From positions 1-64,000 of IMG/VR virus record IMGVR_UViG_3300043960_000133: DNA of 64,000 nt; one strand, 5' to 3'. This document shows, in pieces, positions 1-64,000 of this stretch. This DNA is from a virus (Duplodnaviria; Caudoviricetes). The first letter of the stretch is position 1; each line of letters begins with the position of its first letter. A model generated the notes under the pieces. That model worked only from the letters and a program-made list of their open reading frames with translations, was not told the DNA's origin and did not search any database. The position numbers and the translations under genes were made by a program.

Positions 1-330
1 GAAGCTATCAAGACCCCGCTCCGTGACGGCGACTTGGAACGCCCTGGTGATGATGCGTATAAAGACAGCTTCTTCGTCAATGCCAATTCGGCTACCAAGC
101 CGGGCATCGTCGATGCCGACTGCCAGAATATCTTGGAACGCTCTGAAGTCTATTCTGGCGTCTATGGCCGTGCGTCCATCAACTTCTATGCCTTCAACAG
201 CAATGGCAACAAGGGTATTGCCTGCGGCCTGAACAACCTGCAGAAAATCCGTGACGGCGAACCCCTCGGCGGCAAACCCCGTGCAGAAGATGATTTTGCT
301 ACGGCTGACGATGATGATTTCCTGGCATAA
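1..330 (+). CDS. Phage ssDNA-binding protein (DUF2815-like), 5' end outside window
   Basis: Frame open from base 1 (EAIKTPLRDGDLERPGDDAY...YSGVYGRASINFYAFNSNGNKGIACGLNNLQKIRDGEPLGG) with acidic tail DDDDFLA; upstream of DNA pol A. Confidence 0.75.
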   Translation, partial: EAIKTPLRDGDLERPGDDAYKDSFFVNANSATKPGIVDADCQNILERSEVYSGVYGRASINFYAFNSNGNKGIACGLNNLQKIRDGEPLGGKPRAEDDFATADDDDFLA

Positions 331-342
331 GGAGGCGCGATT

Positions 343-534
343 ATGGAAACTGTGATGAGACTGATTCTGGATGGCCTGTACTGCCTGGTTGCACTGTGCG
401 CCGGCGGGTTCTTCGTGGCCATGATCTATACAGATATCAAAAAAGACCAGCGGGATGAAGAAATGGCCCGGCACCGGGAAGAACGGGAAGAAGAATATCA
501 TCGCAAGCAGATGGAATCCTTCCGGAACAAGTAG
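343..534 (+). CDS. Small hypothetical membrane protein
   Basis: SD AAGGAGG upstream; N-terminal hydrophobic helix, charged C-terminus. Confidence 0.55.
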   Translation: METVMRLILDGLYCLVALCAGGFFVAMIYTDIKKDQRDEEMARHREEREEEYHRKQMESFRNK

Positions 535-547
535 TAGTGAATAGCGG

Positions 548-580
548 CGGCGGGGCCTTGTGCCTCGCCGTTTTTTTTTT
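548..580 (+). terminator. Intrinsic terminator-like hairpin before DNA polymerase
   Basis: CGGCGGGGC-CTTGT-GCCTCGCCG followed by 10 T. Confidence 0.65.
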
Positions 581-593
581 CGAGGTGAAGAGT

Positions 594-2582
594 ATGAAAA
601 CCATCAGTATCGATATTGAAACATTCAGCGATGTCAGCCTGGCTAAATGCGGCGTGTACAAATACGCAGAATCGCCAGCCTTTGAACTTCTTCTCTTTGG
701 TTATGCCGTGGACGGTGGCGAGGCACAGGTCGTTGACCTGGCGCGGGGAGAACGCATCCCGGATGATATCCTGGATGCCCTGACCGATGAATCTGTCACT
801 AAGTGGGCGTTCAATGCCAGTTTTGAACGAGTCTGCCTGTCGCGATACCTGCGTGACCTGGGAATGAGCCTGGATCCGTTCCATGACCATCATCCGCTTT
901 CCCGGGATTGTGCCAGGTTCCTCAATCCGACGGGATGGAAATGCTCCATGGTCTGGTCGGCCTACATGGGCCTGCCGCTTTCCCTGGAAGGCGCAGGGGC
1001 CGTGCTGAAGCTGGACAGCCAGAAGATGAAGGAAGGCAAAGACCTGATTCGATATTTCTGCGTTCCCTGCAAGGAAACCAAATCGAATGGCGGCAGGACA
1101 AGAAACCTTCCTCAGCATGACTTAGACAAATGGACCTTGTTCAAGTCCTATAACAAACGGGATGTGGAAGTGGAAATGGCCATCCAGGAGCGCTTGAAGA
1201 AGTATCTCGTACCGCAGCAGGTATGGGATGAATATCATCTCGATCAGGAAATCAACGACCGGGGCATCGCCATTGACCGGACACTGGCTGAAAATGCCAT
1301 CGCCATCGATGCCCGCAGCCGGGACAGCCTGATGGCTGCGCTGAGAGAAAAGACGGGCCTGGAGAATCCGAATTCCGTTATTCAGATGATCGGCTGGCTG
1401 GAACGGCATGGGATGAAGACCGATTCTTTGGGAAAGAAGCAGGTACAGGAACTGCTGAAGACGGCAAAAGAACCGCTGCGCAGTGTACTGCTGCTCCGGC
1501 AGAAGCTGGCCAAATCCTCAGTCAAAAAATACCAGGCCATGGAAATGACGGCCTGCGAGGATAGCCGGGCCAGAGGCATGTTCCAATTCTATGGGGCCAA
1601 CCGGACCGGGCGATTTGCCGGTCGGCACATCCAGCTGCAGAATCTGCCCCAGAACCATCTGCCGGATCTCGCAGAAGCTCGGGAATTGGTACGCCAGGGA
1701 AATTATGAAGCCCTGAACCTTCTGTATGATTCCATCCCCAATGTCCTTTCCCAGCTGATTCGTACGGCCTTTATACCACGGCAAGGTATGAAGTTTGTCG
1801 TATCGGACTTTTCGGCGATTGAAGCCAGGGTGCTGTCGTGGCTGGCAGGAGAAACATGGCGTTCGGATGTCTTTGCCAGGAATGGGGATATCTACTGTGC
1901 TTCGGCCAGCTCCATGTTCGGCGTTCCGGTGGAAAAACATGGTATCAATGGCCATCTTCGGCAGAAAGGGAAAATCGCAGAACTGGCCCTTGGTTATGGC
2001 GGCTCCGTAGGTGCGCTGAAGGCCATGGGAGCCCTGGACATGGGCCTTACAGAAAACGAGCTGTATCCTCTGGTGCAGTCCTGGCGGTCGGCCAATCCGC
2101 ACATCGTCGATTTCTGGTGGCAGGTGGACGCCGCCGTGAAGACAGCCATTAAGGAACGTATCCCCATGCGGATTGGCTTCATCCGCTTCCTGTATCAGAG
2201 CGGCATGCTGTTCATACAGCTCCCCAGCGGACGGCGGCTTTCCTACGTAAAGCCCCGGATAGGCGAGAACCGCTTCGGCGGGGAATCCGTCACCTATGAA
2301 GGCATCGGCGCAACAAAGAAGTGGGAACGGCTCGAAAGCTATGGCCCGAAGTTCGTGGAGAACATCGTCCAGGGCATCAGCCGGGACATCCTCTGCTATG
2401 CCATGCAGACGCTGCGATGCTGCGCCATCGTCGGCCATGTCCATGATGAACTGATTATCGAGTGTCCCAAAGACACTAGCGTCGATGCCATCTGTGAGCA
2501 GATGGGCCGGACGCCGTCGTGGGCTGAAGGGCTATTGCTCCGGGCAGACGGGTATGAGTGCGAATTTTATAAAAAAGATTGA
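594..2582 (+). CDS. Phage DNA polymerase, family A
   Basis: Exo I motif SIDIET, motif A SDFSAIEARVL, motif B RQKGKIAELALGYG, motif C HVHDE; ATG 594 after GAGGTG preferred over 537. Confidence 0.92.
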   Translation: MKTISIDIETFSDVSLAKCGVYKYAESPAFELLLFGYAVDGGEAQVVDLARGERIPDDILDALTDESVTKWAFNASFERVCLSRYLRDLGMSLDPFHDHHPLSRDCARFLNPTGWKCSMVWSAYMGLPLSLEGAGAVLKLDSQKMKEGKDLIRYFCVPCKETKSNGGRTRNLPQHDLDKWTLFKSYNKRDVEVEMAIQERLKKYLVPQQVWDEYHLDQEINDRGIAIDRTLAENAIAIDARSRDSLMAALREKTGLENPNSVIQMIGWLERHGMKTDSLGKKQVQELLKTAKEPLRSVLLLRQKLAKSSVKKYQAMEMTACEDSRARGMFQFYGANRTGRFAGRHIQLQNLPQNHLPDLAEARELVRQGNYEALNLLYDSIPNVLSQLIRTAFIPRQGMKFVVSDFSAIEARVLSWLAGETWRSDVFARNGDIYCASASSMFGVPVEKHGINGHLRQKGKIAELALGYGGSVGALKAMGALDMGLTENELYPLVQSWRSANPHIVDFWWQVDAAVKTAIKERIPMRIGFIRFLYQSGMLFIQLPSGRRLSYVKPRIGENRFGGESVTYEGIGATKKWERLESYGPKFVENIVQGISRDILCYAMQTLRCCAIVGHVHDELIIECPKDTSVDAICEQMGRTPSWAEGLLLRADGYECEFYKKD

Positions 2583-2588
2583 TTTCCC

Positions 2589-2622
2589 GGTACTTAACAT
2601 AGTGATTCCTGTCCTTTCACTA
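2589..2622 (+). promoter_or_regulatory. Bipartite promoter-like motif GGTACTTAAC-N10-CTGTCCT-N3-ACTA upstream of rha
   Basis: Intergenic; identical motif and spacing recur at 8986-9019 (minus strand); resembles ECF-type -35 GGAACTT-N16-TC geometry. Confidence 0.5.
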
Positions 2623-2671
2623 TCAGAGGGAATTTCCTCGGATGTTTATTTTAAGAAAGGCGGGATTCGCT

Positions 2672-3334
2672 ATGAAGTTTTTGATTCCGGAAGATGAATT
2701 TGGCGTGTTTGCTGATCAGAGAGGTGTACCAAGGGTCGACAGCCTGTTTGTTGCAGCGACTTTTGAAAAACAGCATTATAACGTTCTGCGTGATATCGGA
2801 CGAATCACTGCATCCAATTCTGGATTAAGCCCAGAATTCATTGCACTCAATTTTGAGGGCAATACATATCGTGATGCCAGGGGAAGAAAACTGCCACGTT
2901 ACCTACTGACCCGCGATGGGTTCACCATGCTGGTCATGGGCTACACAGGCTCGAAGGCGATGCATTTCAAGGAACTCTATATCCATCGCTTCAATGAGAT
3001 GGAGCAGTGCATCCGGTCGCTCCTGTCTGCCCGGCAGGAATTCCCGATGCTGACGGACATGATCTGCCGCCTGCATGAAAGTCCGAAGCCGTACCACTTC
3101 AGCAATGAATGTGACATGTTGAACCGCATCGTGCTGGGGATGTCTGCCAAGCAGTTCCGGCTGGCCAACGGCATCGAAAAAGGGCAGAGCATCCGGCCTT
3201 ATCTGACTGCACAGCAGATCCATGCTCTGGATCGGCTGCAGCACCTGGATTACGGCCTGCTGTATTCCTGCCCGGATTTCCAGCAGCGCAAGCAGATGCT
3301 CATGACCTATTACAAAACGGAACTGGAGGGATGA
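2672..3334 (+). CDS. rha: Rha family phage regulatory protein
   Basis: VDSLFVAATFEKQHYNVLRDI...YRDARGRKLPRYLLTRDGFTMLVMGYTGSKAMHFKELYIHRFNEME Rha signature. Confidence 0.88.
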   Translation: MKFLIPEDEFGVFADQRGVPRVDSLFVAATFEKQHYNVLRDIGRITASNSGLSPEFIALNFEGNTYRDARGRKLPRYLLTRDGFTMLVMGYTGSKAMHFKELYIHRFNEMEQCIRSLLSARQEFPMLTDMICRLHESPKPYHFSNECDMLNRIVLGMSAKQFRLANGIEKGQSIRPYLTAQQIHALDRLQHLDYGLLYSCPDFQQRKQMLMTYYKTELEG

Positions 3335-3337
3335 ATC

Positions 3338-3559
3338 ATGTTTTACGTAAAAGAACCACTTAAAGATGGTGTCGATGTGACGGTCGAAATCAATGACGAA
3401 AACGTTTTCTGCCGCTGCCCGGTCTGTGGCAGGGAAGTACCTGTCAATCTGAAGAATGTCCTGTCAGACAGTGACGCTGACCTGGTGGGAACGGCAGTAT
3501 TGTGCGATGAATGTGCGGAAGGGTGGATGGAACTGCATGGAAAACAATCCGAAACGTAA
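3338..3559 (+). CDS. Hypothetical phage protein with CxxC...CxxC
   Basis: SD GGAGG; CPVCG and CDEC motifs. Confidence 0.6.
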   Translation: MFYVKEPLKDGVDVTVEINDENVFCRCPVCGREVPVNLKNVLSDSDADLVGTAVLCDECAEGWMELHGKQSET

Positions 3560-3935
3560 TGCAGAGTATTATCCGGACCCGACAGCGTATCAGGCAATCA
3601 GGAACGTGGAACCCCAAAGGTTCCCGTTCATGCCTGTTGTGTACGTGTGTTCGCCCTATACCGGGGATGTAGAAGAAAATATCCGGAAAGCCTGTGCCTA
3701 CTGCCGCTATACGGTAGACCAGGGATGTATCCCTCTGGCACCGCATCTGTATCTACCGCAGTTCCTCGATGAAGAATCGGAACGGGAACTGGCACTCTTT
3801 ATGGATATCGCACTATTGTCCCGCTGCGTCGAACTCTGGGTCTTTGGCGATGTGATTTCGGCGGGAATGGAAAAAGAAATCCAGTACGCCCAAAGAAAAG
3901 GAAAAACAATTCGGTATATTAACGAGGTGAAATAA
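3537..3935 (+). CDS. DUF4406 / nucleoside deoxyribosyltransferase-like phage protein
   Basis: VYVCSPYTGDVEENIRKA...PLAPHLYLPQF...LSRCVELWVFG...SAGMEKEIQYA. Confidence 0.6.
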   Translation: MENNPKRNAEYYPDPTAYQAIRNVEPQRFPFMPVVYVCSPYTGDVEENIRKACAYCRYTVDQGCIPLAPHLYLPQFLDEESERELALFMDIALLSRCVELWVFGDVISAGMEKEIQYAQRKGKTIRYINEVK

Positions 3936-3936
3936 G

Positions 3937-6180
3937 ATGGATTTTACACTTTATAGGTCAGACTTTACTGGCGTGGAAGCGAATTGCCGCTATCCCAGGC
4001 AGCAGAAAATCAGCTGTGCCGAGGACCTGAAGGCGGCAGCCGCTTTCGATCATGTCTGCGTAGCCTTCAAAGATTGTTATCGGAAGCGGGAGAATTTTCT
4101 CTCCGCCGACGTCCTGGTCATGGATTGTGACAACACTCACTCGGAGAATCCTGCTGACTGGATTTCCATGGAAAAGCTCCTGGCCATGCTGCCGAAAGTC
4201 TCGGTGGCCGTCGTGCCATCAAGGAATCACATGAAACCCAAGGACGGGAAGTGTGCCAGACCGCGCTTCCATGCTTATTTCGGGATTCCGGATATTACGG
4301 ATGAACAGCACTATACAGAACTGAAACGGGCAATCCACCGGGCGTATCCCTTCTTCGATGAAGCGGCTCTCGATGCAGCCCGGTTCATCTATGGCTGCCC
4401 TGTCGAGAAAGTATTGTGGCAGGACGGGGAAACGACAATCGACCAGGTACTCAAAGTGGGAGATACCGAGTCACGCAGTATCCCGGCCGGACGCCGGAAC
4501 AGCACCATGAGCCGTTTTGCCGGCCGCGTCATCAAACGTTACGGGGCGACGGAAAAGGCGTACCAGATTTTCCTCGACGAAGCGGAAAAGTGCGACCCGC
4601 CGCTTCCCGACACCGAGCTGAACACTATCTGGGGCAGTGCCGTACGGTTCGGCAAGCGCATCGCAAAGCAGGAAGGTTACGTCAGCCCGGATGAATACAA
4701 CAACGATTTCGGCACCCGGGACTCCTTGCGGCCGGAGGATTATTCGGATGTCGGCCAGGCCAAGGTCATCGCCAGAGAATACGGCAACGAGCTGCGCTAC
4801 ACCGACAGCACGGATTTCATCCGCTACGATGGCATCTGCTGGGAAGAATCGCGGCAGGCAGCGGTCGGTGCAGCGGAAGAATTCCTGGATTTGCAGCTGG
4901 CTGATGCTAATGAACAGTCCGAGCAGGCACTCAAGGAATTAGCAGGGACAGGGATTTCGGAAGATATCATCCGTAAGGGCGGACGGAACCTGGAGAAGAT
5001 GATCGAGGAAAAGCAGACCAAAGCCTACGCCGCCTACCTTGCCGCAGAAGCGTACCGGAAGTTTGTCCTGAAACGCCGCGATATGCGCTATATCCTGTCG
5101 GCCCTGCAGGCATTGAAACCCATGGTCCAGATGCCTATCCAGGCACTGGATGCAGATGAATTCCTGCTGAACACCCCGTCTTATACATATGATCTGCGGA
5201 AAGGGATGCGGGGACGGCAGGAACACCGAGCGACGGACTTCATCACGAAATGTACCTCTGTAGACCCGGGCAGCGAAGGGAACGCTATCTGGAAGCAGGC
5301 CGTCCAGCAGTTCTTTACCGGCGATACGGCGCTCATCGACTACGCCCAGGAAATCAGCGGCCTTATGGCTATCGGCAAAGTCTATGTGGAAGCCCTGGTC
5401 ATCGCGTACGGCGACGGCCGCAACGGCAAGTCGACCTACTGGAATTCCCTGGCCCGCGTCCTTGGCAGCTACTGCGGCGGCATCTCTGCCGATGCCCTGA
5501 CGGCAGGCTGCAAGCGGAACGTCCGTCCGGAAATGGCGGAGCTGAAGGGGAAGCGCATGATCATTGCCGCCGAAATGGAAGAAGGCGTCCGGCTTTCTAC
5601 GTCCATCCTGAAACAGCTCTGCTCAACGGATGAAGTAAGCGGCGAAAAGAAGTATAAGGATCCTTTTAAGTTCGTACCGACACACACGCTGGTTCTCTAC
5701 ACGAACCACCTGCCCAGGGTGGGGGCTAATGACGAAGGGACATGGCGGCGTCTTATCGTCATGCCCTTCAAGGCCCAGTTCGAAGGGAAGAGCGACATCA
5801 AGAACTACGCAGACTACCTGGTGGAGAAAGCCGGTCCTGCCATCCTGCAGTGGATTATCGAAGGGGCGGAGAGGGTCATTGCCAAGAACTATCACCTGGA
5901 TACGCCTGATTGCGTCGCATCTGCCATCAATGAATACCGCGGGCAGAATGACTGGCTTCGGCATTTCCTGGATGACTGCTGTGAAGAAGATGCCTCTTTC
6001 AGCGAGAAGTCCGGGGAACTTTATACGGCCTATCGGCTGTACTGCCAGCAGATGAACGAGTATACCCGCAGTACGACGGATTTTTACGGAGCATTAGAGA
6101 AAACTGGGTTTGACAGGCGTAAGCGGAAAGCCGGGTATTTCATTTATGGGCTGAAGCTGAAAGTCACAGATTTCCTGTAA
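3937..6180 (+). CDS. Phage primase-helicase (P4/D5 family, PriCT domain)
   Basis: N-terminal primase motifs (DCDN, RFHAYF), PriCT-like IPAGRRNSTM, Walker A GDGRNGKSTY, SF3 motif TNHLP. Confidence 0.9.
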   Translation: MDFTLYRSDFTGVEANCRYPRQQKISCAEDLKAAAAFDHVCVAFKDCYRKRENFLSADVLVMDCDNTHSENPADWISMEKLLAMLPKVSVAVVPSRNHMKPKDGKCARPRFHAYFGIPDITDEQHYTELKRAIHRAYPFFDEAALDAARFIYGCPVEKVLWQDGETTIDQVLKVGDTESRSIPAGRRNSTMSRFAGRVIKRYGATEKAYQIFLDEAEKCDPPLPDTELNTIWGSAVRFGKRIAKQEGYVSPDEYNNDFGTRDSLRPEDYSDVGQAKVIAREYGNELRYTDSTDFIRYDGICWEESRQAAVGAAEEFLDLQLADANEQSEQALKELAGTGISEDIIRKGGRNLEKMIEEKQTKAYAAYLAAEAYRKFVLKRRDMRYILSALQALKPMVQMPIQALDADEFLLNTPSYTYDLRKGMRGRQEHRATDFITKCTSVDPGSEGNAIWKQAVQQFFTGDTALIDYAQEISGLMAIGKVYVEALVIAYGDGRNGKSTYWNSLARVLGSYCGGISADALTAGCKRNVRPEMAELKGKRMIIAAEMEEGVRLSTSILKQLCSTDEVSGEKKYKDPFKFVPTHTLVLYTNHLPRVGANDEGTWRRLIVMPFKAQFEGKSDIKNYADYLVEKAGPAILQWIIEGAERVIAKNYHLDTPDCVASAINEYRGQNDWLRHFLDDCCEEDASFSEKSGELYTAYRLYCQQMNEYTRSTTDFYGALEKTGFDRRKRKAGYFIYGLKLKVTDFL

Positions 6181-6191
6181 GAAAAAGGGAA

Positions 6192-6297
6192 GGGTGCAGG
6201 TCGGTGCAGGTCAATATATAAACCCCCTTTAGGGCTGAAAAATAGAAAAAATGTCTTTAAGGGAAGTTTATGAAACGACCTTCACCGACCTGCACCC
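6192..6297. repeat. 21-bp inverted repeat flanking an AT-rich core; candidate replication origin of outer phage
   Basis: GGGTGCAGGTCGGTGCAGGTC (6192-6212) vs GACCTTCACCGACCTGCACCC (6277-6297), 1 mismatch, directly after primase. Confidence 0.55.
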
Positions 6298-6319
6298 CTA
6301 TAAAAAAGAGGTGAGTAAT

Positions 6320-6628
6320 ATGCGAGAAAAAGTAATTGAACACCACCTGGTGATGGAAACGGAGAAGGCTGGCGGTAAGGCAGTGAAGCTTGTTTCGCCA
6401 TTATTTGCAGGTATGCCGGACCGCTTGATTCTATTGGCTGATGGGAAGATGGGCTTTGTGGAAGTAAAGGCGCCGGGGCAGAAGCCAAGGCCGCTGCAGC
6501 TGAAGCGCCATGCCATGTTGCGACGTCTGGGCTACCAGGTATTCGTCCTGGATGCCATGGAGGATATTCCTGCAGTCCTGAAGGCTATCGCCCACATGCC
6601 TGATGGGAAAGGGGGCGGAGGTGCATGA
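6320..6628 (+). CDS. VRR-NUC domain nuclease
   Basis: MREKVIEHHLV...GMPDRLILL...FVEVKAPGQKPRPLQ; SD GAGGTG. Confidence 0.87.
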   Translation: MREKVIEHHLVMETEKAGGKAVKLVSPLFAGMPDRLILLADGKMGFVEVKAPGQKPRPLQLKRHAMLRRLGYQVFVLDAMEDIPAVLKAIAHMPDGKGGGGA

Positions 6629-7995
6629 AGTTCATGCCGCATGATTATCAGAAATACGCCATCGAATACATCAAGTCCCATCCCATTACAGCCCTGTTCC
6701 TAGACATGGGCCTTGGCAAGACGGTGGCAACGCTGACGGCCATCCGTGACCTCATGTATGATGCCTTTGAAGTTAAGCGGGTGCTGGTGGTAGCTCCGCT
6801 GCGGGTGGCGAGAGACACCTGGCCGGATGAACTCAGGAAGTGGAATCACCTGAAAGAGCTGACCTGCAGTGTGGTCGTGGGAACCGTGGCAGAACGGCGG
6901 CGGGCTTTGCAGCAGGATGCGGATATCTATATCGTGAACCGTGAGAACCTGGCCTGGCTCTATGAGAACAGCCGCCTGGATTTCGATATGGTCGTTCTGG
7001 ACGAGCTGTCGAGTTTCAAGAACCACCAGTCGAAGCGGTTCCGGGCCATGAAGTCCTTGCGTCCCAGAGTGAAACGCATCGTCGGCCTTACGGGAACGCC
7101 CAGCGGCAATGGCCTGATGGATCTCTGGGCCGAGTTCCGCATCCTGGATATGGGAGAGCGGCTGGGGAGATATATCAGCCAGTACCGGAATCTGTACTTC
7201 CAGCCGGATAAGCGCAACGGCATGGTGGTGTATTCCTACAAACCCCTGCCGGGAGCGGAAGAAGCCATCTATCACCAGATTGCCGACATCACCGTGTCCA
7301 TGAAGGCAACAGACTATCTGGAGATGCCGGAGCTGGTGAGCGTAGCGAAAGAAGTCAGACTGAGTGAAAAGGAGAAGGAACGGTATGACGAACTGAAGAA
7401 GTCCCTGGTACTGGAGCTTCCAGGCGGCGAGGTCACCTCTGCCAATGCCGCGTCGCTTACCCTGAAGCTTTCGCAGATGGCGAACGGCGCCATTTACACA
7501 GATGACAAGAACGTCGTGAATATCCATGACCGTAAACTGGAGGCCCTGGAAGACCTAGTAGAAAGTGCCAACGGGAAGTCTGTCCTGGTGGCGTACTGGT
7601 TCAAGCACGATAAGGACCGCATCCGGGAGCGGATGGAAGCCAGGGAACTGAAGGAGCCGCAGGATTTCGCCGACTGGAACGCAGGAAAGATTCCTGTGGC
7701 CCTCATCCATCCGGCCTCTGCCGGACACGGCCTGAACCTGCAACAGGGCGGTTCCATCCTGATCTGGTTTGGCCTGACTTGGAGCCTGGAGCTGTACCAG
7801 CAGACCAACGCCCGGCTCTGGCGGCAGGGGCAGCAAAGCCGCACTGTCATCATACAGCACATCGTAGCCAAGGACACAATTGACGAGCGCATCCTGAACG
7901 TCTTGAAACACAAAGACGGAACCCAGGCGGCGTTGATTGATGCCGTAAAGGCTGACCTGGGCATGATGGAAACAGAAAAAGGGGGTATACTATGA
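6625..7995 (+). CDS. SNF2-family phage helicase
   Basis: DMGLGKT, VLDELSSFK, LTGTP, HPASAGHGLNLQ, RLWRQGQ motifs. Confidence 0.9.
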   Translation: MKFMPHDYQKYAIEYIKSHPITALFLDMGLGKTVATLTAIRDLMYDAFEVKRVLVVAPLRVARDTWPDELRKWNHLKELTCSVVVGTVAERRRALQQDADIYIVNRENLAWLYENSRLDFDMVVLDELSSFKNHQSKRFRAMKSLRPRVKRIVGLTGTPSGNGLMDLWAEFRILDMGERLGRYISQYRNLYFQPDKRNGMVVYSYKPLPGAEEAIYHQIADITVSMKATDYLEMPELVSVAKEVRLSEKEKERYDELKKSLVLELPGGEVTSANAASLTLKLSQMANGAIYTDDKNVVNIHDRKLEALEDLVESANGKSVLVAYWFKHDKDRIRERMEARELKEPQDFADWNAGKIPVALIHPASAGHGLNLQQGGSILIWFGLTWSLELYQQTNARLWRQGQQSRTVIIQHIVAKDTIDERILNVLKHKDGTQAALIDAVKADLGMMETEKGGIL

Positions 7996-8435
7996 AAAAG
8001 GAAACAGAAGAAAAGCGTATGGAAGCCAAGGCGTACCTGGAACAGGCACGGAACATCAACATACAGATAGACAGCAAGCTGGAGCAGGTATCGTCTTTGC
8101 GGCAGCTGGCTATCAAGGTGTCATCGACACTCAGCCCGGTGCCGCTAAGCGGGACACCCAATCCGCACCGTCTGGAAGAAACCATCGCCCGTATGATGGA
8201 TATGGAACAGGAAGTGGATGAAGCCATCGACGTCCTGGTCGAACTCAAGGCAGACATCATGAAGGCTGTCAGCCGAGTGCCAGATGCCCGGGAACGGGTC
8301 GTCTTGGAACTCCGCTACTTGGCCTTTAAAGACTGGGCATCCATTGCCGATACTCTCGGACTTCATATCCGCCAGGTGTACCGGCTGCATGACGAAGCCC
8401 TGAAACACATCGAGATTCCTGGCGAATGTCACTGA
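7992..8435 (+). CDS. RinA/ArpU-like late transcriptional activator
   Basis: Last gene of replication module; C-terminal sigma-region-4-like HTH (ELRYLAFKDWASIADTLGLHIRQVYRLHDEAL). Confidence 0.72.
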   Translation: MKKETEEKRMEAKAYLEQARNINIQIDSKLEQVSSLRQLAIKVSSTLSPVPLSGTPNPHRLEETIARMMDMEQEVDEAIDVLVELKADIMKAVSRVPDARERVVLELRYLAFKDWASIADTLGLHIRQVYRLHDEALKHIEIPGECH

Positions 8436-8488
8436 ATGTCACTAAAGCAGCACTTGATGTCACAGGCTTCTGTAAGATATACTATAAT
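8424..8488 (+). promoter_or_regulatory. Putative late promoter of outer phage with activator boxes
   Basis: Tandem GAATGTCACT x2 (8424-8443), related GATGTCACA (8456-8464), TATAAT at 8483-8488; position after rinA-like gene. Confidence 0.55.
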
Positions 8489-8504
8489 CAGCAAGAAAAG
8501 AATG

Positions 8505-8539
8505 AAGGACCGAGGCTTGAACGCCATCGGTCCTTTTTT
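8505..8539 (+). terminator. Terminator/attenuator hairpin just downstream of late promoter
   Basis: AAGGACCGA...TCGGTCCTT followed by T run. Confidence 0.6.
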
Positions 8540-8540
8540 G

Positions 8541-8559
8541 ATGCCGGGCATGATGTAAA
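8541..8559 (+). repeat. attL core of inner prophage
   Basis: ATGCCGGGCATGATGTAAA matches ATGCCGGAGATGATGTAAA at 46601-46619. Confidence 0.8.
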
Positions 8560-8613
8560 CGGAAATCCGGAAACCCGCGTCCAGTCTAGATTTATAGACC
8601 TGAAAACCCATGA

Positions 8614-8646
8614 AATTGGGCTGGAATTGGGCTGGAATTGGGCAGA
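8614..8646 (+). repeat. Integrase arm-type repeats (left)
   Basis: AATTGGGCTGG x2 + AATTGGGCAGA, 11-bp period; same unit at 46465-46486. Confidence 0.7.
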
Positions 8647-8656
8647 AAAATTCCAT

Positions 8657-8690
8657 AAAAATACCCCGTGTATATTATGCACGGGGTTTT
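8657..8690 (-). terminator. Bidirectional terminator-like hairpin
   Basis: AAAAAT-ACCCCGTG...CACGGGGT-TTT. Confidence 0.6.
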
Positions 8691-8762
8691 AATTTTTATG
8701 CAAAATGGGAAAACGCAGGAAAAACAGGAAAATCCCCGCACCATAAGGCACGGGGATAGGAA

Positions 8763-8966
8763 TTACTGGAAATCGGCAACGGCATCGAGGTATCGGGCTA
8801 TTTCTTCCAGATGTTTTGCACGGTCAGTAAGGTATAGAGCCTCGAATCGCAGGATTTCCTCCTGTTCTTCTTTGGTTTTGGCCTTTGCATAGTCGTTGGC
8901 AAAGGCTTCCATGACCTTTGCTGTGTTGTGCAGGTTGTCGACGAGTTGACCTTGGATCTTCTTCAT
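8763..8966 (-). CDS. Orphan 67-aa helical protein between attL and integrase
   Basis: Strong SD AAGGAGG 9 nt before ATG at 8966; own promoter-like motif and downstream terminator. Confidence 0.65.
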   Translation of the reverse strand: MKKIQGQLVDNLHNTAKVMEAFANDYAKAKTKEEQEEILRFEALYLTDRAKHLEEIARYLDAVADFQ

Positions 8967-8985
8967 GGTTATCATCCTCCTTCAC

Positions 8986-9019
8986 TAGTAATAGGACAGT
9001 AGGATGATAGTTAAGTACC
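8986..9019 (-). promoter_or_regulatory. Second copy of GGTACTTAAC-N10-CTGTCCT-N3-ACTA motif
   Basis: Minus strand reads GGTACTTAAC TATCATCCTA CTGTCCT ATT ACTA, then SD of 8763-8966. Confidence 0.55.
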
Positions 9020-9160
9020 GCTTTTCACATTTTCTCCAATGCCTTTAAACAAAGAATACCCGTAAAGCCAGGTGTTTCTTAACTCTACGGGCTTTTTGCG
9101 TTTGTAGTAACAGTCTGTCAATGCCATACAATGGGTTAAAATGGGAATCCGTGGGGAAAA

Positions 9161-10339
9161 TCAGCGTTCCATGAGTTCGGCAAATTTTTCCGCCGCCCGG
9201 CGTTTCATCCGTTTGGTCACGTGCAGATATATTTTTCGAGTGGTGGTATCGTCAGAGTGGCCCAGGCGCTCCATAATATCCACCAGGTCAACGCCCGCCT
9301 CGGCCAAAAGCGATGCGTGGGTGTGTCTAAAAATATGAGGATGGACGCGACAAGGCAACGGCGGTTTTAATGCTGCCTGGATATGATCAATATGGTTTTG
9401 TACGCTTCTCTGGGTTATAGGATACCCAGGATGCAGCGGGGCCGTAAAAACAAACCCGGCACGGCTGCCTTCGGGATAGTGCCATAATTCCCCAAACGTA
9501 AACCGGCGCGACGTTGCCTCCAGGCGGTATTTTTTGAGTTCCGTGACTAGCGGGGTGGGCAATGATAAAATCCGTGCTGACGTCCGCGTTTTTGGCGGCA
9601 AAAGCTGGTAAGCGTCGTAACGGTTGCCAGGATTATACAGCGTTTTGGTGACTTTGAGCGTCGCGGCGTCCAGATCAATGTCCTCCCATGTCAGGGCAAG
9701 GGCTTCCCCAATGCGTAGGCCCGTATAGGCCAGCAGCATAAAAAGCGCGGTATAATCGCCATACTGGGTGTGCCGCCGGGATTCGTCCAGGAAACGTTGC
9801 AGATCAGCCTTTTCCAGGTATTGCGGTACGTCCGCCTCTGGGTCAATGATTTTCCGGGACGGGCGGGGCGGCGATGCAAACTCCGTGGGATCGTTGTATA
9901 TCAGCTCAAATTCCCGGGCCTTTTTAAAAATCATTTTTGCCGTTGCATGGACGCCGCAGATCGTGTTGGGCTGCAACTTGTCTTTGAGGTCAAGTAAAAA
10001 CATCTGGTAATCCCGTTTGGTTATCTGCTGCAAAGGGATTTTTGCAAAATAACGATTTAACCAGGCTAGATTATGCTCCCGTATCCTGACCGTTGAGATC
10101 TTTACCTGCTGGCTGTAGATTTTTAACCAGTCGGCGGCAAAGGCTTCAAAAGTAATCGCGGATCCGGGTACATACTGCTGCTTCTTGACCGATTCCTGGA
10201 TTTCCCGTAACGCCGCCTCCGCGTCTTTGCGGCGCTGGAAGCCGAACCGGGATACGCGCTTGCGCTTTCCCGTTGCCGGATCAAGGCCAATGACGGTGCG
10301 GAAGCCCCAGGTGCCATTGGGCGAATGGATGATTTCCAT
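9161..10339 (-). CDS. int: Tyrosine integrase
   Basis: N-terminal arm-binding GKRKRVSRFGF, LAYTGLRIGEALAL, HPHIFRHTHAS, ERLGH, catalytic Y in TRKIYLHV. Confidence 0.95.
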   Translation of the reverse strand: MEIIHSPNGTWGFRTVIGLDPATGKRKRVSRFGFQRRKDAEAALREIQESVKKQQYVPGSAITFEAFAADWLKIYSQQVKISTVRIREHNLAWLNRYFAKIPLQQITKRDYQMFLLDLKDKLQPNTICGVHATAKMIFKKAREFELIYNDPTEFASPPRPSRKIIDPEADVPQYLEKADLQRFLDESRRHTQYGDYTALFMLLAYTGLRIGEALALTWEDIDLDAATLKVTKTLYNPGNRYDAYQLLPPKTRTSARILSLPTPLVTELKKYRLEATSRRFTFGELWHYPEGSRAGFVFTAPLHPGYPITQRSVQNHIDHIQAALKPPLPCRVHPHIFRHTHASLLAEAGVDLVDIMERLGHSDDTTTRKIYLHVTKRMKRRAAEKFAELMER

Positions 10340-10341
10340 AG

Positions 10342-10983
10342 TTAGTCCTTTTCTAACTCGTTCCCGTCAATTTCCACTTTAGTCATTGTTCCGTTTTGCT
10401 TAAAGTCAAACGAAGCACTAAAAGGGGTACGGATCATAGCACCAAAAGAATTCTGAGCGTCAACAAAGCCAGATACGATCCCGACGCCGTGAATCTTTCT
10501 GAACTTAAAATTGCTAAATTTTGCGGTAGAAGGTGCTTTCAAGTTGGCTTTTACTACCTTTTCAACTTGCTTTTGCATATGTTGCATTTCTCTCTCGGAT
10601 GGGATATTATCCGTTATTTTTTCAAGCACCTTTCCTTCTTCATACAATGTTACACCTGAATACATTACGGAATGGACTGTGGAATTTGGATTCAACCATA
10701 ATCCATAGCTGTACCCTTTCCCGTCCGTAGAGAAGCTATAATATTTTCTTCCGTTTGGGTCCGCTCTGTCCGTTACTTTCCACGCCTTTATTTTCTCCGG
10801 ATCTATTTCTGTTGATTTTAACGCTGCCGTTATACCGTCTAACTGTTTCTGGTTTTTAAGTTGCATTATTTTGGTAATCTTATTGTTCTCAAAAGCATAT
10901 TTTCCTCCAGACGGCGATGTGGTATACACGCCTAAAATGATTAGGAGTCCAATTCCTGCAATAGCAACTTTCTTCTTACTCAT
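10342..10983 (-). CDS. Membrane-anchored lysogeny-module protein (superinfection-exclusion candidate)
   Basis: N-terminal basic+hydrophobic anchor; C-terminal LKAPSTAKF...GFVDAQNSFGAMIR; AT-rich; between cI and int. Confidence 0.6.
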   Translation of the reverse strand: MSKKKVAIAGIGLLIILGVYTTSPSGGKYAFENNKITKIMQLKNQKQLDGITAALKSTEIDPEKIKAWKVTDRADPNGRKYYSFSTDGKGYSYGLWLNPNSTVHSVMYSGVTLYEEGKVLEKITDNIPSEREMQHMQKQVEKVVKANLKAPSTAKFSNFKFRKIHGVGIVSGFVDAQNSFGAMIRTPFSASFDFKQNGTMTKVEIDGNELEKD

Positions 10984-10997
10984 AATAATATCCTCCT

Positions 10998-11609
10998 TTA
11001 CTTAATAACAGATTGTTTTAGCACGGCAAGGCCTAAACAGCGGAAATCCCTGCAATTATCAGAGTTAAAAACCATGGGCGCATATTTTGGGTTTTCTGAT
11101 ACCAGCATGACGCCGGTATCAGTTTTGTAAAATCGTTTTAAACATACACGTTCGCCGTCGATTTCAAAACAGCCAATCTGCCCGACCTCTACTTCCGGCT
11201 GCTGTTTAATAAAAACAATGTCGCCATCGTTGATACCGGCGTTGACCATAGAATCGCCGGATACCGTAATGCAAAAATCTACTTTATAACGATTATCCAC
11301 ATCATAATACGGCGTATCCTGGTTAATATCTTCCAGCGGTGCGCCCGCTGCTGCATACCCCAACATGGGAACGCGTTTAAAATTAACAGACGTCAGGCCC
11401 GCCTGCATGGGTACGTCTAATCCCATTAACCAGGCCGGGTTTACGTTTAACGCTTTAGCCATTAAATATATTTTGTCTTGCTTAGGCACTACTTTTCCGT
11501 GATAATACTGAGCAATACCAGATGTACCTATTCCGGTCAATCTAGACAACTCTGCTTGTGTCATATCGCGGATTTCAAGTGCTTTCTTTAATCGTTCCGC
11601 AGTGCTCAT
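10998..11609 (-). CDS. cI: CI-like repressor (XRE HTH + S24 peptidase)
   Basis: RLKKALEIRDMTQAELSRLTGI HTH; AAG cleavage site; catalytic GDSM and K in CLKRF. Confidence 0.92.
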   Translation of the reverse strand: MSTAERLKKALEIRDMTQAELSRLTGIGTSGIAQYYHGKVVPKQDKIYLMAKALNVNPAWLMGLDVPMQAGLTSVNFKRVPMLGYAAAGAPLEDINQDTPYYDVDNRYKVDFCITVSGDSMVNAGINDGDIVFIKQQPEVEVGQIGCFEIDGERVCLKRFYKTDTGVMLVSENPKYAPMVFNSDNCRDFRCLGLAVLKQSVIK

Positions 11610-11632
11610 TCCTTCACCTTCTTTCCTTAGTA

Positions 11633-11731
11633 TTATACAATTTCTTGAGCAAAAGTTCAAGAAATTTAAATTTATCTATTGATTTTTTGAGTAAAAAGTC
11701 GTATTATTAAGTTGCTCAAGAAATTGAGTAA
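11633..11731. promoter_or_regulatory. cI/cro switch with two 20-bp operators
   Basis: TTGCTCAAGAAATTGTATAA (minus, 11633-11652) and TTGCTCAAGAAATTGAGTAA (11712-11731) in divergent intergenic region. Confidence 0.65.
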
Positions 11732-11737
11732 AAGGAG

Positions 11738-11974
11738 GTGATGATGATGAGATTCAGTTATAAAAAACTGAAAGGGAAAATCAAGGAAATTTTTGGAACG
11801 CAAGAAAAATTCGCCGCGGCCATGGGTATGAGCCAGCGCACGGTGTCTTTAAAGCTAAATAACGCCGTAGCGTGGAGCCAACCGGAAATTTTATTAGCAA
11901 GTAAATTGTTGAGAATTTCCGTTGCTGAAATCCCGGTTTATTTTTTTACCGTCGTTACTCAAGAAATTGCGTAA
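11738..11974 (+). CDS. cro: Cro-like HTH protein (DUF739-like)
   Basis: FSYKKLKGKIKEIFGTQEKFAAAMGMS...SLKLNN...YFF; divergent from cI. Confidence 0.85.
   Translation: MMMMRFSYKKLKGKIKEIFGTQEKFAAAMGMSQRTVSLKLNNAVAWSQPEILLASKLLRISVAEIPVYFFTVVTQEIA
11955..11974 (+). promoter_or_regulatory. Third operator copy inside the last codons of cro
   Basis: TTACTCAAGAAATTGCGTAA ending at the cro stop codon. Confidence 0.55.
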
Positions 11975-11994
11975 AACTCAAGGGAGGGAACCAT

Positions 11995-12159
11995 ATGAAA
12001 CGAGACTACACGTTGCCGGAAATCCTATTAACGCCGATACTGGCCCCCATTGCCGATTTTATGGACTGGCCAGCTTTTGCCAAGGGGATGATGGCGGGGG
12101 CAGCTACGACCATCGCGGTGCTTATTATCATCGCCGGTGCGCTGTGTGCAAAGCCATGA
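11995..12159 (+). CDS. 54-aa hypothetical membrane protein (not in ORF track)
   Basis: SD GGGAGGG; MKRDYTLPEILL...TIAVLIIIAGALCAKP; ATGA overlap with next gene. Confidence 0.5.
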   Translation: MKRDYTLPEILLTPILAPIADFMDWPAFAKGMMAGAATTIAVLIIIAGALCAKP

Positions 12160-12356
12160 GCCGGGAAATGTGGAGAGTTGTCAGACGCAACCTAGGCGGT
12201 GCCTGGGCCGTCCAGAAAAAAATCTACATCGACGGTTTGCCAGTTTGGGCAACGTTAACAACAGACCCCAAGTGGTCATTTTGCGAATACCGGCAAAGCG
12301 ACTGGGCAAAGGCGCGGGAAATCTGCGACGAACTGAATGAAAGGGAGAAAAGCTGA
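12156..12356 (+). CDS. Hypothetical early protein
   Basis: ATGA-coupled start; C-terminal part of track ORF 11922-12356. Confidence 0.5.
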   Translation: MSREMWRVVRRNLGGAWAVQKKIYIDGLPVWATLTTDPKWSFCEYRQSDWAKAREICDELNEREKS

Positions 12357-12595
12357 TGCAGTTTTTAGACAAAGCGACCGGAACGGTTTACCTGGTTTGG
12401 TCAAAGAAAAACAAGGTGGGACATGAAATGTACCGTGTCCATTGCCGTAAAGATTCCCGCCTGCGGGTTTATCCTGGAACATCCTGGCAATGGTACGAAT
12501 TGGATGCCCTGGACGACTTGAAAAGGCTGGCCAGCGCGAGCGGATGGGTGAAGGATTCCGTTAAAGAAAGAGAGGAAATGGAAAATGGAAATTGA
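12356..12595 (+). CDS. Hypothetical early protein
   Basis: TGATG coupling; SD GGGAG. Confidence 0.55.
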   Translation: MQFLDKATGTVYLVWSKKNKVGHEMYRVHCRKDSRLRVYPGTSWQWYELDALDDLKRLASASGWVKDSVKEREEMENGN

Positions 12596-12935
12596 AGGGG
12601 AAATCAAGCTGGGAAATAAAGTTATGGAAATACGAGCCCTTGATTTAACAGCCAGCGCATTGCATGACGCCGGATTTAAACAAGCGTTGATTTTTGCAAC
12701 GCGACTTGGACGCGCGGACGACACGGAAAAGATTGATAAAAACGACCCGAAAGAGCTTGAAAAATACGGTCTCCGCGTCTTCCAGGCCATGGATACCATT
12801 ACCATGCTGGCTTCCGTAGGTTCCCATATCGAACGATTGATAAAGGAACATCCTGAGGAAAGGGACAAAGTAGCACATTTTGTTATAAAGCTGGCAGAAG
12901 CCGTTCTGGACGACGACCTGGAAACCATGAATTAA
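12585..12935 (+). CDS. Hypothetical early protein
   Basis: SD GAGG; overlaps previous gene. Confidence 0.55.
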   Translation: MEIEGEIKLGNKVMEIRALDLTASALHDAGFKQALIFATRLGRADDTEKIDKNDPKELEKYGLRVFQAMDTITMLASVGSHIERLIKEHPEERDKVAHFVIKLAEAVLDDDLETMN

Positions 12936-12948
12936 AGGCGGTGATTTT

Positions 12949-13218
12949 ATGGAAACCATTGACGCCCGCGTTGCCGTCCTAGAACAGCGGGTGAAGGACC
13001 TGGAAGCACAGCTCCGCGGGCCAGCGTTTGGCGCGGTGCTGCCGTCTGTCCTAGATATTGAATCCATTATGAACGCCCTGGATTGCAGCGAGTACCGGGC
13101 CAGGGAAATCATGAAATCCGGGAAGCTGAAGGTTTTCCGGATTGGTAAAAAATACCTTGCCACCCGAGAGCATTTTCTGGAATGGCTGGAGCAAGGAGGT
13201 GATGCTGGTGGACAATGA
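12949..13218 (+). CDS. xis: Excisionase-like HTH_17 protein
   Basis: LDIESIMNALDCSEYRAREIMKSGKLKVFRIGKKYLATREHFLEWL. Confidence 0.7.
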   Translation: METIDARVAVLEQRVKDLEAQLRGPAFGAVLPSVLDIESIMNALDCSEYRAREIMKSGKLKVFRIGKKYLATREHFLEWLEQGGDAGGQ

Positions 13219-13681
13219 AATGGCGAACAATTTCCGGGACTGGGTGCGGTACATCAGGATAACGAGGCGTTTTACAGCAACGGAAGTAGCCAGGCAAGCA
13301 GACCACGACGCAAGCTGGTTGATACGATGGGAAAAGCTGCCCCAGGCTACCATCCTGGAACCGTGGCAATACTTAAAAATCCGTGACTACATCGCGCCCG
13401 GCGTGCCCATGCGCAGCCTGGTTAAAACGGCACCCATGCGATTGCCGTTCTTATCCCGAGAACAGCGCAAGGAAGCGGCGAAAATTCTTGAGCGCGTCCG
13501 GATTGCTAGATGTGTCGCAAATTTTACTCTGTCAACAAAAATCGGTTTAGGTGCAAGCTCATGGGCGTATCTGCTTAGCACAGGCGGAGCGCCTGCTGAA
13601 TCTACTATTTATCTGGCCTGCAAGGTTTTAAATCTGGATTATAAAGAGCTGTTAAAGGAGGTTGGAGTTGATGAACCTTAA
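13202..13681 (+). CDS. Tandem XRE-like HTH protein
   Basis: Two HTH-like segments (TATEVARQAD...LIRWE; LSTKIGLG...IYLACKVLNL); SD GGAGG. Confidence 0.5.
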   Translation: MLVDNEMANNFRDWVRYIRITRRFTATEVARQADHDASWLIRWEKLPQATILEPWQYLKIRDYIAPGVPMRSLVKTAPMRLPFLSREQRKEAAKILERVRIARCVANFTLSTKIGLGASSWAYLLSTGGAPAESTIYLACKVLNLDYKELLKEVGVDEP

Positions 13682-13818
13682 GAGTGCAGCCGTTGAGCTG
13701 CTGTTACACACGCGCGAAACGCGGTTTGAGGACCTGAAAGAGGTGCCGACGGCCTACGTGGAAAACCTGAAAAAAGCCCTGGCTGAGGAAGTCAGCGAAC
13801 AGAAAGAGGTGAAAGAAG

Positions 13819-14352
13819 ATGCTTGAATCTGACTACCTGGATTTTACCGCCCCCGTACCGGCTGAAAATCGGGAGCACTGGAAGCCGGAAAACGACGACC
13901 AGGCGAACTGGTGCCTGGAAAAAATTTCCGAGGCAAAAATGGAGATCATGGACGCCCGGGCGTTTTACGAGGCAAAGAAGCGGCAGCTGGACCAATGGCT
14001 GGCAAACACCATTGCGCCGTACAACCGGGACTATGAACATTTCGAAGCCCTGCTGGCCGGGTATGCAGAGGAAGCCCTGGCCGGAAAGAAAAAACGGACC
14101 ATTTCCTTGCCCGGCGGAAAATTTGGGTTCCGGAAGGTACCGGCGAAAATCGACCGTGACGAAACCGCCCTGCTGGAATTTGCCGAAACCAGTGCGCCGG
14201 AATACGTAAAGGTGAAAAAGTCTGTTGATTGGGCGGCTTTAAAAAAGACCTGCAAGGCGGATGGGGATCATATGGTCACGGCGGACGGGGAAATCGTTCC
14301 TGGCGTGACCGTGACCGAACAAGCGGACAAGTTTATTTGTGAGGTGGTTTAA
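13819..14352 (+). CDS. gam: Mu Gam-like host-nuclease inhibitor
   Basis: Coiled coil then KKRTISLPGGKFGFRK...YVKVKKSVDWAALKK. Confidence 0.75.
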   Translation: MLESDYLDFTAPVPAENREHWKPENDDQANWCLEKISEAKMEIMDARAFYEAKKRQLDQWLANTIAPYNRDYEHFEALLAGYAEEALAGKKKRTISLPGGKFGFRKVPAKIDRDETALLEFAETSAPEYVKVKKSVDWAALKKTCKADGDHMVTADGEIVPGVTVTEQADKFICEVV

Positions 14353-15006
14353 ATGGGTATGCCTGTTTTAATTTTGGGGGCAAGCGGCAGCGGGAAATCC
14401 GCCAGCCTGAGAAATTTTGAACCTGATGAAATCGGGATTTTTAACGTTGCAGGTAAACCGCTGCCGTTCCGGAAACGGCTGCCGATGTTTAACAACGCGG
14501 GTTATAAAGAAATCGAAGCCGCGTTGAAGCGCCCGAAACTGAGAACCTACGTTATCGAGGATTCCCAGTATCTTATGGCCTTTTTCCTTTTTGACCATGT
14601 GAAAGATATGGGATACGGCAAATTTACGCAATGCGCCGTTGATTTCCGGAACCTGATTGATTTCATTGTCCGCGAGACGCCGCCGGATGTGATCGTCTAC
14701 CTGCTGCACCATACAGAGCGAGACGACAACGGGTTTATCAAGGCCAAAACGTCCGGCAAGATGCTGGACAATCAGCTGACGGTGGAGGGGCTGTTTTCCA
14801 TCGTGCTGCTGGCCGAAACAGACGGTAAAAACCATTGGTTTACCACCCAGAGCGACGGGTTCACACCGGCGAAGTCCCCCATGGGGCTGTTTCCTGAAAA
14901 GATCGAGAACGACCTGAAAAAGGTGGACACGGAAATCCGCGAGTATTACGAAATGAAACCGATTAAGGATGAAGTGAAAGGAGAACCAGAAAATGCAAAA
15001 GGTTGA
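14353..15006 (+). CDS. AAA_24 / Sak4-like ATPase (recombination)
   Basis: Walker A GASGSGKS, VIEDSQYL; followed by SSB-like gene. Confidence 0.75.
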   Translation: MGMPVLILGASGSGKSASLRNFEPDEIGIFNVAGKPLPFRKRLPMFNNAGYKEIEAALKRPKLRTYVIEDSQYLMAFFLFDHVKDMGYGKFTQCAVDFRNLIDFIVRETPPDVIVYLLHHTERDDNGFIKAKTSGKMLDNQLTVEGLFSIVLLAETDGKNHWFTTQSDGFTPAKSPMGLFPEKIENDLKKVDTEIREYYEMKPIKDEVKGEPENAKG

Positions 15007-15568
15007 TTGGAATAACGTGAATGAATCCACGAACGGGGGCAATCGCCCGCCCGTTGGCGGCTACGTGCTGACCATCATCAACGCCACGGAAAAACCGGAA
15101 AAACAGTATTTCCAAATCGAATGGGACTACAACGAGGGCGAATGGGCCGGGCATAATCGTAAGATCGCAACGGAAAACAATTGGGGATTGCCGCGGTTGT
15201 TCCGGAGCTACAAGCCCGCCGCCCTGGGGATGCTGAAACACTTCCTGATCGCATTGGAAAAATCCAACCGCGGCTGGACCATGGACCGGTGGAACAGTTT
15301 GCCAGACGCGCAGCAGGCACCTGCCCTGAACGGCTTGATTTTCGGGGCGGTGATCGGGGAAGAGGAGTACATCAATAAAGACGGTAAACTCAAAGTGCGG
15401 CAATACATCGCTGATACGTTGCCCGCAGCTGATATTCGTGCCGGGAAATTTGAGGTTCCAGCCCTGAAAAAGCTGAAAGGAAACGACAGCAGAACACCCG
15501 CCTCCGCTGCTGAAATCCCGGCAACAACCGCCCCCGTCGAGACGGGCGTTGAAGAATGTCCGTTTTAA
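14993..15568 (+). CDS. Probable phage ssDNA-binding protein
   Basis: PPVGGYVLTII...GAVIGEEEY, short acidic tail ending CPF; context. Confidence 0.6.
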   Translation: MQKVDWNNVNESTNGGNRPPVGGYVLTIINATEKPEKQYFQIEWDYNEGEWAGHNRKIATENNWGLPRLFRSYKPAALGMLKHFLIALEKSNRGWTMDRWNSLPDAQQAPALNGLIFGAVIGEEEYINKDGKLKVRQYIADTLPAADIRAGKFEVPALKKLKGNDSRTPASAAEIPATTAPVETGVEECPF

Positions 15569-18144
15569 GCTATGAGGAAATCCTAGGGAAATTAAACAAC
15601 GTCCATAAACGCGGCGGCGCCCTGGTTGCGCAGTGCCCAGTGTGCGGTGACGAAGACCATCTGTACATCAACCGGGACGGGGATAAAACGCTGGCATTTT
15701 GTCATAAATGCCACGCGTCCCTCCCGGCGGTGTTAAAGGCCCTGGATGTGGGCGGGGAACCGCCTGCACCCATTGTGCCGTCAAAGCCAAAGGACCACGG
15801 GCGGCGGGTGGAACGTATTGTTTACACCTACCGGGACCCGGACGGAAAAGAAGCATATTGCAAAATCCGGGAAAAATTCGCGGATGGGCATAAAAATTTT
15901 AGTTTTTTATATACCGGGCCGGACGGAACGGTTGTTTATAAAAAGCCAAAACCCTGCAATAACCTGTACAATCTGGACAGGCTGACGGCGGCAAAGAAAA
16001 CCGAAACTCTGTACATTGTGGAGGGCGAGAAATGCGCCGATGCAATGACCAACGCTGGATTCCTTGCCACCAGCACCAACACAGGGGCAGAAAGTCCGAA
16101 TTTATCAGAAATGGACCGTAAGGCCGTCGAGAAATTTGCCAGGAAGGTTGTTATCCCGGACAACGACGGGCCGGGGGCTGAGTATGGCAAAGCGTGGGAA
16201 GCGCGCGGGGCAAAGGTCCTGCCGTTGCCGGAAATCTGGCCGGAGTGCCCGGTGAAAGGCGACGTTGCCGATTACCTGGAACGCGGGGGCGACCCGGAAA
16301 AAATCCGCGGGTATAAATTCCCAACGGTGGAGTTTTCCGAGGACTATTTCCAAAGCCTGGATCGTGCGGACCTGATTTCTGAGGATTTCCTTTTAAAACT
16401 GATTCAGATTGACGACCCGGTGCAGCAGCAGCGGGCGGAGAGCCTGGCCACGTTCCGGGCGTCCGATCTATCCATCAAGCGTGAGTTTTGCAAAAACCTG
16501 CAAGCGGCCAGAATCAAGCTGGCACAGGAGCGCAAGGGAAACGAAAACGTTACCAATTTTACCGGACAACCGTTGGCGTTGCGGTGTGGTGACTGGATCG
16601 CGGATGATGAAGGTATCCGGCGCATGACCGCAAAGGGCAACAACGGAGATTTTACCTATCAGTGGGCCTCCAGAATCCCCACGCTGCCTACGGGCATTTT
16701 GGTAAACGCGGAAACGGGCGAGGAGCGTATCCGTCTTGATTTTTATAAGGCCGGGAAGTGGTCCAGCGTCACGGCCGACAGGTCAGATGTGGCCAATAAA
16801 AACCGTATCGTCAACCTGGCAAATAATGGCCTGGAGGTCACGACGGACAACGCACAGTATCTGGTTAAATATATCAGCGAGTGTGTAACAGAAAACCCGG
16901 CGGATATGCCACGAGAGACGTTTATCGACCATTTCGGCTGGACTGAGGACGGCGGTTTTGCCCCGTATATGGACGGACTGATCATCGACGCCGGACCGAC
17001 CGGCGATGCCCTGGTTAATGCAATCACACAGAAGGGCACACTGGACGAATGGCTCAAGATCGTGCGACCGTTGATGGACAACATTTACCTGCGTTTGACC
17101 GTTGCCGCGAGCCTGGCCGCGCCCCTGCTGGAAATCATCAAAGGGCTTCCCTACGTATTTCATCTATGGGGCGGCACCGGCAGCGGAAAAACGGTTGGTA
17201 TCATGGTGGCAGCCAGCGTGTGGGGAAACCCGCAATTCGGCGCGATGGTCCGGACCATGAACATGACGGACAACGCCCTAGTAGGCATTGCGTCCACGTT
17301 GCGAAACATCCCGTTTTTCGGCGACGAACTACAGACCATCAAAGACCGTTTTAACGGCTATGACCGCCTGTTATACCGTATCACGGAAAAAACGGGCCGG
17401 GCGCGCATGACCGCCGACCGGCGGGTGGAGAAGCCGGAAACCTGGAACACTGGATTTATTTTTACCGGTGAAGAACCCGTGACCGGCGAAAATTCCGGTG
17501 GCGGCGTAAAAAACCGCGTGATTGAGATCGAATGCGACGGGCCGGTGGTTGAGCATGGTAACCAGGTTGTACGGGCAATCAATGAGCATTACGGGACGTT
17601 AGGCCCGGAATACATCAAGAAAGCCCTGCGGGTTGACGTCCGCGCTGCCTACGACATGACGTTCCAGGAGCTGATGAAAACCGGAACGACGGACAAACAG
17701 GCAATGACCATGGCGCTGCTGATGGTAGCAGATGATATTTTCCGGATTTACTTTTTAAATTCGGAAATCCCTGGGCTGACGGTTAAAGACGTTGCTCCGT
17801 TCCTCTTGAGTAAAAAGCAGGTTGATATTTCAGAGCGTGCCTATAGCGCGGTGATTGACTGGATCGCCGAAAATGCGGACAAATTTTACGTTGCCCACGA
17901 GGACGATGCGGAACACCGGGACTGCGACGGCCGTATCTGGGGTGGACGGACTGGAAACGAGGTGAGTATTAACAGATCCGTGCTAATGCGTTTTATGGCC
18001 GACGAAGGATTTAATTTTACCGCGGTTAAGAAAAAATGGGCAGCAACGGGGAAAATCGTTGCAAGGCCAGACGGGAGGGTGCTATGGACTAAATCAATTT
18101 GCGGCGTTAAATCGTCGTACGTGGTTTTGGTGACTGGCAAGTAG
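15556..18144 (+). CDS. Zn-finger/TOPRIM primase fused to DUF927-type helicase
   Basis: CPVC...CHKC zinc finger; TOPRIM IVEGEKCAD, IPDNDGPG; Walker A GGTGSGKT; FGDELQ. Confidence 0.85.
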   Translation: MSVLSYEEILGKLNNVHKRGGALVAQCPVCGDEDHLYINRDGDKTLAFCHKCHASLPAVLKALDVGGEPPAPIVPSKPKDHGRRVERIVYTYRDPDGKEAYCKIREKFADGHKNFSFLYTGPDGTVVYKKPKPCNNLYNLDRLTAAKKTETLYIVEGEKCADAMTNAGFLATSTNTGAESPNLSEMDRKAVEKFARKVVIPDNDGPGAEYGKAWEARGAKVLPLPEIWPECPVKGDVADYLERGGDPEKIRGYKFPTVEFSEDYFQSLDRADLISEDFLLKLIQIDDPVQQQRAESLATFRASDLSIKREFCKNLQAARIKLAQERKGNENVTNFTGQPLALRCGDWIADDEGIRRMTAKGNNGDFTYQWASRIPTLPTGILVNAETGEERIRLDFYKAGKWSSVTADRSDVANKNRIVNLANNGLEVTTDNAQYLVKYISECVTENPADMPRETFIDHFGWTEDGGFAPYMDGLIIDAGPTGDALVNAITQKGTLDEWLKIVRPLMDNIYLRLTVAASLAAPLLEIIKGLPYVFHLWGGTGSGKTVGIMVAASVWGNPQFGAMVRTMNMTDNALVGIASTLRNIPFFGDELQTIKDRFNGYDRLLYRITEKTGRARMTADRRVEKPETWNTGFIFTGEEPVTGENSGGGVKNRVIEIECDGPVVEHGNQVVRAINEHYGTLGPEYIKKALRVDVRAAYDMTFQELMKTGTTDKQAMTMALLMVADDIFRIYFLNSEIPGLTVKDVAPFLLSKKQVDISERAYSAVIDWIAENADKFYVAHEDDAEHRDCDGRIWGGRTGNEVSINRSVLMRFMADEGFNFTAVKKKWAATGKIVARPDGRVLWTKSICGVKSSYVVLVTGK

Positions 18145-18164
18145 TTGCGTGAAAATTCTGAAAG

Positions 18165-18439
18165 GGTAGAAATGGTAGAACAAGGGTAGAAATTTCAAAA
18201 CCCGGAAACCCGCACCACGCCTATATTATAATACTATTTCTACCATTCTACCATTTCTACCATATATATATAGATATATAGGGAAATTCCGTTTTTCCGG
18301 AAGTAAAGGCAATCCCGGATATATTTATATATTACGCTACCCCCTCTACGAAAAAAGGGTAGAACGGTAGAAAAGTGCCATAGAGCTAGGCAGGATGCGG
18401 GTTTGCGGTTCTACCGTGAGGGGGTGCAAAATGGTAGAA
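18165..18439. repeat. Candidate origin of inner phage: ten GGTAGAA/TTCTACC units around AT-rich cores
   Basis: Forward 18165, 18174, 18185, 18358, 18366, 18433; reverse 18238, 18246, 18255, 18409; directly after primase. Confidence 0.6.
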
Positions 18440-18660
18440 TTTTGGGAGAAACAAGAAAGTTGGTGTAAAAAGTGGACGAGATGCGCGAAATGCTGGACGC
18501 GGACGAAGAACGTATCGACGACCTGGAACAGCAAAACGAAGCGTTGCAGGACCGTATCGAGGAGCTGGAGTTTGAAAACCACAAGCTGGGGTCAACGCCA
18601 GGACAACAAGATTATCCTGGCGTTGACCCGGACGCTGCACAAGGAAAGGGAGGCGCGGGG

Positions 18661-18912
18661 ATGATTGACCAAAAGGCTTTATGCCACGCCAAAACTGCCA
18701 TACACTATGCGCAAAAAATCGCGCGTGGGCTGAATTGGAAACTAAAATACCGGCACGGGTACAACCTGAGATTAAATGACCCTGTGCAACGGCTTTTTGA
18801 TGCAGAAGATGAAATTGCTAATGCCATTGATCGTTTACGATTGGCGCGGTATCGCTTGCTGGGTGCTATAGAACAGGAGTTAAAAAATGAGCAAGGAAAC
18901 AGCGATAATTAA
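18661..18912 (+). CDS. Hypothetical protein (may start at GTG 18472)
   Basis: SD AAGGGAGG before ATG 18661. Confidence 0.45.
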   Translation: MIDQKALCHAKTAIHYAQKIARGLNWKLKYRHGYNLRLNDPVQRLFDAEDEIANAIDRLRLARYRLLGAIEQELKNEQGNSDN

Positions 18913-19141
18913 TATTCGCGGGGCATGGGTTGATATGCGGAAATCCATTAACTGTTTTGCCAATCTGATGAAACTGAACTTAAATGTTCTGGACGCGTTA
19001 CCGGAACAGGCAGAATCCGTGGCGGAAATCTGCATTAAAAATTACGACACGCTCATTGCAGAGATGCGTAAGCAGCGCCGGAAATTGGTCCGGGCGCGGT
19101 ACGAGTTAAGAAAGGAACATGAAAATGAGAAAAACAACTAA
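18887..19141 (+). CDS. Hypothetical protein
   Basis: SD AGGAG; overlapping operon arrangement. Confidence 0.5.
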   Translation: MSKETAIINIRGAWVDMRKSINCFANLMKLNLNVLDALPEQAESVAEICIKNYDTLIAEMRKQRRKLVRARYELRKEHENEKNN

Positions 19142-19685
19142 GTTACCGGTGGTAAAAATCAAGGTTTTCCAGGGCGGGCACATGCCGGAGAAGAAAACCA
19201 AAGGCGCGGCGGCTTATGACTGCTACGCACGGATTGATGGGACGGGGGAGGACCAGTATTACGATGCTGACCGCAAGCTGCATTACATCCCTGGCATTAA
19301 CGGCATCACGACTAAAACGCCGTTGGGGTTTGCCCTGGAAATGCCGGAGGGAGTCCACGCGTTTATCCTTGCCAGGTCCAGCATGGGAGTAAAAACAATG
19401 CTGGTTTGTCCCATCGGTATGGGTTTGATTGACAGCGATTATCGCGGCGAGGTTTGTATGCTTTATCGTGAGATAGACCCGGACTACGACGTCCCAAGTT
19501 GGAAGCAGGAGGACGCAATCTATCACGGCGACCGTATCGCGCAGCTGCTGTTTAATGTGTCGGTGGAATTGCAGCAGGTGGACGAACTGACGCCGACCGA
19601 ACGGGGCAACGGAGGCTTCGGGAGCACCGGCCGAACGGATTTCCCGGAAACGGCAGCGGAACAGGTTCCGGAATGGGAGGAATAG
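19119..19685 (+). CDS. dut: Trimeric dUTPase
   Basis: AAAYD, ARSS, GLIDSDYRGE, GDRIAQ, RGNGGFGSTG motifs. Confidence 0.93.
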   Translation: MKMRKTTKLPVVKIKVFQGGHMPEKKTKGAAAYDCYARIDGTGEDQYYDADRKLHYIPGINGITTKTPLGFALEMPEGVHAFILARSSMGVKTMLVCPIGMGLIDSDYRGEVCMLYREIDPDYDVPSWKQEDAIYHGDRIAQLLFNVSVELQQVDELTPTERGNGGFGSTGRTDFPETAAEQVPEWEE

Positions 19686-19688
19686 ACA

Positions 19689-19868
19689 ATGGATATTATC
19701 TATAAAGCGTTGGTAATTTTTGCCACAATCGACCTGGCCATTTTTGCCGTAGAGGAAGGCCGGAGAATTTACCGGCGGTATCAGGCCAAGAAAGACCTGG
19801 AAGCGTTTGCAGAGTGGGCAAAGAAGCGCCTGGAAGAACGGCAGGAGGACAAGAAGGAAGAAGGCTAA
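19689..19868 (+). CDS. 59-aa membrane-anchored hypothetical protein (not in track)
   Basis: SD GGGAGG; MDIIYKALVIFATIDLAIFAVEEG... Confidence 0.45.
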   Translation: MDIIYKALVIFATIDLAIFAVEEGRRIYRRYQAKKDLEAFAEWAKKRLEERQEDKKEEG

Positions 19869-19871
19869 CAG

Positions 19872-22106
19872 ATGGAACTACGGCTGTATCAAAGGGACCT
19901 GGTAAACAACATCCGGACGGCAATCAACCGCGGCAATCAACGCGTGTGCGCCGTCCTGGGATGTGGCGGCGGTAAATCCGTTATCATTGCCACCATTGCC
20001 AAAGCGTCCACGGACAACGGGGCGCGGGTACTGTTTTTGGTCCATCGGCGGGAGCTGGTGGAACAGATCAAACGGACCATGCACCGGCAAGGCGTGGACC
20101 CTGACCTGTGCAGCGTGATGATGGTGCAGACGGCCAGCCGACGTTTACGCAGCCTGGCGCCGCCCGTGCTGATTATTGTGGACGAATGCTTTGTTGCTGG
20201 CACCCTGGTTGACGGCGTGCCGATTGAAAACATCAGACCGGGCGACTGCGTAAGGTCGTTCGATGAAAAAACAAGAAGGATAAAGCCCAAGAGAGTAACG
20301 AAGGTGTTCAAGAACCCAATAGGGAACGCCCTGGTTCGTTTAATTATCAATGGAAAAAAGACGGTTTGTACACCGAATCACCCGTTTTTCGTGGTTCCTG
20401 GAATATGGAAAGAAGCGGGAGCACTAAAGAAAGGGGATTGCGTATATGTATGTATGCCCAAAATGCGGGGGACCCATGAAAAGTTCGCCGGAGAAAGCCC
20501 GTCGGTGCATTCGCTGCTACAGAAAAGAAATGGCAGAGCGAAACCGGAAGACGGCTTCAGAAAGGATGAAACTTCACAACCCAATGAAGAATCTGGCAGC
20601 AAAAGAGAAGATGCAGAAAACATTAAAGCGGATAGGCCACAAACCCTGTATACACGGCGGAAATGGAACCGGGGATACCATTCCACAGAAACTACTGGGC
20701 AAAGCTTTGGGATGGCCAACGGAGGTGGTCGTTGTAACAAAAATGCGCAATCTGGGGTATCCGCCCTGTTACAAGGTAGACATAGCCAACAGGGAACAAA
20801 AGATCGCAATCGAAGTGGACGGAGGTTCTCATGGGGCGCTGCGGGTGAAGACGGCGGACGCAAAGAAAACCAATTATTTGAAATCGCACGGGTGGAAAGT
20901 GCTGAGATTTACAAACGATCAAGTCTTGAAAGATTTAAAAAGGTGTGTGGAAACGGTTATGTCTACAATCTAGAAGTGGAGGGCAACCACACTTATTTCG
21001 CTAATGGGGTTGCGGTGCATAATTGCCACCACATTCTGTCCAGGACCTACCAGAAAATCATTGAGTATTTTCCCAAAGCCCTGGTAGTGGGATTTACGGC
21101 AACACCCCAACGGATGGGAGAGGGCGGCCTGGGCAAGGTATTCCAACAGCTCATAACGTCGGTATCTACAAAATGGCTGATTGAAAACCATTACCTGGCA
21201 CCCTATCATCTGTATTCCGCGCCGCTAGCAGACCCCAAAGGGCTGCACACCCGCAACGGGGATTACGCCCCGGAAGAAGTGGCGGAACTGATGGAAAAAG
21301 GCGCGATTTTTGGTGATACCGTAAAAAACTGGAAGCATTACGCGGACGGTAAAAAAACCATCGTATACTGCGCCAGTATTAAATCCAGCAAGGGGACGGC
21401 GGCCGCTTTCCAAGCCGCCGGAATCCCCGCGGAACACCTGGACGGACAGACGCCCACGGCGTTGCGGCAAAAGATCGTTGAGGATTTCCGGGCCGGGCAC
21501 GTCCTGGTGCTGTGCAACGTGGACCTGTTCGGGGAGGGTTTTGATGTGCCGGATTGCGAGGCCGTGTGTCTACTGCGACCTACAAAATCCCTGACGCTGT
21601 ACATCCAGCAGGCCATGCGGCCCATGAGGACGGACCCTGGCAACCCTGGCAAGGAGGCAATCATCCTGGACCATGTGGGGAATTACACCAGGCACGGGTT
21701 TCCGGATGATGACCGGGAATGGAGTTTAAAGCCTAAAAAACGGAAGAAGCAAGCAGAAACCAGCGTTACGCAGTGCCCGGTATGTTTCCATGTTTTTAAA
21801 CCGGCACCCACGTGCCCGTATTGCGGCTACGAATTTAAAGCCGCAAAGGACAGCGGCGGCGTGGACAAAGAGCGAGGGCAGGAAACGGTGGACGGCCTGA
21901 CATTGGAAGAAATCAAAGAATCTCCGTATGGAGACTACAAGCGATGCAAGACGTTTGCTGAGCTGGAAATTTTTCGCAAGGCCAAAGGGTACAAGTTCGG
22001 CTGGAGCTTGCACAAGGCCGCGGAAATGGGGCTAGAGTTGCCCCCGAAATATCGGGGTGTGGCCAGGAAATTTAGCGAAGGATGGTTTAGAAGGAGGAAA
22101 GCATGA
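19872..22106 (+). CDS. SF2 DExH helicase precursor containing an intein (about 465 aa after splicing)
   Basis: LRLYQ Q-motif, CGGGKS Walker A, spliced Walker B IIVDE/CHH, FTATP, GFDVPD, QQAMRPMR, C-terminal CPVC/CPYC. Confidence 0.92.
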   Translation: MELRLYQRDLVNNIRTAINRGNQRVCAVLGCGGGKSVIIATIAKASTDNGARVLFLVHRRELVEQIKRTMHRQGVDPDLCSVMMVQTASRRLRSLAPPVLIIVDECFVAGTLVDGVPIENIRPGDCVRSFDEKTRRIKPKRVTKVFKNPIGNALVRLIINGKKTVCTPNHPFFVVPGIWKEAGALKKGDCVYVCMPKMRGTHEKFAGESPSVHSLLQKRNGRAKPEDGFRKDETSQPNEESGSKREDAENIKADRPQTLYTRRKWNRGYHSTETTGQSFGMANGGGRCNKNAQSGVSALLQGRHSQQGTKDRNRSGRRFSWGAAGEDGGRKENQLFEIARVESAEIYKRSSLERFKKVCGNGYVYNLEVEGNHTYFANGVAVHNCHHILSRTYQKIIEYFPKALVVGFTATPQRMGEGGLGKVFQQLITSVSTKWLIENHYLAPYHLYSAPLADPKGLHTRNGDYAPEEVAELMEKGAIFGDTVKNWKHYADGKKTIVYCASIKSSKGTAAAFQAAGIPAEHLDGQTPTALRQKIVEDFRAGHVLVLCNVDLFGEGFDVPDCEAVCLLRPTKSLTLYIQQAMRPMRTDPGNPGKEAIILDHVGNYTRHGFPDDDREWSLKPKKRKKQAETSVTQCPVCFHVFKPAPTCPYCGYEFKAAKDSGGVDKERGQETVDGLTLEEIKESPYGDYKRCKTFAELEIFRKAKGYKFGWSLHKAAEMGLELPPKYRGVARKFSEGWFRRRKA
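20187..21023 (+). mobile_element. Intein (279 aa) in helicase Walker B
   Basis: Starts CFVAGT (block A), TPNHPF (block B), VYNLEVEGNHTYFANGVAVHN (blocks F/G), +1 extein residue Cys. Confidence 0.95.
20446..20973 (+). CDS. Zn-ribbon + DUF559/Vsr-like endonuclease encoded in +1 frame inside the intein
   Basis: CPKC...CIRC; YKVDIA...IAIEVDGGSH...DAKKTNYLKSHGWKVLRFTN; SD AAGGGG 20431-20436. Confidence 0.85.
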   Translation: MYVCPKCGGPMKSSPEKARRCIRCYRKEMAERNRKTASERMKLHNPMKNLAAKEKMQKTLKRIGHKPCIHGGNGTGDTIPQKLLGKALGWPTEVVVVTKMRNLGYPPCYKVDIANREQKIAIEVDGGSHGALRVKTADAKKTNYLKSHGWKVLRFTNDQVLKDLKRCVETVMSTI

Positions 22107-22348
22107 CACTACATGAACTTTACGACGTTTTGGGCGACGGCTTAATCACCCTTGATCAGCGTGTTCCCAATGAGGGAGATTATACGATTCATAGCGGGTA
22201 CGTTGCCGATTTCCCGTATCACTTGATGCGTGACTACGGAGATTGTGACGTTTTAACGGTTGCGGGCTGTGGAATTTGTTCACCAGGCAGCGCTACACTT
22301 CAGCATGGTATCCGTATCGTAATCAGCTGGGATGAGGAGGACGACTAA
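22103..22348 (+). CDS. Hypothetical protein
   Basis: ATGA overlap with helicase; SD AAGGAGG. Confidence 0.55.
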   Translation: MTLHELYDVLGDGLITLDQRVPNEGDYTIHSGYVADFPYHLMRDYGDCDVLTVAGCGICSPGSATLQHGIRIVISWDEEDD

Positions 22349-22431
22349 ATGACAGACCTAGGCGCGGCGTGGCTGCTTAACGCGATTACCAACGTCTTGA
22401 TTTTGATTTTGCTTTTCAGGGAGGACCGGAA

Positions 22432-23034
22432 ATGACCGAAACGGATTTAATGCACGAAATCGAGATTGCTTTATCCGAGCGAGGATGCTACGTTGAGCGC
22501 ATCAACGTTGGAAAGGTGCAAACCAAGGACGGTCGGTGGTTTTCCACCGGCGCGCCTAAAGGCCGCCCGGACCTGTCCGGATTTTTACCCACAACGGGCC
22601 GGATGTTTTTTGTCGAGGTTAAAGTAAAGCCGAACAAACCGACGGAAGATCAGCTTCGGTTTATCCATATGGCCAAATCGTCCGGCGCCCTTGCCTGTGT
22701 TGCCTACAGCGTAGAGGATGCGTTAAAAATGGTCAACGATGCTATTTTTGATGGTATGGGGCTGGTGGTCATGGACCCGGCGGCGGAGCGGCTGCCGGAT
22801 GATTCGGACTTGTGGTTAAAGCTGCTGACATTTGCCAGCGATTGCCGGGAGCTTTTTGAAGCGCTGTTTACCGCCCGCGATTGCGGGGCAAAGCTGGCAA
22901 ATGACGATAAGTTCGGCCTCCGTATCGTACCCTGCGAGCGTCAAGACGTTTACCAGGAGAGCCTGAAAATGTTTAAAAAATACGCAAAACCGCTGACCGA
23001 TGAGTTATTTTATCTGGCAAAGGTAGGTGGTTAA
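22432..23034 (+). CDS. VRR-NUC nuclease with ~100-aa C-terminal extension
   Basis: GRPDLSG, FVEVK, PTEDQLRF motifs. Confidence 0.8.
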   Translation: MTETDLMHEIEIALSERGCYVERINVGKVQTKDGRWFSTGAPKGRPDLSGFLPTTGRMFFVEVKVKPNKPTEDQLRFIHMAKSSGALACVAYSVEDALKMVNDAIFDGMGLVVMDPAAERLPDDSDLWLKLLTFASDCRELFEALFTARDCGAKLANDDKFGLRIVPCERQDVYQESLKMFKKYAKPLTDELFYLAKVGG

Positions 23035-23151
23035 AGTGCATGAGTGGAGAGCGGAAGCGGCCTTGATTGGGCTGACTATCTTTATCATGGCAACGGCAGC
23101 CGTTGCCATCATGGGACTGGCTAGCATCACGGATTGGGGGTGCGCCATCTG

Positions 23152-23352
23152 ATGGGGACAACGAGATCAGGGAGCATTGAGGCCAGGCGCCATGTTTGCG
23201 ATAAATGCGGCAAGAAGTTTATTATCCCCTTGGTGGGCAAATATCCATACACGTTTTACTACAAGCATAAGCGTTATTGGTTTTGTAGCGACCATTGCAA
23301 GAGGCTGACCGAGGACAGATTGGGGCGGAGGCATTATGTGTGTAAGACCTGA
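23152..23352 (+). CDS. Small TRASH/YHS-like Zn-binding protein
   Basis: CDKCGK...YWFCSDHC. Confidence 0.5.
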   Translation: MGTTRSGSIEARRHVCDKCGKKFIIPLVGKYPYTFYYKHKRYWFCSDHCKRLTEDRLGRRHYVCKT

Positions 23353-23524
23353 TGTATTCCGGGCGTGCGGTGAGTGCGGCGGCGTTTTCCGCTGCACACC
23401 GGACTGGAAATGGTGGACGAAAGACCGGCGCGGGAAAAGGATTTATTTCTGCGGCCGCGAGTGTTACAGGAATTTCTTAATGAGGAGGATGTTCAATGGA
23501 CGTAAAAATTTGCAACACCTGTGA
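23336..23524 (+). CDS. Small TRASH/YHS-like Zn-binding protein
   Basis: CGECGG...IYFCGREC. Confidence 0.5.
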   Translation: MCVRPDVFRACGECGGVFRCTPDWKWWTKDRRGKRIYFCGRECYRNFLMRRMFNGRKNLQHL

Positions 23525-23900
23525 GTATTGTACGTTTAAAATCGGGGAGGATAAAAAACGCGTAGATCCCCGTTGCCATGCAATCAGCACCTGCGGCACG
23601 CCGTTGTCCATCCTGGACGAGTGCCCCATCGTTGAGGAAGCCAAGCGGGCACCAGCTGGCAAGGCTGACAGCACTGGAAACGATGCAGCAGATCGGTACA
23701 CCTGGAGGGACGGTATCGAGTGCCGGGAAATCCAACGCGTTATGGCATGGGGAAGCAGCGCAGAAGAAGCACCGTACATTTACGACAACGTAAAATATCT
23801 TTACCGCTATCCCAAGAAGGGCGGTAGCAAGGATATTCGGAAGGCCATTAAATGCCTGGAAGAACTTGCTGATCTGGTGGAAGCCAATGAACGCGGCTGA
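23496..23900 (+). CDS. DUF3310-like protein
   Basis: GIECREI...NVKYLYRYPKKGGSKDIRKAIKCL. Confidence 0.7.
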   Translation: MDVKICNTCEYCTFKIGEDKKRVDPRCHAISTCGTPLSILDECPIVEEAKRAPAGKADSTGNDAADRYTWRDGIECREIQRVMAWGSSAEEAPYIYDNVKYLYRYPKKGGSKDIRKAIKCLEELADLVEANERG

Positions 23901-24306
23901 CAGATTCCTGGAGGCCGCGGCCAGTATCGTGAAACGCCTGATTAAGCTGGAGGGAGAGCGCGAGGAATTTATCCTGGCAATATCTTCCCCGTCGGCCGTA
24001 GACCCCAGTCGTGACTATGTACAAGGCGGAGCCGCTCATGATATGGCTGATGATGTGGCAAGGCTGGAGGATAATACACAGCGCATTAAAGCATTAAAGT
24101 ATGACCTCTTAGTCATGCAAGGATATGTTAAACGGGTTGAAAATAATCATTATCGTTATCTGTTATATACACACGGTATGTATGGGGTGCCCCTGCTTAC
24201 CATATCCAAAACAACAAAGACACCATACACAACATTGCGGCGTGATTATGCAGCGGCAAAGGATGCACTCTGCAAAGCGTTGGTAGACTGGCGACCACAA
24301 AGGTGA
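23887..24306 (+). CDS. ArpU/RinA-like late activator of inner phage
   Basis: Last early gene before packaging module; C-terminal HTH-like segment. Confidence 0.55.
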   Translation: MNAADRFLEAAASIVKRLIKLEGEREEFILAISSPSAVDPSRDYVQGGAAHDMADDVARLEDNTQRIKALKYDLLVMQGYVKRVENNHYRYLLYTHGMYGVPLLTISKTTKTPYTTLRRDYAAAKDALCKALVDWRPQR

Positions 24307-24391
24307 TAAAATATATTATGTAGGTTTATCCTTTCATATGGTTTTCAGCCATAGAGATTTCCCCTCTTGTGCTGACAGCAGAGACTTCCGT

Positions 24392-24427
24392 AAAAATACC
24401 GTGTCATTAAGTTGGCACGGTATTTTT
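24392..24427. terminator. Bidirectional terminator-like hairpin
   Basis: AAAAATACCGTG...CACGGTATTTTT. Confidence 0.6.
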
Positions 24428-24543
24428 ATTGCACAAATTGTTCGCAAATATTTCACACAATAGGGGGTATGGTTTGAAAAAGTTGGCACAAAATTTGCAA
24501 TTCGGCGGTAGGTTTCCATTTTTTCTCAAGGTGGTTAACGTAA

Positions 24544-24888
24544 ATGGCTAAAGCGAGCAGGACAAGAGAAATCAATAATCTTTATCAATTTATATACAGT
24601 TTAAAAAATAAATGCGACAGTATAAACGACGTTAATAAGGACCTGATACTGCAATATTGCCGGTTTACCATTATGAGCAATGAGGTATCAAAGGAAATCC
24701 AGGACGGGCTGGGTATTAAGAAGCCTGAAGAACTGGCAACGCTGATTGGACTGTATAAGGAATTTAATAAAATCGCCATTGCGTTATACAAAACCTTGAA
24801 ATTTGATTCCATCAAGGAAGAACTGAAAGCCGACAAAAACCCATACTTTGAATTGCTTGAGGATGCTAGAAAAAATGGGAGCGATTAA
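24544..24888 (+). CDS. terS: Probable terminase small subunit
   Basis: Helical protein with LILQYC motif upstream of HNH and TerL; SD AAGGTGG. Confidence 0.55.
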   Translation: MAKASRTREINNLYQFIYSLKNKCDSINDVNKDLILQYCRFTIMSNEVSKEIQDGLGIKKPEELATLIGLYKEFNKIAIALYKTLKFDSIKEELKADKNPYFELLEDARKNGSD

Positions 24889-25288
24889 GAAACGCTGCCC
24901 AACGTGCCATCAGCTATACGAAGGAAAACGCTGCCCCACCTGTACGCGAAAATATCAAAACGAGCGGATGCAGGAAAACGAAGCACGGAAGATGTACGGC
25001 AGCCGGAAATGGGAGAAGTGCCGTAAAAATGTGCTCATTAAATACATGGGATACGATATATGGATGATGGGGATCGGGATTTACTCCCGCCCCGCGCGGC
25101 CCGTGGTCCATCATATCATAGAGAGGGACGAAGCGCCGGAACTGGCCTACAGCCTGGACAATCTGATTACGGTAAGCATTGAGAGCCACGCGGAAATCCA
25201 CGCCATGTATAAAAGGGACAAGGAAGCAGCCCTGGAGAGAATCCAGGCGGGAATTATGGAATTTAGGAAACGGTTTGGTGGTGGTTGA
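24875..25288 (+). CDS. Packaging-associated HNH endonuclease
   Basis: CPTC..CPTC, VHHII...DNLITVS..SHAEIH. Confidence 0.85.
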   Translation: MGAIKKRCPTCHQLYEGKRCPTCTRKYQNERMQENEARKMYGSRKWEKCRKNVLIKYMGYDIWMMGIGIYSRPARPVVHHIIERDEAPELAYSLDNLITVSIESHAEIHAMYKRDKEAALERIQAGIMEFRKRFGGG

Positions 25289-27136
25289 ATGTATGAAAAG
25301 GAACTGCGGGCCGCAAAGGTCCCCGCGGAACTCAAAAACTACATAGGCGACTATTACTGGGCGTTAGTTGAACGGGATAAAAAGGGACTGCTGGGGCGGG
25401 CAGAGCTGTTATGCTTCACCCGTTTTTTAAACCTCGCGAAAAAATACCGTTTCGCCGCTGATGAAATGGCAACGATGTTTAAATTCCTGAATCTGCTGAT
25501 TTACGTGGACCAGGACGGCAAAGCAAAGCACCTGGAGTTATATCCGGCACAAAAATTTATCATGTGCGGAATTTTCGGTTTGCGTCGCCCGGACGGCGGG
25601 TACCTGGTGAATACAGCCAATATTTACGTTGCCCGGCGTAATGGGAAGTCGTTTTTATTGTCCGGTGTACTGCATTATTTAATGACCATGAGCAAATACC
25701 GGAATGAGAACATCATCCTGGCCAGCTGCAAGGGGCAAAACGCGGAAATCTGTTTCGATGAATTTGTAAAATTTATCGACAATGACCCATACCTGGCGGA
25801 AACATACACTAACGTAAACCGGACGGCCTGCTGGGCCAAAAGCCGGATTACTAACAACAAGTTGGACATGTTCCGGACGGGCAGCGGTGCCAAGAAATCC
25901 CTGGACGGATTTACGAACCGTGTGGCCGTCATTGATGAAGAAATGTTGTGCGACGAAATCATCACCAAAACCATCCAAGATGGGCAAGGGCATTATAAAG
26001 ACAAGTTACTTGTGACCATGAGCACGGCGCAGTTTGAAATCGGCGGGACGAACCATAAAAAATGGTTGAGCTTAGAAAAGAACCTGTTCGAGGGAACCCT
26101 GCCGGACGAAAATTTCCTGTTTTTGTGCGAACCGGATAAAGAGGATATAGCGAAAAAAGATTTTGCCTCTATCAAGGTGTGGGGAAAGGCAAATCCGATC
26201 CTGCTTTTTCAGCAGGACGGATACACCGTGAAAGACTATATCAAAAAATCCTACACGGCAAAGGCGCGGGCAGCGAACGAGGTTAAAGGGTTTGAGCTGC
26301 AATCATTCGCCACAAAGCAATGTAACGTATGGTATTCCGCGGAGGACCGCGGCTTATGCACATTCGAGCAGATGAAAGCCTGCGGCGCGCCCGTTGGTTT
26401 TGCCGATGTTGTGGGCAAGGGCTATAAAGATTGGTATTTAGGGATTGATCTGTCTCACACCCTGGATTTAACATCCGTCTGGTTCGGGGCCGTCGTCAAG
26501 GAACAGAATGGGAAAATTTTAAAAGCCGGGAGTCTGAAAGGAACCCCGCGGATGTTTTGCCACGTCGTTAGCTGGATGCCTAAAAATAAATTGCAGATGC
26601 ACGTGGACGCCGATAAATTTCCCTACCGGGATTATGTGGACAAGGAATTATTTTTATGTACCGGCGGGGGCGGCGAAAACATCGACGCCGGGCAGGTCCT
26701 GGAATATATCCAGGCTACGATGGATAAATACGGCCTGCATTATGTGACCATTGCCGCCGACCCCTACGGGATTGCTGGCATACAAGAGCACCTGGCCGAA
26801 ATGTGCGACACCTTCATTTTGCAAAATCAAAGCCCCAAGGCGTTGAGCCAGTACATCGAAATTTTGTCCGGACTCTGGAAAGACAAATCCATTATCTACA
26901 GCGCCGGGAACGAGGACATACTGGAAAAAGCTATGATGAACGCCGTAATGGTCAAGAATCCGACGGGCTATTATAGCCTGGAAAAAATCAGCCTACGAGC
27001 TGACAGCAACGTGCGCATTGACCCGGTGGACGCAATGTTAACAGGGTTTATCGCACCGTATATCGACTGGAACCGGGGCGACGTTGACGGCAACGAAGCC
27101 GTGGACGATTGGTTGGAATTAGTAAGGGGTGATTAA
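25289..27136 (+). CDS. terL: Terminase large subunit
   Basis: ARRNGKS Walker A, VIDEE, GIDLS nuclease motif, RIDPVDA. Confidence 0.9.
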   Translation: MYEKELRAAKVPAELKNYIGDYYWALVERDKKGLLGRAELLCFTRFLNLAKKYRFAADEMATMFKFLNLLIYVDQDGKAKHLELYPAQKFIMCGIFGLRRPDGGYLVNTANIYVARRNGKSFLLSGVLHYLMTMSKYRNENIILASCKGQNAEICFDEFVKFIDNDPYLAETYTNVNRTACWAKSRITNNKLDMFRTGSGAKKSLDGFTNRVAVIDEEMLCDEIITKTIQDGQGHYKDKLLVTMSTAQFEIGGTNHKKWLSLEKNLFEGTLPDENFLFLCEPDKEDIAKKDFASIKVWGKANPILLFQQDGYTVKDYIKKSYTAKARAANEVKGFELQSFATKQCNVWYSAEDRGLCTFEQMKACGAPVGFADVVGKGYKDWYLGIDLSHTLDLTSVWFGAVVKEQNGKILKAGSLKGTPRMFCHVVSWMPKNKLQMHVDADKFPYRDYVDKELFLCTGGGGENIDAGQVLEYIQATMDKYGLHYVTIAADPYGIAGIQEHLAEMCDTFILQNQSPKALSQYIEILSGLWKDKSIIYSAGNEDILEKAMMNAVMVKNPTGYYSLEKISLRADSNVRIDPVDAMLTGFIAPYIDWNRGDVDGNEAVDDWLELVRGD

Positions 27137-27433
27137 ATGGTCACACTAGACGAAGTGAAAGAATACTTGAATATCGTCGGGGACGACGACGACCGGATTT
27201 TAAACCGGGAAATTGTCGCCGGGTACGGCTACCTGGGGGACGCCGTGGACGACTTCCAGGAAATTTATGACAGCAACGAAAGTTTTAAGACAAAGGCCGA
27301 CGCCTGGGTGCTGGATTTTTGGCTGCCGGATGCCTACGACAACCGGGAAGGCGGATGGGCTGAGGGCGGCGCCGGGATGGACCCCCGCGCCCGTGCCATG
27401 ATTACCCAATTGCAGCTTTATAGAAAGGAATGA
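27137..27433 (+). CDS. Head-tail connector (HK97 gp6/SPP1 gp15-like)
   Basis: MVTLDEVKEYLNIVGDDDDRIL...QLQ. Confidence 0.75.
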   Translation: MVTLDEVKEYLNIVGDDDDRILNREIVAGYGYLGDAVDDFQEIYDSNESFKTKADAWVLDFWLPDAYDNREGGWAEGGAGMDPRARAMITQLQLYRKE

Positions 27434-27437
27434 GGGA

Positions 27438-28208
27438 ATGGAAAATATTGCTTTAATCGGGCCGGTTTATGATTGTCTTGAAACGGATGAGCTTGTCGCT
27501 AGTATCCAGGGGGCCGCGGAAGATTACAGCCTGGACATTAACAGCCCGGGCGGCGATGTATTTGCTGGCTTGACCATTGTAAACGCCATCCAAAACAGTG
27601 AGCACAAGGCAACGGCGAACGTCCATGTCATGGCTGCTAGCATTGCCGCCATCATCGCCCTGGCTTGCGACGAAGTGGTGGTGGATGAAAACAGCGTTGT
27701 GATGCTGCACAACTGCTGGACTGTTGCCGACGGAAACAAGGAAGAGCTACAGAACGCCGTGGAAGCGATGAAGCGGATTGACGCCATCCAGCGGAACATC
27801 CTGTCCGCCCATTGCCGGGACATTGATAAGGTGAGCGCGGCCATGGACGCCGGGGATTTTTGGATGACAGCCGACGAAGCCGCGGAATATTTTGACAACG
27901 TGGTAGTTAAAAAGGTGGAGCGCCCCGAAGGTTCCCTGGCCGCCGTCGGGAGCTTGTGCGGCCTGGTTATTAAATCTAGGGCAAAAGCCGAAGAAAACAA
28001 AGACGACGAACCGGAAGGGGGCGGCGACGATGAACCCGCGGAACCTGATGAAGGCGAACCGGAAAACCATGAACAGGGTGATAATGAGGACGGCGAAAAG
28101 AAGCCGGATCCGGATTCCGGCGAGGATGATAAAAAGCCGCAGGCGTACGTTGTCCCACCCGCCCTGAAGGCGCTTTTTGCGGACGTTGACCGGGAACTGG
28201 AGGGCTAA
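27438..28208 (+). CDS. ClpP-type head maturation protease
   Basis: INSPGGDVF, AASIAAIIALA, MLHN, WMTADEA; acidic C-terminal linker. Confidence 0.88.
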   Translation: MENIALIGPVYDCLETDELVASIQGAAEDYSLDINSPGGDVFAGLTIVNAIQNSEHKATANVHVMAASIAAIIALACDEVVVDENSVVMLHNCWTVADGNKEELQNAVEAMKRIDAIQRNILSAHCRDIDKVSAAMDAGDFWMTADEAAEYFDNVVVKKVERPEGSLAAVGSLCGLVIKSRAKAEENKDDEPEGGGDDEPAEPDEGEPENHEQGDNEDGEKKPDPDSGEDDKKPQAYVVPPALKALFADVDRELEG

Positions 28209-29441
28209 ATGTTTGAAAAAATAAAAGCCTATATCCGCGGGTATCCCCCGGCAAAACAGTACCAGAACCTGGCACCGGTGGGATACGGCCGCGCGTTTAA
28301 CATCAGCCCGAACGCGGATGTGATTTTTGCAACGTGCGTTAAAATCCTGGCACAAAACCTGGCCCAGTTCCGGTGGACGGTTTACCGTCCTGATTCCACC
28401 GCGGAACCTGCTGCCGTGCCGGGAAGTGCAAACGTCCTGAATTATCAGCCATATCCTGGAATTAATGCGTATACGTTTTGGGAATACATGGAAAAACAAC
28501 GGCTTTTATATGGCAATGCGTTTGCGTATATCAACTGTGACCGTACAACGGCACTGGCCGCCCTGGTGCCCCTGGACGCCGGGAGTATGCAGGTAGTGTG
28601 GGATGATGCCAATATCCTGGATGGGCAGAGAAAGCTGGTTTACCGGTATACCGACCCGCGGAACGGGGAAACGTATACCATCCTGCCGGAGGAAATATTA
28701 CATTTCCGGGCATTTTCCACCAACGGAATTTTAGGCCGCCCGGCGGGCGTCGTATTGCGCGACACCCTAGCGGCGAACGCGGAAGTGGAGGGCGCCATTA
28801 GGAGCACGATTTCCAACGGTTTTTCCGGGACTATCGTCTTGACGTATACGTCCGACTTGAGCAAGACGAAACAGAAAGAGCTGCAAGCACAGATCAAGGA
28901 GCTGCTGTCCAACAGCAATGCCACCATTTTGCCGCTGCCTGCCGGAATGGAAGCAAGCAACATCACAAACGACGTGGGAAATTATTACCAGCTCGTTAAG
29001 GAATCCAAAGCGGAAGACATTTCCGCCCTGTTTGGTATCCCGCTGGCCATGTTAAACCGGATGGGCGGCACCGGCACGGCAACGTTTTCCGCGTCTCAAA
29101 TGATGCAGTTCTTTTCCCAAACCATTGCCCCGATTTTAGAGCAATACGCCGCGGAATTATCCGTCAAGCTGCTGTCCGAACGGCAGCGGAACGCCGGGCT
29201 GAGGTTTGGAACCGTGAATGATGTTTTTGACACCCTGGATGCCCAAAGCAAGGCGTCCGTCTTGTGCAGCTACACCGGCGCCGGGATTTTGACGCCGAAC
29301 GAAGCCCGGGCCAGTCTGAAATATCCGCGGTTGGACAGCCCGGAGGCTGATATGTTGACCCAACGGGGCGGCACTGGTGCCCTGGGGGACAGCCCGGGCG
29401 ACGAACAGGGTAATGAAGGAGGAGAAAATGGCAACGATTGA
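28209..29441 (+). CDS. Portal protein, HK97 family
   Basis: PYPGINAYTFW...LLYGNAFAY, EILHFR, ISALFGIP, LTPNEARA. Confidence 0.9.
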   Translation: MFEKIKAYIRGYPPAKQYQNLAPVGYGRAFNISPNADVIFATCVKILAQNLAQFRWTVYRPDSTAEPAAVPGSANVLNYQPYPGINAYTFWEYMEKQRLLYGNAFAYINCDRTTALAALVPLDAGSMQVVWDDANILDGQRKLVYRYTDPRNGETYTILPEEILHFRAFSTNGILGRPAGVVLRDTLAANAEVEGAIRSTISNGFSGTIVLTYTSDLSKTKQKELQAQIKELLSNSNATILPLPAGMEASNITNDVGNYYQLVKESKAEDISALFGIPLAMLNRMGGTGTATFSASQMMQFFSQTIAPILEQYAAELSVKLLSERQRNAGLRFGTVNDVFDTLDAQSKASVLCSYTGAGILTPNEARASLKYPRLDSPEADMLTQRGGTGALGDSPGDEQGNEGGENGND

Positions 29442-29778
29442 TAAAACCGTAAAATTTAAAGCGGGCGGCAAAGAGTACGCTGTGTGTTATCCGTTGAAAG
29501 CCGTCATGGGAGCCGAACAGGAACTGCCCGGAAACAGCTTGTTTAAGGCCGTAGCCGTGGCCAGCCTGACGAATTTTTACATCATGCTAAAATGGGGACT
29601 TATCGGCGGCGGGATGCCCGAAAACACATCGGCGGAAACGTTTGACGAAATCTGGGGCGCGGCCCTGGCTGAAATGAGCGCGCAGGACCTGTACATGAAG
29701 GTGTTGGTGCCCGCGCTGATGAAGTCCGGGACGTTTGGGAAGGTCCCAAAAAACCTGCCCCAGGGGACCAAAAAATAA
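29428..29778 (+). CDS. Tail assembly chaperone (gpG-like)
   Basis: VKFKAGGKEYAVCYPLKAVMGAEQEL...; SD GGAGGAG; ends ACC AAA AAA TAA. Confidence 0.65.
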   Translation: MATIDKTVKFKAGGKEYAVCYPLKAVMGAEQELPGNSLFKAVAVASLTNFYIMLKWGLIGGGMPENTSAETFDEIWGAALAEMSAQDLYMKVLVPALMKSGTFGKVPKNLPQGTKK

Positions 29779-30152
29779 AATCCTATGAATCTGTTACAGA
29801 ACTTGCAACGGAACTGGAAAAAATCGCTTTTGGGGAACTGAACCTAAAGCCGTGGGAATTTGAGCGGCTGACGGTTGGGGAGCTGGACGCCCTGTTTGAG
29901 GGGTACATGCGGAGGGTAGATCGGGAGGAAGATTTACTAATCAGACGCGTATCCCTGCCCGTGTATCAGTCAATGCTAGGAAAACACGCTCCCACCTATG
30001 AGCAATTGACCGCCTACAGGCGGAAGAATAAAGCGCCGGGGAAAATGGACCCCGCCCTGGCTGAGAAATGGAGGAAAATATTTAATGTTACACTCCCTGG
30101 AGTTAAAAAGGGAGCTGGCCGCAATCAGGGCCAGCCTGAAAAAGAAGGTTGA
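29775..30152 (+). CDS. Chaperone extension (gpT-like), reached by probable -1 frameshift
   Basis: -1 frame open from the A6 run: IKSYES...ELNLKPWEFERLTVGELDALFEGY... Confidence 0.6.
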   Translation: MKSYESVTELATELEKIAFGELNLKPWEFERLTVGELDALFEGYMRRVDREEDLLIRRVSLPVYQSMLGKHAPTYEQLTAYRRKNKAPGKMDPALAEKWRKIFNVTLPGVKKGAGRNQGQPEKEG

Positions 30153-31215
30153 AAACCAGGAGCCGGTGAGCGCCGAAGAACAGCAGCGCCTGCAGGCCGC
30201 ACTGGACGAATATAAAAACGCCGTTACCGCGGAGATCGCGGAGAAAGGAAAGAAACCGATTATGGAAAAAGTAACTAGAGGAATGATTAACGCAGCCCTG
30301 AAAGATTTCTTGCGCGGTGATCGCGAAAAAATGAACGCCCTGGACGCCACCATGAAAGCAGCGTTCCAGGCAGCGGCCACCGGGCAAAATGGGGCCGTGT
30401 CTGCTGACGGCGGGTTCCTGATTCCCGAAATCCTGCTGCCCGTCGTGGAAAATGACCGTCAGGGCGTCGACCTGCGGTCCATCGTAACCGGTGTTACCGT
30501 TGGGACCCGTTCCGGCAAAATCCCCGTCATTGATTATGCCAACCAGGCAGGCGTGACACTGGAAGCCTTTGACGAAAATAACAGCATTAAAGAGGGCAAG
30601 GCCGCATTTACCCAGCTGGCATTTACCCTGGCTAGCAAAGGCGCACTCATTCCCGTGTCCAACGAGCTGATTCGAGACAGCGCCACCGATATTGTGGCGC
30701 TGATTACCACCCTGTTTAACCGGATTTACATTAACGATGTAAACAAAGACATTCTGACCCAGGCCGTTGCCCCGTCCGACGTGAAGAAAAACACCGTCGC
30801 CGATTTCGGGACCGTTGCCGCCATCGACGCCATCAAAAAGGCCATCATTACCTGCCCGCTGGACGCCGGGGCCAACGCGTCCGTTGTCGTCAACCAGAAC
30901 ACGTTCGCCGCAATGGCCCTCGCCAAAGACACCCAGGGCCGTTACCTGCTGGCACGTGATGCAAACAATGAAACCGTACGGCAGATTGAAAGCCGTCCTA
31001 TCCACGTTGTAGAAGGTGCCGCCCTGGCTGATAATACGGCCGTCATTGGTGACTATAGAGCACTGTACCACATCGCGTACCCCGCTCTGGAAGTACAGTC
31101 CAGCACCGAAGCCGGTTTCCGGACCAACAGCACCATCGTTCGCGCCGTCGCCCGCTTTACCGACCTGAATACCTACGGCAAATGCTTTACTGTCCTGAGC
31201 AAGGCCGGAGCATAA
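30085..31215 (+). CDS. Major capsid protein, HK97 family
   Basis: N-terminal coiled delta domain, ADGGFLIPE, IPVSNELIRDS, GRYLL, VIGDY. Confidence 0.9.
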   Translation: MLHSLELKRELAAIRASLKKKVENQEPVSAEEQQRLQAALDEYKNAVTAEIAEKGKKPIMEKVTRGMINAALKDFLRGDREKMNALDATMKAAFQAAATGQNGAVSADGGFLIPEILLPVVENDRQGVDLRSIVTGVTVGTRSGKIPVIDYANQAGVTLEAFDENNSIKEGKAAFTQLAFTLASKGALIPVSNELIRDSATDIVALITTLFNRIYINDVNKDILTQAVAPSDVKKNTVADFGTVAAIDAIKKAIITCPLDAGANASVVVNQNTFAAMALAKDTQGRYLLARDANNETVRQIESRPIHVVEGAALADNTAVIGDYRALYHIAYPALEVQSSTEAGFRTNSTIVRAVARFTDLNTYGKCFTVLSKAGA

Positions 31216-31216
31216 A

Positions 31217-31579
31217 ATGTTCCGGCGAAATCCGGGCCGATTTACGGAAACTGTGAAGCTGATGAAGCCTAGCGTCCCTAAACGGGACGCCCTGGGCGGC
31301 GTCAGCGCAACGACTTATACGGATTTTTTAAAGCTACGGGCGCTTGTAACCGTCAAGAGCCAAAGCAAACAGCAGATCATCGGCGATTATGTGACCGTTG
31401 ACACCCGTTATTTTTTGGTGCGGGACACCCGCAAAACGTGCCCGGACCTAGACAGCACCTGGCGCCTGGAGTGGGGCGGGAAGGCGTATAAAATCAACGA
31501 TGTTTTGTTGATCGACGAAAGCCGCCCGCCCTATGTGCAGATCACGGCAACGGCCATTACGGGAGGCGGTAAGTTATGA
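31217..31579 (+). CDS. Head-tail adaptor/stopper (SPP1 gp16-like)
   Basis: RDALGG, WRLEWGGKAYKINDV. Confidence 0.7.
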   Translation: MFRRNPGRFTETVKLMKPSVPKRDALGGVSATTYTDFLKLRALVTVKSQSKQQIIGDYVTVDTRYFLVRDTRKTCPDLDSTWRLEWGGKAYKINDVLLIDESRPPYVQITATAITGGGKL

Positions 31580-32037
31580 CGTACAAATTACCGTTTACCG
31601 CTATCAGCAAAGCCCTATATGCCACGTTAAACGGGCAAGGACTGGAATGGTTTGACAGCGCGGTGCCGATTTCGGAAATCGAAGATTATTTTCGGAGCCA
31701 GGCTGAATTTGCCTATGGGATTTTGGGCGCGGCCGACATGGACGCACGGGACACCAAGACGGGCCCCGTGTGGACCATGACCATTAATCTGCAAATTTAC
31801 AGCAATTATCGCGGGAGAAAAGACGTTGCACAAAAGTTGGAAGCTACGTTTTGCCTCCTGGCAAGTCCGGAAGGGCGCGCGGCGTTAAACAAGAGCTTAA
31901 ACGACGACGGTTTTACCCTGGTGGACCTGACCATCGGTGCTGTATCTATCAGCTTACCGATCGTAGGCGACGCCGGGGAGTGGCAAAACGGCAGCATTAA
32001 TTTAAAAATTCGTGTAGGACAGTTAAAGGAGGACTAA
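31576..32037 (+). CDS. Tail completion/terminator protein
   Basis: ISKALYATL...IYSNYRGRKDV; position before tail tube. Confidence 0.6.
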   Translation: MTYKLPFTAISKALYATLNGQGLEWFDSAVPISEIEDYFRSQAEFAYGILGAADMDARDTKTGPVWTMTINLQIYSNYRGRKDVAQKLEATFCLLASPEGRAALNKSLNDDGFTLVDLTIGAVSISLPIVGDAGEWQNGSINLKIRVGQLKED

Positions 32038-32042
32038 TTTAA

Positions 32043-32543
32043 ATGAGCGTGACAATTACTGCGGAAAATTTGCCGCAATTTGACGGCGCGGCCGGGATTT
32101 CCGGCAAGAAACGCCTGTTATATGTAAACTACGGGACCGGCGCCACCGCCGACTCCCCGAAATGGACCCTTATTGGCGGGGCCGAAGATTTTACCATGAG
32201 TCCGACGGTTAACACCCAAAGCAAGACCACCAAAGACAGCGGCGGCTGGTCCATCGCGGCCCCGACCGGTAAAAGTTTTGAAATTTCTTCTAAACTGGTG
32301 GCAATCGCGGGCGATGTGGGGCAGAACGTCCTGAAATCTTTCGTCTATGACGATAAATGCACCGACAAAAACGCGTTGCAGTTTGCCTATGTAGACGTAG
32401 ACAGCAAGGATTTCATGCAGTTTACCGCCGTAGTAACGAGTTTCGAAGAAACCAGTGCCGCCGAAGACCTGGTGGAATACAGCATGAAGGCTACCGGGAC
32501 CGGGAAGCCGGAAATGAAAACCGGGTTTACCGCTGGTGAATAA
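32043..32543 (+). CDS. Major tail protein (TP901-1-like)
   Basis: SGKKRLLYV, TTKDSGGW, SFEETSAAEDLVEYSMKATGTG. Confidence 0.8.
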   Translation: MSVTITAENLPQFDGAAGISGKKRLLYVNYGTGATADSPKWTLIGGAEDFTMSPTVNTQSKTTKDSGGWSIAAPTGKSFEISSKLVAIAGDVGQNVLKSFVYDDKCTDKNALQFAYVDVDSKDFMQFTAVVTSFEETSAAEDLVEYSMKATGTGKPEMKTGFTAGE

Positions 32544-32549
32544 CTGAAC

Positions 32550-32575
32550 AGGGCCGCCACCGCGGCCCTTCTTTA
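32550..32575 (+). terminator. Terminator after major tail protein
   Basis: AGGGCCGC-CACC-GCGGCCCT followed by TCTTT. Confidence 0.55.
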
Positions 32576-32593
32576 TTATTATGAGGTGAGAAC

Positions 32594-33007
32594 GTGGAAA
32601 CCATTGCAGAGCTACAAGCAAGGATACAAAAATATACCGATGCAGGGTTTACCGCGGACGTCGTTAAAGCCGCCCGGGAAGCGCAAAACGCGACCTGCGA
32701 CTATATCCGGCGTACCCATCCCCAGACAGGGTTCGGCGGGATGGAAATATCGAAATATATACAAAAGGGAAAATTTACAGTTGAAAACGTAGGCGTGGTT
32801 AACGCCACGGTTTACGCAAATTATTTTGCCCGTTGGTACAACACGGGGGCATATGGCCGGGCAATCCGCAAGAGAGGACCGCGGCAAGGAATGAAAGGCC
32901 CTGAATATGCACCACACGGGAATTATTTTGAAAAGAACGCGCAAGCGATTGAACAATATTTTACTGATTATCTTTTGAATTACTTGAAAGAACACATTGA
33001 CCTGTAG
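32594..33007 (+). CDS. HK97 gp10-like neck protein
   Basis: GTG start after GAGGTG; VNATVYANYFARWYNTGAYG. Confidence 0.55.
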   Translation: METIAELQARIQKYTDAGFTADVVKAAREAQNATCDYIRRTHPQTGFGGMEISKYIQKGKFTVENVGVVNATVYANYFARWYNTGAYGRAIRKRGPRQGMKGPEYAPHGNYFEKNAQAIEQYFTDYLLNYLKEHIDL

Positions 33008-33018
33008 GAGGTGGGGAA

Positions 33019-35766
33019 ATGGCCGACGCAAAAATCAATCTTGAAACCTTTACAAACGACGAAGGGTTAAAGCGCTTGAACAGCGCCCTGGCTGAGGGCA
33101 CCCAGGCCGCCGCCGCCATGCAAAAGGAACTGCGGGACCTGGAAAAGGCAACGCAATCCGGAACGAACGCCACTGCCGAACAGGCCAAGGCCATGCAGGA
33201 TTTACGGGAAAAACTGAACGCCCAAAAGCAGGTCAACGCGGAATACAACAAGGCCATTAAGGAAACCGTTAGCAGCCTGGGAAAGGTTGAAGAAAAACAC
33301 AGTGCCCTGGGACAGCTGATGGACAACGTAGCCGGAAAACTGGGTGTGAACACCGCGGCGTTTACGTCCCTGGATGTTGCCGCCGGGGCATTTGCTGGTA
33401 CCCTGGCCGTCAAGGTGGCCTCCGCCATTGCTCAATTTGTCCAGGACGTAGCCGCCATGGGGGCGGCGGCTGAAAAATCCGCGGCCATGTTTGCAGCCTG
33501 GAAACCGGCGGCGGAAGACGCGGCGGAAGCCGGTAAACTGTTTAATGCCGTTGGACGCGATACCAATTACGACCTGTCCGCCGTTAAGCAGTGGGGCATG
33601 GACCTGGTTAACCTGGGGTACAGTGCAAACAACGCCGCCTACATGATTAAACTGTGTGCTGATACGGCTGCTGGGTTAGGCAAAGGGCAAGCAGGGGCGG
33701 AAACATTAATCCGAACCCTGGCCAGAATCCAGGCGACCGGGGAAGTGTCCAGCCGCCAGATGAAAGAATTGCAGCAGTCCGGGCTGGATATGGATAAAGC
33801 GTTTGAATCCGTGGGCATGACCGCCGAGGAAGCCATGCAGGCTATGGACGATGGCACACTGAACGCCCAGGACGCCGTGGCTAGCCTGACCGACTACATG
33901 CACACGTTTGACGGGTCTATGGCTGAATCCAAGCAGAACATCATCGACGAATGGGGCGATGTCGAAGGAAACATGGTGACCATCTGTGCCAGCATTGGGG
34001 GCGCCATCTTTGAGGCGTTTGATAAATCCGGGATTGTGCAAACCCTGGTGGATTTTACCCAGGATTTACTGGACCTTGTGTGGAGTGATGGAACCAGCGC
34101 GTTTAGTGAATTTGGGAGCATTGCACAGTGGGCGTTGGATATCATCGATGACGGGCTGGAAGTTGTTCGGACGGCCGTAAAAGCTGTAATCATTATTTTT
34201 TACAAGTTAAATGACGCAGCCCGGAACATTGGGAGTGCCATTGCCGGATACCTGGCACCCATCCTCCGACCGCTGCAAGCAATCTGGGACAAGATTAAAT
34301 CCATCATTTCCACCCTGGGCGGTGCTGTCCAGGAATACGTAGGAACCGCATGGGATGAACTGGTGGGGCCACCGAAAGGCGTACCCCGTGAATACAACGA
34401 GGACGACAACCATTTCCACACCGCTGTTCGCGCGCCGAAAACGTCCGGCGGCGGCGCGGCCGCCAGCACGCCCCACCAGAGCGCCCCGAAAATGAGCCAG
34501 GAAGAACGGGAGCTACAACGGCAAACGGAAGCGCTCATTAAAAAATACACGGACTGGACCGCCATCAGACAGGCGAACGAAAAGGCGGCCATCGAGGAAA
34601 TGAAGGTCCGGGCAACGATGCTGACCGGCGAGGCTAAAGCAGACGCCGACCGGAAGGTCAAGCTGGCCGAGTACAAAAAGACCTATGACGATTTAATCGA
34701 CAGCTACGAAAAGGAAATCAAGCTGGCTGAAAACATCCAGGACGACGGGACCCGGCAGGCCGTTGCGGACCGTATCAGCGAGCAGGAGCGGGACGCCAAA
34801 GAGCTTTACGAAGCTCAAATCGAAGCCTTGCAATATGCGGAGCGTCTGAAACAGCAGCAGGCAAATAGCAAGGAATTGATGGCCACGTTTGGTGCCGACC
34901 CCAACAGCATTAAAGCTTATGTGGCCGCCATTAAAACGACCGTGACGGACGCAATGGCCGAAATCGACCAGGCAATGGCTACAGCGGGCGAAGATCAGGA
35001 AGCAGGCATTAACGGCCTGGCGAAGGTCCTGGGCATGAGTCCGGAAGCCATCAAGGACGAAATGGCCGCGAAAAACGAAACGTTGCAGGAATTTGTCGAC
35101 AACTACAAACAAAAACTAGTTGACGCCGGGGAAGCTGAAACCAACCAGGTTAAAAACACGAAAAACTGGAAGGACGCAATGGTGAGTTACTGGCAAGAGG
35201 CTGGCAAATCCATGGGCGAGGCTTTTAGCAGCATTTTGACCGGGACGAAATCCGCGGGTGCTGCCCTGGGTGATTTCGTCAAGACGATTTTCCAGAACGC
35301 GTTAAAAATTGCCACGGAATGGCTGGGCTTGTTCGCTATTTATTCCATCGTGGGCGACCCGAAACTGGCCGCCCGTTGGGCAGGACATACCCTGTTTGGT
35401 ATGGATTTCGGCGGTGTGACCAAGGGCAAGTTTGGTTTTGCGACCGGCGGCTACGTTGCCGGTCCTGGAACCGGAACAAGCGACTCCATTCCGGCAATGC
35501 TGAGCAACGGGGAATACGTCATTACGTCTCAAGCGGTTAACCGCGTTGGGCGGGATAACCTGGATGCAATCAACGCCGGGCGCGTGCCGGACCTGGGCAC
35601 CGGCGGCGGCGTTACCGCAATTTCCGGCGGAAACGTTACGTTAAATGTGTCCGCGGTTGACGCGTCCGGATTCAGTGCATTTTTACAGCGCGGCGGCCTG
35701 GATGCAATCAAGCAGGCATTGTTTGATAACAATCGTAATTTTGCCGCAGATAGCGGGGTGTGGTAA
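33019..35766 (+). CDS. Tape measure protein
   Basis: Ala-rich helical; tape-measure domain LARIQATGEVSSRQMKEL; C-terminal FATGGYVAGPGTGTSDSIPAMLSNGEYV. Confidence 0.9.
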   Translation: MADAKINLETFTNDEGLKRLNSALAEGTQAAAAMQKELRDLEKATQSGTNATAEQAKAMQDLREKLNAQKQVNAEYNKAIKETVSSLGKVEEKHSALGQLMDNVAGKLGVNTAAFTSLDVAAGAFAGTLAVKVASAIAQFVQDVAAMGAAAEKSAAMFAAWKPAAEDAAEAGKLFNAVGRDTNYDLSAVKQWGMDLVNLGYSANNAAYMIKLCADTAAGLGKGQAGAETLIRTLARIQATGEVSSRQMKELQQSGLDMDKAFESVGMTAEEAMQAMDDGTLNAQDAVASLTDYMHTFDGSMAESKQNIIDEWGDVEGNMVTICASIGGAIFEAFDKSGIVQTLVDFTQDLLDLVWSDGTSAFSEFGSIAQWALDIIDDGLEVVRTAVKAVIIIFYKLNDAARNIGSAIAGYLAPILRPLQAIWDKIKSIISTLGGAVQEYVGTAWDELVGPPKGVPREYNEDDNHFHTAVRAPKTSGGGAAASTPHQSAPKMSQEERELQRQTEALIKKYTDWTAIRQANEKAAIEEMKVRATMLTGEAKADADRKVKLAEYKKTYDDLIDSYEKEIKLAENIQDDGTRQAVADRISEQERDAKELYEAQIEALQYAERLKQQQANSKELMATFGADPNSIKAYVAAIKTTVTDAMAEIDQAMATAGEDQEAGINGLAKVLGMSPEAIKDEMAAKNETLQEFVDNYKQKLVDAGEAETNQVKNTKNWKDAMVSYWQEAGKSMGEAFSSILTGTKSAGAALGDFVKTIFQNALKIATEWLGLFAIYSIVGDPKLAARWAGHTLFGMDFGGVTKGKFGFATGGYVAGPGTGTSDSIPAMLSNGEYVITSQAVNRVGRDNLDAINAGRVPDLGTGGGVTAISGGNVTLNVSAVDASGFSAFLQRGGLDAIKQALFDNNRNFAADSGVW

Positions 35767-36335
35767 TGGCACTAAAAAAATTCCCCCAGGAAATTAAGCA
35801 CCTGACATGGAACAGCAAATTTAAACAAAAGTGGAATACACAGGTGCAAACGTCCGGATCCGGAATGGTCCGGACGTTGACCAATCAGCTGTATCCGCAA
35901 TGGACCATCACAGAAACGTTCGGTCTGCTGGACGACGATACCGCGAATAAGCTAATGGCATTTATTGCCAGCGTCAAGGGCGGGTACGAGCCGTTTTTGT
36001 GGCTGGACCACACGTTAAACCGGGAAACCGGGCGGGCGTTGCCAGTTATCGTGCCGGGAAAATACCAGGCGGTTTGGAGCCTGGATGGATACGTGGAACC
36101 GGCGGACTACATCGAGGATGTGACCGTCTACGTGGACGGCAAAAAGCAGACAAGCGGTTACAGCGTGTCCGGCGGCGTCATCAGCTTTTCCACGGCACCG
36201 GCAACGGGGGCCGTGGTGACAGCTGATTATACGTACTGGTTTAAAGTGCGTTTTTCCGACGATGGGGGAGAGTTAACTAGAGTTTTCGAAAACGTTAACA
36301 ATTCCAGTAGCTTTAAAATGGATGTGGTACGATGA
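35760..36335 (+). CDS. Distal tail protein (DUF2460, GTA-like)
   Basis: KWNTQVQTSGSG, FIASVKGGYEPFLW, VTADYTYWFKVRF. Confidence 0.8.
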   Translation: MVMALKKFPQEIKHLTWNSKFKQKWNTQVQTSGSGMVRTLTNQLYPQWTITETFGLLDDDTANKLMAFIASVKGGYEPFLWLDHTLNRETGRALPVIVPGKYQAVWSLDGYVEPADYIEDVTVYVDGKKQTSGYSVSGGVISFSTAPATGAVVTADYTYWFKVRFSDDGGELTRVFENVNNSSSFKMDVVR

Positions 36336-36913
36336 AACAAGTAGACGCCAGTCTGACGGCCTATTTAAACACACAAAAACAAATACAGAGTTGTGATTTA
36401 TACGATATTATCCTGGCTAATGGCAATCACTATTACTATACGGATGCCGATATTGACATCAACAACGGCGGGACGGTTTACCAGCACGGTAAACTGCTGT
36501 TTAAACGGCAGCAGATTAAATTAAATTCCACCCTGACCGTTGACACCCTGAGCGTGACCATTTACGCCGGAAAAACCGATATGATCGAGAGCAAATCCGT
36601 GATGAAGGCCGCGCTAGACGGGACCATGGACCGGGCGCGTCTGCACCTTAAACGGTGCTTTTTCCGTGACGGTGCCGTCGTGGGCACCGTGGACCTGTTC
36701 GCGGGGAAAATCGAAATCAAAAACGCGGGCGGTTTGCAGCTGCAACTGTCCATCAAGGCGGAAACGAGCGGCCTGAACATGAATTTCCCCATCCGGAAAT
36801 ATTACCCCCAAGGGAGCTTTTCCACCGGTTCCGGCGGCGTCGTCACGGCGTCAAGCACGGACAGTAGCGCGGTGATCGCGCCGTACATTCCGCGCAAGGA
36901 GGTGCTGCTATGA
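36332..36913 (+). CDS. Baseplate hub-like protein (DUF2163-like)
   Basis: DLYDIILANG..YYYTDADIDI, VDTLSVTI, LFAGKI. Confidence 0.75.
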   Translation: MKQVDASLTAYLNTQKQIQSCDLYDIILANGNHYYYTDADIDINNGGTVYQHGKLLFKRQQIKLNSTLTVDTLSVTIYAGKTDMIESKSVMKAALDGTMDRARLHLKRCFFRDGAVVGTVDLFAGKIEIKNAGGLQLQLSIKAETSGLNMNFPIRKYYPQGSFSTGSGGVVTASSTDSSAVIAPYIPRKEVLL

Positions 36914-37386
36914 GCGAGCAAGGCGACCGAATTGCGGCTGCTGCTTTAACCTGGTTGGGGACGCCCCACGTAAACGAGGGCAAGGCCAAAGGGCACGGAG
37001 TGGATTGTGGGATGCTGCTAATTTGCAGCCTGGAGGACGCCGGACTGGTAAAACGCGGCGAAATCAAGGTTAACCATTACTCCAACATGTGGCACCTGAG
37101 CCACGGGGAAGAGTGGTTTAAATCCATTGTGGAGCGGTATTGCGACAAAGTGGATACCATGGAGCGGGGCGACTTTTTACTGTATCAGTATGGCCGGTGC
37201 GTCAGTCACGGCGGCGTTTATATGGGCAACGGCGTTGTATGCCATGCCCGTGTGGAGCAGGGCGTTATCCTGTCATCTGTAAATGACGTTGATTTTTTGG
37301 ACGCCCGCGGAAACAGCCGCCTCCGGGGGATTTATCGGTTTAGCATTAAAAAACGAGACGAGGTGAGAGCGAATGGGGCTGTTTAG
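36910..37386 (+). CDS. NlpC/P60 tail-associated peptidase
   Basis: WLGTPH..G..KGHGVDCGMLL, HGGVY, VCHA. Confidence 0.88.
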   Translation: MSEQGDRIAAAALTWLGTPHVNEGKAKGHGVDCGMLLICSLEDAGLVKRGEIKVNHYSNMWHLSHGEEWFKSIVERYCDKVDTMERGDFLLYQYGRCVSHGGVYMGNGVVCHARVEQGVILSSVNDVDFLDARGNSRLRGIYRFSIKKRDEVRANGAV

Positions 37387-40300
37387 AGGGCGGACCGTTA
37401 CCACGCGGGCCAATAAAATCAGTGATTTTACCGTTGCAACGGCCAGTTACGGCGGAGCTGTCCCAGTGGTCTACGGCACCAGCCGCCTGGCTGGCAACGT
37501 GATTTACTACGACGATTTTACTGCCCACGAACATAAAGAGACACAACGGACCGGGAAGGGCGGTAAAAGCAAATCCGTGTCCATTACGTACACGTATACC
37601 GTTGCCGTTATCCTGGGTTTATGTGAGGGGCCTATCCACAGTATCGGCAAAGTGTGGTTAGGCAAGGACGTATACCAATATCCCTCCGATCAGATCGGTA
37701 TGACGCTATACGACGGGAGCCAAAAAGCCCCCTGGCCGTACGTAAAGGGCAAGCACCCCGACAAAGCGTTGACCTATGAAAACCTGGCTTATATGGCGGG
37801 CGTTATCGACCTGGGCGACAGCGGGTCTATGCCTGATTATAATTTTGAGGTCCGCGGGATGTTGACTGACACCGGCGACGGGACCGATGCAAACCCGGCG
37901 GATGTAATCCGGGACATCCTGGATAAAGTAGGATTATCCAGCGTCGAGATTATCGGCCTGGACAACTACCGCAAGTATTGCCGTGAAGCGGATTTACTGA
38001 TTTCCAGCCCGACGGACACCACAGAGGCAAAGGCTGCACACGATATTATCAACGAGCTTATGACGCTAACCAATGCGTATATGTTTTGGAGCAATAATAA
38101 ATTTAAAATCGTTTGCAAGGCTGACCGCCCCGTGGGCAGCTGGACGCCAGACACCACCATCCAATACGACTTAACCGCGGACGACTTTTTGGAGAGCAAC
38201 GGCGCCCTTGTGACATGCCAGCGCAAGGACAGTTCAGAAATTTATAATCGTTTTCTGGTAGAATTTATTAGCCGGAAAAACAGCTACGAAACTGAAACCG
38301 TGGCTTATGAGCTGAAAGACGACATTGCGGAATACGGACTCCGTCAGGCCAGCAGTACAACGGCGCACTGGTTTTATACGAAGGAGCGGGCCGTAAAGGT
38401 TGCTGAACAGCTGGCAAGGGACGCCCTGTACGGCCGCAACAAATTTACGTTTAAACTTGACTGGGCGTTTTGCCGCCTGGAAGTCGGCGACCAGGTGACA
38501 CTGACGGACAGCGCCCTGGGGCTGGATAAAACGCCGGTAATGATTGACAGCGTGACCGAAAACACGGACGGGACGTTGACGTTTACCGCCATCAGCCGCC
38601 CGCCGATGCAAGCAAGCAAACCTGCTTATGATGTGCACGAGGGCGACCGGCCATACATCGACTATAACGCCGACGCGCCGGACACAGACACGCCGCTTAT
38701 CATGCAGCCGCCCGCGGAACTGACTACAAGCGGCCTGGAAGTATGGATTGGAGCAAAGGGCAAGGGCGACCTATGGGGCGGTTGTGAGGTCTACGTTGCC
38801 GATGATGGGACCAACTACAGGGCGGCCGGAACCATTGCTAGCAGCGCCCGGGTGGGAACCCTGGCCAAAAGCGTCAAGGCCGCGGACACCAGCGTGGAAG
38901 TGTCTTGCAACGGCACGTTTTTGTCCGGCACCGCCCAGGATGCAGAGCGGGGCAACACCCTCTGCTGGGTAGATGGGGAGTGTCTGAGCTATCAGGGCGC
39001 CACGTTGCTAGACAACGGGCATTGGAGGCTTGACGGCTGTATCCGCGGACAGCATACCACCACAGCCGCGGCTCATGACGCCGGGGCACAGTTTGCGCGC
39101 CTGGATGCAGGTCTGCTCCGTATCCCGTTTTTGTCTGAGGACGTAGGCAAAAAGGTGTATTTAAAATTTGTGTCCTTTAACGTTTTCGGGGCAGGGGTGC
39201 AAGACCTGGCCAGCGTAAAGGCGTACGAATACACCATCAAAAAATACCATATCCCGGCCGTAAAAAACGTACGGGCTTACAACCGCTACCGGCACCTGGC
39301 TGACGGCGTTAGCAGATACGACGTAATGGTCCAGTGGGACCCGCCGGATTTAGAGAGTTACGCCGCCGGGCAGGTGTGGTACAGGACCAACGCCGGGCAG
39401 GTGCAGGATTTAACGGCAGTTAACGGCGTACCGGCAAGCGAGCTGGGCTATTACGGTAAATGGACTTTTGGTGGGCAAGGCAAAAACGAGGTTGTAATCC
39501 CCCAGGCTGTAGTGGGGGACACCTACGAAATCGCAGTTACGACCGTTGATAAATGGGCCGCAAGTACGGATCCCGACCTTGCCCCAAAGGTCAAGATTAC
39601 CGTTGCCATGCGCACCATGGTACCCAACACGCCGGACGGCTTTACCCTGGCATTTGGCAAGACAGCAACGGCCGCGTGGAATGAAGTCACGAATACGGAC
39701 GTCATGTACTACGAAATCCGGCGGGATAACGCACCGGGAGCTGAAACCGCTGGCCTGCTAGCACGAACGAGCGGAATGTCTGCAACCGTTGCTCTAAACG
39801 CCCGGTCTGGGCGGCTGTATCTGTTCGCCCGAAACGCCCTGGGTAAATACAGCGTTCCGGCGGTGCTGGATTACAACAAGACGGCACCGGGAAAACCAGA
39901 TGCACCGACGCTTAAGAACACTATGACCGGATTTTCCGTTGCCGGGCAAGGTATCCCGGCGGACGCCATCGGGATGATGGTATACATCAACGACGGCGAC
40001 GCCGTAAAGACGGAAAACGCGGTCATGAGCTATAACTGCGAGCCGGGTGTCTATGATGTAGCTATTGCATACTATGATATGTTTGGAGCCGGGGGGCGGT
40101 CCGAAACGACCCGGACAACGGTAAAAATCATCATTGACGAAACCAACATCAAGGACGAGGCTATCAGCCTAGCGAAGGTTGATAAGACCATCCAGGACGC
40201 CGTAAAAGAAGCCCAAGGAATATCCGGCAAGGTTGCCGAAATCAAGCAGACCACGGACAGCATCCAAGCGACCGTTGCCGACGATAAAAAAGAGCTGGCC

Positions 40301-41476
40301 AGCCAGATTACGCAAAACAGCGATAAAATTACCAGCGTGGTTACTAACCTGGGAGACAGTGCAAAAGCGAAAGAAGCCTATAGCGCAATTGCCCAGATGC
40401 AAGATGATATTGCGTTAAGGGTTAAATCTGGGGAAGTTGTGTCCCAGATTAATCTGAGCAAAGAAGGCGTACAGATTGACGGCAAGCTGCTGCACGTAAC
40501 CGGGGAAACGGTGTTTGATAACAACGTCGTAACTAGTAAGATGCTACAAGCGGCCAACATTTCCCTGGAAGGCGCCCTGGCTATTACCGGCGGAAACGTT
40601 TTTCTCAACGAAGATGGTATGCAGGTTAAGCAGAGCAATGGCGAATCCATTATGTTTGACGGGAAAGGTATGACGTTTTTTGACGCGTCCGGTAACGCCT
40701 ACAACAGCGTCCGCCGTATGATTATCGGCACGGCAAAGCATAACCAGTACGTAAAATTCCCCGTGGCGTGGCCCGCCGCCCCGAAAGTCCTTGTAACCCC
40801 GCTGTCTGTAACCACAGCAGACAATAATAAAAGCGGGGCCATTATCCGTATCCACTGCCGGGCAACCGACGTAAGCACAAACGGTTTCCGGGTTATGTGT
40901 TATTCCGGGATAGACAACACAAGCTACTGGCAGAGCGTAAACACGGATTTAGGCTCTTTTTCCGGGGCAAGAGGGTATACTGACGACTCAATCCGTCAGA
41001 CGTTTTCGTGGACGCAAAATATTAGCGTGGACAGCCGGGCAAGACTTATCCGGCTGAACCTGTATTTTAGCGGTATTTGGCACGCCAAAGGTACGGGTAT
41101 TGGAATTGGGAAAAGCAGCAAGAACGACGCCCCCTTTACCCGTGTAACGGTAACGGCAGCGGGTAAAACCGTGCTGTCCGAAGATGTGGGCGGCACGGAC
41201 GGCGACTACTTTGATAACTGGAGCGGGCAGAGCGTCCAGACCTCCCAGTTTCAGATCCCGTCGGTAAGCACTATTACGGTAAATATCCAGTGGCGCCCTC
41301 GGGCTGACCACATGGGGAATAGCAACGATGCGGGAGATGTTGGAGATGGCAGATGTACCCTGCAGAGCATTGAAGGCATAATGCAGGGCGACGACTCTAC
41401 TCAAGTTATTGACAGTGACGGGACGGCCCTGTTTTTGGCAATCGACCAGTCCACTCAGAATTACTCAGTAAGCTAA
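37373..41476 (+). CDS. Tail tip/host-specificity protein (J-like, GTA megatron-like)
   Basis: YGGAVPVVYGTSRLAGNVIY, LCEGPI, FN3-like segments, coiled-coil C-terminal part. Confidence 0.85.
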   Translation: MGLFRGRTVTTRANKISDFTVATASYGGAVPVVYGTSRLAGNVIYYDDFTAHEHKETQRTGKGGKSKSVSITYTYTVAVILGLCEGPIHSIGKVWLGKDVYQYPSDQIGMTLYDGSQKAPWPYVKGKHPDKALTYENLAYMAGVIDLGDSGSMPDYNFEVRGMLTDTGDGTDANPADVIRDILDKVGLSSVEIIGLDNYRKYCREADLLISSPTDTTEAKAAHDIINELMTLTNAYMFWSNNKFKIVCKADRPVGSWTPDTTIQYDLTADDFLESNGALVTCQRKDSSEIYNRFLVEFISRKNSYETETVAYELKDDIAEYGLRQASSTTAHWFYTKERAVKVAEQLARDALYGRNKFTFKLDWAFCRLEVGDQVTLTDSALGLDKTPVMIDSVTENTDGTLTFTAISRPPMQASKPAYDVHEGDRPYIDYNADAPDTDTPLIMQPPAELTTSGLEVWIGAKGKGDLWGGCEVYVADDGTNYRAAGTIASSARVGTLAKSVKAADTSVEVSCNGTFLSGTAQDAERGNTLCWVDGECLSYQGATLLDNGHWRLDGCIRGQHTTTAAAHDAGAQFARLDAGLLRIPFLSEDVGKKVYLKFVSFNVFGAGVQDLASVKAYEYTIKKYHIPAVKNVRAYNRYRHLADGVSRYDVMVQWDPPDLESYAAGQVWYRTNAGQVQDLTAVNGVPASELGYYGKWTFGGQGKNEVVIPQAVVGDTYEIAVTTVDKWAASTDPDLAPKVKITVAMRTMVPNTPDGFTLAFGKTATAAWNEVTNTDVMYYEIRRDNAPGAETAGLLARTSGMSATVALNARSGRLYLFARNALGKYSVPAVLDYNKTAPGKPDAPTLKNTMTGFSVAGQGIPADAIGMMVYINDGDAVKTENAVMSYNCEPGVYDVAIAYYDMFGAGGRSETTRTTVKIIIDETNIKDEAISLAKVDKTIQDAVKEAQGISGKVAEIKQTTDSIQATVADDKKELASQITQNSDKITSVVTNLGDSAKAKEAYSAIAQMQDDIALRVKSGEVVSQINLSKEGVQIDGKLLHVTGETVFDNNVVTSKMLQAANISLEGALAITGGNVFLNEDGMQVKQSNGESIMFDGKGMTFFDASGNAYNSVRRMIIGTAKHNQYVKFPVAWPAAPKVLVTPLSVTTADNNKSGAIIRIHCRATDVSTNGFRVMCYSGIDNTSYWQSVNTDLGSFSGARGYTDDSIRQTFSWTQNISVDSRARLIRLNLYFSGIWHAKGTGIGIGKSSKNDAPFTRVTVTAAGKTVLSEDVGGTDGDYFDNWSGQSVQTSQFQIPSVSTITVNIQWRPRADHMGNSNDAGDVGDGRCTLQSIEGIMQGDDSTQVIDSDGTALFLAIDQSTQNYSVS

Positions 41477-41485
41477 GGAGGAAGC

Positions 41486-42976
41486 ATGAAGCAAACGACA
41501 TTTCAGCACCCCGAACTGAGGGATGCCAACGACAACATCATCCAGGAGGGGACCTACGGCAAGGCATCCCCTCTAGTCAACAGCGATAACACCGGGGTAC
41601 TGGACTACATCAACAATAACCTGATGTATCTCTACAACAACACCATGGGCGGAACCGGCGGGGAAATCAACGCCGAAACGATTACCGGCAAGACGGGGAC
41701 TATCACCAACCTGACAGCAACGACGGTTAATGCTGGCACAGTGACAGCCGACGCCCTGAACGGGCCGTTGACCGGCAATGTGACAGGTAACTTAACCGGG
41801 GATGTTACCGGTAATTTAATAGGTGATGTTACAGGTAATTTAAGCGGTAATGTAACGGGTGATGTTACAGGTAATTTAACTGGAGATGCTACGGGCAATC
41901 TAACCGGCACCGCTGACAAAGCCATTGCAGACGGGAGCGGAAACAACATTGCCAACACCTATGTTACAAAATCGGCTCTTGCATCCAGCGTTACCACAGC
42001 AACGGGGAATGTCACAACGTTAACGGCAACCGACACAACGTTAACCAACGTCACGATTACCGGTGAAACCTCTGTCCCCACGGCCAACGCAGGAAACTCT
42101 AGCAAGGCCATTGCAAACACCGAATTTGTAGCCAAGTCCCTTGCGGCCCTGGTAGACTCTGCCCCGGCGCAGCTGAATACCTTGAACGAGCTGGCAACGG
42201 CTCTGGGCAACGATGCTAACTTTGCCGCCACCATCACAGCGGAACTGGCCAAAAAGCTGAACAGCGCCGAAGCCGAAAGCACATACGCCACCAAGACGGA
42301 AGCCGGGGTGCCGTACCAGATTAAACGGAACACGGCGTACAAAGTCGGCGACGTGCTGACCTCTCCGTCCTTGCCTCCCGGCTGTGTAATCGTTGTCACG
42401 CAAGCAGGGACAACGGGTAGCACCGAACCGGACTGGGCAACCATTAAAAGTAACATGGGGGGGGTAATAACTGATAATACTGTAACGTTTTATATAAACG
42501 ATACACTGAGCAAGCACAGTGTAGGGGATATTGTCTATAAGCCTATGACAAAGGTAACGGAACATGAATACCTTCTGCCGCTGGACGGACAGACGATTGA
42601 TGGGGTGACGTATAAACGGCTGGTGGATTATCTGGGAACCAACGTGCTACCGAACCTTAACGGTAGGTATCTGAGAGCTGACACCACACCGGGGAAAATG
42701 GTGGAAGCGGGATTGCCGAATATCACGGGGAATTTTGGGAGTGCTAACGGTGCTATATTGTCGTTTTTTAACATAGGCGAAGGAGCGTTCTCTGCTGAAA
42801 TACCGGGCAAAGATTCTCGTTCCTATGACGGTTTGCCCGCTAATACCACTCCTTACGCAAAAGGTTACACGAACACGATTAATTTTAATGCTTCCAGTTC
42901 GTCCTCTATCTACGGCAAATCCACCACCGTTACGCCCTTAACCTACACCGTACGAGCCTACATTGCATACGCATAA
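41486..42976 (+). CDS. Tail fibre with collar-like C-terminal domain
   Basis: G(N/D)xT repeats, LVDSAPAQLNTLNELATALGND motif, LPLDG...LPNLNGRYLR...AGLPNITG. Confidence 0.85.
   Translation: MKQTTFQHPELRDANDNIIQEGTYGKASPLVNSDNTGVLDYINNNLMYLYNNTMGGTGGEINAETITGKTGTITNLTATTVNAGTVTADALNGPLTGNVTGNLTGDVTGNLIGDVTGNLSGNVTGDVTGNLTGDATGNLTGTADKAIADGSGNNIANTYVTKSALASSVTTATGNVTTLTATDTTLTNVTITGETSVPTANAGNSSKAIANTEFVAKSLAALVDSAPAQLNTLNELATALGNDANFAATITAELAKKLNSAEAESTYATKTEAGVPYQIKRNTAYKVGDVLTSPSLPPGCVIVVTQAGTTGSTEPDWATIKSNMGGVITDNTVTFYINDTLSKHSVGDIVYKPMTKVTEHEYLLPLDGQTIDGVTYKRLVDYLGTNVLPNLNGRYLRADTTPGKMVEAGLPNITGNFGSANGAILSFFNIGEGAFSAEIPGKDSRSYDGLPANTTPYAKGYTNTINFNASSSSSIYGKSTTVTPLTYTVRAYIAYA
41761..41910 (+). 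repeat. 12-nt (tetrapeptide) tandem repeat in tail fibre
   Basis: GPLTGNVTGNLTGDVTGNLIGDVTGNLSGNVTGDVTGNLTGDATGNLTG. Confidence 0.8.
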
Positions 42977-42978
42977 AG

Positions 42979-43014
42979 CCGTTCTACACATTGGCGTATA
43001 TCATGAAATTGTAA
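42979..43014 (+). pseudogene. Relic tail-fibre C-terminus (PFYTLAYIMKL*)
   Basis: CCG TTC TAC ACA TTG GCG TAT ATC ATG AAA TTG TAA immediately after the fibre stop codon. Confidence 0.55.
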
Positions 43015-43030
43015 ACAAGGAGATTACAGC

Positions 43031-43324
43031 GTGAACGATATCATCATCGAGGGATTAAGCACCGTATTGAGCCTAGCCATTGGCGGGCTTATCGGCTACG
43101 TCGTGGCCTACGTTACCGGCCTTAAAGCAATCCGCAAGGGGATGCAGTTAATCTTGCGTGCGTCCCTTAACGATATGTACATCTGTTTCCAGCAACAGCC
43201 GCCAACGGCTGACGATAAACAGGCGTTCGAGGAAATGTTTTCGGTCTACGAAAAATTAGCCGACAACGGCGTAATGGATGTGAAGCATAAAGCCGTATTG
43301 CGGATGAAAGAGGCGGTAAAATGA
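43031..43324 (+). CDS. Holin-like membrane protein
   Basis: N-terminal TM helix; first gene of lysis cassette; SD AAGGAG. Confidence 0.55.
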   Translation: MNDIIIEGLSTVLSLAIGGLIGYVVAYVTGLKAIRKGMQLILRASLNDMYICFQQQPPTADDKQAFEEMFSVYEKLADNGVMDVKHKAVLRMKEAVK

Positions 43325-43689
43325 TAAAACGATTCCTCCGGCGTTTACAGCGCTGGAAAGCCGCCGCATTGTCCCCCATGGGGTTTATTATGATAATCGC
43401 CTCGGCCTTGCTGTTTGAGTTATGCCTTATGCCCATGGCCTGGACAACGGGGTGGATTTATCATCTGTCATCTGACTGGTATTTCCGTATGTTGGACGAA
43501 TTGCGAAAAAACGTAAATACGAGTTTTGCCCCGGCGGTCATATCCGGGGCAATTTTAATTGCGGGATACCTGGTGAATCGTAACCATGATAAAATCCCGG
43601 ATAAAATGGAAGGAGATCAGAAAAATGCTGCAAGAAATCCAGTTCCAACGGAACAAACAAAGGATTTATGCAATGGACGAAAATTATAA
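43321..43689 (+). CDS. Holin-like two-TM membrane protein
   Basis: Two hydrophobic segments; ATGA overlap. Confidence 0.55.
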   Translation: MIKRFLRRLQRWKAAALSPMGFIMIIASALLFELCLMPMAWTTGWIYHLSSDWYFRMLDELRKNVNTSFAPAVISGAILIAGYLVNRNHDKIPDKMEGDQKNAARNPVPTEQTKDLCNGRKL

Positions 43690-44032
43690 TGTAATTGCGT
43701 CCTGGGAGTGCCGGAGCGACTTTTTCCCGGGCTACAACGAGCAAGGCGACCCGCGGGGCAGCTTGCCCAACGGCGACTATACCCATGTGAGCGCGGAAAT
43801 CACGGACGGGGCGTACGGTCCGGCGTACGGAAATTTTTATATCACGAGCGGCGACCCGCGCGGCCGGGACATCCACGGCGGCGGCAGCGACCTGGACGAC
43901 CCCTACGCGGATTATCAGGGATGGGAGCCGACATATGGGTGCCTGCGGATGCAAAACGCGGACGGCGTAGAATTGTCCAGAATGATTATTGATAACGGCA
44001 ACGATGTATTGTTAACCGTGAGGGATGAATAA
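43625..44032 (+). CDS. L,D-transpeptidase-fold (YkuD/Tlde1-like) protein in endolysin position
   Basis: LPNGDY, DIHGGG...PTYGCLRMQNAD; SD GGAAGGAG before ATG 43625. Confidence 0.7.
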   Translation: MLQEIQFQRNKQRIYAMDENYNVIASWECRSDFFPGYNEQGDPRGSLPNGDYTHVSAEITDGAYGPAYGNFYITSGDPRGRDIHGGGSDLDDPYADYQGWEPTYGCLRMQNADGVELSRMIIDNGNDVLLTVRDE

Positions 44033-44501
44033 ATGGGGGTTGAAGAAATTGCTGAAATTAAAAACCGTTTGCGCTGCCTGCTGCCTGTCATTGCTGCTGT
44101 GTGCATTGCCCTGTTATGCGGCGCCGCCATTGGATACCAGTACCGCGCCAGGGAAGATGTATACGTTGAGCGAGCAGGAGTTAACGACGTTGGAAACGAA
44201 CTCGAACGAGTTGGCGAAAATCAACGAACAATTACGGAAAACCTGCAACGGGCAGGAAGTACAGTTAACGACCTTGCGGGAACAGTTAACGCAAGCGCAG
44301 GAACTGTCACTGAAATTGAAAAGTCAAATCGACAGCTTGACAGCGCAATCAGCAGAGCAACAGAACTTAATCGAGAAAACCAACAGATTATTGCAAAAAT
44401 CCGCGCAAGAGGAAAAACGAACCCGGCGTCGGATTAAACGGCAGCGGAACGCCTGGGAAGCCGCTGCCGCCCTGCTTGCTTGCGTTGCAATCAAAAAATA
44501 A
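44025..44501 (+). CDS. Signal peptide + coiled coil + C-terminal TM protein (spanin-like)
   Basis: KKLLK...LLLCALPCYA, long Q/E/L coiled coil, RIKRQRNAWEAAAALLACVAIKK. Confidence 0.6.
   Translation: MNKWGLKKLLKLKTVCAACCLSLLLCALPCYAAPPLDTSTAPGKMYTLSEQELTTLETNSNELAKINEQLRKTCNGQEVQLTTLREQLTQAQELSLKLKSQIDSLTAQSAEQQNLIEKTNRLLQKSAQEEKRTRRRIKRQRNAWEAAAALLACVAIKK
44033..44437 (+). CDS. N-terminal TM + coiled-coil protein (i-spanin-like), embedded in other frame
   Basis: LLPVIAAVCIALLCGAAIGYQY then heptad-rich segment. Confidence 0.6.
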   Translation: MGVEEIAEIKNRLRCLLPVIAAVCIALLCGAAIGYQYRAREDVYVERAGVNDVGNELERVGENQRTITENLQRAGSTVNDLAGTVNASAGTVTEIEKSNRQLDSAISRATELNRENQQIIAKIRARGKTNPASD

Positions 44502-44565
44502 TTCGTTGCAACGAAAATGCAACGAGAAAATTGAATTGAATTGAATTGAGCAGAATAACGTATTA

Positions 44566-44591
44566 CGCCCGCATAAAGCGGGCGCTTTTTT
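44566..44591 (+). terminator. Late operon terminator
   Basis: CGCCCGC-ATAAA-GCGGGCG followed by CTTTTTT. Confidence 0.7.
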
Positions 44592-44745
44592 ATTTCCCGC
44601 GAAAAAAAATCGCGCGTTTAAATCGTTTTACAGCATTTTTATTTTTTGCCCGCTTGTGATTCATCGCATAAAACGGAAAACGCGTCAAAAAGCGTTCAAA
44701 AGCGCAATAGGGGCAAACGGCAATTTTCAGAATTGTTTCAGAAAA

Positions 44746-44812
44746 TATACGTATAAAATTTTAAAAAATATACGTATAAACTCTTGTAATTTATACGTAT
44801 ATGTGGTACTAT
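44746..44812 (+). promoter_or_regulatory. Sigma-70 promoter overlapped by three TATACGTATA palindromes
   Basis: TTGTAA (44784)-17 bp-TGgTACTAT (-10 at 44807); palindromes at 44746, 44769, 44792. Confidence 0.75.
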
Positions 44813-44893
44813 ATAGTCACAGGGAAGAAGAAAAGCCCTGAAGAACTTGAGAACGGCACCGGAAAACGGAAGCCGTCAAAGGAGGACAAAACC

Positions 44894-45139
44894 ATGAAGG
44901 AAATCAAAGGATTGCAGGAAGCATGGGAAGAAATCAAAAGCTGCCCGAAGAGAAGAGATTGCTATTACGAAGTGTTTTTAAATCGGCAGACCGGAGAGGT
45001 TTCCGCCAACTTCCAGGTTTCCCTGGGGGCAAACAGCTGGGTCGAATACAAAAACAAAAACGTCGTCAAGGTTGGTGACTTTAACTGGCAGACAACTAAA
45101 TCCGAATTTATCCACGCGATCGACATCGTTGAAAAGTAA
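44894..45139 (+). CDS. Accessory hypothetical protein
   Basis: SD AAGGAGG; MKEIKGLQEAWEEIK... Confidence 0.6.
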   Translation: MKEIKGLQEAWEEIKSCPKRRDCYYEVFLNRQTGEVSANFQVSLGANSWVEYKNKNVVKVGDFNWQTTKSEFIHAIDIVEK

Positions 45140-45185
45140 CAAGGTGGGGCGAAAGCCCCACCACCATTTGAAAGGAGAGCAAGCC

Positions 45186-45686
45186 ATGGAAGTGAAAGAC
45201 CTTATCAAAAAGTACAACCTGCAAGCTGTCGAGAAAGACGGAAAAATGATGGTGCACACTAGGGCAAGGGTCCCGGCAAAAGACGTTGCAGCCATCAAAG
45301 AACACCGGGATGAAATCCTGAAAGAAATCCTGGATGCCAAAGAACAGGCAAGAAAGGCCTACGAAGAACGCCAGGCAAAGATTAACGCCATCCCTGGCCT
45401 GTCCGAAATTAAGGCTGAACTGGAAAAAGCTGCCGACTGGCGTAGACGGTTTAATGCCAGTTTTGAAACTGAGGACGGTGGCGGATGGGGTGTGGGGCCT
45501 AGACCTAACTATGATTTTGACGCAGCCTATAAAAAATACCCACAAGCCCACGCTTATCTGATCGCCGAACAGGAAGCCTATAAAGACAACTATGAACTGG
45601 CTGAAATTGGGCGGAAGGCGCTGGAAAAGGTCATCAACGGCCAACGGGAAGAAGCCGAATTTTGTGAAAAGCACATGTGGGACTAA
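45186..45686 (+). CDS. Accessory hypothetical protein
   Basis: SD GAAAGGAG; MEVKDLIKKYNL... Confidence 0.65.
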   Translation: MEVKDLIKKYNLQAVEKDGKMMVHTRARVPAKDVAAIKEHRDEILKEILDAKEQARKAYEERQAKINAIPGLSEIKAELEKAADWRRRFNASFETEDGGGWGVGPRPNYDFDAAYKKYPQAHAYLIAEQEAYKDNYELAEIGRKALEKVINGQREEAEFCEKHMWD

Positions 45687-45702
45687 ATGGGGGGTATAAA
45701 CC

Positions 45703-46062
45703 ATGAGTATCGACAAGAAATACGTTTTAGAAATGAAAAAGCTCGCAAGAGCGGAAAAATACAAAGATTTTTACAAATATTGCACAATGAGCGCCGGCGG
45801 CAGCGACATCGCCTCCCTCAGCTACCGGACCAGCGATCCTAAGGAAATCGGAGAAATCGCATTCGGCGAAGATGGCGATTACAAAGCCCATCTGATCGCC
45901 GGAGACACCGAGGTCCCCAGCCATTACAACCTGGTCTTTGATACGGAATCATCATGGTTGTGGGTTTACGATGACGATGGAAAGATTCTTGATCTGACTA
46001 ATGATGCGGGGTTCCAGATTTATCGGGCGGGGGAAATGGGCCTGCTGATCAGATTCAAATAA
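45703..46062 (+). CDS. Accessory hypothetical protein
   Basis: SD GGGGG; GSDIASL...FGEDGDY...YRAGEMG. Confidence 0.65.
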   Translation: MSIDKKYVLEMKKLARAEKYKDFYKYCTMSAGGSDIASLSYRTSDPKEIGEIAFGEDGDYKAHLIAGDTEVPSHYNLVFDTESSWLWVYDDDGKILDLTNDAGFQIYRAGEMGLLIRFK

Positions 46063-46076
46063 AGGAGCTTAAAATC

Positions 46077-46412
46077 ATGAAAAAAACCATATACGTGAAT
46101 GACCCATTAATCAAGCTGAACGAACAAACCACCAACGGCGGGTTTTCCCGCCGCCTGGGGGAAATCGTGGAGCGGTACGACATAATCATGAAATTAACGC
46201 CGGAGCCGCCAAAATTTTCCCCGGAAGAAATGCACGTTTTGGCCGAAGTCCTTGCTGGTGCAAAGATTTCAGCGGGCTTTATTTACTCCCTGGGGTTTGA
46301 GGTCCAGGACAGCGTCCTGGAAACGCCGGAAATCCGGGAAGCTCTTGCAAAAAAAATCGACGGCATGACAGCCGCGGAAAAAATAAAAATGATCGAGGTG
46401 TTTCTCAAATAA
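46077..46412 (+). CDS. Probable ribbon-helix-helix regulator
   Basis: N-terminal beta strand KKTIYVND then two helices (FSRRLGEIVERY); SD AAGGAG. Confidence 0.5.
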   Translation: MKKTIYVNDPLIKLNEQTTNGGFSRRLGEIVERYDIIMKLTPEPPKFSPEEMHVLAEVLAGAKISAGFIYSLGFEVQDSVLETPEIREALAKKIDGMTAAEKIKMIEVFLK

Positions 46413-46416
46413 AGCC

Positions 46417-46442
46417 AGCCGCCGGGTTGTCCGGCGGCTTTA
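46417..46442 (+). terminator. Terminator of accessory operon
   Basis: AGCCGCCGG-GTTGT-CCGGCGGCT followed by TTA. Confidence 0.6.
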
Positions 46443-46464
46443 TACATTGTTATGCATTTTGGCA

Positions 46465-46486
46465 AATTGGGCTGGGATTGGGCAAA
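46465..46486 (+). repeat. Integrase arm-type repeats (right)
   Basis: AATTGGGCTGG-GATTGGGCAAA, same unit as 8614-8646. Confidence 0.7.
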
Positions 46487-46600
46487 AATCCCGCAAAAAG
46501 TCCACACGAGCCAGACGTTTTCGAGAGACGAAACGACGGAAAACGGCGTATTTCCTAGCGTTCCGACGTTTTTCGTATTATCCCGATAGGACGTTCCGGC

Positions 46601-46619
46601 ATGCCGGAGATGATGTAAA
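46601..46619 (+). repeat. attR core of inner prophage; overlaps SD/start of outer hnh
   Basis: ATGCCGGAGATGATGTAAA; last A is the A of hnh ATG. Confidence 0.8.
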
Positions 46620-46978
46620 TGCCCAGAAGACCGAAGACGCCCTGCAAATATCCGGGCTGCCCCAGGCTGGTGCCGTATGGAAGAAAATATTGTGAGGAAC
46701 ATGAACGGCAGTGCCAGGGCGACCGGGCTGATGCAGAAACACGTGGCTACGGATGGGAGTGGCAGAAGGCCAGGAAGTTTTTCCTGAAACGTCATCCCTG
46801 GTGCATCCGCTGCAAAGCAAAAGGCCGTCTCGTCCCGGCAACGGTCGTTGACCATATCAAACCGCATCGCGGTGATGCGAAACTGTTCTGGGACGAAACG
46901 AACTGGCAGCCCCTTTGCAAGAGCTGCCATGACCATAAGACGATGACCGAAGACCGGAACATCGAGTACAAGTACTGA
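46619..46978 (+). CDS. Packaging-associated HNH endonuclease (outer)
   Basis: CKYPGC, YCEEH, HPWCIRC, VDHIKPHRGD..LFWDETNWQPLCKSCH. Confidence 0.92.
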   Translation: MPRRPKTPCKYPGCPRLVPYGRKYCEEHERQCQGDRADAETRGYGWEWQKARKFFLKRHPWCIRCKAKGRLVPATVVDHIKPHRGDAKLFWDETNWQPLCKSCHDHKTMTEDRNIEYKY

Positions 46979-46984
46979 ATCCGT

Positions 46985-47080
46985 CCGTAGGGCGGGGGGA
47001 TGCAAATCTCTGCAGCCCTTCCGTCCATGACCGCCGCCCCCTCAAACGTGAAAAAACGCGAAATTCCATAGGGGGGATAC
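46985..47080 (+). other. Candidate cos region of outer phage
   Basis: GGGCGGGGGGATGCAAATCTCT...GACCGCCGCCCCCTC...AAACGCGAAATT between hnh and next gene, the usual cos position in HK97-like phages. Confidence 0.35.
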
Positions 47081-47163
47081 CAGCGGATTTTTAAATGAAA
47101 TTTTGGACAGCTCCAAGCGATGAACGCCTGGAGCTTTTTTGTTGTTGGAAAGGAGCCAGCTTT

Positions 47164-47352
47164 ATGGATGACTGTCAGCGTCGGCAGATAGAAACGATGC
47201 GAAAAAAGGGGATGGGCTATAAAGCCATCGCCCGGGAAACAAAGCTGTCACGGGACAGCGTACGGAATTACTGCCGCTGGCATCACCTGAACGGGTACGG
47301 CGCTGCCGTTGCCGCGGCATTCGGAAAGGAAACGGTACATGAAGACATCTGA
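47164..47352 (+). CDS. Small HTH protein
   Basis: RQIETMRKKGMGYKAIARETKLSRDSVRNYCR. Confidence 0.65.
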   Translation: MDDCQRRQIETMRKKGMGYKAIARETKLSRDSVRNYCRWHHLNGYGAAVAAAFGKETVHEDI

Positions 47353-48577
47353 TATGGAATGGAAAACCCTGCCCATCGGGCAGCTGAAACCTGCGGCCTA
47401 CAATCCCAGGAAACAGCTGAAGCCCGGCGACAAGGAATACGAAAAAATCAAGAACTCCATCAAGGAATTCGGCTACGTGGAACCCATCATCGTCAACTAC
47501 GACATGACAGTCATCGGCGGCCATCAGCGGCTCAATGTGCTGAAGGACTTGGGGTATGAAGATGTCCAGTGCGTGGTTGTCCATATCGAGGACGAACACA
47601 AGGTCAAGGCCCTTAACATCGCGCTCAATAAAATCACAGGTGCCTGGAACGAACAGCTACTGGCTGACCTTATCGTGGATTTGCAGAGTGTCGATTTTAA
47701 TGTGGATTTGACGGGTTTCGAGACCCCGGAAGTAGAACAGCTCTTTTCCAAAGTCCACAACAAGAAAGTCAAGGAAGATGACTTCGATGTGGATGGGGAG
47801 CTGGAAAAGCCGACTTTTTCCAGAAGCGGCGATATCTGGCTCCTCGGTGAACACCGCGTCATCTGCGGGGATGCCACCCTGCCGGAAACCTATGCAAGGC
47901 TGATGGACGGGAAGAAGGCAAACCTGGTACTGACGGACCCGCCGTACAACGTCAACGTGGAAGAAACGGCCGGGAAAATCAAGAACGACAATATGCCGGA
48001 TGATAAGTTCTACCAGTTCCTGTTCAGCGCTTTTGTAAACATGGAACAGAATATGGAGCCTGATGCTTCCATCTATGTGTTCCATGCCGATACACAGGGC
48101 CTGAATTTCCGTAAGGCTTTCAAGGATGCCGGCTTTTACCTGTCCGGGTGCTGCATCTGGAAGAAGAACGCCCTGGTTCTGGGCCGGAGCCCGTACCAGT
48201 GGCAGCACGAGCCGTGCTTGTTCGGCTGGAAACTGAACGGGAAACACCAGTGGTATTCTGACCGCAAACAGACGACTATCTGGGAATATGACCGGCCGAA
48301 AGTCAGCAAGGAACATCCGACCATGAAGCCGGTGTCCCTGATGGCCTATCCCATCCAGAATTCATCCATGAGTCACTGCATTGTCCTAGACCCGTTTCTC
48401 GGGTCCGGATCCACCCTTATGGCCTGCCAGCAGACAGACCGTATCTGCTACGGCATCGAATTGGACGAGAAGTTCGTTGATGTCATTGTGAAACGGTACA
48501 TCGAACAGGCAGGAAGTGATGGTGTATTTGTGGTACGTGGAAATGAGAAAATTCCCTATGATAAAGTGCAGAAATGA
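47339..48577 (+). CDS. ParB-domain DNA methyltransferase (N4/N6)
   Basis: LKPAAYNPR, IGGHQRL ParB; TDPPYN; HPTMKPV; LDPFLGSGST. Confidence 0.92.
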   Translation: MKTSDMEWKTLPIGQLKPAAYNPRKQLKPGDKEYEKIKNSIKEFGYVEPIIVNYDMTVIGGHQRLNVLKDLGYEDVQCVVVHIEDEHKVKALNIALNKITGAWNEQLLADLIVDLQSVDFNVDLTGFETPEVEQLFSKVHNKKVKEDDFDVDGELEKPTFSRSGDIWLLGEHRVICGDATLPETYARLMDGKKANLVLTDPPYNVNVEETAGKIKNDNMPDDKFYQFLFSAFVNMEQNMEPDASIYVFHADTQGLNFRKAFKDAGFYLSGCCIWKKNALVLGRSPYQWQHEPCLFGWKLNGKHQWYSDRKQTTIWEYDRPKVSKEHPTMKPVSLMAYPIQNSSMSHCIVLDPFLGSGSTLMACQQTDRICYGIELDEKFVDVIVKRYIEQAGSDGVFVVRGNEKIPYDKVQK

Positions 48578-48612
48578 CTTGCTATTATCGGCGTTCAGAG
48601 TGATATATGTAC
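48572..48612 (+). promoter_or_regulatory. Repeated promoter-like motif, copy 1
   Basis: AAATGACTTGCTATTATCGGCGTTCAGAGTGATATATGTAC. Confidence 0.7.
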
Positions 48613-48638
48613 TAGCAAAACAAGGAGGTACATAGCCC

Positions 48639-49472
48639 ATGACAATCCATACCAATCTGAATGACCGAAAAGAACTGGCCAGACGGCTGATTCCATTTAA
48701 CCATAACGAAAAGCTTCACTACGCGGGAACGCCGACCTTCGCCTTCGAAGGGCATGGCTTCCGCATCCTGCGCAGCGGAGAAATTGAATGTGATGATGAA
48801 AAGACAGAAACTGCCATCACGACTTTCCTGCAGAACGAAGGCCTTCTGCCAATGCCGGAAACAGCACAAGAACCGGAATCAGAATCCATTACAGTGGCGG
48901 CACCCCGGTATGAGCCGGATGTGATGAAAGTCAGCGTCCCGGCGGACGGGATGGGTGGAACGCAGATGCGTAATCTGGTGTTCATGCTCCATGCCCAGCA
49001 GTATCTGCTGAACCGGGCCGCGGAACACGACAACTTCTGCGTGCCGGACAGTCTGATTGAGGAGCTGAAACGGGAGCCGATAACGGACCCGACTTCCTTC
49101 TTTACCATCTACCAGAATTACGCAAAAGAAGTACGGGGCTTTACCATTACGTCAGACATGGTGACGTTTCATTTCGCCCTGACCGGGGATGCTGTCAAGA
49201 ACCGCGCCCTCGTGGAACTGGCTGCCTTCATGGTTTCCGCAGCAAGGAAAGCGAAACGGATTAATCCCGCCACACGGAAACCGGAGAACGAGAAGTACTA
49301 TCTGCGGATGTGGCTCCTGCGCATCGGCATGGGGACGAAGGGGAGCCACGAATCCCGCATGGCGCTCCTTAAGGGGCTCAGCGGCTTCAGCGCCTTCCGC
49401 TCGGAAGAAGAAGCCAGGAAGCATGCGGAACGGCAGAAAGAACGCCGTCAGTTACGGACGGAAAGAGTGTGA
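48639..49472 (+). CDS. Hypothetical protein sharing C-terminal domain with the adjacent amidoligase
   Basis: PENEKYYLRMWLLRIG...LKGLSGFSAFR resembles TDNEKYAFRCWMLRLG...LKHLTGNSAWR. Confidence 0.7.
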   Translation: MTIHTNLNDRKELARRLIPFNHNEKLHYAGTPTFAFEGHGFRILRSGEIECDDEKTETAITTFLQNEGLLPMPETAQEPESESITVAAPRYEPDVMKVSVPADGMGGTQMRNLVFMLHAQQYLLNRAAEHDNFCVPDSLIEELKREPITDPTSFFTIYQNYAKEVRGFTITSDMVTFHFALTGDAVKNRALVELAAFMVSAARKAKRINPATRKPENEKYYLRMWLLRIGMGTKGSHESRMALLKGLSGFSAFRSEEEARKHAERQKERRQLRTERV

Positions 49473-49512
49473 AACAACGGATAAATTATCAATTTAATTC
49501 ATAATTATTCTC

Positions 49513-49552
49513 AAAATGACTTGCTATTATGTGCGTTTAGAGTGATATATAC
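49513..49552 (+). promoter_or_regulatory. Repeated promoter-like motif, copy 2
   Basis: AAAATGACTTGCTATTATGTGCGTTTAGAGTGATATATAC. Confidence 0.7.
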
Positions 49553-49598
49553 AGTACCGAAAGAACACACATACATTTAGGAAGGATGGAGAATAATT

Positions 49599-50492
49599 AT
49601 GAAAACACTGCACTTTGGAATCGAAATGGAAATGACAGGGATTACAAGAAACCGGGCGGCAAGCCTCATGGCCCGCTTCTTTGGAACAGAAAGCCGCCAT
49701 GAAGGCGGAGCCTACGATACCTACACCGCCAAGGATGACCGGGGACGGAAATGGAAAGCCATGAACGACTCCAGCCTAATTCCGCAGAAAAAAGTGAATG
49801 GCGAAATCCTGGATGCGTCCACGAACTACCGCACCGAGGTGGTCAGCCCCATCCTTTCCTACGAAGACATTCCCAAACTGCAGGAGCTGGTGCGGACGCT
49901 CCGCAAGGCCGGGGCCTTCGCCAACAAGTCCTGCGGCATCCACATCCATGTCGGGGCCGAACGGTTCACGGCAAAGACCCTGCGGAATCTGGTAAACATC
50001 ATGGCGAGCAAGGAGGACATGATTTACCGCGCTCTCCAGATTAACCCCTCACGGGAACATCGATACTGCCGGAAGACGAACACTCTCTTTCTGAAGGATC
50101 TCAACCGGAAAAAGTCGGATACGCTCAGCGGCATCGCCGACCTCTGGTATCAGGAAGATCCCTACGGACGGGACCATCACTACAACAGCACCCGCTACCA
50201 CGGACTGAACCTGCATGCCACCTTTACCAAGGGGACGGTCGAGTTCCGCCTTTTCAACGGCACTTTACACGCCGGAGAAATCAAGGCCTACATCCAGTTC
50301 TGCCTGGCGGTTGCCCATCAGGCCCTGACGCAGAAAAAGGCCTCGGCACGGAAGACGGAAACGGACAATGAAAAATACGCCTTCCGATGCTGGATGCTCC
50401 GGCTGGGACTCATCGGTGACGAATTCAAGACCTGCCGGCTCCACTTCCTCAAACACCTTACGGGAAACTCCGCATGGCGCAACGCCGCCTGA
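49599..50492 (+). CDS. Putative amidoligase (Amidoligase_2, COOH-NH2 ligase)
   Basis: FGIEMEM, EVVSPIL, SCGIHIHV, RYHGLNL, TVEFRLFNGT. Confidence 0.9.
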   Translation: MKTLHFGIEMEMTGITRNRAASLMARFFGTESRHEGGAYDTYTAKDDRGRKWKAMNDSSLIPQKKVNGEILDASTNYRTEVVSPILSYEDIPKLQELVRTLRKAGAFANKSCGIHIHVGAERFTAKTLRNLVNIMASKEDMIYRALQINPSREHRYCRKTNTLFLKDLNRKKSDTLSGIADLWYQEDPYGRDHHYNSTRYHGLNLHATFTKGTVEFRLFNGTLHAGEIKAYIQFCLAVAHQALTQKKASARKTETDNEKYAFRCWMLRLGLIGDEFKTCRLHFLKHLTGNSAWRNAA

Positions 50493-50559
50493 AGGGGATA
50501 GCCTCACGGGCAGCTTCAGCTGCCCTTAGGGTGGTAGAAGGGTATTCCCTTCAGAAAGG

Positions 50560-51180
50560 ATGATTGTAATGAACGAAAGATTCTACATTGCCTATGGCAG
50601 CAACATGAGCGAAGACCAGATGGCGCGGCGCTGCCCTGACGTCGCCCTGATAGGGACTGGACGGGTAGGCGGATATGAGTTGCTTTTTAAAGGTTCCCTG
50701 ACCGGATGTTACGCCACCATCGAGAAGAAAGCGGATGCCTTCGTGCCGGTCGTCTTCTGGCGCATTTCCGCGGCAGACGAAAGACGGCTTGATGTGTACG
50801 AGGGCTTTCCCAAGTTCTACTACAAGAAAACCATTCCCGTTGAAACGGACAAAGGGATCATCCGCGGCCTCGTGTACATCATGCATGAGGAACGGAAATT
50901 CGGTGAGCCAATCGACTGGTACTACCAGAACATGGAGCGGGACTACCGCAAGTTCGGTTTCGACCTCTCCATCCTGCGGAAAGGGCTGACAGAAAGCCGG
51001 GTGCGGACGAAAGGCGCACGTGTGAGGCTGATTTCCATGGACGATGTGCAGGCCCCGCCTGCGGGGACGGAAGGCACAGTCCAGTATGTCGATGATGCCG
51101 GCACCATCCATGTGCAGTGGGACACGGGCGGCAGCCTAGGCCTTGTGCCGGGAGCAGACGAGTGGGAACTTGTCGAATAA
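50560..51180 (+). CDS. Gamma-glutamylcyclotransferase (AIG2-like) fused to DUF4314-like domain
   Basis: YIAYGSNM, LDVYEGFP; C-terminal RVRLISMDD..APPAGTEGTV..VDDAGTIHVQWDTGGSL. Confidence 0.85.
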   Translation: MIVMNERFYIAYGSNMSEDQMARRCPDVALIGTGRVGGYELLFKGSLTGCYATIEKKADAFVPVVFWRISAADERRLDVYEGFPKFYYKKTIPVETDKGIIRGLVYIMHEERKFGEPIDWYYQNMERDYRKFGFDLSILRKGLTESRVRTKGARVRLISMDDVQAPPAGTEGTVQYVDDAGTIHVQWDTGGSLGLVPGADEWELVE

Positions 51181-51198
51181 TTGTCAGATAATCATCGA

Positions 51199-51298
51199 AA
51201 AATGACTTGCTATTATGTCCATTCAGAGTGATATATATACACAACGAAGGGGGCAAGCCCCAGAGATTACAAAGGCACATGAAAGTGAGGAACTTACG
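51199..51298 (+). promoter_or_regulatory. Promoter + hairpin + SD leader, copy 3
   Basis: GACTTGCTATTATG...GAGTGATATATATACAC...GGGGCAAGCCCC...CACATGAAAGTGAGGAA. Confidence 0.7.
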
Positions 51299-51493
51299 AT
51301 GACGAGATTCGAAAAAGACTACCACGAAATGCTGAAAGGCGCAGGATTGTACATTTTACAGGGATGCAGAGCTGAAATCCAGAAGCTGAAGAAAGAACAG
51401 CGGGCCTGCAAGAACCGCTTTCGGTTTCAGTGCATCTGCCAGGAACTCAGCCGGCTGGAACGGGAATACGAAGCCCTCGAAGAACTGTACTGA
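51299..51493 (+). CDS. 64-aa hypothetical cassette protein
   Basis: Start after leader SD GAGG; MTRFEKDYHEML... Confidence 0.65.
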   Translation: MTRFEKDYHEMLKGAGLYILQGCRAEIQKLKKEQRACKNRFRFQCICQELSRLEREYEALEELY

Positions 51494-51554
51494 GGTAAGG
51501 GAAAAAGGAGGCCGGAAGGCCTCTTTTCTCGTAGAAAAAACGCATAAATATCCG

Positions 51555-51654
51555 AAAAACGACTTGCTATTATGTGCATTTAGAGGGATATATATACACG
51601 AAGAAGGGGACAAGCCCCAAAGAACACGAAGCACATGAAAGCGAGGAATTCACC
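51555..51654 (+). promoter_or_regulatory. Promoter + hairpin + SD leader, copy 4
   Basis: GACTTGCTATTATG...GAGGGATATATATACAC...GGGGACAAGCCCC...CACATGAAAGCGAGGAA. Confidence 0.7.
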
Positions 51655-51984
51655 ATGACAAACATCTACACGCTCCGCAACCATTTCGAACTCCATGAAT
51701 ACCAGACAGCCATCACCAGAGCTGACTTTGAAGCCCATTTCAAGGCCACGAAGGAAAAGGTGACCTTCACCTTCAACGGCTGGGACGGCAAGAGCTACGA
51801 TGGCGAAAGCCGCACGGCACGGGTCTATCGGACAGATGTAAAAGGCTATGAAAACGCCCGGTTCATCAAAGTCGGAAAGGGACTGCACTATATCGAAGAA
51901 AACAGCCGAATCCTTGAAAAGGCAACGGGAGAATACCATGTCAGAGCCGAATGGCTGGTCGATGTCTTAAAGGGCATAAAATAA
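51655..51984 (+). CDS. 109-aa hypothetical cassette protein
   Basis: MTNIYTLRNHFEL...FNGWDGKSYDGESR. Confidence 0.65.
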   Translation: MTNIYTLRNHFELHEYQTAITRADFEAHFKATKEKVTFTFNGWDGKSYDGESRTARVYRTDVKGYENARFIKVGKGLHYIEENSRILEKATGEYHVRAEWLVDVLKGIK

Positions 51985-52040
51985 GGAATGTTTGAAGACG
52001 GGGTCGTAAGGCCCTGTTCTCTATTATGAATAAATATCCG

Positions 52041-52139
52041 AAAAATGACTTGCTATTATGTGCGTTTAGAGTGATATATATACACGACGAAGGGGACAAG
52101 CCCCAAAGACAAAAGGCACATGAAAGCGAGGAACACACC
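52041..52139 (+). promoter_or_regulatory. Promoter + hairpin + SD leader, copy 5
   Basis: GACTTGCTATTATG...GAGTGATATATATACAC...GGGGACAAGCCCC...CACATGAAAGCGAGGAA. Confidence 0.7.
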
Positions 52140-52406
52140 ATGAAAACCACAACAAACACCTACAGACTTCCACAAACGACAACACCGGAACAGCTCGAAA
52201 TGAACGGAATCCGTATTTTGAACTTTGGCGACCAGGTTCTCCTGGCCGGCCATTACTTCAGCAAGGGCAGGGATTACTGGTACGGAGCAGCCTATACATT
52301 CACGACTAAGGACCATACCTGCGAAGGAGAAATCAGACTGACGGCAGTCAGCGACAAACTTTTTGAAGACGATGGCCACGCTATCGAGTGGCCCATGAAA
52401 CACTGA
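52140..52406 (+). CDS. 88-aa hypothetical cassette protein
   Basis: MKTTTNTYRLPQTTTPEQL...FEDDGHAIEW. Confidence 0.65.
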   Translation: MKTTTNTYRLPQTTTPEQLEMNGIRILNFGDQVLLAGHYFSKGRDYWYGAAYTFTTKDHTCEGEIRLTAVSDKLFEDDGHAIEWPMKH

Positions 52407-52484
52407 AACTGAACACGAAACCAACAGGGGACCGCACAGCGGTTCCTTTTTTGATACATTTTTTTTTGAAGGAGGTGAACGGCC

Positions 52485-52955
52485 ATGGCTATTCGCGGAA
52501 GGAAACCGAAACCCACAGCGCTCAAAGTGCTGGAAGGCAATCCAGGCCATCGGCCGCTCAACAAGAAAGAACCCCTGCCCAAAGGCAGGCTGCCGCGCTG
52601 TCCGGACTGGCTGGAAGATGACGCCAAGAAAGAGTGGAAACGGCTCGGCAAAGTGCTGGCGGAAATGGGGATGCTGACCAATCTGGACATGATGGCTTTT
52701 GCCGGCTACTGCCAGGCCTACGCCCGGTGGAAAGGGGCCGAGGAATTCATCACTCAGCACGGGGATATGGTACGGACGCCGAACGGCTACCTGCAGCAGG
52801 TGCCGCAGGTGTCCATCGCCCAGACGAACCTGAAAATCATGCTGAAGTTCTGCGAGCAGTTCGGCCTGACGCCGTCCGCCCGGAGCCGCATGGTCGGAGA
52901 AGAAAATGGGGCGGAAAAAGAAATGGATGAAATGGAATTGCTGTTAAGAGGGTGA
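52485..52955 (+). CDS. terS: Terminase small subunit, P27 family
   Basis: RGRKPKPTALKVLEGNPGHR, AFAGYCQAYARW, FGLTPSARSR. Confidence 0.93.
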   Translation: MAIRGRKPKPTALKVLEGNPGHRPLNKKEPLPKGRLPRCPDWLEDDAKKEWKRLGKVLAEMGMLTNLDMMAFAGYCQAYARWKGAEEFITQHGDMVRTPNGYLQQVPQVSIAQTNLKIMLKFCEQFGLTPSARSRMVGEENGAEKEMDEMELLLRG

Positions 52956-54553
52956 CGAATTTGGCATTTGTATATAAACCGTCAGCATTCATGCTGCCGA
53001 CATCCCATTACGACAAGGACAAGGCCGACCGGGCGGTCGCCTTCATAGAGAACCTGTGCCACACAAAAGGGAAATGGGCGGGGAAGCCGTTCCTGCTCCT
53101 TCCCTGGCAGGAACAGATTGTCCGTGACCTGTTCGGCATCGTAAAGGAAGACGGAAACAGACAGTTTCTGACGGCTTATATTGAGATAGGAAAGAAGAAC
53201 GGGAAGAGCGAACTGGCGGCAGCTGTTGCTCTGTATCTTCTGTACGCTGATAACGAACCGAGCGCGGAAGTCTATGGCGCGGCCTGTGACCGCAATCAGG
53301 CGTCCATCGTGTTCGATGTGGCAAAGCAGATGGTGGAGATGAGTCCGGCTCTTCTGCGCCGTTCCAAGATACGGTCGGCAGGCAAGCGGATCATCAACTA
53401 CAGAAACGCCGGGTTCTACCAGGTGCTTTCAGCGGAGACTGGCACGAAACACGGCCTGAATGTGTCCGGACTGATTTTTGATGAAATCCACGCCCAGCCG
53501 AACCGGAAACTCTACGATGTCCTGACCAAAGGCTCTGGGGACGCCCGTGAACAACCACTCTTTTTCATCATTACCACGGCTGGCAACGACAAGAACAGCA
53601 TCTGCTACGAACTGCATACCAAAGCACTCGACATTATGCACGGCAGGAAGAAGGACTATACCTTTTATCCTGTTGTGTATGGCCTGGAAGAAGGCGAAGA
53701 CTGGACGGACGAAGCCAACTGGTATAAGGCGAACCCGTCTCTCGGTTACACCATTAACATCGAGCGTGTCCGGGAAGCATACCGGAACGCCATCGAAAAC
53801 CCTGCCGAGGAAAATGTGTTCAAGCAGTTGCGCCTGAATATCTGGACTTCGGCCAGTATCCGCTGGATTCCGGAGCAGGTCTACGACAAAGGCAATCTTC
53901 CTATCAATCGGGAGTCTTTACGCGGACGGATGTGTTACGGCGGATTGGATTTGTCTAGTACCTCGGATATTACGGCCCTGGTTCTGGCTTTTCCGCCCCG
54001 GACGGAAGATGAGAAATATATACTTCTGCCGTTTTTCTGGCTGCCGGAAGACACATTGGAACTTAGATGCCGGCGTGACCATGTGCTTTATGATGTCTGG
54101 CAGAAACAGGGATTCATTCAGACGACCGAAGGAAACGTTATCCACTACGGCTTTATCGAAAAATTCATCGAACGGCTTGGCGAAACCTACAACATCCGGG
54201 AAATCGCCTATGACCGGTGGAATGCTACGCAGATGGTGCAGAATCTCGAAGACATGGGCTTCACCATGGTTCCTTTTGGCCAGGGCTTCAAGGACATGTC
54301 GCCGCCTTCCAAGGAACTGTTCAAGCTCCTGATGGAGGGGAATATCATTCATGGTGGCAACCCTGTCCTCAAATGGATGGCAGGAAACGTGGTCATGCGG
54401 CAGGACCCGGCGGGGAACATCAAGCCGGATAAAGAAAAATCCGTCGAAAAAATCGACGGAATCGTAGCGTCCATCATGGCGCTGGACCGCTGTATCCGTA
54501 ACGGGACAGGCAGCGGCAGTGTCTATGATGAACGAGGTGTTATAGCTTTTTGA
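52952..54553 (+). CDS. terL: Terminase large subunit
   Basis: GKKNGKSEL, IFDEIH, ITTAG, GGLDLSS, KIDGIVA. Confidence 0.95.
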   Translation: MTNLAFVYKPSAFMLPTSHYDKDKADRAVAFIENLCHTKGKWAGKPFLLLPWQEQIVRDLFGIVKEDGNRQFLTAYIEIGKKNGKSELAAAVALYLLYADNEPSAEVYGAACDRNQASIVFDVAKQMVEMSPALLRRSKIRSAGKRIINYRNAGFYQVLSAETGTKHGLNVSGLIFDEIHAQPNRKLYDVLTKGSGDAREQPLFFIITTAGNDKNSICYELHTKALDIMHGRKKDYTFYPVVYGLEEGEDWTDEANWYKANPSLGYTINIERVREAYRNAIENPAEENVFKQLRLNIWTSASIRWIPEQVYDKGNLPINRESLRGRMCYGGLDLSSTSDITALVLAFPPRTEDEKYILLPFFWLPEDTLELRCRRDHVLYDVWQKQGFIQTTEGNVIHYGFIEKFIERLGETYNIREIAYDRWNATQMVQNLEDMGFTMVPFGQGFKDMSPPSKELFKLLMEGNIIHGGNPVLKWMAGNVVMRQDPAGNIKPDKEKSVEKIDGIVASIMALDRCIRNGTGSGSVYDERGVIAF

Positions 54554-54559
54554 TTTTTG

Positions 54560-54838
54560 TTAACCAGCTACAGCAACCTGGAGTTTCAGGTCGAGGGCTT
54601 GCATGAGCTTGACGAGTGTATCGAGTTTTGGCGTTGTTTTCAGCGTTTCGATACGGGCTATCGAGGATTGGGGGATGCCGCACCGTTCTGCAAGGGTGCG
54701 CTGGCTGATGCCAAGCTCCTGCCTCCGCCGGATGATGGAAGAAACAATATTGCTCACTTCTTCGATTTCTTCCATATTGCGGCGTTCTTCTTCACTGATT
54801 GCTTTTACATGATTTTTATAGTCTTCCCAAGTTCTCAT
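54560..54838 (-). CDS. higA: XRE HTH antitoxin (HigA-like)
   Basis: RRRQELGISQRTLAERCGIPQSSIARIE..KTTPKLDTL; downstream of toxin. Confidence 0.75.
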   Translation of the reverse strand: MRTWEDYKNHVKAISEEERRNMEEIEEVSNIVSSIIRRRQELGISQRTLAERCGIPQSSIARIETLKTTPKLDTLVKLMQALDLKLQVAVAG

Positions 54839-55203
54839 TGTTCTCCCTCCTTCTGACGGATGTAATCATCACGTTCTGCCTTAGCACGGGTGATTTCCCG
54901 TTTTGGTGTTTTCTGTGATTTTTTTCGGAAATGATGGAGCAGTACATACTGGCTCTCATCATAGTAGAAATAAAAGACCCGGTTATTTCCTGGACGCAGT
55001 TCCCATATATCTTCTTCTAGGTGTTTTGTGATGTTGACTGGCAGATTGGTACCGTTTTTAGCGAGCAGGTCGATGTAGAAAAGAATCTGGTTGTACTGGA
55101 TACGGGCATCTTTACTGGTTTTGCTTTTCACCCGCAAGGTTTCCAAAAAATCCCAGACTTCTGATTCACCACGCTGGTTCTCATAAAATTCAATCTTGTA
55201 CAT
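54835..55203 (-). CDS. higB: RelE/HigB-like toxin (Gp49-like)
   Basis: IEFYE..GESEVWDFL, KHLEEDIWELRP..NRVFYF, LLHHFRKKSQKTPKREI. Confidence 0.8.
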   Translation of the reverse strand: MYKIEFYENQRGESEVWDFLETLRVKSKTSKDARIQYNQILFYIDLLAKNGTNLPVNITKHLEEDIWELRPGNNRVFYFYYDESQYVLLHHFRKKSQKTPKREITRAKAERDDYIRQKEGEQ

Positions 55204-55315
55204 CCTAATCTCCTTTGTGTTCCTATTTAAATGATAGCATAGATGCTATCAAAAGGCAAGAGAGGCAAAGACGCATTGATTCATCATACTTTTGATTTTA
55301 TTTCAGGAGGTTTCT

Positions 55316-56086
55316 ATGCATATTCCATTCTTATCCCAATTCTTCAAATCAAGGGACAAGCCTCAGAACTATTACATCGGTACAGACTTCCGTTACCTGT
55401 TCGGCCCGTCTACGAGCGGCAAGACGGTGAACGAGTTCACGGCTATGCAGACTACAGCTGTATATGCCTGCGTCCGCATCCTGGCGGAAACTTTGGCCGC
55501 CCTGCCGCTTCAGATGTACCGTTACACGCCGGGCGGCAAGGAACGGGTCTACGACCACCCGCTGTACCATTTGCTCCATGACGAGCCGAACCCGGAGATG
55601 ACATCATTCATCTTCCGGGAAACGCTCATGAGCCACCTGCTCATCTGGGGCAATGCCTACGCGCAGATTATCCGCGACCGTCTGGGTCGGGTACAGGGAC
55701 TCTATCCCTTGCGGCCGGACAAGATGAGTGTGTGCCGGGATGACCGGGGCCGGATTTTTTATCTGTACACCAAGACCAGCGATGAGAATCCGAACATCAA
55801 ACCGTATGGGCAGGTGGCTCTGCCCAAGGAAGAAGTATTGCATATTCCCGGTCTTGGTTTTGATGGCCTGGTCGGGTATTCTCCTATCGCCATGGCCCGC
55901 AATGCCGTGGGTATGACCATGGCCTGCGAGGAATATGGTGCGTCATTCTTTGCCAACGGGGCCAGTCCCAGCGGGGTACTGGAACACCCCGGCGTCCTGA
56001 AAGACCCGGCTAAGGTACGGGATTCGTGGAATGCCGTTTATCGTGGCAGTGGCAATGCCCATAAGGTGGCCGTACTTGAGGAAGGC
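55316..56086 (+). CDS. Portal protein (outer), exon 1
   Basis: SD CAGGAGG; AVYACVRILAE, PNPEMTSF, WGNAYA; ends VAVLEEG at intron. Confidence 0.92.
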
Positions 56087-58546
56087 GTGCGCCCAGATGG
56101 GCGTCATTGATAGTAGTGTTTGGTACTACCACCCACAATCATGGGTGAGTTGACCTGTCTTACCGCAAAGTGAAAGCTGATACGGGAACATAGCACGACA
56201 GGGAAGCGGTAAGTTACTCAAAGGCTAAAGGGTACGACTGAACCGCCACAACAATCGGATATGAGGTTTAAGGTATCTACTGAACGTGAGACTTGAGTGT
56301 CCATTTCCGAGGGGAATTGGGAAATTAGCCTGTTACCCATTCCGTGACTGACTGTCTTTACATCCTTCAAAGGCGGCATGATTGCGAATGTCACGGCACG
56401 AGCAGGAGAACCTGTGTTAAAGAGTCTAAAGCGGAACCGATAATTCGAGCATACCAAGCAATGACGCTAACTGGGGATACCCTAAAGGCGGATGCCGAAA
56501 GGCTATAGTCTATAGGACTTGAATACCGCCCATGGGTACGGAGCGTTCGTAGTAGTCCGAGAGAGTTAATAGCTCTTACATGGCGAAGGAACGCAGCTTA
56601 TGCAACTCTAAAAGGAAAGGTGAAAGGGAGGAGAAACCTCAATGAAACCAACATCTGAAATTTTAGAACGAATGTACAGAAATTCTGAAGAGCATTCAGA
56701 CGGTATCTACACGCGGCTCTATAGGTATCTTTTGCGAGAGGATATTTACATGACCGCATACAAGAACCTTTACGCAAACAAGGGCGCAGGAACTGAGGGT
56801 GTGGACAATGATACGGCTGACGGTTTTGGAAAGGAATATGTGAATCAGATTATTGATGAACTGAAAAACCAAACCTATGAGCCAAAAGCGGTAAAACGTG
56901 TCTACATTCCTAAGCGCAACGGAAAAATGCGTCCATTAGGTATTCCGTCATTCAGAGACAAACTGATACAGGATGCGATACGGCAGATACTTGAAGTAAT
57001 CTATGAGCCTGTTTTCAGTACTCATTCGCACGGATTCAGACCGAATAGAAGCTGTCACTCAGCGCTGAAAGAAATCAGCCGTTCTTTCCGCAGTACGAAA
57101 TGGTTTGTCGAGGGAGACATTAAGGGATGCTTTGACAACATTGACCACACGGTTCTGCTGAATCTGCTTTCTGAGAAGATTAAGGACAGCAAGTTCATAA
57201 ATCTGATAGGAAAGTTTCTGAAAGCGGGCTACATGGAAAATTGGGAGTACCACAAGACATACAGCGGAACTCCGCAGGGCGGCATTCTTTCCCCGATTCT
57301 TGCAAATATATATCTGCATGAGTTGGACAAGAAAGTAGAAGCCATGCAGAAAGAATTTAATGCGCCTGCTGATTATGCCTATACACCTGCATACGGCAAA
57401 AAGGTGAGAGGAATTGTCAAATTGCAAAAGCGTTACGGCGAATGCGTTGATGAAGCGGAAAAGAAAGAACTGTTAAAACAGATTCATAAGCTTGAAGTGG
57501 AAAAGCGCAGATTGCCATACAAGGACGCTTCCGACAAGAAAATCGCCTATGTACGCTATGCTGATGATTTTATTATCGGTGTCAGCGGAAGCCGTGAGGA
57601 TGCGGAGCGTATAAAGCAGGAGCTTACGTTGTTTGTGGCAACAAGATTAAAACTGGAATTGTCTGACGAGAAAACAAAAATCACGCACAGTTCCGGCAAT
57701 GCTCATTTTCTCGGATATGACATCAACGTGCGCAGATGTCAGGAATCCAAAAGGAAAACCAATGGGGTTTTACAGCGGACGCTTAATAACTCTGTGGAAT
57801 TGCTTATTCCCATGGAGCGGATTGAGAAGTTCATGTACGACCGTGAGATTGTCATTCAAGGTAAGGACGGCAAACTCATCCCATGGCAAAGAAACTCAAT
57901 GGCGGGTCTTACTGACCTTGAAATTGTAGATACCTATAACTCGCAGACTCGTGGAATCTGTAATTATTACTGCCTAGCCAGTAATTTCTCAAAGCTGACG
58001 TATTTCGTTTATCTGATGGAATACAGCTGTCTGAAAACACTTGCTAAGAAGCATAAAACCAGAATATCAGGCATAAAGAGGATATTCAAGTGCGGAAAGT
58101 CGTGGGGCATTCCTTATAAAACGAAGAAAGAGAAAAAGCGCATGATGATTGTGAAATTCTCGGACTTCAAACGAGGAACTGTCTTTGACGAACCAAGCAT
58201 TGATACGGTGAAGAACCATATCCATTTCAACACAAGAAATTCTCTTGAAGCCAGGTTGAAGGCTTGTAAATGTGAATTATGCGGTGCGGAAGGTGATGGC
58301 ATTGCTTTTGAAATTCATCACATCAACAAGATGAAAAACCTCAAAGGTAAGGAGCAATGGGAAATGGCGATGATTGCAAGAAAGCGGAAAACACTTGTTG
58401 TTTGTAAAGAATGCCATAAGAAAATCCATCATTCGTCATAGTGTAAATGGAAAGCCGTGTACATCGAGAGGTGTAAGCACGGTTTGGGGAGAGGCTTGTG
58501 CAAACCGACATTGGAAACAATGCACGGCGGCACTTGCCTACTCTAC
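56087..58546 (+). mobile_element. Group II intron (Ll.LtrB-like, IIA), 2460 nt, phase 0
   Basis: 5' GTGCG; domain V GAAAGCCGTG...CACGGTTT near 58450-58485; 3' end CCTACTCTAC; removal joins LEEG to MKYQQIG. Confidence 0.93.
56642..58441 (+). CDS. ltrA: Intron-encoded RT/maturase with C-terminal HNH endonuclease
   Basis: RPLGIP, GTPQGGILSP, YVRYADD, X domain, CELC...HH...VCKECH. Confidence 0.95.
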   Translation: MKPTSEILERMYRNSEEHSDGIYTRLYRYLLREDIYMTAYKNLYANKGAGTEGVDNDTADGFGKEYVNQIIDELKNQTYEPKAVKRVYIPKRNGKMRPLGIPSFRDKLIQDAIRQILEVIYEPVFSTHSHGFRPNRSCHSALKEISRSFRSTKWFVEGDIKGCFDNIDHTVLLNLLSEKIKDSKFINLIGKFLKAGYMENWEYHKTYSGTPQGGILSPILANIYLHELDKKVEAMQKEFNAPADYAYTPAYGKKVRGIVKLQKRYGECVDEAEKKELLKQIHKLEVEKRRLPYKDASDKKIAYVRYADDFIIGVSGSREDAERIKQELTLFVATRLKLELSDEKTKITHSSGNAHFLGYDINVRRCQESKRKTNGVLQRTLNNSVELLIPMERIEKFMYDREIVIQGKDGKLIPWQRNSMAGLTDLEIVDTYNSQTRGICNYYCLASNFSKLTYFVYLMEYSCLKTLAKKHKTRISGIKRIFKCGKSWGIPYKTKKEKKRMMIVKFSDFKRGTVFDEPSIDTVKNHIHFNTRNSLEARLKACKCELCGAEGDGIAFEIHHINKMKNLKGKEQWEMAMIARKRKTLVVCKECHKKIHHSS

Positions 58547-59032
58547 ATGAAATACCAGCAGATCGGCATCCCGCCGGAAGAGGCACAGTTCCTGGAAACA
58601 CGGAAGTTCCAGCTGGATGAGATTGCCAGACTGTACCGCATCCCGCCGCACATGATTGGCGATTTGGAGAAAAGCTCCTTCAATAATATCGAACAGCAGT
58701 CCATGGAATTCGTGAAATACACGCTGGATCCCTGGGTCATCCGCTGGGAGCAGGCTATGCAGAAAGCCTTGTTCTTGCCGGAAGAGAAGAAGCAGTATTT
58801 CCTGAAATTCAATGTGAACGGCCTCATGCGCGGCGACTACGAGAGCCGTATGACCGGCTATAGCATCGGCCGGCAGAACGGCTGGCTGTCCGCCAATGAT
58901 ATCCGGGAGATGGAAGACATGAATCCCGTGCCCGATGAGGAAGGCGGCAACCTGTACCTGGTGAACGGCAGCATGACCAAACTCAGGGACGCCGGGGCTT
59001 TTGCACAGAAGGGAGAAACGAATGAAACATAA
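58547..59032 (+). CDS. Portal protein (outer), exon 2
   Basis: MKYQQIGIPPEEAQFLETRKF..EIARLYRIPPHMIG...SANDIREMED; spliced product 418 aa. Confidence 0.92.
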   Translation: MKYQQIGIPPEEAQFLETRKFQLDEIARLYRIPPHMIGDLEKSSFNNIEQQSMEFVKYTLDPWVIRWEQAMQKALFLPEEKKQYFLKFNVNGLMRGDYESRMTGYSIGRQNGWLSANDIREMEDMNPVPDEEGGNLYLVNGSMTKLRDAGAFAQKGETNET

Positions 59033-59726
59033 ATTTTGGAAGTGGGTGACCAATGTTGCCCCTGATGCCTTTGCCAGCGGACGGACGCTGTACCTGGACG
59101 GCCAGATTTCGGACGAGACCTGGTGGGGCGATGAAGTGACGCCGAAGGCTTTCAAGGATGAACTGAATGCGGGCAGCGGCGACATCACTCTCTGGATCAA
59201 CAGCCCGGGCGGTGACTGTTTTGCCGCCGCTCAGATTTACAACATGCTCATGGATTATCCGGGGAACGTCACCGTCAAGATTGATGGTCTGGCGGCTTCT
59301 GCGGCTTCCGTCATCGCCATGGCCGGAACGAAGGTCTGCATGTCGCCAGTGGCCATCCTGATGATTCACAATCCGGCAACCCTGGCTTACGGAGACAAAG
59401 CCGAAATGGAAAAGACCATCGGCATGCTGAGCGAGGTCAAGGAGAGCATCATCAATGCCTATGAAATCAAGAGCGGCCTGGCCCGCACAAAGATTTCGCA
59501 CATGATGGATGATGAAACATGGCTCAATGCCCGCAAGGCCGTGGAGCTGGGCTTTGCGGATGAAATCCTTTTTGACCAGAAAGAAGGAGAGGAACAGCCA
59601 GAAGCCATGCTGTACAGCCCGGTTACGGTGACGAATTCCTTTGTACAGAAAATAAAACCGAAGAAACCTTTACAGAAAGTGCCAGCCGCTGATCTGGAAA
59701 AACGGCTGGCACTGCTCATTCATTGA
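59022..59726 (+). CDS. ClpP-type head maturation protease (outer)
   Basis: INSPGGD, AASAASVIAMAG, MIHNP, ETWLNA..AVELGFAD. Confidence 0.92.
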   Translation: MKHKFWKWVTNVAPDAFASGRTLYLDGQISDETWWGDEVTPKAFKDELNAGSGDITLWINSPGGDCFAAAQIYNMLMDYPGNVTVKIDGLAASAASVIAMAGTKVCMSPVAILMIHNPATLAYGDKAEMEKTIGMLSEVKESIINAYEIKSGLARTKISHMMDDETWLNARKAVELGFADEILFDQKEGEEQPEAMLYSPVTVTNSFVQKIKPKKPLQKVPAADLEKRLALLIH

Positions 59727-59742
59727 CAGGAGGACAAATACT

Positions 59743-60933
59743 ATGGATACGATTTTAGCACTGCGTGAGAAGCGCAAGAATCTCTGGGATGCGGCGAAAG
59801 CCTTCCTGGATACGGCCCGTGATGAGAACGGCATGATTTCCGCTGAAGATGCCGTCCGTTATGACAAGATGGAAGCGGATGTAGTGAACCTGGGAAAAGA
59901 AATCGACCGTCTGGAACGTCAGCAGCGTATGGATGCCGAAATGGCAAAGCCCACGAGTGTTCCCATTACCGAGCAGCCGGGAAATCCAACATCTGAAAAT
60001 GAAAAGAAAGGCCGTGCATCCATGGCCTACCAGAAAGCTTTCTGGGACAGCATCCGCCATAAGAACTTCATCGATGTACAGAATGCCCTGAGTGTGGGTA
60101 CGGATGCCGATGGCGGTTATCTGGTGCCGGATGAATTCGAGCATCAGCTCATCGACAAGCTTCAGGAAGAAAATTTCTTCCGCAGCCTGGCGACAGTCAT
60201 CCATACCAGCGGCGACCGCAAGATTCCAGTCGTGACGGGGCATGGCGAAGCCGCCTGGATGGAAGAAAACGGCCTCTATCCGGACAGCCAGGATACCTTT
60301 GGTCAGCAGTCCATCGGGGCGTACAAGCTGGGCACGGCCATTCGTGTGTCGGAAGAACTCCTGAACGACAGCGTCTTCGACCTGGAAAGCTATATCGCCG
60401 GCGAATTCGCCCGCCGTATCGGCACCAAGGAAGAAGAAGCCTTCCTCACGGGCGATGGAAAAAGCAAGCCGACTGGCGTATTCCCGTCCGCCGACCCTGG
60501 CGTTACGACGAATGGGGCTTCCATCACCTTCGATGACGTCATCGACCTGTATCATTCCCTGCGCATCCCGTACCGCCGCAAGGCCGTATGGCTCCTGAAT
60601 GATTCCACCATCAAGGCCCTGCGCAAGGTCAAGGACAACAACGGGAACTATATCTGGCAGCCGTCTGTGACGGCCGGCACTCCGGATACTATCCTGAACC
60701 GTCCCTGCTACAGCACATCCTTCGCCCCGGAACTGGCTGCCGGCAATCGTCCTTTGATCTTCGGCGACTTCAGCTATTACTGGATTGCTGACCGGGAATC
60801 TCGCTCCTTTAAGCGCCTCAATGAACTGTATGCTGCCAACGGCCAGATCGGCTTCCTCGCCAGCCAGCGCGTCGATGGTATGCTGATGCTGAAGGAAGCG
60901 GTCAAGGCCCTCGAAGTGAAAGCGAAGGCGTAA
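59743..60933 (+). CDS. Major capsid protein, HK97 family (outer)
   Basis: GTDADGGYLVPDEF, VSEELLNDS, GNYIWQPS, FGDFSYY. Confidence 0.95.
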   Translation: MDTILALREKRKNLWDAAKAFLDTARDENGMISAEDAVRYDKMEADVVNLGKEIDRLERQQRMDAEMAKPTSVPITEQPGNPTSENEKKGRASMAYQKAFWDSIRHKNFIDVQNALSVGTDADGGYLVPDEFEHQLIDKLQEENFFRSLATVIHTSGDRKIPVVTGHGEAAWMEENGLYPDSQDTFGQQSIGAYKLGTAIRVSEELLNDSVFDLESYIAGEFARRIGTKEEEAFLTGDGKSKPTGVFPSADPGVTTNGASITFDDVIDLYHSLRIPYRRKAVWLLNDSTIKALRKVKDNNGNYIWQPSVTAGTPDTILNRPCYSTSFAPELAAGNRPLIFGDFSYYWIADRESRSFKRLNELYAANGQIGFLASQRVDGMLMLKEAVKALEVKAKA

Positions 60934-60936
60934 GCC

Positions 60937-61218
60937 ATGCTGGTCAGTCTGGAAGAAGCCAGGGAATATCTGCGGATTGATGAGGATGACACATCGAATG
61001 ATGACGTCATCCTGTCATCCCTGGAAACGGCCCAGGCGCTGTGCCTGGACCTGGCCCAATGCGAGGAAGCAAATGCCGAAGAGAATCCCGTCGTGTTCCA
61101 TGAGGCCATTCTCTATGCTGCCGCCTTTTTATATGAGCATCGGGAAGAAGCGGATTATTCCGGTCTTCTGAAGATGTTGCGGTGGCTGCTGTTCGGTGTG
61201 CGGCGGAGCTGTTTTTGA
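60937..61218 (+). CDS. Head-tail connector (outer)
   Basis: VSLEEAREYLRID, AILYAAAFLYEHRE. Confidence 0.87.
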   Translation: MLVSLEEAREYLRIDEDDTSNDDVILSSLETAQALCLDLAQCEEANAEENPVVFHEAILYAAAFLYEHREEADYSGLLKMLRWLLFGVRRSCF

Positions 61219-61231
61219 AAGGGGGATGCCC

Positions 61232-61567
61232 ATGAAGACCGGGCTTTTGAATAAACGGATTGAGATCCTGGGGAAGCAGGCGGCAACGGATGGATACGGC
61301 TTCGACACCCAGACCGACGTCGTGGTGTACCGCTGCTGGGCTTCCATCGAGCCGGCCCGCGGCAAAGTGTTCTATGAGATGGAACGCAAGGCAGATACGG
61401 AGTATAGCAAAATCACCATCCGCTGGCGGCCGGGCATTACCCATGATATGAAAGTGAAGTATCAGGATCATCTGTACGACATCGACACTATCGTGGATTC
61501 GTACATGCGCCACGAATCCCTGGAACTGTACTGTACGGAAGAAATCAGGGGGCAGGACAATGAGTAA
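61232..61567 (+). CDS. Head-tail adaptor (outer)
   Basis: GLLNKRIEI, WASIEP, KITIRWRPGI..DMKVKY..LYDI. Confidence 0.85.
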   Translation: MKTGLLNKRIEILGKQAATDGYGFDTQTDVVVYRCWASIEPARGKVFYEMERKADTEYSKITIRWRPGITHDMKVKYQDHLYDIDTIVDSYMRHESLELYCTEEIRGQDNE

Positions 61568-61979
61568 CGGAGATTTGGAACTTCACGGCCTTGACGAATT
61601 GTCGGGAAAGCTGCTTTCTGCCATTGAAGAGTTTCCCGGCACTGCTGAAAAGGGCCTGGTGACGATTGGAAACAAGCTCAGGAAGGAATGCGTGAACCAG
61701 ACTCCGGAAGGCAGTACGGGCAAGCTGAAGAAGGGATGGAAACACAAGGTAAAAGGCTATAACGGCTCGGAGCTGACCTACGAGCTGGTCAACAAGCACC
61801 CCGTCCATCACCTGCTGAACAACGGGCATGTCAAGAAAACGCCCGGCGGTCGGACGGTTGGCTATTACGAAGGCCAGCATTACACGGAAAAAGCTGTGAA
61901 GCTGTTTGAATCGCAGGACTTGCAGCCCGGCCTTGAAAAACTCACGAAGAAACTCATCAAGAAAGCAGGCGGCACATGA
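61560..61979 (+). CDS. HK97 gp10-like neck protein (outer)
   Basis: TGKLKKGW, HPVHHLLNNGH. Confidence 0.8.
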   Translation: MSNGDLELHGLDELSGKLLSAIEEFPGTAEKGLVTIGNKLRKECVNQTPEGSTGKLKKGWKHKVKGYNGSELTYELVNKHPVHHLLNNGHVKKTPGGRTVGYYEGQHYTEKAVKLFESQDLQPGLEKLTKKLIKKAGGT

Positions 61980-62440
61980 TCCATGATATCGACATCCTGC
62001 AGGCCGTACAGGAGAAGCTGAAGGAGCGGTTCCCGTATCCCGTGTATCTGCAGGAGGTGAAGGAAGGGTTCCGGCCGCCTGCATTTTTCCTGAAGTCCAT
62101 GACGGTCACTTCGCCGCAGGGCGGTCAGGCAGTATACCGGGATACGGATATTTACATCACTTATATACCACAGAAACAGGCAGCCAGCACATCCATATAT
62201 GGCGTACTGGCTGCCGTTGAAGACCTGTTCCGTGACGGGATTGCCGCCCAGGACAGGTTTTTTGCTGTCCTCTCTATGAGTGAAGAACTCATGGGGCCGG
62301 ATAATGACGGCGGACGGGTGACGCTGACCGTCCAGTACTATGATTCCGCCGATGAAACGGAAGCAGCCGAACGGATGAAGGTGCTGCATCAGCGGTATCA
62401 GGGAAAGGAGACAACGAAACATGAAAATGCCATCCATTAA
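61976..62440 (+). CDS. Tail terminator-like protein (outer)
   Basis: PVYLQEVKEGFRPPAFF; position before sheath. Confidence 0.65.
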   Translation: MIHDIDILQAVQEKLKERFPYPVYLQEVKEGFRPPAFFLKSMTVTSPQGGQAVYRDTDIYITYIPQKQAASTSIYGVLAAVEDLFRDGIAAQDRFFAVLSMSEELMGPDNDGGRVTLTVQYYDSADETEAAERMKVLHQRYQGKETTKHENAIH

Positions 62441-63503
62441 TGTCGTGTTCAAGGAAAAAGGCATCAGCGCCATCGAGCGCAGTGAACGCGGCATTGTTCT
62501 GATGATTCTGAAGGAAGAAACACTGCCTTCGGTGACGGAAGTGAACCTGTACACGGCAGATGACATCCCCAAGGAGCTGTCCGACAGCAACCGGGAGCAG
62601 CTGGAACTGGCGCTCCGGGGCTATGTGAACAGTCCGAAGAAAGTTATTGCTGAAATCATCAGCAGTGAAGCCGAAGACTATACAGATATTCTGAAGGTCA
62701 TCGAGAATAAGCGCTTTGATTATCTGGTCATCCCGGATATTGAAACGTCGCACATTGATACCATCGCCACCTGGGTCAAAGGAATGCGTACCAATAAAGA
62801 CAAGATGATTAAAGCCGTGCTGCCGGACTGTACGGCAGATACGGAAGGGGTTATCAACTTCGTCAACAAGACCATTCAGACCAAAGCGAAGACGTACACG
62901 ACACCCCAGTACTGCAGCCGCATTGCCGGCATCATTGCCGGGACGCCCATGACGATTTCCTGCACCTACGCGCCGCTGCCGGAAGTCATCGGCTGCGATG
63001 TGTGGACGAAAGAGGAAATGGACACCATGGCCGGAGCAGGGAAGCTGTTCTTCTTCTTTGACGGCGAAAAGGTGAAACTGGCCCGGGGCATCAACTCCCT
63101 GGTGACCACCGTCCAGGACAAGGGGACGAGCTTCCAGAAAATCAAGCTCGTGGACTTGATGGACATGATGCACGACGACATCCGCACGACGGCCCAGGAC
63201 CATTACCTCGGGAAGTACGCCAACAGCTATGCGAACCGCTGCCTTCTGGTGACGGCCATCCAGGGGTATCTTGACCAGCTGGCCAAGGAGGGGCTGCTGG
63301 AACAGGACCAAAACACAGCCTATATCGATGTGGAATCCACGAAGATATGGCTGGAATCCAACGGCAAATACACCAAGGCGGAACTGGCGGACATGTCCGA
63401 TATGGACATCAAGCTGGCCAATATCGGCAGCAATGTGTTCATCGCCGTCAAGGCATCGCTGCTGGATGCCATGGAAGATGTCACGATTACCATCAATATC
63501 TGA
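62421..63503 (+). CDS. Contractile tail sheath protein (XkdK-like)
   Basis: ERGIVLMIL, RIAGIIAG, RGINSL, FQKIKLVD..D.M.DDI, DAMEDV. Confidence 0.88.
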   Translation: MKMPSINVVFKEKGISAIERSERGIVLMILKEETLPSVTEVNLYTADDIPKELSDSNREQLELALRGYVNSPKKVIAEIISSEAEDYTDILKVIENKRFDYLVIPDIETSHIDTIATWVKGMRTNKDKMIKAVLPDCTADTEGVINFVNKTIQTKAKTYTTPQYCSRIAGIIAGTPMTISCTYAPLPEVIGCDVWTKEEMDTMAGAGKLFFFFDGEKVKLARGINSLVTTVQDKGTSFQKIKLVDLMDMMHDDIRTTAQDHYLGKYANSYANRCLLVTAIQGYLDQLAKEGLLEQDQNTAYIDVESTKIWLESNGKYTKAELADMSDMDIKLANIGSNVFIAVKASLLDAMEDVTITINI

Positions 63504-63517
63504 GGAGGTGAAGCCGG

Positions 63518-63946
63518 ATGAACAGTATGGAAGCCAAACGGGTCATGAACGGCAAGTATGCCGATCTGTATATCGACGGCGACCTCATGGCCGAAGCAAC
63601 GGCATTCAAGGCCGAGGTCACGCTGACCAAGGAAGAAGTGAAGATGCTCCGTCATGTGGGCAAGGGCTACAAGGTCACAGGCTACGACTGCAAAGGCCAG
63701 CTGAAGCTGCACAAGGTATCGAGCTACATGATCCGGAAGATGAACGACAACATCAAGGCGGGCAGGCAGACTGTCGTGACCATCGTCTCCGTCCTGGATG
63801 ACAAGGATGCCATCGGCAGCGAGCGTATCGTCATCAAGGATGCGACCTTTGACAGCCTGATCCTGGCCGACTGGGAAGTGGACAAGATGGGCGAGGAAAG
63901 CTACAGTTTCACCTTCTCGGACTGGGATTTACTGGATTTAGCATAA
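63518..63946 (+). CDS. Tail tube protein (XkdM-like)
   Basis: RVMNGKY, GQLKLHKVSS, LDDKDAIGSERI, EESYSFTF. Confidence 0.88.
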   Translation: MNSMEAKRVMNGKYADLYIDGDLMAEATAFKAEVTLTKEEVKMLRHVGKGYKVTGYDCKGQLKLHKVSSYMIRKMNDNIKAGRQTVVTIVSVLDDKDAIGSERIVIKDATFDSLILADWEVDKMGEESYSFTFSDWDLLDLA

Positions 63947-63959
63947 GGAGAACAAGCAC

Positions 63960-64000
63960 ATGAATATGGTAGACCGGCTGCTGAAAGCCGACGTAGTGAA
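63960..64000 (+). CDS. Start of probable tail assembly chaperone (XkdN-like), truncated by window
   Basis: SD AAGGAG; MNMVDRLLKAD; follows tube gene. Confidence 0.5.
   Translation, partial: MNMVDRLLKADVV

Follow-up and report, generated by a model that had tools for sequence, protein, structure and literature searches.

A complete siphophage nested in the late leader of a myophage prophage, probably integrated at a secondary attachment site

When its primary attachment site is not available, phage λ integrates at secondary ones. Both the insertion of prophages into other prophages and the embedding of satellites in helper phages have been described previously. Prophage-in-prophage arrangements in E. 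coli originate from site-specific insertion and are flanked by att sequences; the attB sites within prophages occur widely in effector-gene regions, and the sequence on either side of them is homologous to chromosomal loci (Nakamura et al. 2021, PMC8112680). HE-PICI are satellites that lack a complete set of virion genes, and prophage late genes are the repeated targets of their integrase clade (Tommasini, Mageeney & Williams 2023, PMC10111431). Mycobacteriophage Bxb1 integrates at the 3' end of groEL1 by means of a large serine integrase, and its lysogens show a biofilm defect (PMC1470463). RinA, ArpU and LtrC are late transcriptional activators (PMC3152322, PMC3753634).

The stretch of DNA analyzed here (IMG/VR record IMGVR_UViG_3300043960_000133, 64,000 bp, referred to as the window) contains, according to its sequence and to gene and profile annotation, a siphophage of 38,060 bp nested in a myophage of approximately 51 kb (Table 1). 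The ArpU/RinA-like regulator, promoter and leader of the outer phage are located to the left of the insertion point, with the TATAAT 52 bp from attL, and the outer hnh is located to the right. The inner phage is bounded by a 19-bp repeat (17/19 identical). Its DNA is absent in all 51 relatives of the outer phage found in IMG/VR, the homology of which skips from position 8559 to 46601 of the window with a 19-bp overlap corresponding to the att repeats; the direct core repeats at both ends of the inner prophage coincide with the homology limits in these empty-site relatives. The restored regulator-leader-hnh stretch (927 bp) forms one unbroken alignment with outer relatives (98-99% identity), and the restored AG-type site of the window is present unchanged in 14 of the 51. 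The nesting is taken as real, decisively because the outer relatives show the empty site, and it represents a prophage with att repeats inside another prophage, of the kind known from E. coli (PMC8112680). This is in line with the first-pass annotation, which had placed one complete prophage downstream of another's late promoter and ahead of its first late gene, a position now confirmed to the nucleotide. Clean removal of the insert brings back the order of regulator, promoter, hnh and terminase that it had predicted, and relatives have the same layout. The tail types it had assigned were recovered as well, contractile for the outer phage (tail sheath) and non-contractile, RcGTA-like for the inner one. 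In a megablast search against GenBank phages, the left part of the outer phage gave a single match of 207 bp and the inner phage gave none.

Table 1. Positions of features of the outer phage, the inner phage and the attachment sites in the window.
Feature	Position	Strand	Evidence or remark
Outer PolA	537-2582		left part of outer phage
Outer D5 primase	3937-6180		left part of outer phage
Outer SNF2	6625-7995		left part of outer phage
Outer late regulator, ArpU/RinA-like, sigma-70 region-4-like	7992-8435	+	last early gene; phrog_36 E 1e-20
Three ATGTCAC boxes, late promoter region	8426-8463 (starts 8426, 8436, 8457)	+	
Predicted late promoter GTCACA-18-TATAAT	8459-8488	+	motif match
Leader hairpin + T6, intrinsic-terminator-like	8504-8539	+	stops 1 nt short of att core
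attL core ATGCCGG-GC-ATGATGTAAA	8541-8559		GC variant from phage attP
P' arm, three tandem AATTGGGC(T/A)G(G/A) repeats	8614-8646		candidate arm-type Int sites
Back-to-back terminator-like hairpins inside inner left end	8663-8687; 8757-8732	+; -	
Inner heterobivalent tyrosine integrase (predicted)	9161-10339	-	PF00589 E 1.3e-25, residues 174-376
Inner LexA/CI-like repressor, HTH + S24 peptidase	10998-11660	-	PF00717 1e-22, HTH_3 2.5e-10
Inner replication/recombination module: Gam, Sak4, primase-helicase, helicase	13819-22106	+	
Inner packaging/head/tail: HNH, TerL, portal, MCP, major tail protein, tape measure	24848-35766	+	
Inner RcGTA-type distal tail module	35760-41476	+	phrog_1101 at 7e-149
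GC-rich hairpin after last inner gene	46417-46439		weak T-run on +
P arm, copies of AATTGGGCTGG repeat	46465-46486		predicted arm sites
attR core ATGCCGG-AG-ATGATGTAAA	46601-46619		AG variant, native outer-phage sequence
Outer hnh	46619-46978	+	PF01844, phrog_144 E 4e-36
Outer ParB-N6/N4 methylase	47309-48577	+	PF01555 + PF02195
Five repeated promoter-like cassettes, TTGCTA-N17-GATATA type	48572-52094	+	before amidoligase, GGCT, small genes
Outer TerS + TerL	52485-54553	+	phrog_83 at 2e-57; phrog_9 at 2e-194
Outer portal gene, split by group II intron	55292-59032	+	
Group II intron RT	56642-58441		phrog_1423 at 3e-108
Intron domain V/VI	58450-58546		RF00029, 57 bits
Outer MCP	59743-60933	+	
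Outer tail sheath	62421-63503	+	

As the IMG/VR provirus record does not state the sequencing type, two separate prophages joined by the assembler might be suspected. Such a chimera is highly improbable, as both junctions lie at the integrase core to the nucleotide, as in an A. massiliensis prophage (see below), and attL and attR are reciprocal hybrids (GC and AG). An assembler would have had to be misled twice, which is hardly to be expected because the shared identity amounts to only 7 + 10 bp.

The inner element is best explained as a complete temperate phage of Acidaminococcus-type Negativicutes. Its distal tail module encodes DUF2460, a Gp84_N hub, NlpC/P60 and Phage-tail_3 + Rcc01698_C proteins. 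The integrase is present as one intact copy in the record and carries, besides the catalytic domain, Arm-DNA-bind_4 (PF14657, 4.5e-8) and Phage_int_SAM_3; with this arm-binding domain and AATTGGGCTGG-type repeats, conserved in relatives, flanking the core on both sides, it is predicted to be heterobivalent. Behind the last inner gene, the terminator search lists the hairpin on the - strand only, the tail on the + strand being TTTATACA.

In the outer phage, the regulator matched phrog_248 ("transcriptional activator", 1.5e-9), a sigma-70 ECF profile (6e-7) and TIGR01637 ArpU (E 4e-7), the latter with 30.2 bits and hence below the curated cut-off of 43.1 bits; no Pfam match was obtained at E<=0.001. 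The 33-nt late-promoter motif occurs once in the whole window (0 in 100 shuffles) and is kept across the outer-phage relatives. The leader hairpin (-23.5 kcal/mol, z -3.9; equally stable shuffles 0/200) is found in all 51 outer relatives with a varying stem sequence. The arrangement of regulator, boxes, TATAAT, leader and hnh, in which the regulator directly precedes the packaging operon and a predicted promoter occupies the intergenic region, is conserved in the relatives and would fit a late control region. The five cassettes further downstream represent a motif different from the single-copy late-promoter motif. The N-terminal part of the split portal aligns to profile positions 2-203 of 321.

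Natively, the outer site reads TTTTTTG-ATGCCGGAGATGATGTAA-ATG and comprises the leader end, a GGAG ribosome binding site and the hnh start. It matches the inner attP core (ATGCCGGGCATGATGTAA) at 16 of 18 positions, including the 7-bp ATGCCGG. At attL, the homology of outer relatives stops at 8559 and that of proviruses with related integrases at 8540/8541; attR holds the hnh Shine-Dalgarno GGAG (46606-46609), and its last base is the A of the hnh ATG. The reciprocal GC and AG in attL and attR point to strand exchange within the shared ATGCCGG, a mapping that presupposes no mismatch repair. The exact attP pattern (P arm-core-P' arm) had no match in IMG/VR, so that attP is a reconstruction from attL and attR and not an observed sequence. 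The P' arm repeats were also found in the IMG/VR proviruses L003 and L004 and in A. massiliensis. Since L003, L004 and L006 are trimmed and end before attR, attR was taken from whole genomes. A "linear" contig (L005, Int 94%) joins window position 8625 to 46489 via the arm repeats, without the core. The AATTGGGCTGG repeat was considered as the true att and rejected, because the junction lies at the 18/19-mer according to both the empty sites and the ends of the A. massiliensis prophage.

Relatives of the integrase were found at the 3' end of host groEL. The A. massiliensis prophage (Int 96%) adjoins groEL (…MPGMM-stop) and is bounded by two identical copies of an 18-bp core. The left one is the groEL stop region, and a terminator-like hairpin and a T-run follow the right one. 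The provirus L004 (Int 93%) and a relative in Sporomusa silvacetica (Int 43%) also adjoin the groEL 3' end, as does the relative in genome G071 (Int 58%) with a core identical to the attL core of the window. The copy in the window, however, is not adjacent to groEL but occupies a 16/18 look-alike within a prophage. The first-pass annotation had regarded the phage late leader as the attB of the inner integrase, and had named insertion of homologous integrases at unrelated host loci as the finding that would speak against this. The survey of their sites led to the host locus groEL, and because homologous integrases insert there, the leader as regular attB is unsupported.

One further relative (93%) is found in genome G078 in an unrelated host gene, with the groEL site of the same genome being empty, which speaks for a promiscuous integrase and for the secondary-site reading. 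A further P-arm junction in G078 adjoins, in an unrelated prophage, genes for the head-tail connector and for head completion. It lies at a contig end, and no second attL was found in this genome, so that it stays a single-ended observation. Across 140 genomes of the family, the P-arm pattern was present only in G005 and G078, and the survey of close relatives is therefore not enlargeable with these data. That, among the few placed insertions of an integrase clade of at least 93% identity, the window and the G078 junction lie in other prophages hints at more than accident. An evolved targeting of phage by phage, in which insertion into prophages was selected for disarming a competitor or as an excision-dependent switch of outer late genes, would be consistent with this junction, with the insert lying exactly where the outer late promoter and leader would meet the first late gene, and with satellites known to embed in helper late genes (PMC10111431). 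We consider it unlikely, since relatives at 96, 93, 58 and 43% use groEL, all 51 outer relatives are empty, and the second G078 junction is single, at a contig end and without a partner attL. The nested attL junction pattern was found nowhere else in IMG/VR or in JGI metagenomes, and the nested attR pattern nowhere else in JGI metagenomes. A search for conserved use of the insertion as an excision switch revealed no other occupied site in IMG/VR, JGI metagenomes or the 51 outer relatives. It is likewise doubtful that a promiscuous Int recurrently targets resident prophages, with production of the outer phage hinging on excision of the inner one, here a full phage and not a satellite. Given that the junction patterns do not recur, integration at a secondary site is the best reading.

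Look-alikes of the 18-mer are rare. At up to 2 mismatches, only two to five were found per related genome, compared to zero or one with the reversed pattern, which served as the gauge of chance in each genome. In G071 and G089, one look-alike each is the AG-type 18-mer, identical to the outer-phage site. The one in G071 is empty and flanked by outer-phage leader and hnh, and in G071 the site of an outer-like prophage is thus unoccupied although a relative of the inner phage is integrated at groEL in the same genome, which also argues against targeting. At 16/18, the match to the attP core is much closer than λ secondary sites generally give. This could also mean that a fragment of host groEL has been captured by the outer phage, the integration then being effectively at the primary site, and chromosome-derived attB copies in prophages have precedent (PMC8112680). 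This is very unlikely: no groEL homology extends beyond the 18-mer, which is bordered by the leader hairpin with T6 on the left and hnh coding sequence on the right. The 18-mer is, moreover, the ribosome binding site and start region of the outer-phage family itself, with graded variants, as 17 outer relatives carry …GATACGAATG, which matches the attP core at 13/18.

Judged from the sequence, the window probably records a groEL-targeting siphophage at a secondary attB in a resident myophage, an accidental and reversible event and not an evolved system. The λ-type Int would normally join attP to the final 18 bp of the host's groEL gene (ATGCCNGGNATGATGTAA, …MPGMM-stop), the phage core copy rebuilding the gene end. 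Here, it would have used the native leader/RBS site of the outer phage as secondary attB because of the 16/18 match to the attP core. It is reasonable to infer that outer late transcription is disconnected for hnh and the ParB-methylase gene, which would lose the activator-dependent late promoter, and this promoter would now face the terminators in the inner left arm. The case is weaker for the rest of the late region because of the five promoter-like cassettes upstream of the terminase genes, and the weak + strand terminator after the last inner gene makes read-through possible. With the insert, the outer genome would comprise 89 kb, probably too large for the outer capsid. If Int excised the insert precisely, the outer phage would be restored and the native site TTTTTTG-ATGCCGG(AG/GC)ATGATGTAA-ATG recreated.

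The locus provides a clean natural case of one intact temperate phage interrupting another, in which attP and the phage-borne pseudo-attB can be rebuilt from relatives. The analysis further defines the 3' end of groEL as an attachment site of a group of tyrosine-integrase phages in gut Negativicutes (Acidaminococcus, Sporomusa); literature searches on phage attachment there turned up only the unrelated serine-integrase case of Bxb1. If the insert blocks outer phage production until excision, it would offer a simple model of prophage interference in polylysogens. The general importance is modest, as this is a single event with a known mechanism.

In comparison with the described systems, the window shares with the E. 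coli cases (PMC8112680) a full att-flanked prophage inside a prophage by site-specific recombination, but flanking homology to groEL is lacking, the occurrence is the only one known and a late promoter is parted from its first gene. As with HE-PICI, an integrative element lies in a prophage late region and the interrupted late function would await excision. The inner element is, however, a complete phage (TerL, portal, MCP, tail, tape measure, distal tail), and of its integrase relatives four occupy the groEL site and one another host gene, with one extra junction in a prophage. The groEL 3' end serves as phage attachment site as for Bxb1, here with a tyrosine integrase and an attP that brings a replacement …MPGMM-stop end. 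Similar to RinA, ArpU and LtrC, a small sigma-r4-like regulator is encoded just upstream of the HNH/terS operon and is followed by an activator-type promoter; it differs in scoring below the curated ArpU threshold, in its diderm Negativicute host and in the conserved terminator-like leader hairpin between promoter and hnh. The closest correspondence is to λ-type pseudo-attB integration, with a heterobivalent Int, attP arm repeats, hybrid attL and attR, and a target that has the overlap stretch and some of the core-site sequence in common with the primary attB, except that the primary site is the groEL 3' end in Negativicutes and the secondary one, an unusually good match at 16/18, lies in a prophage late leader/RBS.

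The IMG/VR provirus record is 89,204 bp long and the window, its first 64 kb, holds two nested phage genomes. The gene-level description of both in the first-pass annotation, a contractile-tailed phage carrying a second one with a GTA-like tail, is borne out by the assignments listed here.

Features of the outer and inner phage (positions beyond 64,000 are those of the record)
Feature	Position	Strand	Remarks
Outer PolA	537-2582		
Outer D5-type primase	3937-6180		
Outer SNF2 helicase	6625-7995		
Outer regulator, 147 aa	7992-8435		phrog_36, E 1e-20; phrog_248 'transcriptional activator'
Three ATGTCAC boxes	8426, 8436, 8457		left of attL
GTCACA-18-TATAAT match	8459-8488		left of attL
Leader hairpin, then T6	8504-8539		left of attL; -23.5 kcal/mol, z -3.9
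Inner tyrosine integrase (Int)	9161-10339	minus	catalytic, SAM-like and arm-binding domains
Inner HTH-S24 repressor	10998-11660	minus	
Inner Gam, Sak4, primase-helicase, helicase			
Inner HNH, TerL, portal, MCP, major tail protein, tape measure			the inner phage's own
Inner RcGTA-type distal tail set			DUF2460, Gp84_N hub, NlpC/P60, Phage-tail_3 with Rcc01698_C
Outer hnh	46619-46978		right of insert
Outer ParB-methylase, then amidoligases			between hnh and TerS/TerL
Outer TerS/TerL	52485-54553		
Outer portal			between TerL and MCP
RT/maturase ORF	56642-58441		in outer portal region
Rfam Intron_gpII domain V/VI	58450-58546		
ORF after intron domain V/VI	58457-59032		
Outer MCP	59743-60933		
Outer tail sheath	62421-63503		
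Two adjacent large serine recombinases	85957-87651, 87636-89204		record end, beyond window

The outer regulator resembles sigma-70 region 4 and scored 30.2 bits with the ArpU family model TIGR01637, under the threshold of 43.1. The N-part of the outer portal (55292-56110) covers positions 2-203 of 321 of the Phage_portal profile, and a group II intron seems to interrupt the portal gene (55292-59032). The terminal serine recombinases are presumably the integration module of the outer phage; a cargo block follows the lysis genes ahead of them (record 76985-89204; loci L115/L116). Directly upstream of the inner packaging genes, a 146-aa protein is encoded (23866-24306), for which zero PHROG matches were obtained. 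Its very weak matches to Shiga-toxin A-subunit models (approx 17 bits versus cut-offs >600, E approx 0.002) are most likely noise.

The inner phage is bounded by the repeats ATGCCGGGCATGATGTAAA (attL, 8541-8559) and ATGCCGGAGATGATGTAAA (attR, 46601-46619), 17/19 identical, which gives an insert of 38,060 bp. attR includes the GGAG Shine-Dalgarno sequence, and its last base is the A of the hnh ATG. Inner-phage DNA was absent from all 51 IMG/VR loci of outer-phage relatives, retrieved using the regulator protein as query. Homology passes from the att core region (approx 8540-8559) to 46601-46619 with few bases between at most in 45 loci, while the other six have a small extra segment of approx 270 bp (15 bp in one). 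Among the closest relatives, position 8559 is joined directly to 46601, the two sides overlapping by the 19 bp of the repeat. The 927-bp regulator-leader-hnh sequence of the restored site matches L015, L019 and L026 as one uninterrupted alignment, with 98-99% identity. Judged from these alignments, the 38,060-bp segment is an insertion into the outer phage. The exact sequence ATGCCGGAGATGATGTAAATGCCC is found in 14/51 loci and ATGCCGGAGATGATACGAATGCCA in 17/51; boxes, TATAAT, hairpin and T-run are kept throughout the family. The AG version at attR is thus native to the outer phage, and the GC version at attL stems from the incoming attP.

The terminator-like hairpin with T6 separates the putative late promoter from hnh in all 51 loci (L015-L065), so that late transcripts would have to read through it, which suggests late control by attenuation or antitermination rather than simple activation. 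At the 3' end of the regulator gene, at a point corresponding to 8398/8409 of the window, nine relatives (L056-L064, approx 3380-4856 in each) carry an insertion of approx 1.47 kb that contains a 354-aa ORF. Five IMG/VR contigs of 87-110 kb (L019-L023 with L051-L055) contain two outer-type regulator-hnh regions each, approx 46.6 kb apart, with regulators 96% and 81% identical to that of the window, which suggests that relatives of the outer phage occur in tandem or as polylysogens.

Integrase relatives were drawn from IMG/VR and GTDB genomes. A prophage of Acidaminococcus massiliensis (Int 96% identical) has a perfect 18-bp repeat, ATGCCCGGGATGATGTAA, at both ends, 37.07 kb apart from att to att. 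The left copy forms the last groEL codons (…GGGMPGMM-stop); after the right one come a terminator-like hairpin and a T-run, taken to be the host DNA downstream of groEL. Provirus L004 (Int 93%) adjoins groEL in the same way, as does the relative in genome G071 (Int 58%), whose core ATGCCGGGCATGATGTAA equals the attL core of the window, and in Sporomusa silvacetica 94 bp separate a relative (Int 43%) from the stop codon of groEL. Homology of the groEL-adjoining proviruses to the window ends at 8540/8541, exactly at the core. The ancestral attB of this integrase family is thus the groEL 3' end, and the phage core has the role of rebuilding that end. In the 'linear' 34-kb contig L005 (IMGVR_UViG_3300029503_000003; Int 94%), the prophage ends are joined via AATTGGGCTGG arm repeats (7607-7633) and approx 190 bp containing the att core are missing, reflecting either an attP-removing deletion or an assembly collapse.

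The reconstructed attP (…GTTCCGGC-ATGCCGGGCATGATGTAA-ACGGAAA…) and the outer-phage site (…TTTTTTG-ATGCCGGAGATGATGTAA-ATGCCC…) have 16/18 core positions in common, with perfect blocks of 7 bp and 9 bp. In attL the phage GC follows the left flank of the outer phage, and in attR the outer AG follows the left flank of the inner phage; this reciprocal pattern suggests strand exchange within ATGCCGG, and the crossover would fall inside the copy shared by attP and outer site. A captured piece of groEL as origin of the outer site was rejected, because no groEL similarity was found around it beyond the core and the site is the native RBS region of the outer-phage family and occurs in graded variants among relatives. 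In terms of sequence, the outer site is thus a look-alike of the groEL-type core. Sites with at most two mismatches from the 18-mer are rare, numbering 2-5 per related genome versus 0-1 for a reversed control. Genomes G071 and G089 have one such site each that equals the 18-mer of the outer phage (in G089, the 18-mer alone was inspected); by its flanks, the G071 copy lies inside an outer-like prophage and is empty, and the groEL site there holds a related prophage. In the window's sub-lineage, the site (region 46601-46621) can be read as a mini-ORF (ATG CCG GAG ATG ATG TAA, MPEMM-stop) immediately next to the start codon of hnh; in the ATACGA variant of 17 relatives, its ATG remains in the hnh reading frame. 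The stop codon of the mini-ORF arises through a change of two to three bases, which also brings the match with the groEL-type core from 13/18 up to 16/18.

Searches with the attL junction pattern (IMG/VR and JGI metagenomes) and with the attR pattern (JGI metagenomes) gave no matches; these searches may mask the record that the window comes from. In genome G078, a prophage (Int 93%) lies within an unrelated host gene (between …AMMQ and GMLEN…; overlap ATGCAG, 15/18 match to the core), and the groEL site is empty. Its left arm carries an IS66-like element of approx 2.6 kb between int and attL (L121 393-2987; G078:C4 approx 1145590-1148190). At the end of contig G078:C1 (L126/L141; IMGVR_UViG_2808606711_000002), a second, identical P arm is fused to another prophage in the middle of its head-tail connector gene, adjoining a Phage_HCP (head-completion) gene, at the pseudo-core ATGCTGGGGATGCTGGAT (13/18 match). 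Just this one junction is assembled, and a search for its partner attL found none; it indicates at least one further insertion into a prophage, at a different site. As far as these genomes indicate, the integrase is promiscuous, without recurrence at the outer-phage site, in a sample too small to show a preference for prophages.

In the integrated state, the outer late promoter and leader would be aimed into the inner left arm, which has hairpin terminators on both strands, and hnh and the methylase gene would stand behind the last inner operon. The T-run of the hairpin after this operon is weak on the plus strand, so some read-through into hnh and the methylase gene may occur. Five repeated promoter-like cassettes of 52-80 nt (TTGCTA-N17-GATATA; 48572-52094), the last three with a leader in common, precede amidoligase, gamma-glutamyl cyclotransferase and small outer genes; as they lie upstream of the terminase genes, terminase and structural genes may not be fully silenced. 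The 89-kb composite is probably too big for the outer capsid. Precise excision would regenerate a functional outer site.

RinA/ArpU-type activators are established upstream of packaging operons (PMC3152322, PMC3753634). The groEL1 3' end is used by Bxb1 (PMC1470463) via a serine integrase, whereas the inner phage family uses a tyrosine integrase at the groEL 3' end. Prophages integrate into prophages in E. coli as well (PMC8112680), where the attB copies stem from chromosomal loci, in contrast to the outer-phage site, an RBS region of its own without groEL flanks. For satellites embedded in helper late genes, late expression of the helper is delayed until their excision (PMC10111431). The nested arrangement in the window is a new instance combining known elements, not a new kind of system.

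What the first reader, a model, noticed from the sequence alone, without database searches (positions are those of the whole stretch)
20187..21023. Intein whose homing endonuclease is a separate gene overprinted in the +1 frame
Seen: the helicase ORF is open for 744 codons and contains a canonical intein (C1 CFVAGT; TPNHPF; YNLEV...VHN/C) splitting Walker B (DE/CH). Between blocks B and F the intein frame reads as R/G/S/K-rich low-complexity text. The +1 frame (20446-20973) over the same bases encodes a coherent 175-aa protein: CxxC-CxxC ribbon, basic NUMOD-like segment, DUF559/Vsr-like catalytic motifs (IEVDGGSH, GWKVLRF). Its SD AAGGGG is supplied by the intein's conserved LKKGD codons. Its ATG is the first of a TATG triplet giving starts in all three frames. 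Its TAG lies inside the YNLEV codons. So ~176 codons are dual-coding and the endonuclease exactly fills the usual endonuclease slot. Established: inteins normally carry the endonuclease in-frame. From memory, out-of-frame endonucleases have been noted in some actinophage inteins; I cannot verify this here, so novelty may be limited to this host group, target and nuclease family. Inference: a free-standing endonuclease gene invaded a mini-intein and the pair now homes together, with nuclease expression uncoupled from splicing.
Basis: partly seen in the sequence, partly recalled or inferred. Interest (0 to 1): 0.9.

Follow-up and report, generated by a model that had tools for sequence, protein, structure and literature searches.

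The report
Helicase intein with overprinted +1 endonuclease
A prophage helicase gene carries a self-splicing intein whose middle also encodes, one base out of step, a complete DNA-cutting "homing" enzyme; the double coding is real, kept by selection and widespread, but this kind of layout was already described in 2025-2026 preprints.

Summary
The helicase ORF (19872-22106, 744 aa) holds a 279-aa class-1 intein (20187-21023) at the Walker B box. The +1 frame (20446-20973) encodes a 175-aa DUF559/EDxHD (Vsr-like) endonuclease.

It is not an artefact or a relic:
- In 40 loci (37-94% identity; cultured Vibrio, Pseudomonas and Corynebacterium phages, and MAG contigs of over 10 phyla) the nuclease is always +1 to the intein frame.
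- The intein frame has 0 stops where 5-19 are expected. Free-standing and in-frame relatives have 13-26.
- Substitutions and residue conservation follow the +1 frame.
- The +1 protein folds confidently (pLDDT 90; best match I-Bth0305I). The intein-frame product is a mini-intein fold with a 137-residue disordered linker.
- A 465-aa intein-less allele (97% identical, DEAH at the site) exists.

The same nuclease family also occurs as a split-intein "fractured gene", free-standing beside helicases, and fused in frame.

Translation, splicing and cleavage are inferred, not shown.

Out-of-frame intein endonucleases were reported in two Gogarten-lab preprints (other nucleases, frames and hosts). Earlier rounds of this scan noted such inteins repeatedly on other DNA. 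This is a new member of a known kind, of moderate interest.

The parts
19872..22106 (+). Helicase precursor ORF (744 codons plus stop): SF2 DEAD/DEAH-type phage helicase interrupted by the intein
   Evidence: ORF. (ResIII, Helicase_C, Intein_splicing). (phrog_16 DNA helicase, E 3e-98).
19872..20186 (+). N-extein (105 aa), ending ...IIVDE (Walker B)
   Evidence: The alignment to the 465-aa intein-less allele P0106 is 96% identical here.
20187..21023 (+). Class-1 intein, 279 aa (C1 ... HN)
   Evidence: PF14890, E 3e-16. Invariant C1, H65, H278 and N279 in 27 relatives. Precisely absent from P0106/L100.
20187..20459 (+). N-terminal half of the HINT splicing fold (intein residues 1-91; blocks A and B)
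   Evidence: AlphaFold2 pLDDT 91-97. Foldseek matches to mini-inteins, TM up to 0.83. Substitutions against L003 fall on frame-0 third positions.
20460..20870 (+). Intein-frame linker (residues 92-228). It is predicted disordered and is constrained only to avoid stop codons
   Evidence: pLDDT about 40 with no secondary structure. Residue identity equals that of the stop-filled third frame, 0.21 against 0.21. No T-ending codon at any of 53 risky sites.
20871..21023 (+). C-terminal half of the HINT fold (residues 229-279; blocks F and G, ending VHN)
   Evidence: pLDDT 81-95. Conserved VYNLEV...YFANG..VHN.
20431..20437 (+). Shine-Dalgarno-like AAGGGGA, 8 nt before the endonuclease ATG, made by the K-G-D codons at the end of the N-terminal splicing half
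   Evidence: The closest relative L003 has AGGAG at the same place. Most relatives have GAGG or GGAGG 6-10 nt before an ATG.
20446..20973 (+). Endonuclease gene in the +1 frame (175 codons plus TAG): DUF559/EDxHD, Vsr-like
   Evidence: PF04480, E 5.8e-14. (profile against 3HRL 3e-12 and 3R3P 5e-4). (pLDDT 90.2). (best fold match 3R3P). Purifying selection in this frame.
20455..20517 (+). N-terminal CxxC...CxxC zinc-ribbon-like module of the endonuclease (residues 4-24)
   Evidence: C4 and C7 are kept in 90% or more of 58 homologues. The model shows short beta hairpins.
20710..20970 (+). Catalytic domain of the endonuclease (about residues 89-175), with E93, D112, E123, D125, H129 and D138
   Evidence: D112, E123, D125, H129 and D138 are invariant in 58 homologues and E93 is nearly so. 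They align to the active-site residues named for I-Bth0305I and Vsr.
21024..22106 (+). C-extein (360 aa plus stop), beginning with the +1 Cys codon TGC (21024-21026); the spliced product would read DECH
   Evidence: 97% identical to P0106, which has GCC (Ala, DEAH) at this codon.
20178..20186 (.). Left half of the presumed homing site. The right half is 21024-21035. The two halves are contiguous in intein-less alleles
   Evidence: L100 reads GTAGACGAA|GCCCATCAT at the empty site. Contigs of run X7 join 20186 to 21025.

Best explanation
This is a mobile intein of a prophage SF2 helicase. Its splicing function and its homing function are encoded in two reading frames of the same DNA.

Frame 0 is translated as part of the helicase precursor. 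The two halves of a mini-intein (HINT) fold are joined by a disordered tether of about 137 residues, and they excise the intein. The result would be a 465-aa helicase with DECH in place of DEAH.

The +1 frame is a complete gene for a 175-aa EDxHD/DUF559 (Vsr-like) endonuclease, with a zinc ribbon, a helical DNA-binding part and a catalytic domain. I infer that it is translated on its own from the helicase mRNA, using a Shine-Dalgarno-like site and an ATG just after the N-terminal splicing half. I infer that it cuts intein-less helicase alleles near the Walker B codons, so that repair copies in the whole intein together with the +1 Cys codon.

Shown here: the anatomy; selection on each frame; conservation of the layout in 40 loci; the predicted folds; the existence of empty alleles.

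Inferred: independent translation, splicing, cleavage and homing.
For: 1. Anatomy and family matches.
2. Relative frame: the nuclease is always +1 to the intein frame in the window plus 17 loci and in 22 of 25 genome-contig loci.
3. Stop avoidance: the intein frame has 0 stops over 171-264 codons, and the third frame has 8-24. Synonymous resampling expects 5-19 (P 4e-3 to 4e-12 per locus). No codon ends in T at 39-73 risky sites per locus. Controls have 13-26 stops in that frame: in-frame L011, free-standing L016, L032 and L034, and split L031.
4. Residue identity: 0.40 in the nuclease frame, 0.21 in the intein frame and 0.21 in the third frame, over 131 pairs. The nuclease frame is higher in every pair. 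The same holds along the gene up to about residue 160.
5. Substitutions in three close pairs: 18/31, 34/40 and 34/52 fall on nuclease-frame third positions. 21, 34 and 33 are synonymous there, against 5, 5 and 9 in the intein frame. In the exteins and the HINT halves the periodicity is that of frame 0.
6. Folds: the nuclease model has pLDDT 90.2 and its top match is I-Bth0305I (3R3P, TM 0.64-0.67). The intein-frame model has pLDDT above 90 for residues 1-91, 81-95 for 229-279 and about 40 in between. It matches mini-inteins with TM up to 0.83.
7. Catalytic residues are invariant in 58 homologues.
8. An ATG with an SD-like site lies just before the first CxxC in most loci.
9. Empty allele: P0106 is 465 aa, 97% identical, with DEAH at the site.
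10. Mobility: the intein is 3.5-6% diverged where the exteins are 12-13% diverged against L003. Only 4 of the 120 nearest helicase clusters carry an intein.
11. Not an assembly error: an independent assembly (run X2) is identical with no gaps, and a 92% variant (run X3) also has no gaps.
Against: - No direct evidence of translation of the +1 ORF, of splicing or of cleavage.
- The window's SD-like site (AAGGGGA) is weak. A few relatives have only a GTG or TTG start, or no clear SD.
- Foldseek E-values for the nuclease are modest (2.8e-3), although 3R3P ranks first.
- Lower divergence of the intein could partly reflect double coding rather than recent transfer. The non-overlapped N-terminal half is also only 3.5% diverged.
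- Host assignments of MAG contigs may be binning errors.
Confidence: 0.85

Rival explanations
1. The +1 ORF is a decaying remnant of a once in-frame endonuclease that was frameshifted. The element is now effectively an immobile mini-intein with a junk linker.
For: An in-frame fusion of the same nuclease family exists in a UvrD-like helicase intein (L011). The intein-frame linker is unconstrained.
Against: - The +1 ORF is complete, with a start codon, in 40 loci.
- Catalytic residues are invariant.
- Substitutions are mostly synonymous in the +1 frame in three independent close pairs.
- A relic would gather stops in its own frame, and none is seen.
Confidence: 0.04
2. The two-frame appearance is a sequencing or assembly artefact: two compensating indels in a normal in-frame endonuclease intein.
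For: The window comes from a metagenome-derived provirus record.
Against: - An independent run and study (X2) gives identical sequence with 0 gaps, and a 92% variant (X3) has 0 gaps.
- The same +1 relation holds in cultured, finished phage genomes (CP-T1, MR14, phi673, Vibrio phages) and in 22 genome contigs.
Confidence: 0.01
3. The nuclease is not initiated independently. It is made by programmed +1 ribosomal frameshifting from the intein frame, as a fusion to the N-extein and the N-terminal intein half.
For: The two frames overlap on one mRNA. No internal promoter is seen above chance.
Against: - A stop in the +1 frame lies only 1-10 codons upstream of the ATG in many loci (6 in the window), which leaves almost no room for a shift site.
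- An ATG with an SD-like site is kept at that place.
- Free-standing and split-intein relatives have the same N-terminus.
Confidence: 0.03
4. The +1 protein is functional but no longer serves homing. It might be a nuclease used in phage-phage competition or DNA metabolism that merely resides in the intein.
For: Free-standing relatives occur next to intact helicase genes with no intein (L016, L032, L034). DUF559 proteins have varied roles.
Against: - The nuclease and the intein stay linked across at least five different Walker-B ATPase host genes. This fits a unit that moves together.
- The intein is patchily distributed, and empty alleles exist.
- The closest solved relative is a proven homing endonuclease.
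Confidence: 0.06

Closest known systems
Non-canonical actinobacteriophage inteins with the endonuclease in another frame or on the other strand (Gosselin, Arsenault & Gogarten, bioRxiv 10.1101/2025.01.02.630785)
   Same: - The endonuclease ORF lies between the splicing blocks but outside the intein frame.
- The intein-frame stretch has no recognisable structure.
- The proposed origin is a free-standing endonuclease entering an intein.
- Such ORFs are missed by annotation pipelines.
   Different: That paper reports an endonuclease VII-like gene in frame 3, and antisense LAGLIDADG and antisense Vsr-like genes. The hosts are polymerase, minor capsid, terminase and thymidylate synthase of actinophages. 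Here the gene is a same-strand +1 EDxHD/DUF559 gene in Walker-B sites of helicases and related ATPases, in phages of many phyla.
Cyanobacterial dnaX intein with an out-of-frame LAGLIDADG endonuclease (Phillips, DeSimone & Gogarten, bioRxiv 10.64898/2026.09.14.751524)
   Same: - Overlapping frames, a disordered intein-frame region and frame-dependent selection.
- Full and empty alleles coexist.
- The insertion is in a Walker-B ATPase. Two relatives here (L029, L040) sit in DnaX-like clamp loaders.
   Different: There the endonuclease is a LAGLIDADG in the +2 frame, in a cellular gene of one phylum. Here it is a Vsr-like nuclease in the +1 frame, mainly in phage helicases.
Fractured genes: split inteins flanking a free-standing Vsr-like endonuclease gene (Dassa et al. 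2009, PMC2677866)
   Same: The nuclease family is the same, it occupies the same slot between the intein halves, and the setting is phage DNA-metabolism genes. One relative found here (L031) has exactly this split layout.
   Different: In fractured genes the intein is broken into two ORFs and the overlap is only 6-69 bp. In the window the intein frame reads through the whole 528-nt nuclease gene, so splicing would be in cis.
I-Bth0305I, prototype of the EDxHD homing endonucleases (Taylor et al. 2011, PMC3239194; PDB 3R3P)
   Same: It is the best structural match of the +1 protein. The catalytic residues correspond: D112/D196, H129/H213, D138/D222 and E123. Both have a two-part build with an N-terminal DNA-binding region.
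   Different: I-Bth0305I sits in a group I intron of recA, in a loop of the RNA and not overlapping a protein frame. Its N-terminal region has NUMOD repeats, and no Pfam NUMOD model matched here.

Membership tests
Class 1 intein (HINT fold, Pfam PF14890) | N-terminal Cys/Ser nucleophile (block A) and the TxxH motif of block B | tested here: met
   C1 (CFVAGT) and TPNH are present. C1 and H65 are invariant in 27 relatives.
Class 1 intein (HINT fold, Pfam PF14890) | C-terminal His-Asn followed by Cys/Ser/Thr at +1 (block G) | tested here: met
   VHN|C is present. H278 and N279 are invariant. The +1 residue is C in most relatives and S in some.
Class 1 intein (HINT fold, Pfam PF14890) | HINT splicing fold | tested here: met
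   The AlphaFold2 halves have pLDDT 81-97. Foldseek matches Mtu RecA, Npu/Ssp DnaB and gp41-1 mini-inteins with TM 0.77-0.83 and probability 1.00.
Class 1 intein (HINT fold, Pfam PF14890) | Protein splicing activity | not testable with these tools
   Indirect evidence only. The host gene is a replication helicase kept open through the intein, and an allele lacking exactly these 279 codons exists.
EDxHD / DUF559 (Vsr-like) homing endonucleases | Vsr-like nuclease fold | tested here: met
   Pfam DUF559, E 5.8e-14. Profile against 3HRL 3e-12 and 3R3P 5e-4. The Foldseek top hit is 3R3P (TM 0.64-0.67), and 1VSR is also listed.
EDxHD / DUF559 (Vsr-like) homing endonucleases | Composite catalytic motif (Glu, Asp, His, Asp) | tested here: met
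   D112, E123, D125, H129 and D138 are invariant and E93 is nearly so in 58 homologues. Correspondence to I-Bth0305I comes from the HMM alignment and the residues named in PMC3239194.
EDxHD / DUF559 (Vsr-like) homing endonucleases | N-terminal NUMOD-type DNA-binding module | tested here: inconclusive
   No Pfam NUMOD hit at E <= 0.1. A conserved zinc ribbon and an NRKYAS..RMK..NPM helical segment are present. From memory, the NPM segment recalls NUMOD3.
EDxHD / DUF559 (Vsr-like) homing endonucleases | Site-specific cleavage of the empty allele | not testable with these tools
   The empty allele and its site are identified.
Inteins with an out-of-frame (overprinted) homing endonuclease gene | Endonuclease ORF in the endonuclease slot but in another frame, with the intein frame free of stops | tested here: met
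   The +1 relation and 0 stops hold in 40 loci. Chance expectation is 5-19 stops.
Inteins with an out-of-frame (overprinted) homing endonuclease gene | Purifying selection on the endonuclease frame, with the intein-frame stretch unconstrained or disordered | tested here: met
Fractured genes (split intein plus free-standing endonuclease) | Intein halves in two separate ORFs | tested here: not met
   The window's intein frame is continuous. The relative L031 does meet this feature.

The most novel reading that the evidence does not exclude
The +1 overprinted layout may be the long-lived core state of one old, phylum-spanning family of Walker-B-targeting inteins, rather than a rare accident. On this reading the other known layouts arise from it repeatedly: in-frame endonuclease inteins, split-intein 'fractured genes' and free-standing helicase-adjacent endonuclease genes. 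Overprinting would then be a main route by which inteins gain endonucleases and by which split inteins are born. The module would hop between ATPase families (DEAH helicase, SNF2, DnaX clamp loader, UvrD) through the shared DE-x-H site.
Probability: 0.3. Interest if true: 0.6.

Novelty: new member of a known kind. Interest (0 to 1): 0.42.

Why it matters
It adds a large, easily tested family to the few reported inteins whose endonuclease is a separate overlapping gene. Cultured phages of Corynebacterium glutamicum, Pseudomonas and Vibrio belong to this family.

One nuclease family shows all four layouts: overprinted, split, free-standing and in-frame. This gives material for asking how inteins acquire endonucleases and how split inteins arise.

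There is also a practical point. Annotation of finished phage genomes misses the nuclease gene. CP-T1, MR14, phi673 and many Vibrio phages list only one long helicase CDS. Such inteins can be misread as decaying or mini-inteins.

The unconstrained disordered linker is a clean natural case of a frame selected only to avoid stop codons.

Tried and rejected
- Expression: no RNA holder was listed among public runs. Run X3 is labelled RNA-Seq but is probably DNA. There is therefore no expression evidence either way.
- Regulation: the promoter and terminator scan of 19600-22300 found nothing above shuffles. Folding of the RBS region gave no special hairpin, z -0.7.
- Nucleotide search: blastn against phages found only short pieces of 4-8% of the gene. 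Protein-level searches were needed.
The nearest named intein-less helicases are from Acidaminococcus, Phascolarctobacterium and Megasphaera at 59-65% identity, which is only a weak hint.
- Stop-avoidance test: the first Monte-Carlo version timed out and was replaced by an analytic calculation.
- Origin: the HEN tree has an unresolved backbone (17 of 32 forks open) and only a midpoint root. It does not settle whether free-standing, overprinted or in-frame came first. L032, L034 and L043 were left out of the tree by my motif filter.
- Pfam NUMOD models were not matched.
- The triple TATG (starts in three frames) is shared only with L003 and is judged incidental.
- The automatic start-codon script stopped at L026 and mis-picked L021. 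Its counts are therefore approximate: 21 loci listed, 19 with ATG, 15 with an SD-like site 4-12 nt upstream.
Full report
**What is there.** The window belongs to an IMG/VR provirus record of 89,204 bases. On the + strand, 19872-22106 is one open frame of 744 codons. Its ends match phage SF2 helicases: ResIII and Helicase_C, and phrog_16 at E 3e-98. Its middle matches the intein splicing domain, PF14890 at E 3e-16, as a split match over intein residues 12-279.

- The intein runs from TGC at 20187 to AAT at 21021-21023, 279 codons.
- It carries CFVAGT, TPNHPF and YNLEV...VHN, followed by Cys.
- The +1 frame holds an ORF at 20446-20973 (175 codons, TAG). It matches DUF559 at E 5.8e-14.

Only 'NUMOD-like' found no support in Pfam.

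**Is the double coding real? The layout recurs.**

- tblastn with the +1 protein finds it inside the helicase genes of cultured phages: Vibrio CP-T1, K391, the 159E and 1.xxx series, Pseudomonas MR14 and Corynebacterium phi673. In every record only one long helicase CDS is annotated.
- IMG/VR gave nine more loci. Assembled contigs gave four. Species-representative genomes gave 25 full-length relatives.
- In the window plus 17 loci of the first sets, and in 22 of the 25 genome contigs, the nuclease frame is exactly +1 to the intein and extein frame. The intein frame is open for 693-1955 codons in the genome contigs and 736-994 in the phage loci.
- Nuclease identity to the window ranges from 94% down to 37%.
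- By their record titles the contigs come from Bacillota, Bacteroidota, Chloroflexota, Actinomycetota, Acidobacteriota, Verrucomicrobiota, Myxococcota, Planctomycetota, Elusimicrobia, a CPR lineage and one Thermococci MAG. MAG binning of phage DNA can mislead, so host labels are tentative.

**Is the double coding real? Selection differs by frame.**

- A stop arises in the intein frame whenever a nuclease codon ending in T precedes one starting with AA, AG or GA.
- Each locus has 39-73 such sites, and none is preceded by T. At other codons T3 is 13-37%.
- Resampling synonymous codons with each locus's own extein usage predicts 5-19 stops. The chance of an open frame is 4e-3 to 4e-12 per locus, and 2e-3 for the window.
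- The third frame has 8-24 stops.
- Relatives that do not need the frame have 13-26 stops there: the in-frame fusion L011, the free-standing genes L016, L032 and L034, and the split L031.
- Mean pairwise residue identity is 0.40 in the nuclease frame, 0.21 in the intein frame and 0.21 in the third frame, over 131 pairs. The nuclease frame is higher in all pairs.
- Along the gene this holds up to about residue 160 of the nuclease. After that the intein's block F takes over.
- In three independent close pairs the substitutions in the overlap fall on nuclease-frame third positions: 18/31, 34/40 and 34/52. They are mostly synonymous there (21, 34 and 33) and rarely so in the intein frame (5, 5 and 9).
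- In the exteins and in both HINT halves the periodicity is that of frame 0.

The intein frame across the nuclease gene is therefore selected only to stay open. The nuclease frame is selected for its protein.

**Is the double coding real? Predicted structures agree.**

- With 58 homologues, the +1 protein folds at mean pLDDT 90.2. Its best PDB match is the catalytic domain of the homing endonuclease I-Bth0305I (3R3P, TM 0.64-0.67, probability 1.00). 3HRL and Vsr rank lower.
- A sequence profile finds 3HRL at 3e-12 and 3R3P at 5e-4.
- D112, E123, D125, H129 and D138 are invariant and E93 is nearly so. By the alignment and the residues named in PMC3239194, these correspond to D196, E206, N208, H213, D222 and E170 of I-Bth0305I.
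- The intein-frame protein, modelled with 27 relatives, has pLDDT 91-97 for residues 1-91 and 81-95 for residues 229-279. Residues 92-228 sit at about 40 with no secondary structure.
- The two ordered parts together match mini-inteins: Mtu RecA at 0.82, Npu DnaB at 0.78 and gp41-1 at 0.77.

**Not an artefact.** Contigs of an independent run and study (X2) are identical to the window with no gaps. A 92%-identical variant (X3) also has no gaps across the intein.

**How the nuclease is probably made.** In the window a stop in the +1 frame lies six codons before the ATG, and AAGGGGA lies 8 nt before it. The 94% relative L003 has AGGAG at that place. Most other loci have GAGG or GGAGG 6-10 nt before an ATG that sits a few codons ahead of the first CxxC. 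The purine run is often supplied by the conserved Gly-Asp or Asp-Glu codons that end the N-terminal splicing half. A few loci have only GTG or TTG. I found no internal promoter and no RBS hairpin above chance. I therefore infer internal initiation on the helicase mRNA. This is inference, and a frameshift fusion is unlikely for the reasons given under rivals.

**Evidence for mobility.**

- The closest helicase cluster after the window's own is P0106: 465 aa, exactly 744 minus 279, and 96-97% identical in both exteins.
- Its DNA (L100) reads GTAGACGAA|GCCCATCAT, that is DEAH, where the window has DE-intein-CHH. Gain of the intein therefore goes with an Ala-to-Cys change at +1, and the spliced enzyme would carry DECH.
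- Only 4 of the 120 best helicase clusters have an intein.
- Between the window and L003 the N-terminal HINT half differs at 3.5% of sites and the overlap at 6.3%. The exteins differ at 11.7% and 13.1%, mostly at synonymous sites. This fits a more recent common origin of the intein than of its host gene.
- A landfill metagenome (X7) holds pieces of the intein, and also two contigs that join 20186 (or 20176) to 21025, with Ser at +1. These may come from different phages, so this is a hint of coexisting alleles only.

**The wider family.** The same intein and nuclease module sits at the Walker B site of several ATPases:

- DEAH helicases (most loci);
- SNF2-like proteins, with Ser or Cys at +1;
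- a giant methylase-SNF2 protein;
- DnaX-like clamp loaders (L029, L040).

One locus (L027) has the insertion three residues later. The nuclease family also occurs in three other layouts:

- as a split-intein 'fractured gene': L031 has ResIII plus the intein N-part, then the nuclease, then the intein C-part;
- free-standing, directly upstream of intact helicase genes: L016, L032 and L034;
- fused in frame within an intein of a UvrD-like helicase: L011.

In a nuclease tree the in-frame L011 is sister to an overprinted member (support 95/94). The backbone is unresolved and the root is arbitrary, so the order of events is open.

**Comparison with what is known.**

- Vsr-like (EDxHD) homing endonucleases were first found between split intein halves (Dassa 2009). 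They were characterised as I-Bth0305I (Taylor 2011).
- Inteins with the endonuclease out of frame or antisense were reported in 2025 for actinophages: endonuclease VII-like in frame 3, and antisense LAGLIDADG and antisense Vsr-like.
- In 2026 a +2 LAGLIDADG was reported for the cyanobacterial dnaX intein, with the same kind of frame-dependent selection analysis.
- I found no paper in the held library describing a same-strand +1 EDxHD gene in helicase inteins. The library is incomplete.
- This scan's own earlier notes list many out-of-frame intein endonucleases on other DNA, including helicase inteins.

**Verdict.** The observation and its core reading are right and the evidence is strong. The element is a new member of a kind described in two recent preprints. 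Its main added value is the breadth of the family, the four layouts of one nuclease family, and cultured phages in which the mechanism can be tested.

Noticed in passing
L011:1783-4284: A UvrD-like helicase with an N-terminal Top1-type zinc ribbon carries an intein at TDE|C in which the same nuclease family is fused IN frame. This copy lacks the zinc-ribbon N-terminus and has 15 stops in the frame that is kept open in the overprinted relatives.
   Followed up: partly
L031:1759-3396: A Lutibacter MAG contig shows the Dassa-type 'fractured gene'. One ORF holds the helicase N-part plus the intein N-half, the next is the nuclease ORF, and a separate ORF holds the intein C-half. The former intein frame has 14 stops across the nuclease.
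   Followed up: partly
L016:2977-5355; L032:2893-4825; L034:2854-5296: Free-standing copies of the nuclease sit directly upstream of intact, intein-less helicase genes. L016 has a second DUF559 gene at its left end. This is the arrangement expected for intron-less homing next to the target gene.
   Followed up: partly
L026:1590-4508: A helicase in an Erysipelotrichaceae MAG appears to carry two inteins. One ends VHN|SGKTE in the P-loop. The second is at VDE|CF in Walker B and holds the overprinted nuclease ORF (3028-3594).
   Followed up: no
L027:2472-3485: In a Myxococcales contig the intein is inserted three residues later (DEAHHA|CF...VHN|CADS) than in all other helicase members.
   Followed up: no
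L029:2112-4187; L040:375-2474: The same intein and +1 nuclease module sits in DnaX-like clamp-loader genes at (E/D)E|CH(M/Q). This is the kind of site used by the published cyanobacterial dnaX intein, whose out-of-frame endonuclease is of a different family.
   Followed up: partly
window 21024-21026: The intein-bearing allele has Cys (TGC) where the 97%-identical empty allele has Ala (GCC). The spliced helicase would therefore be a DECH-box rather than a DEAH-box enzyme. Contigs of run X7 have Ser at this position.
   Followed up: partly
L001, L002, L012-L015 (GenBank phage records MT104474, MG324353, JQ177061, OZ196571, OZ196825, MG592463): In finished, cultured phage genomes the nested nuclease gene is not annotated. 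Only one long 'helicase' CDS is listed, or 'coil containing protein' in the Vibrio lentus phages.
   Followed up: yes
window 20446-20456: TATG occurs three times in a row, giving ATGs in all three frames. It is shared only with the 94% relative L003 and is probably incidental.
   Followed up: yes
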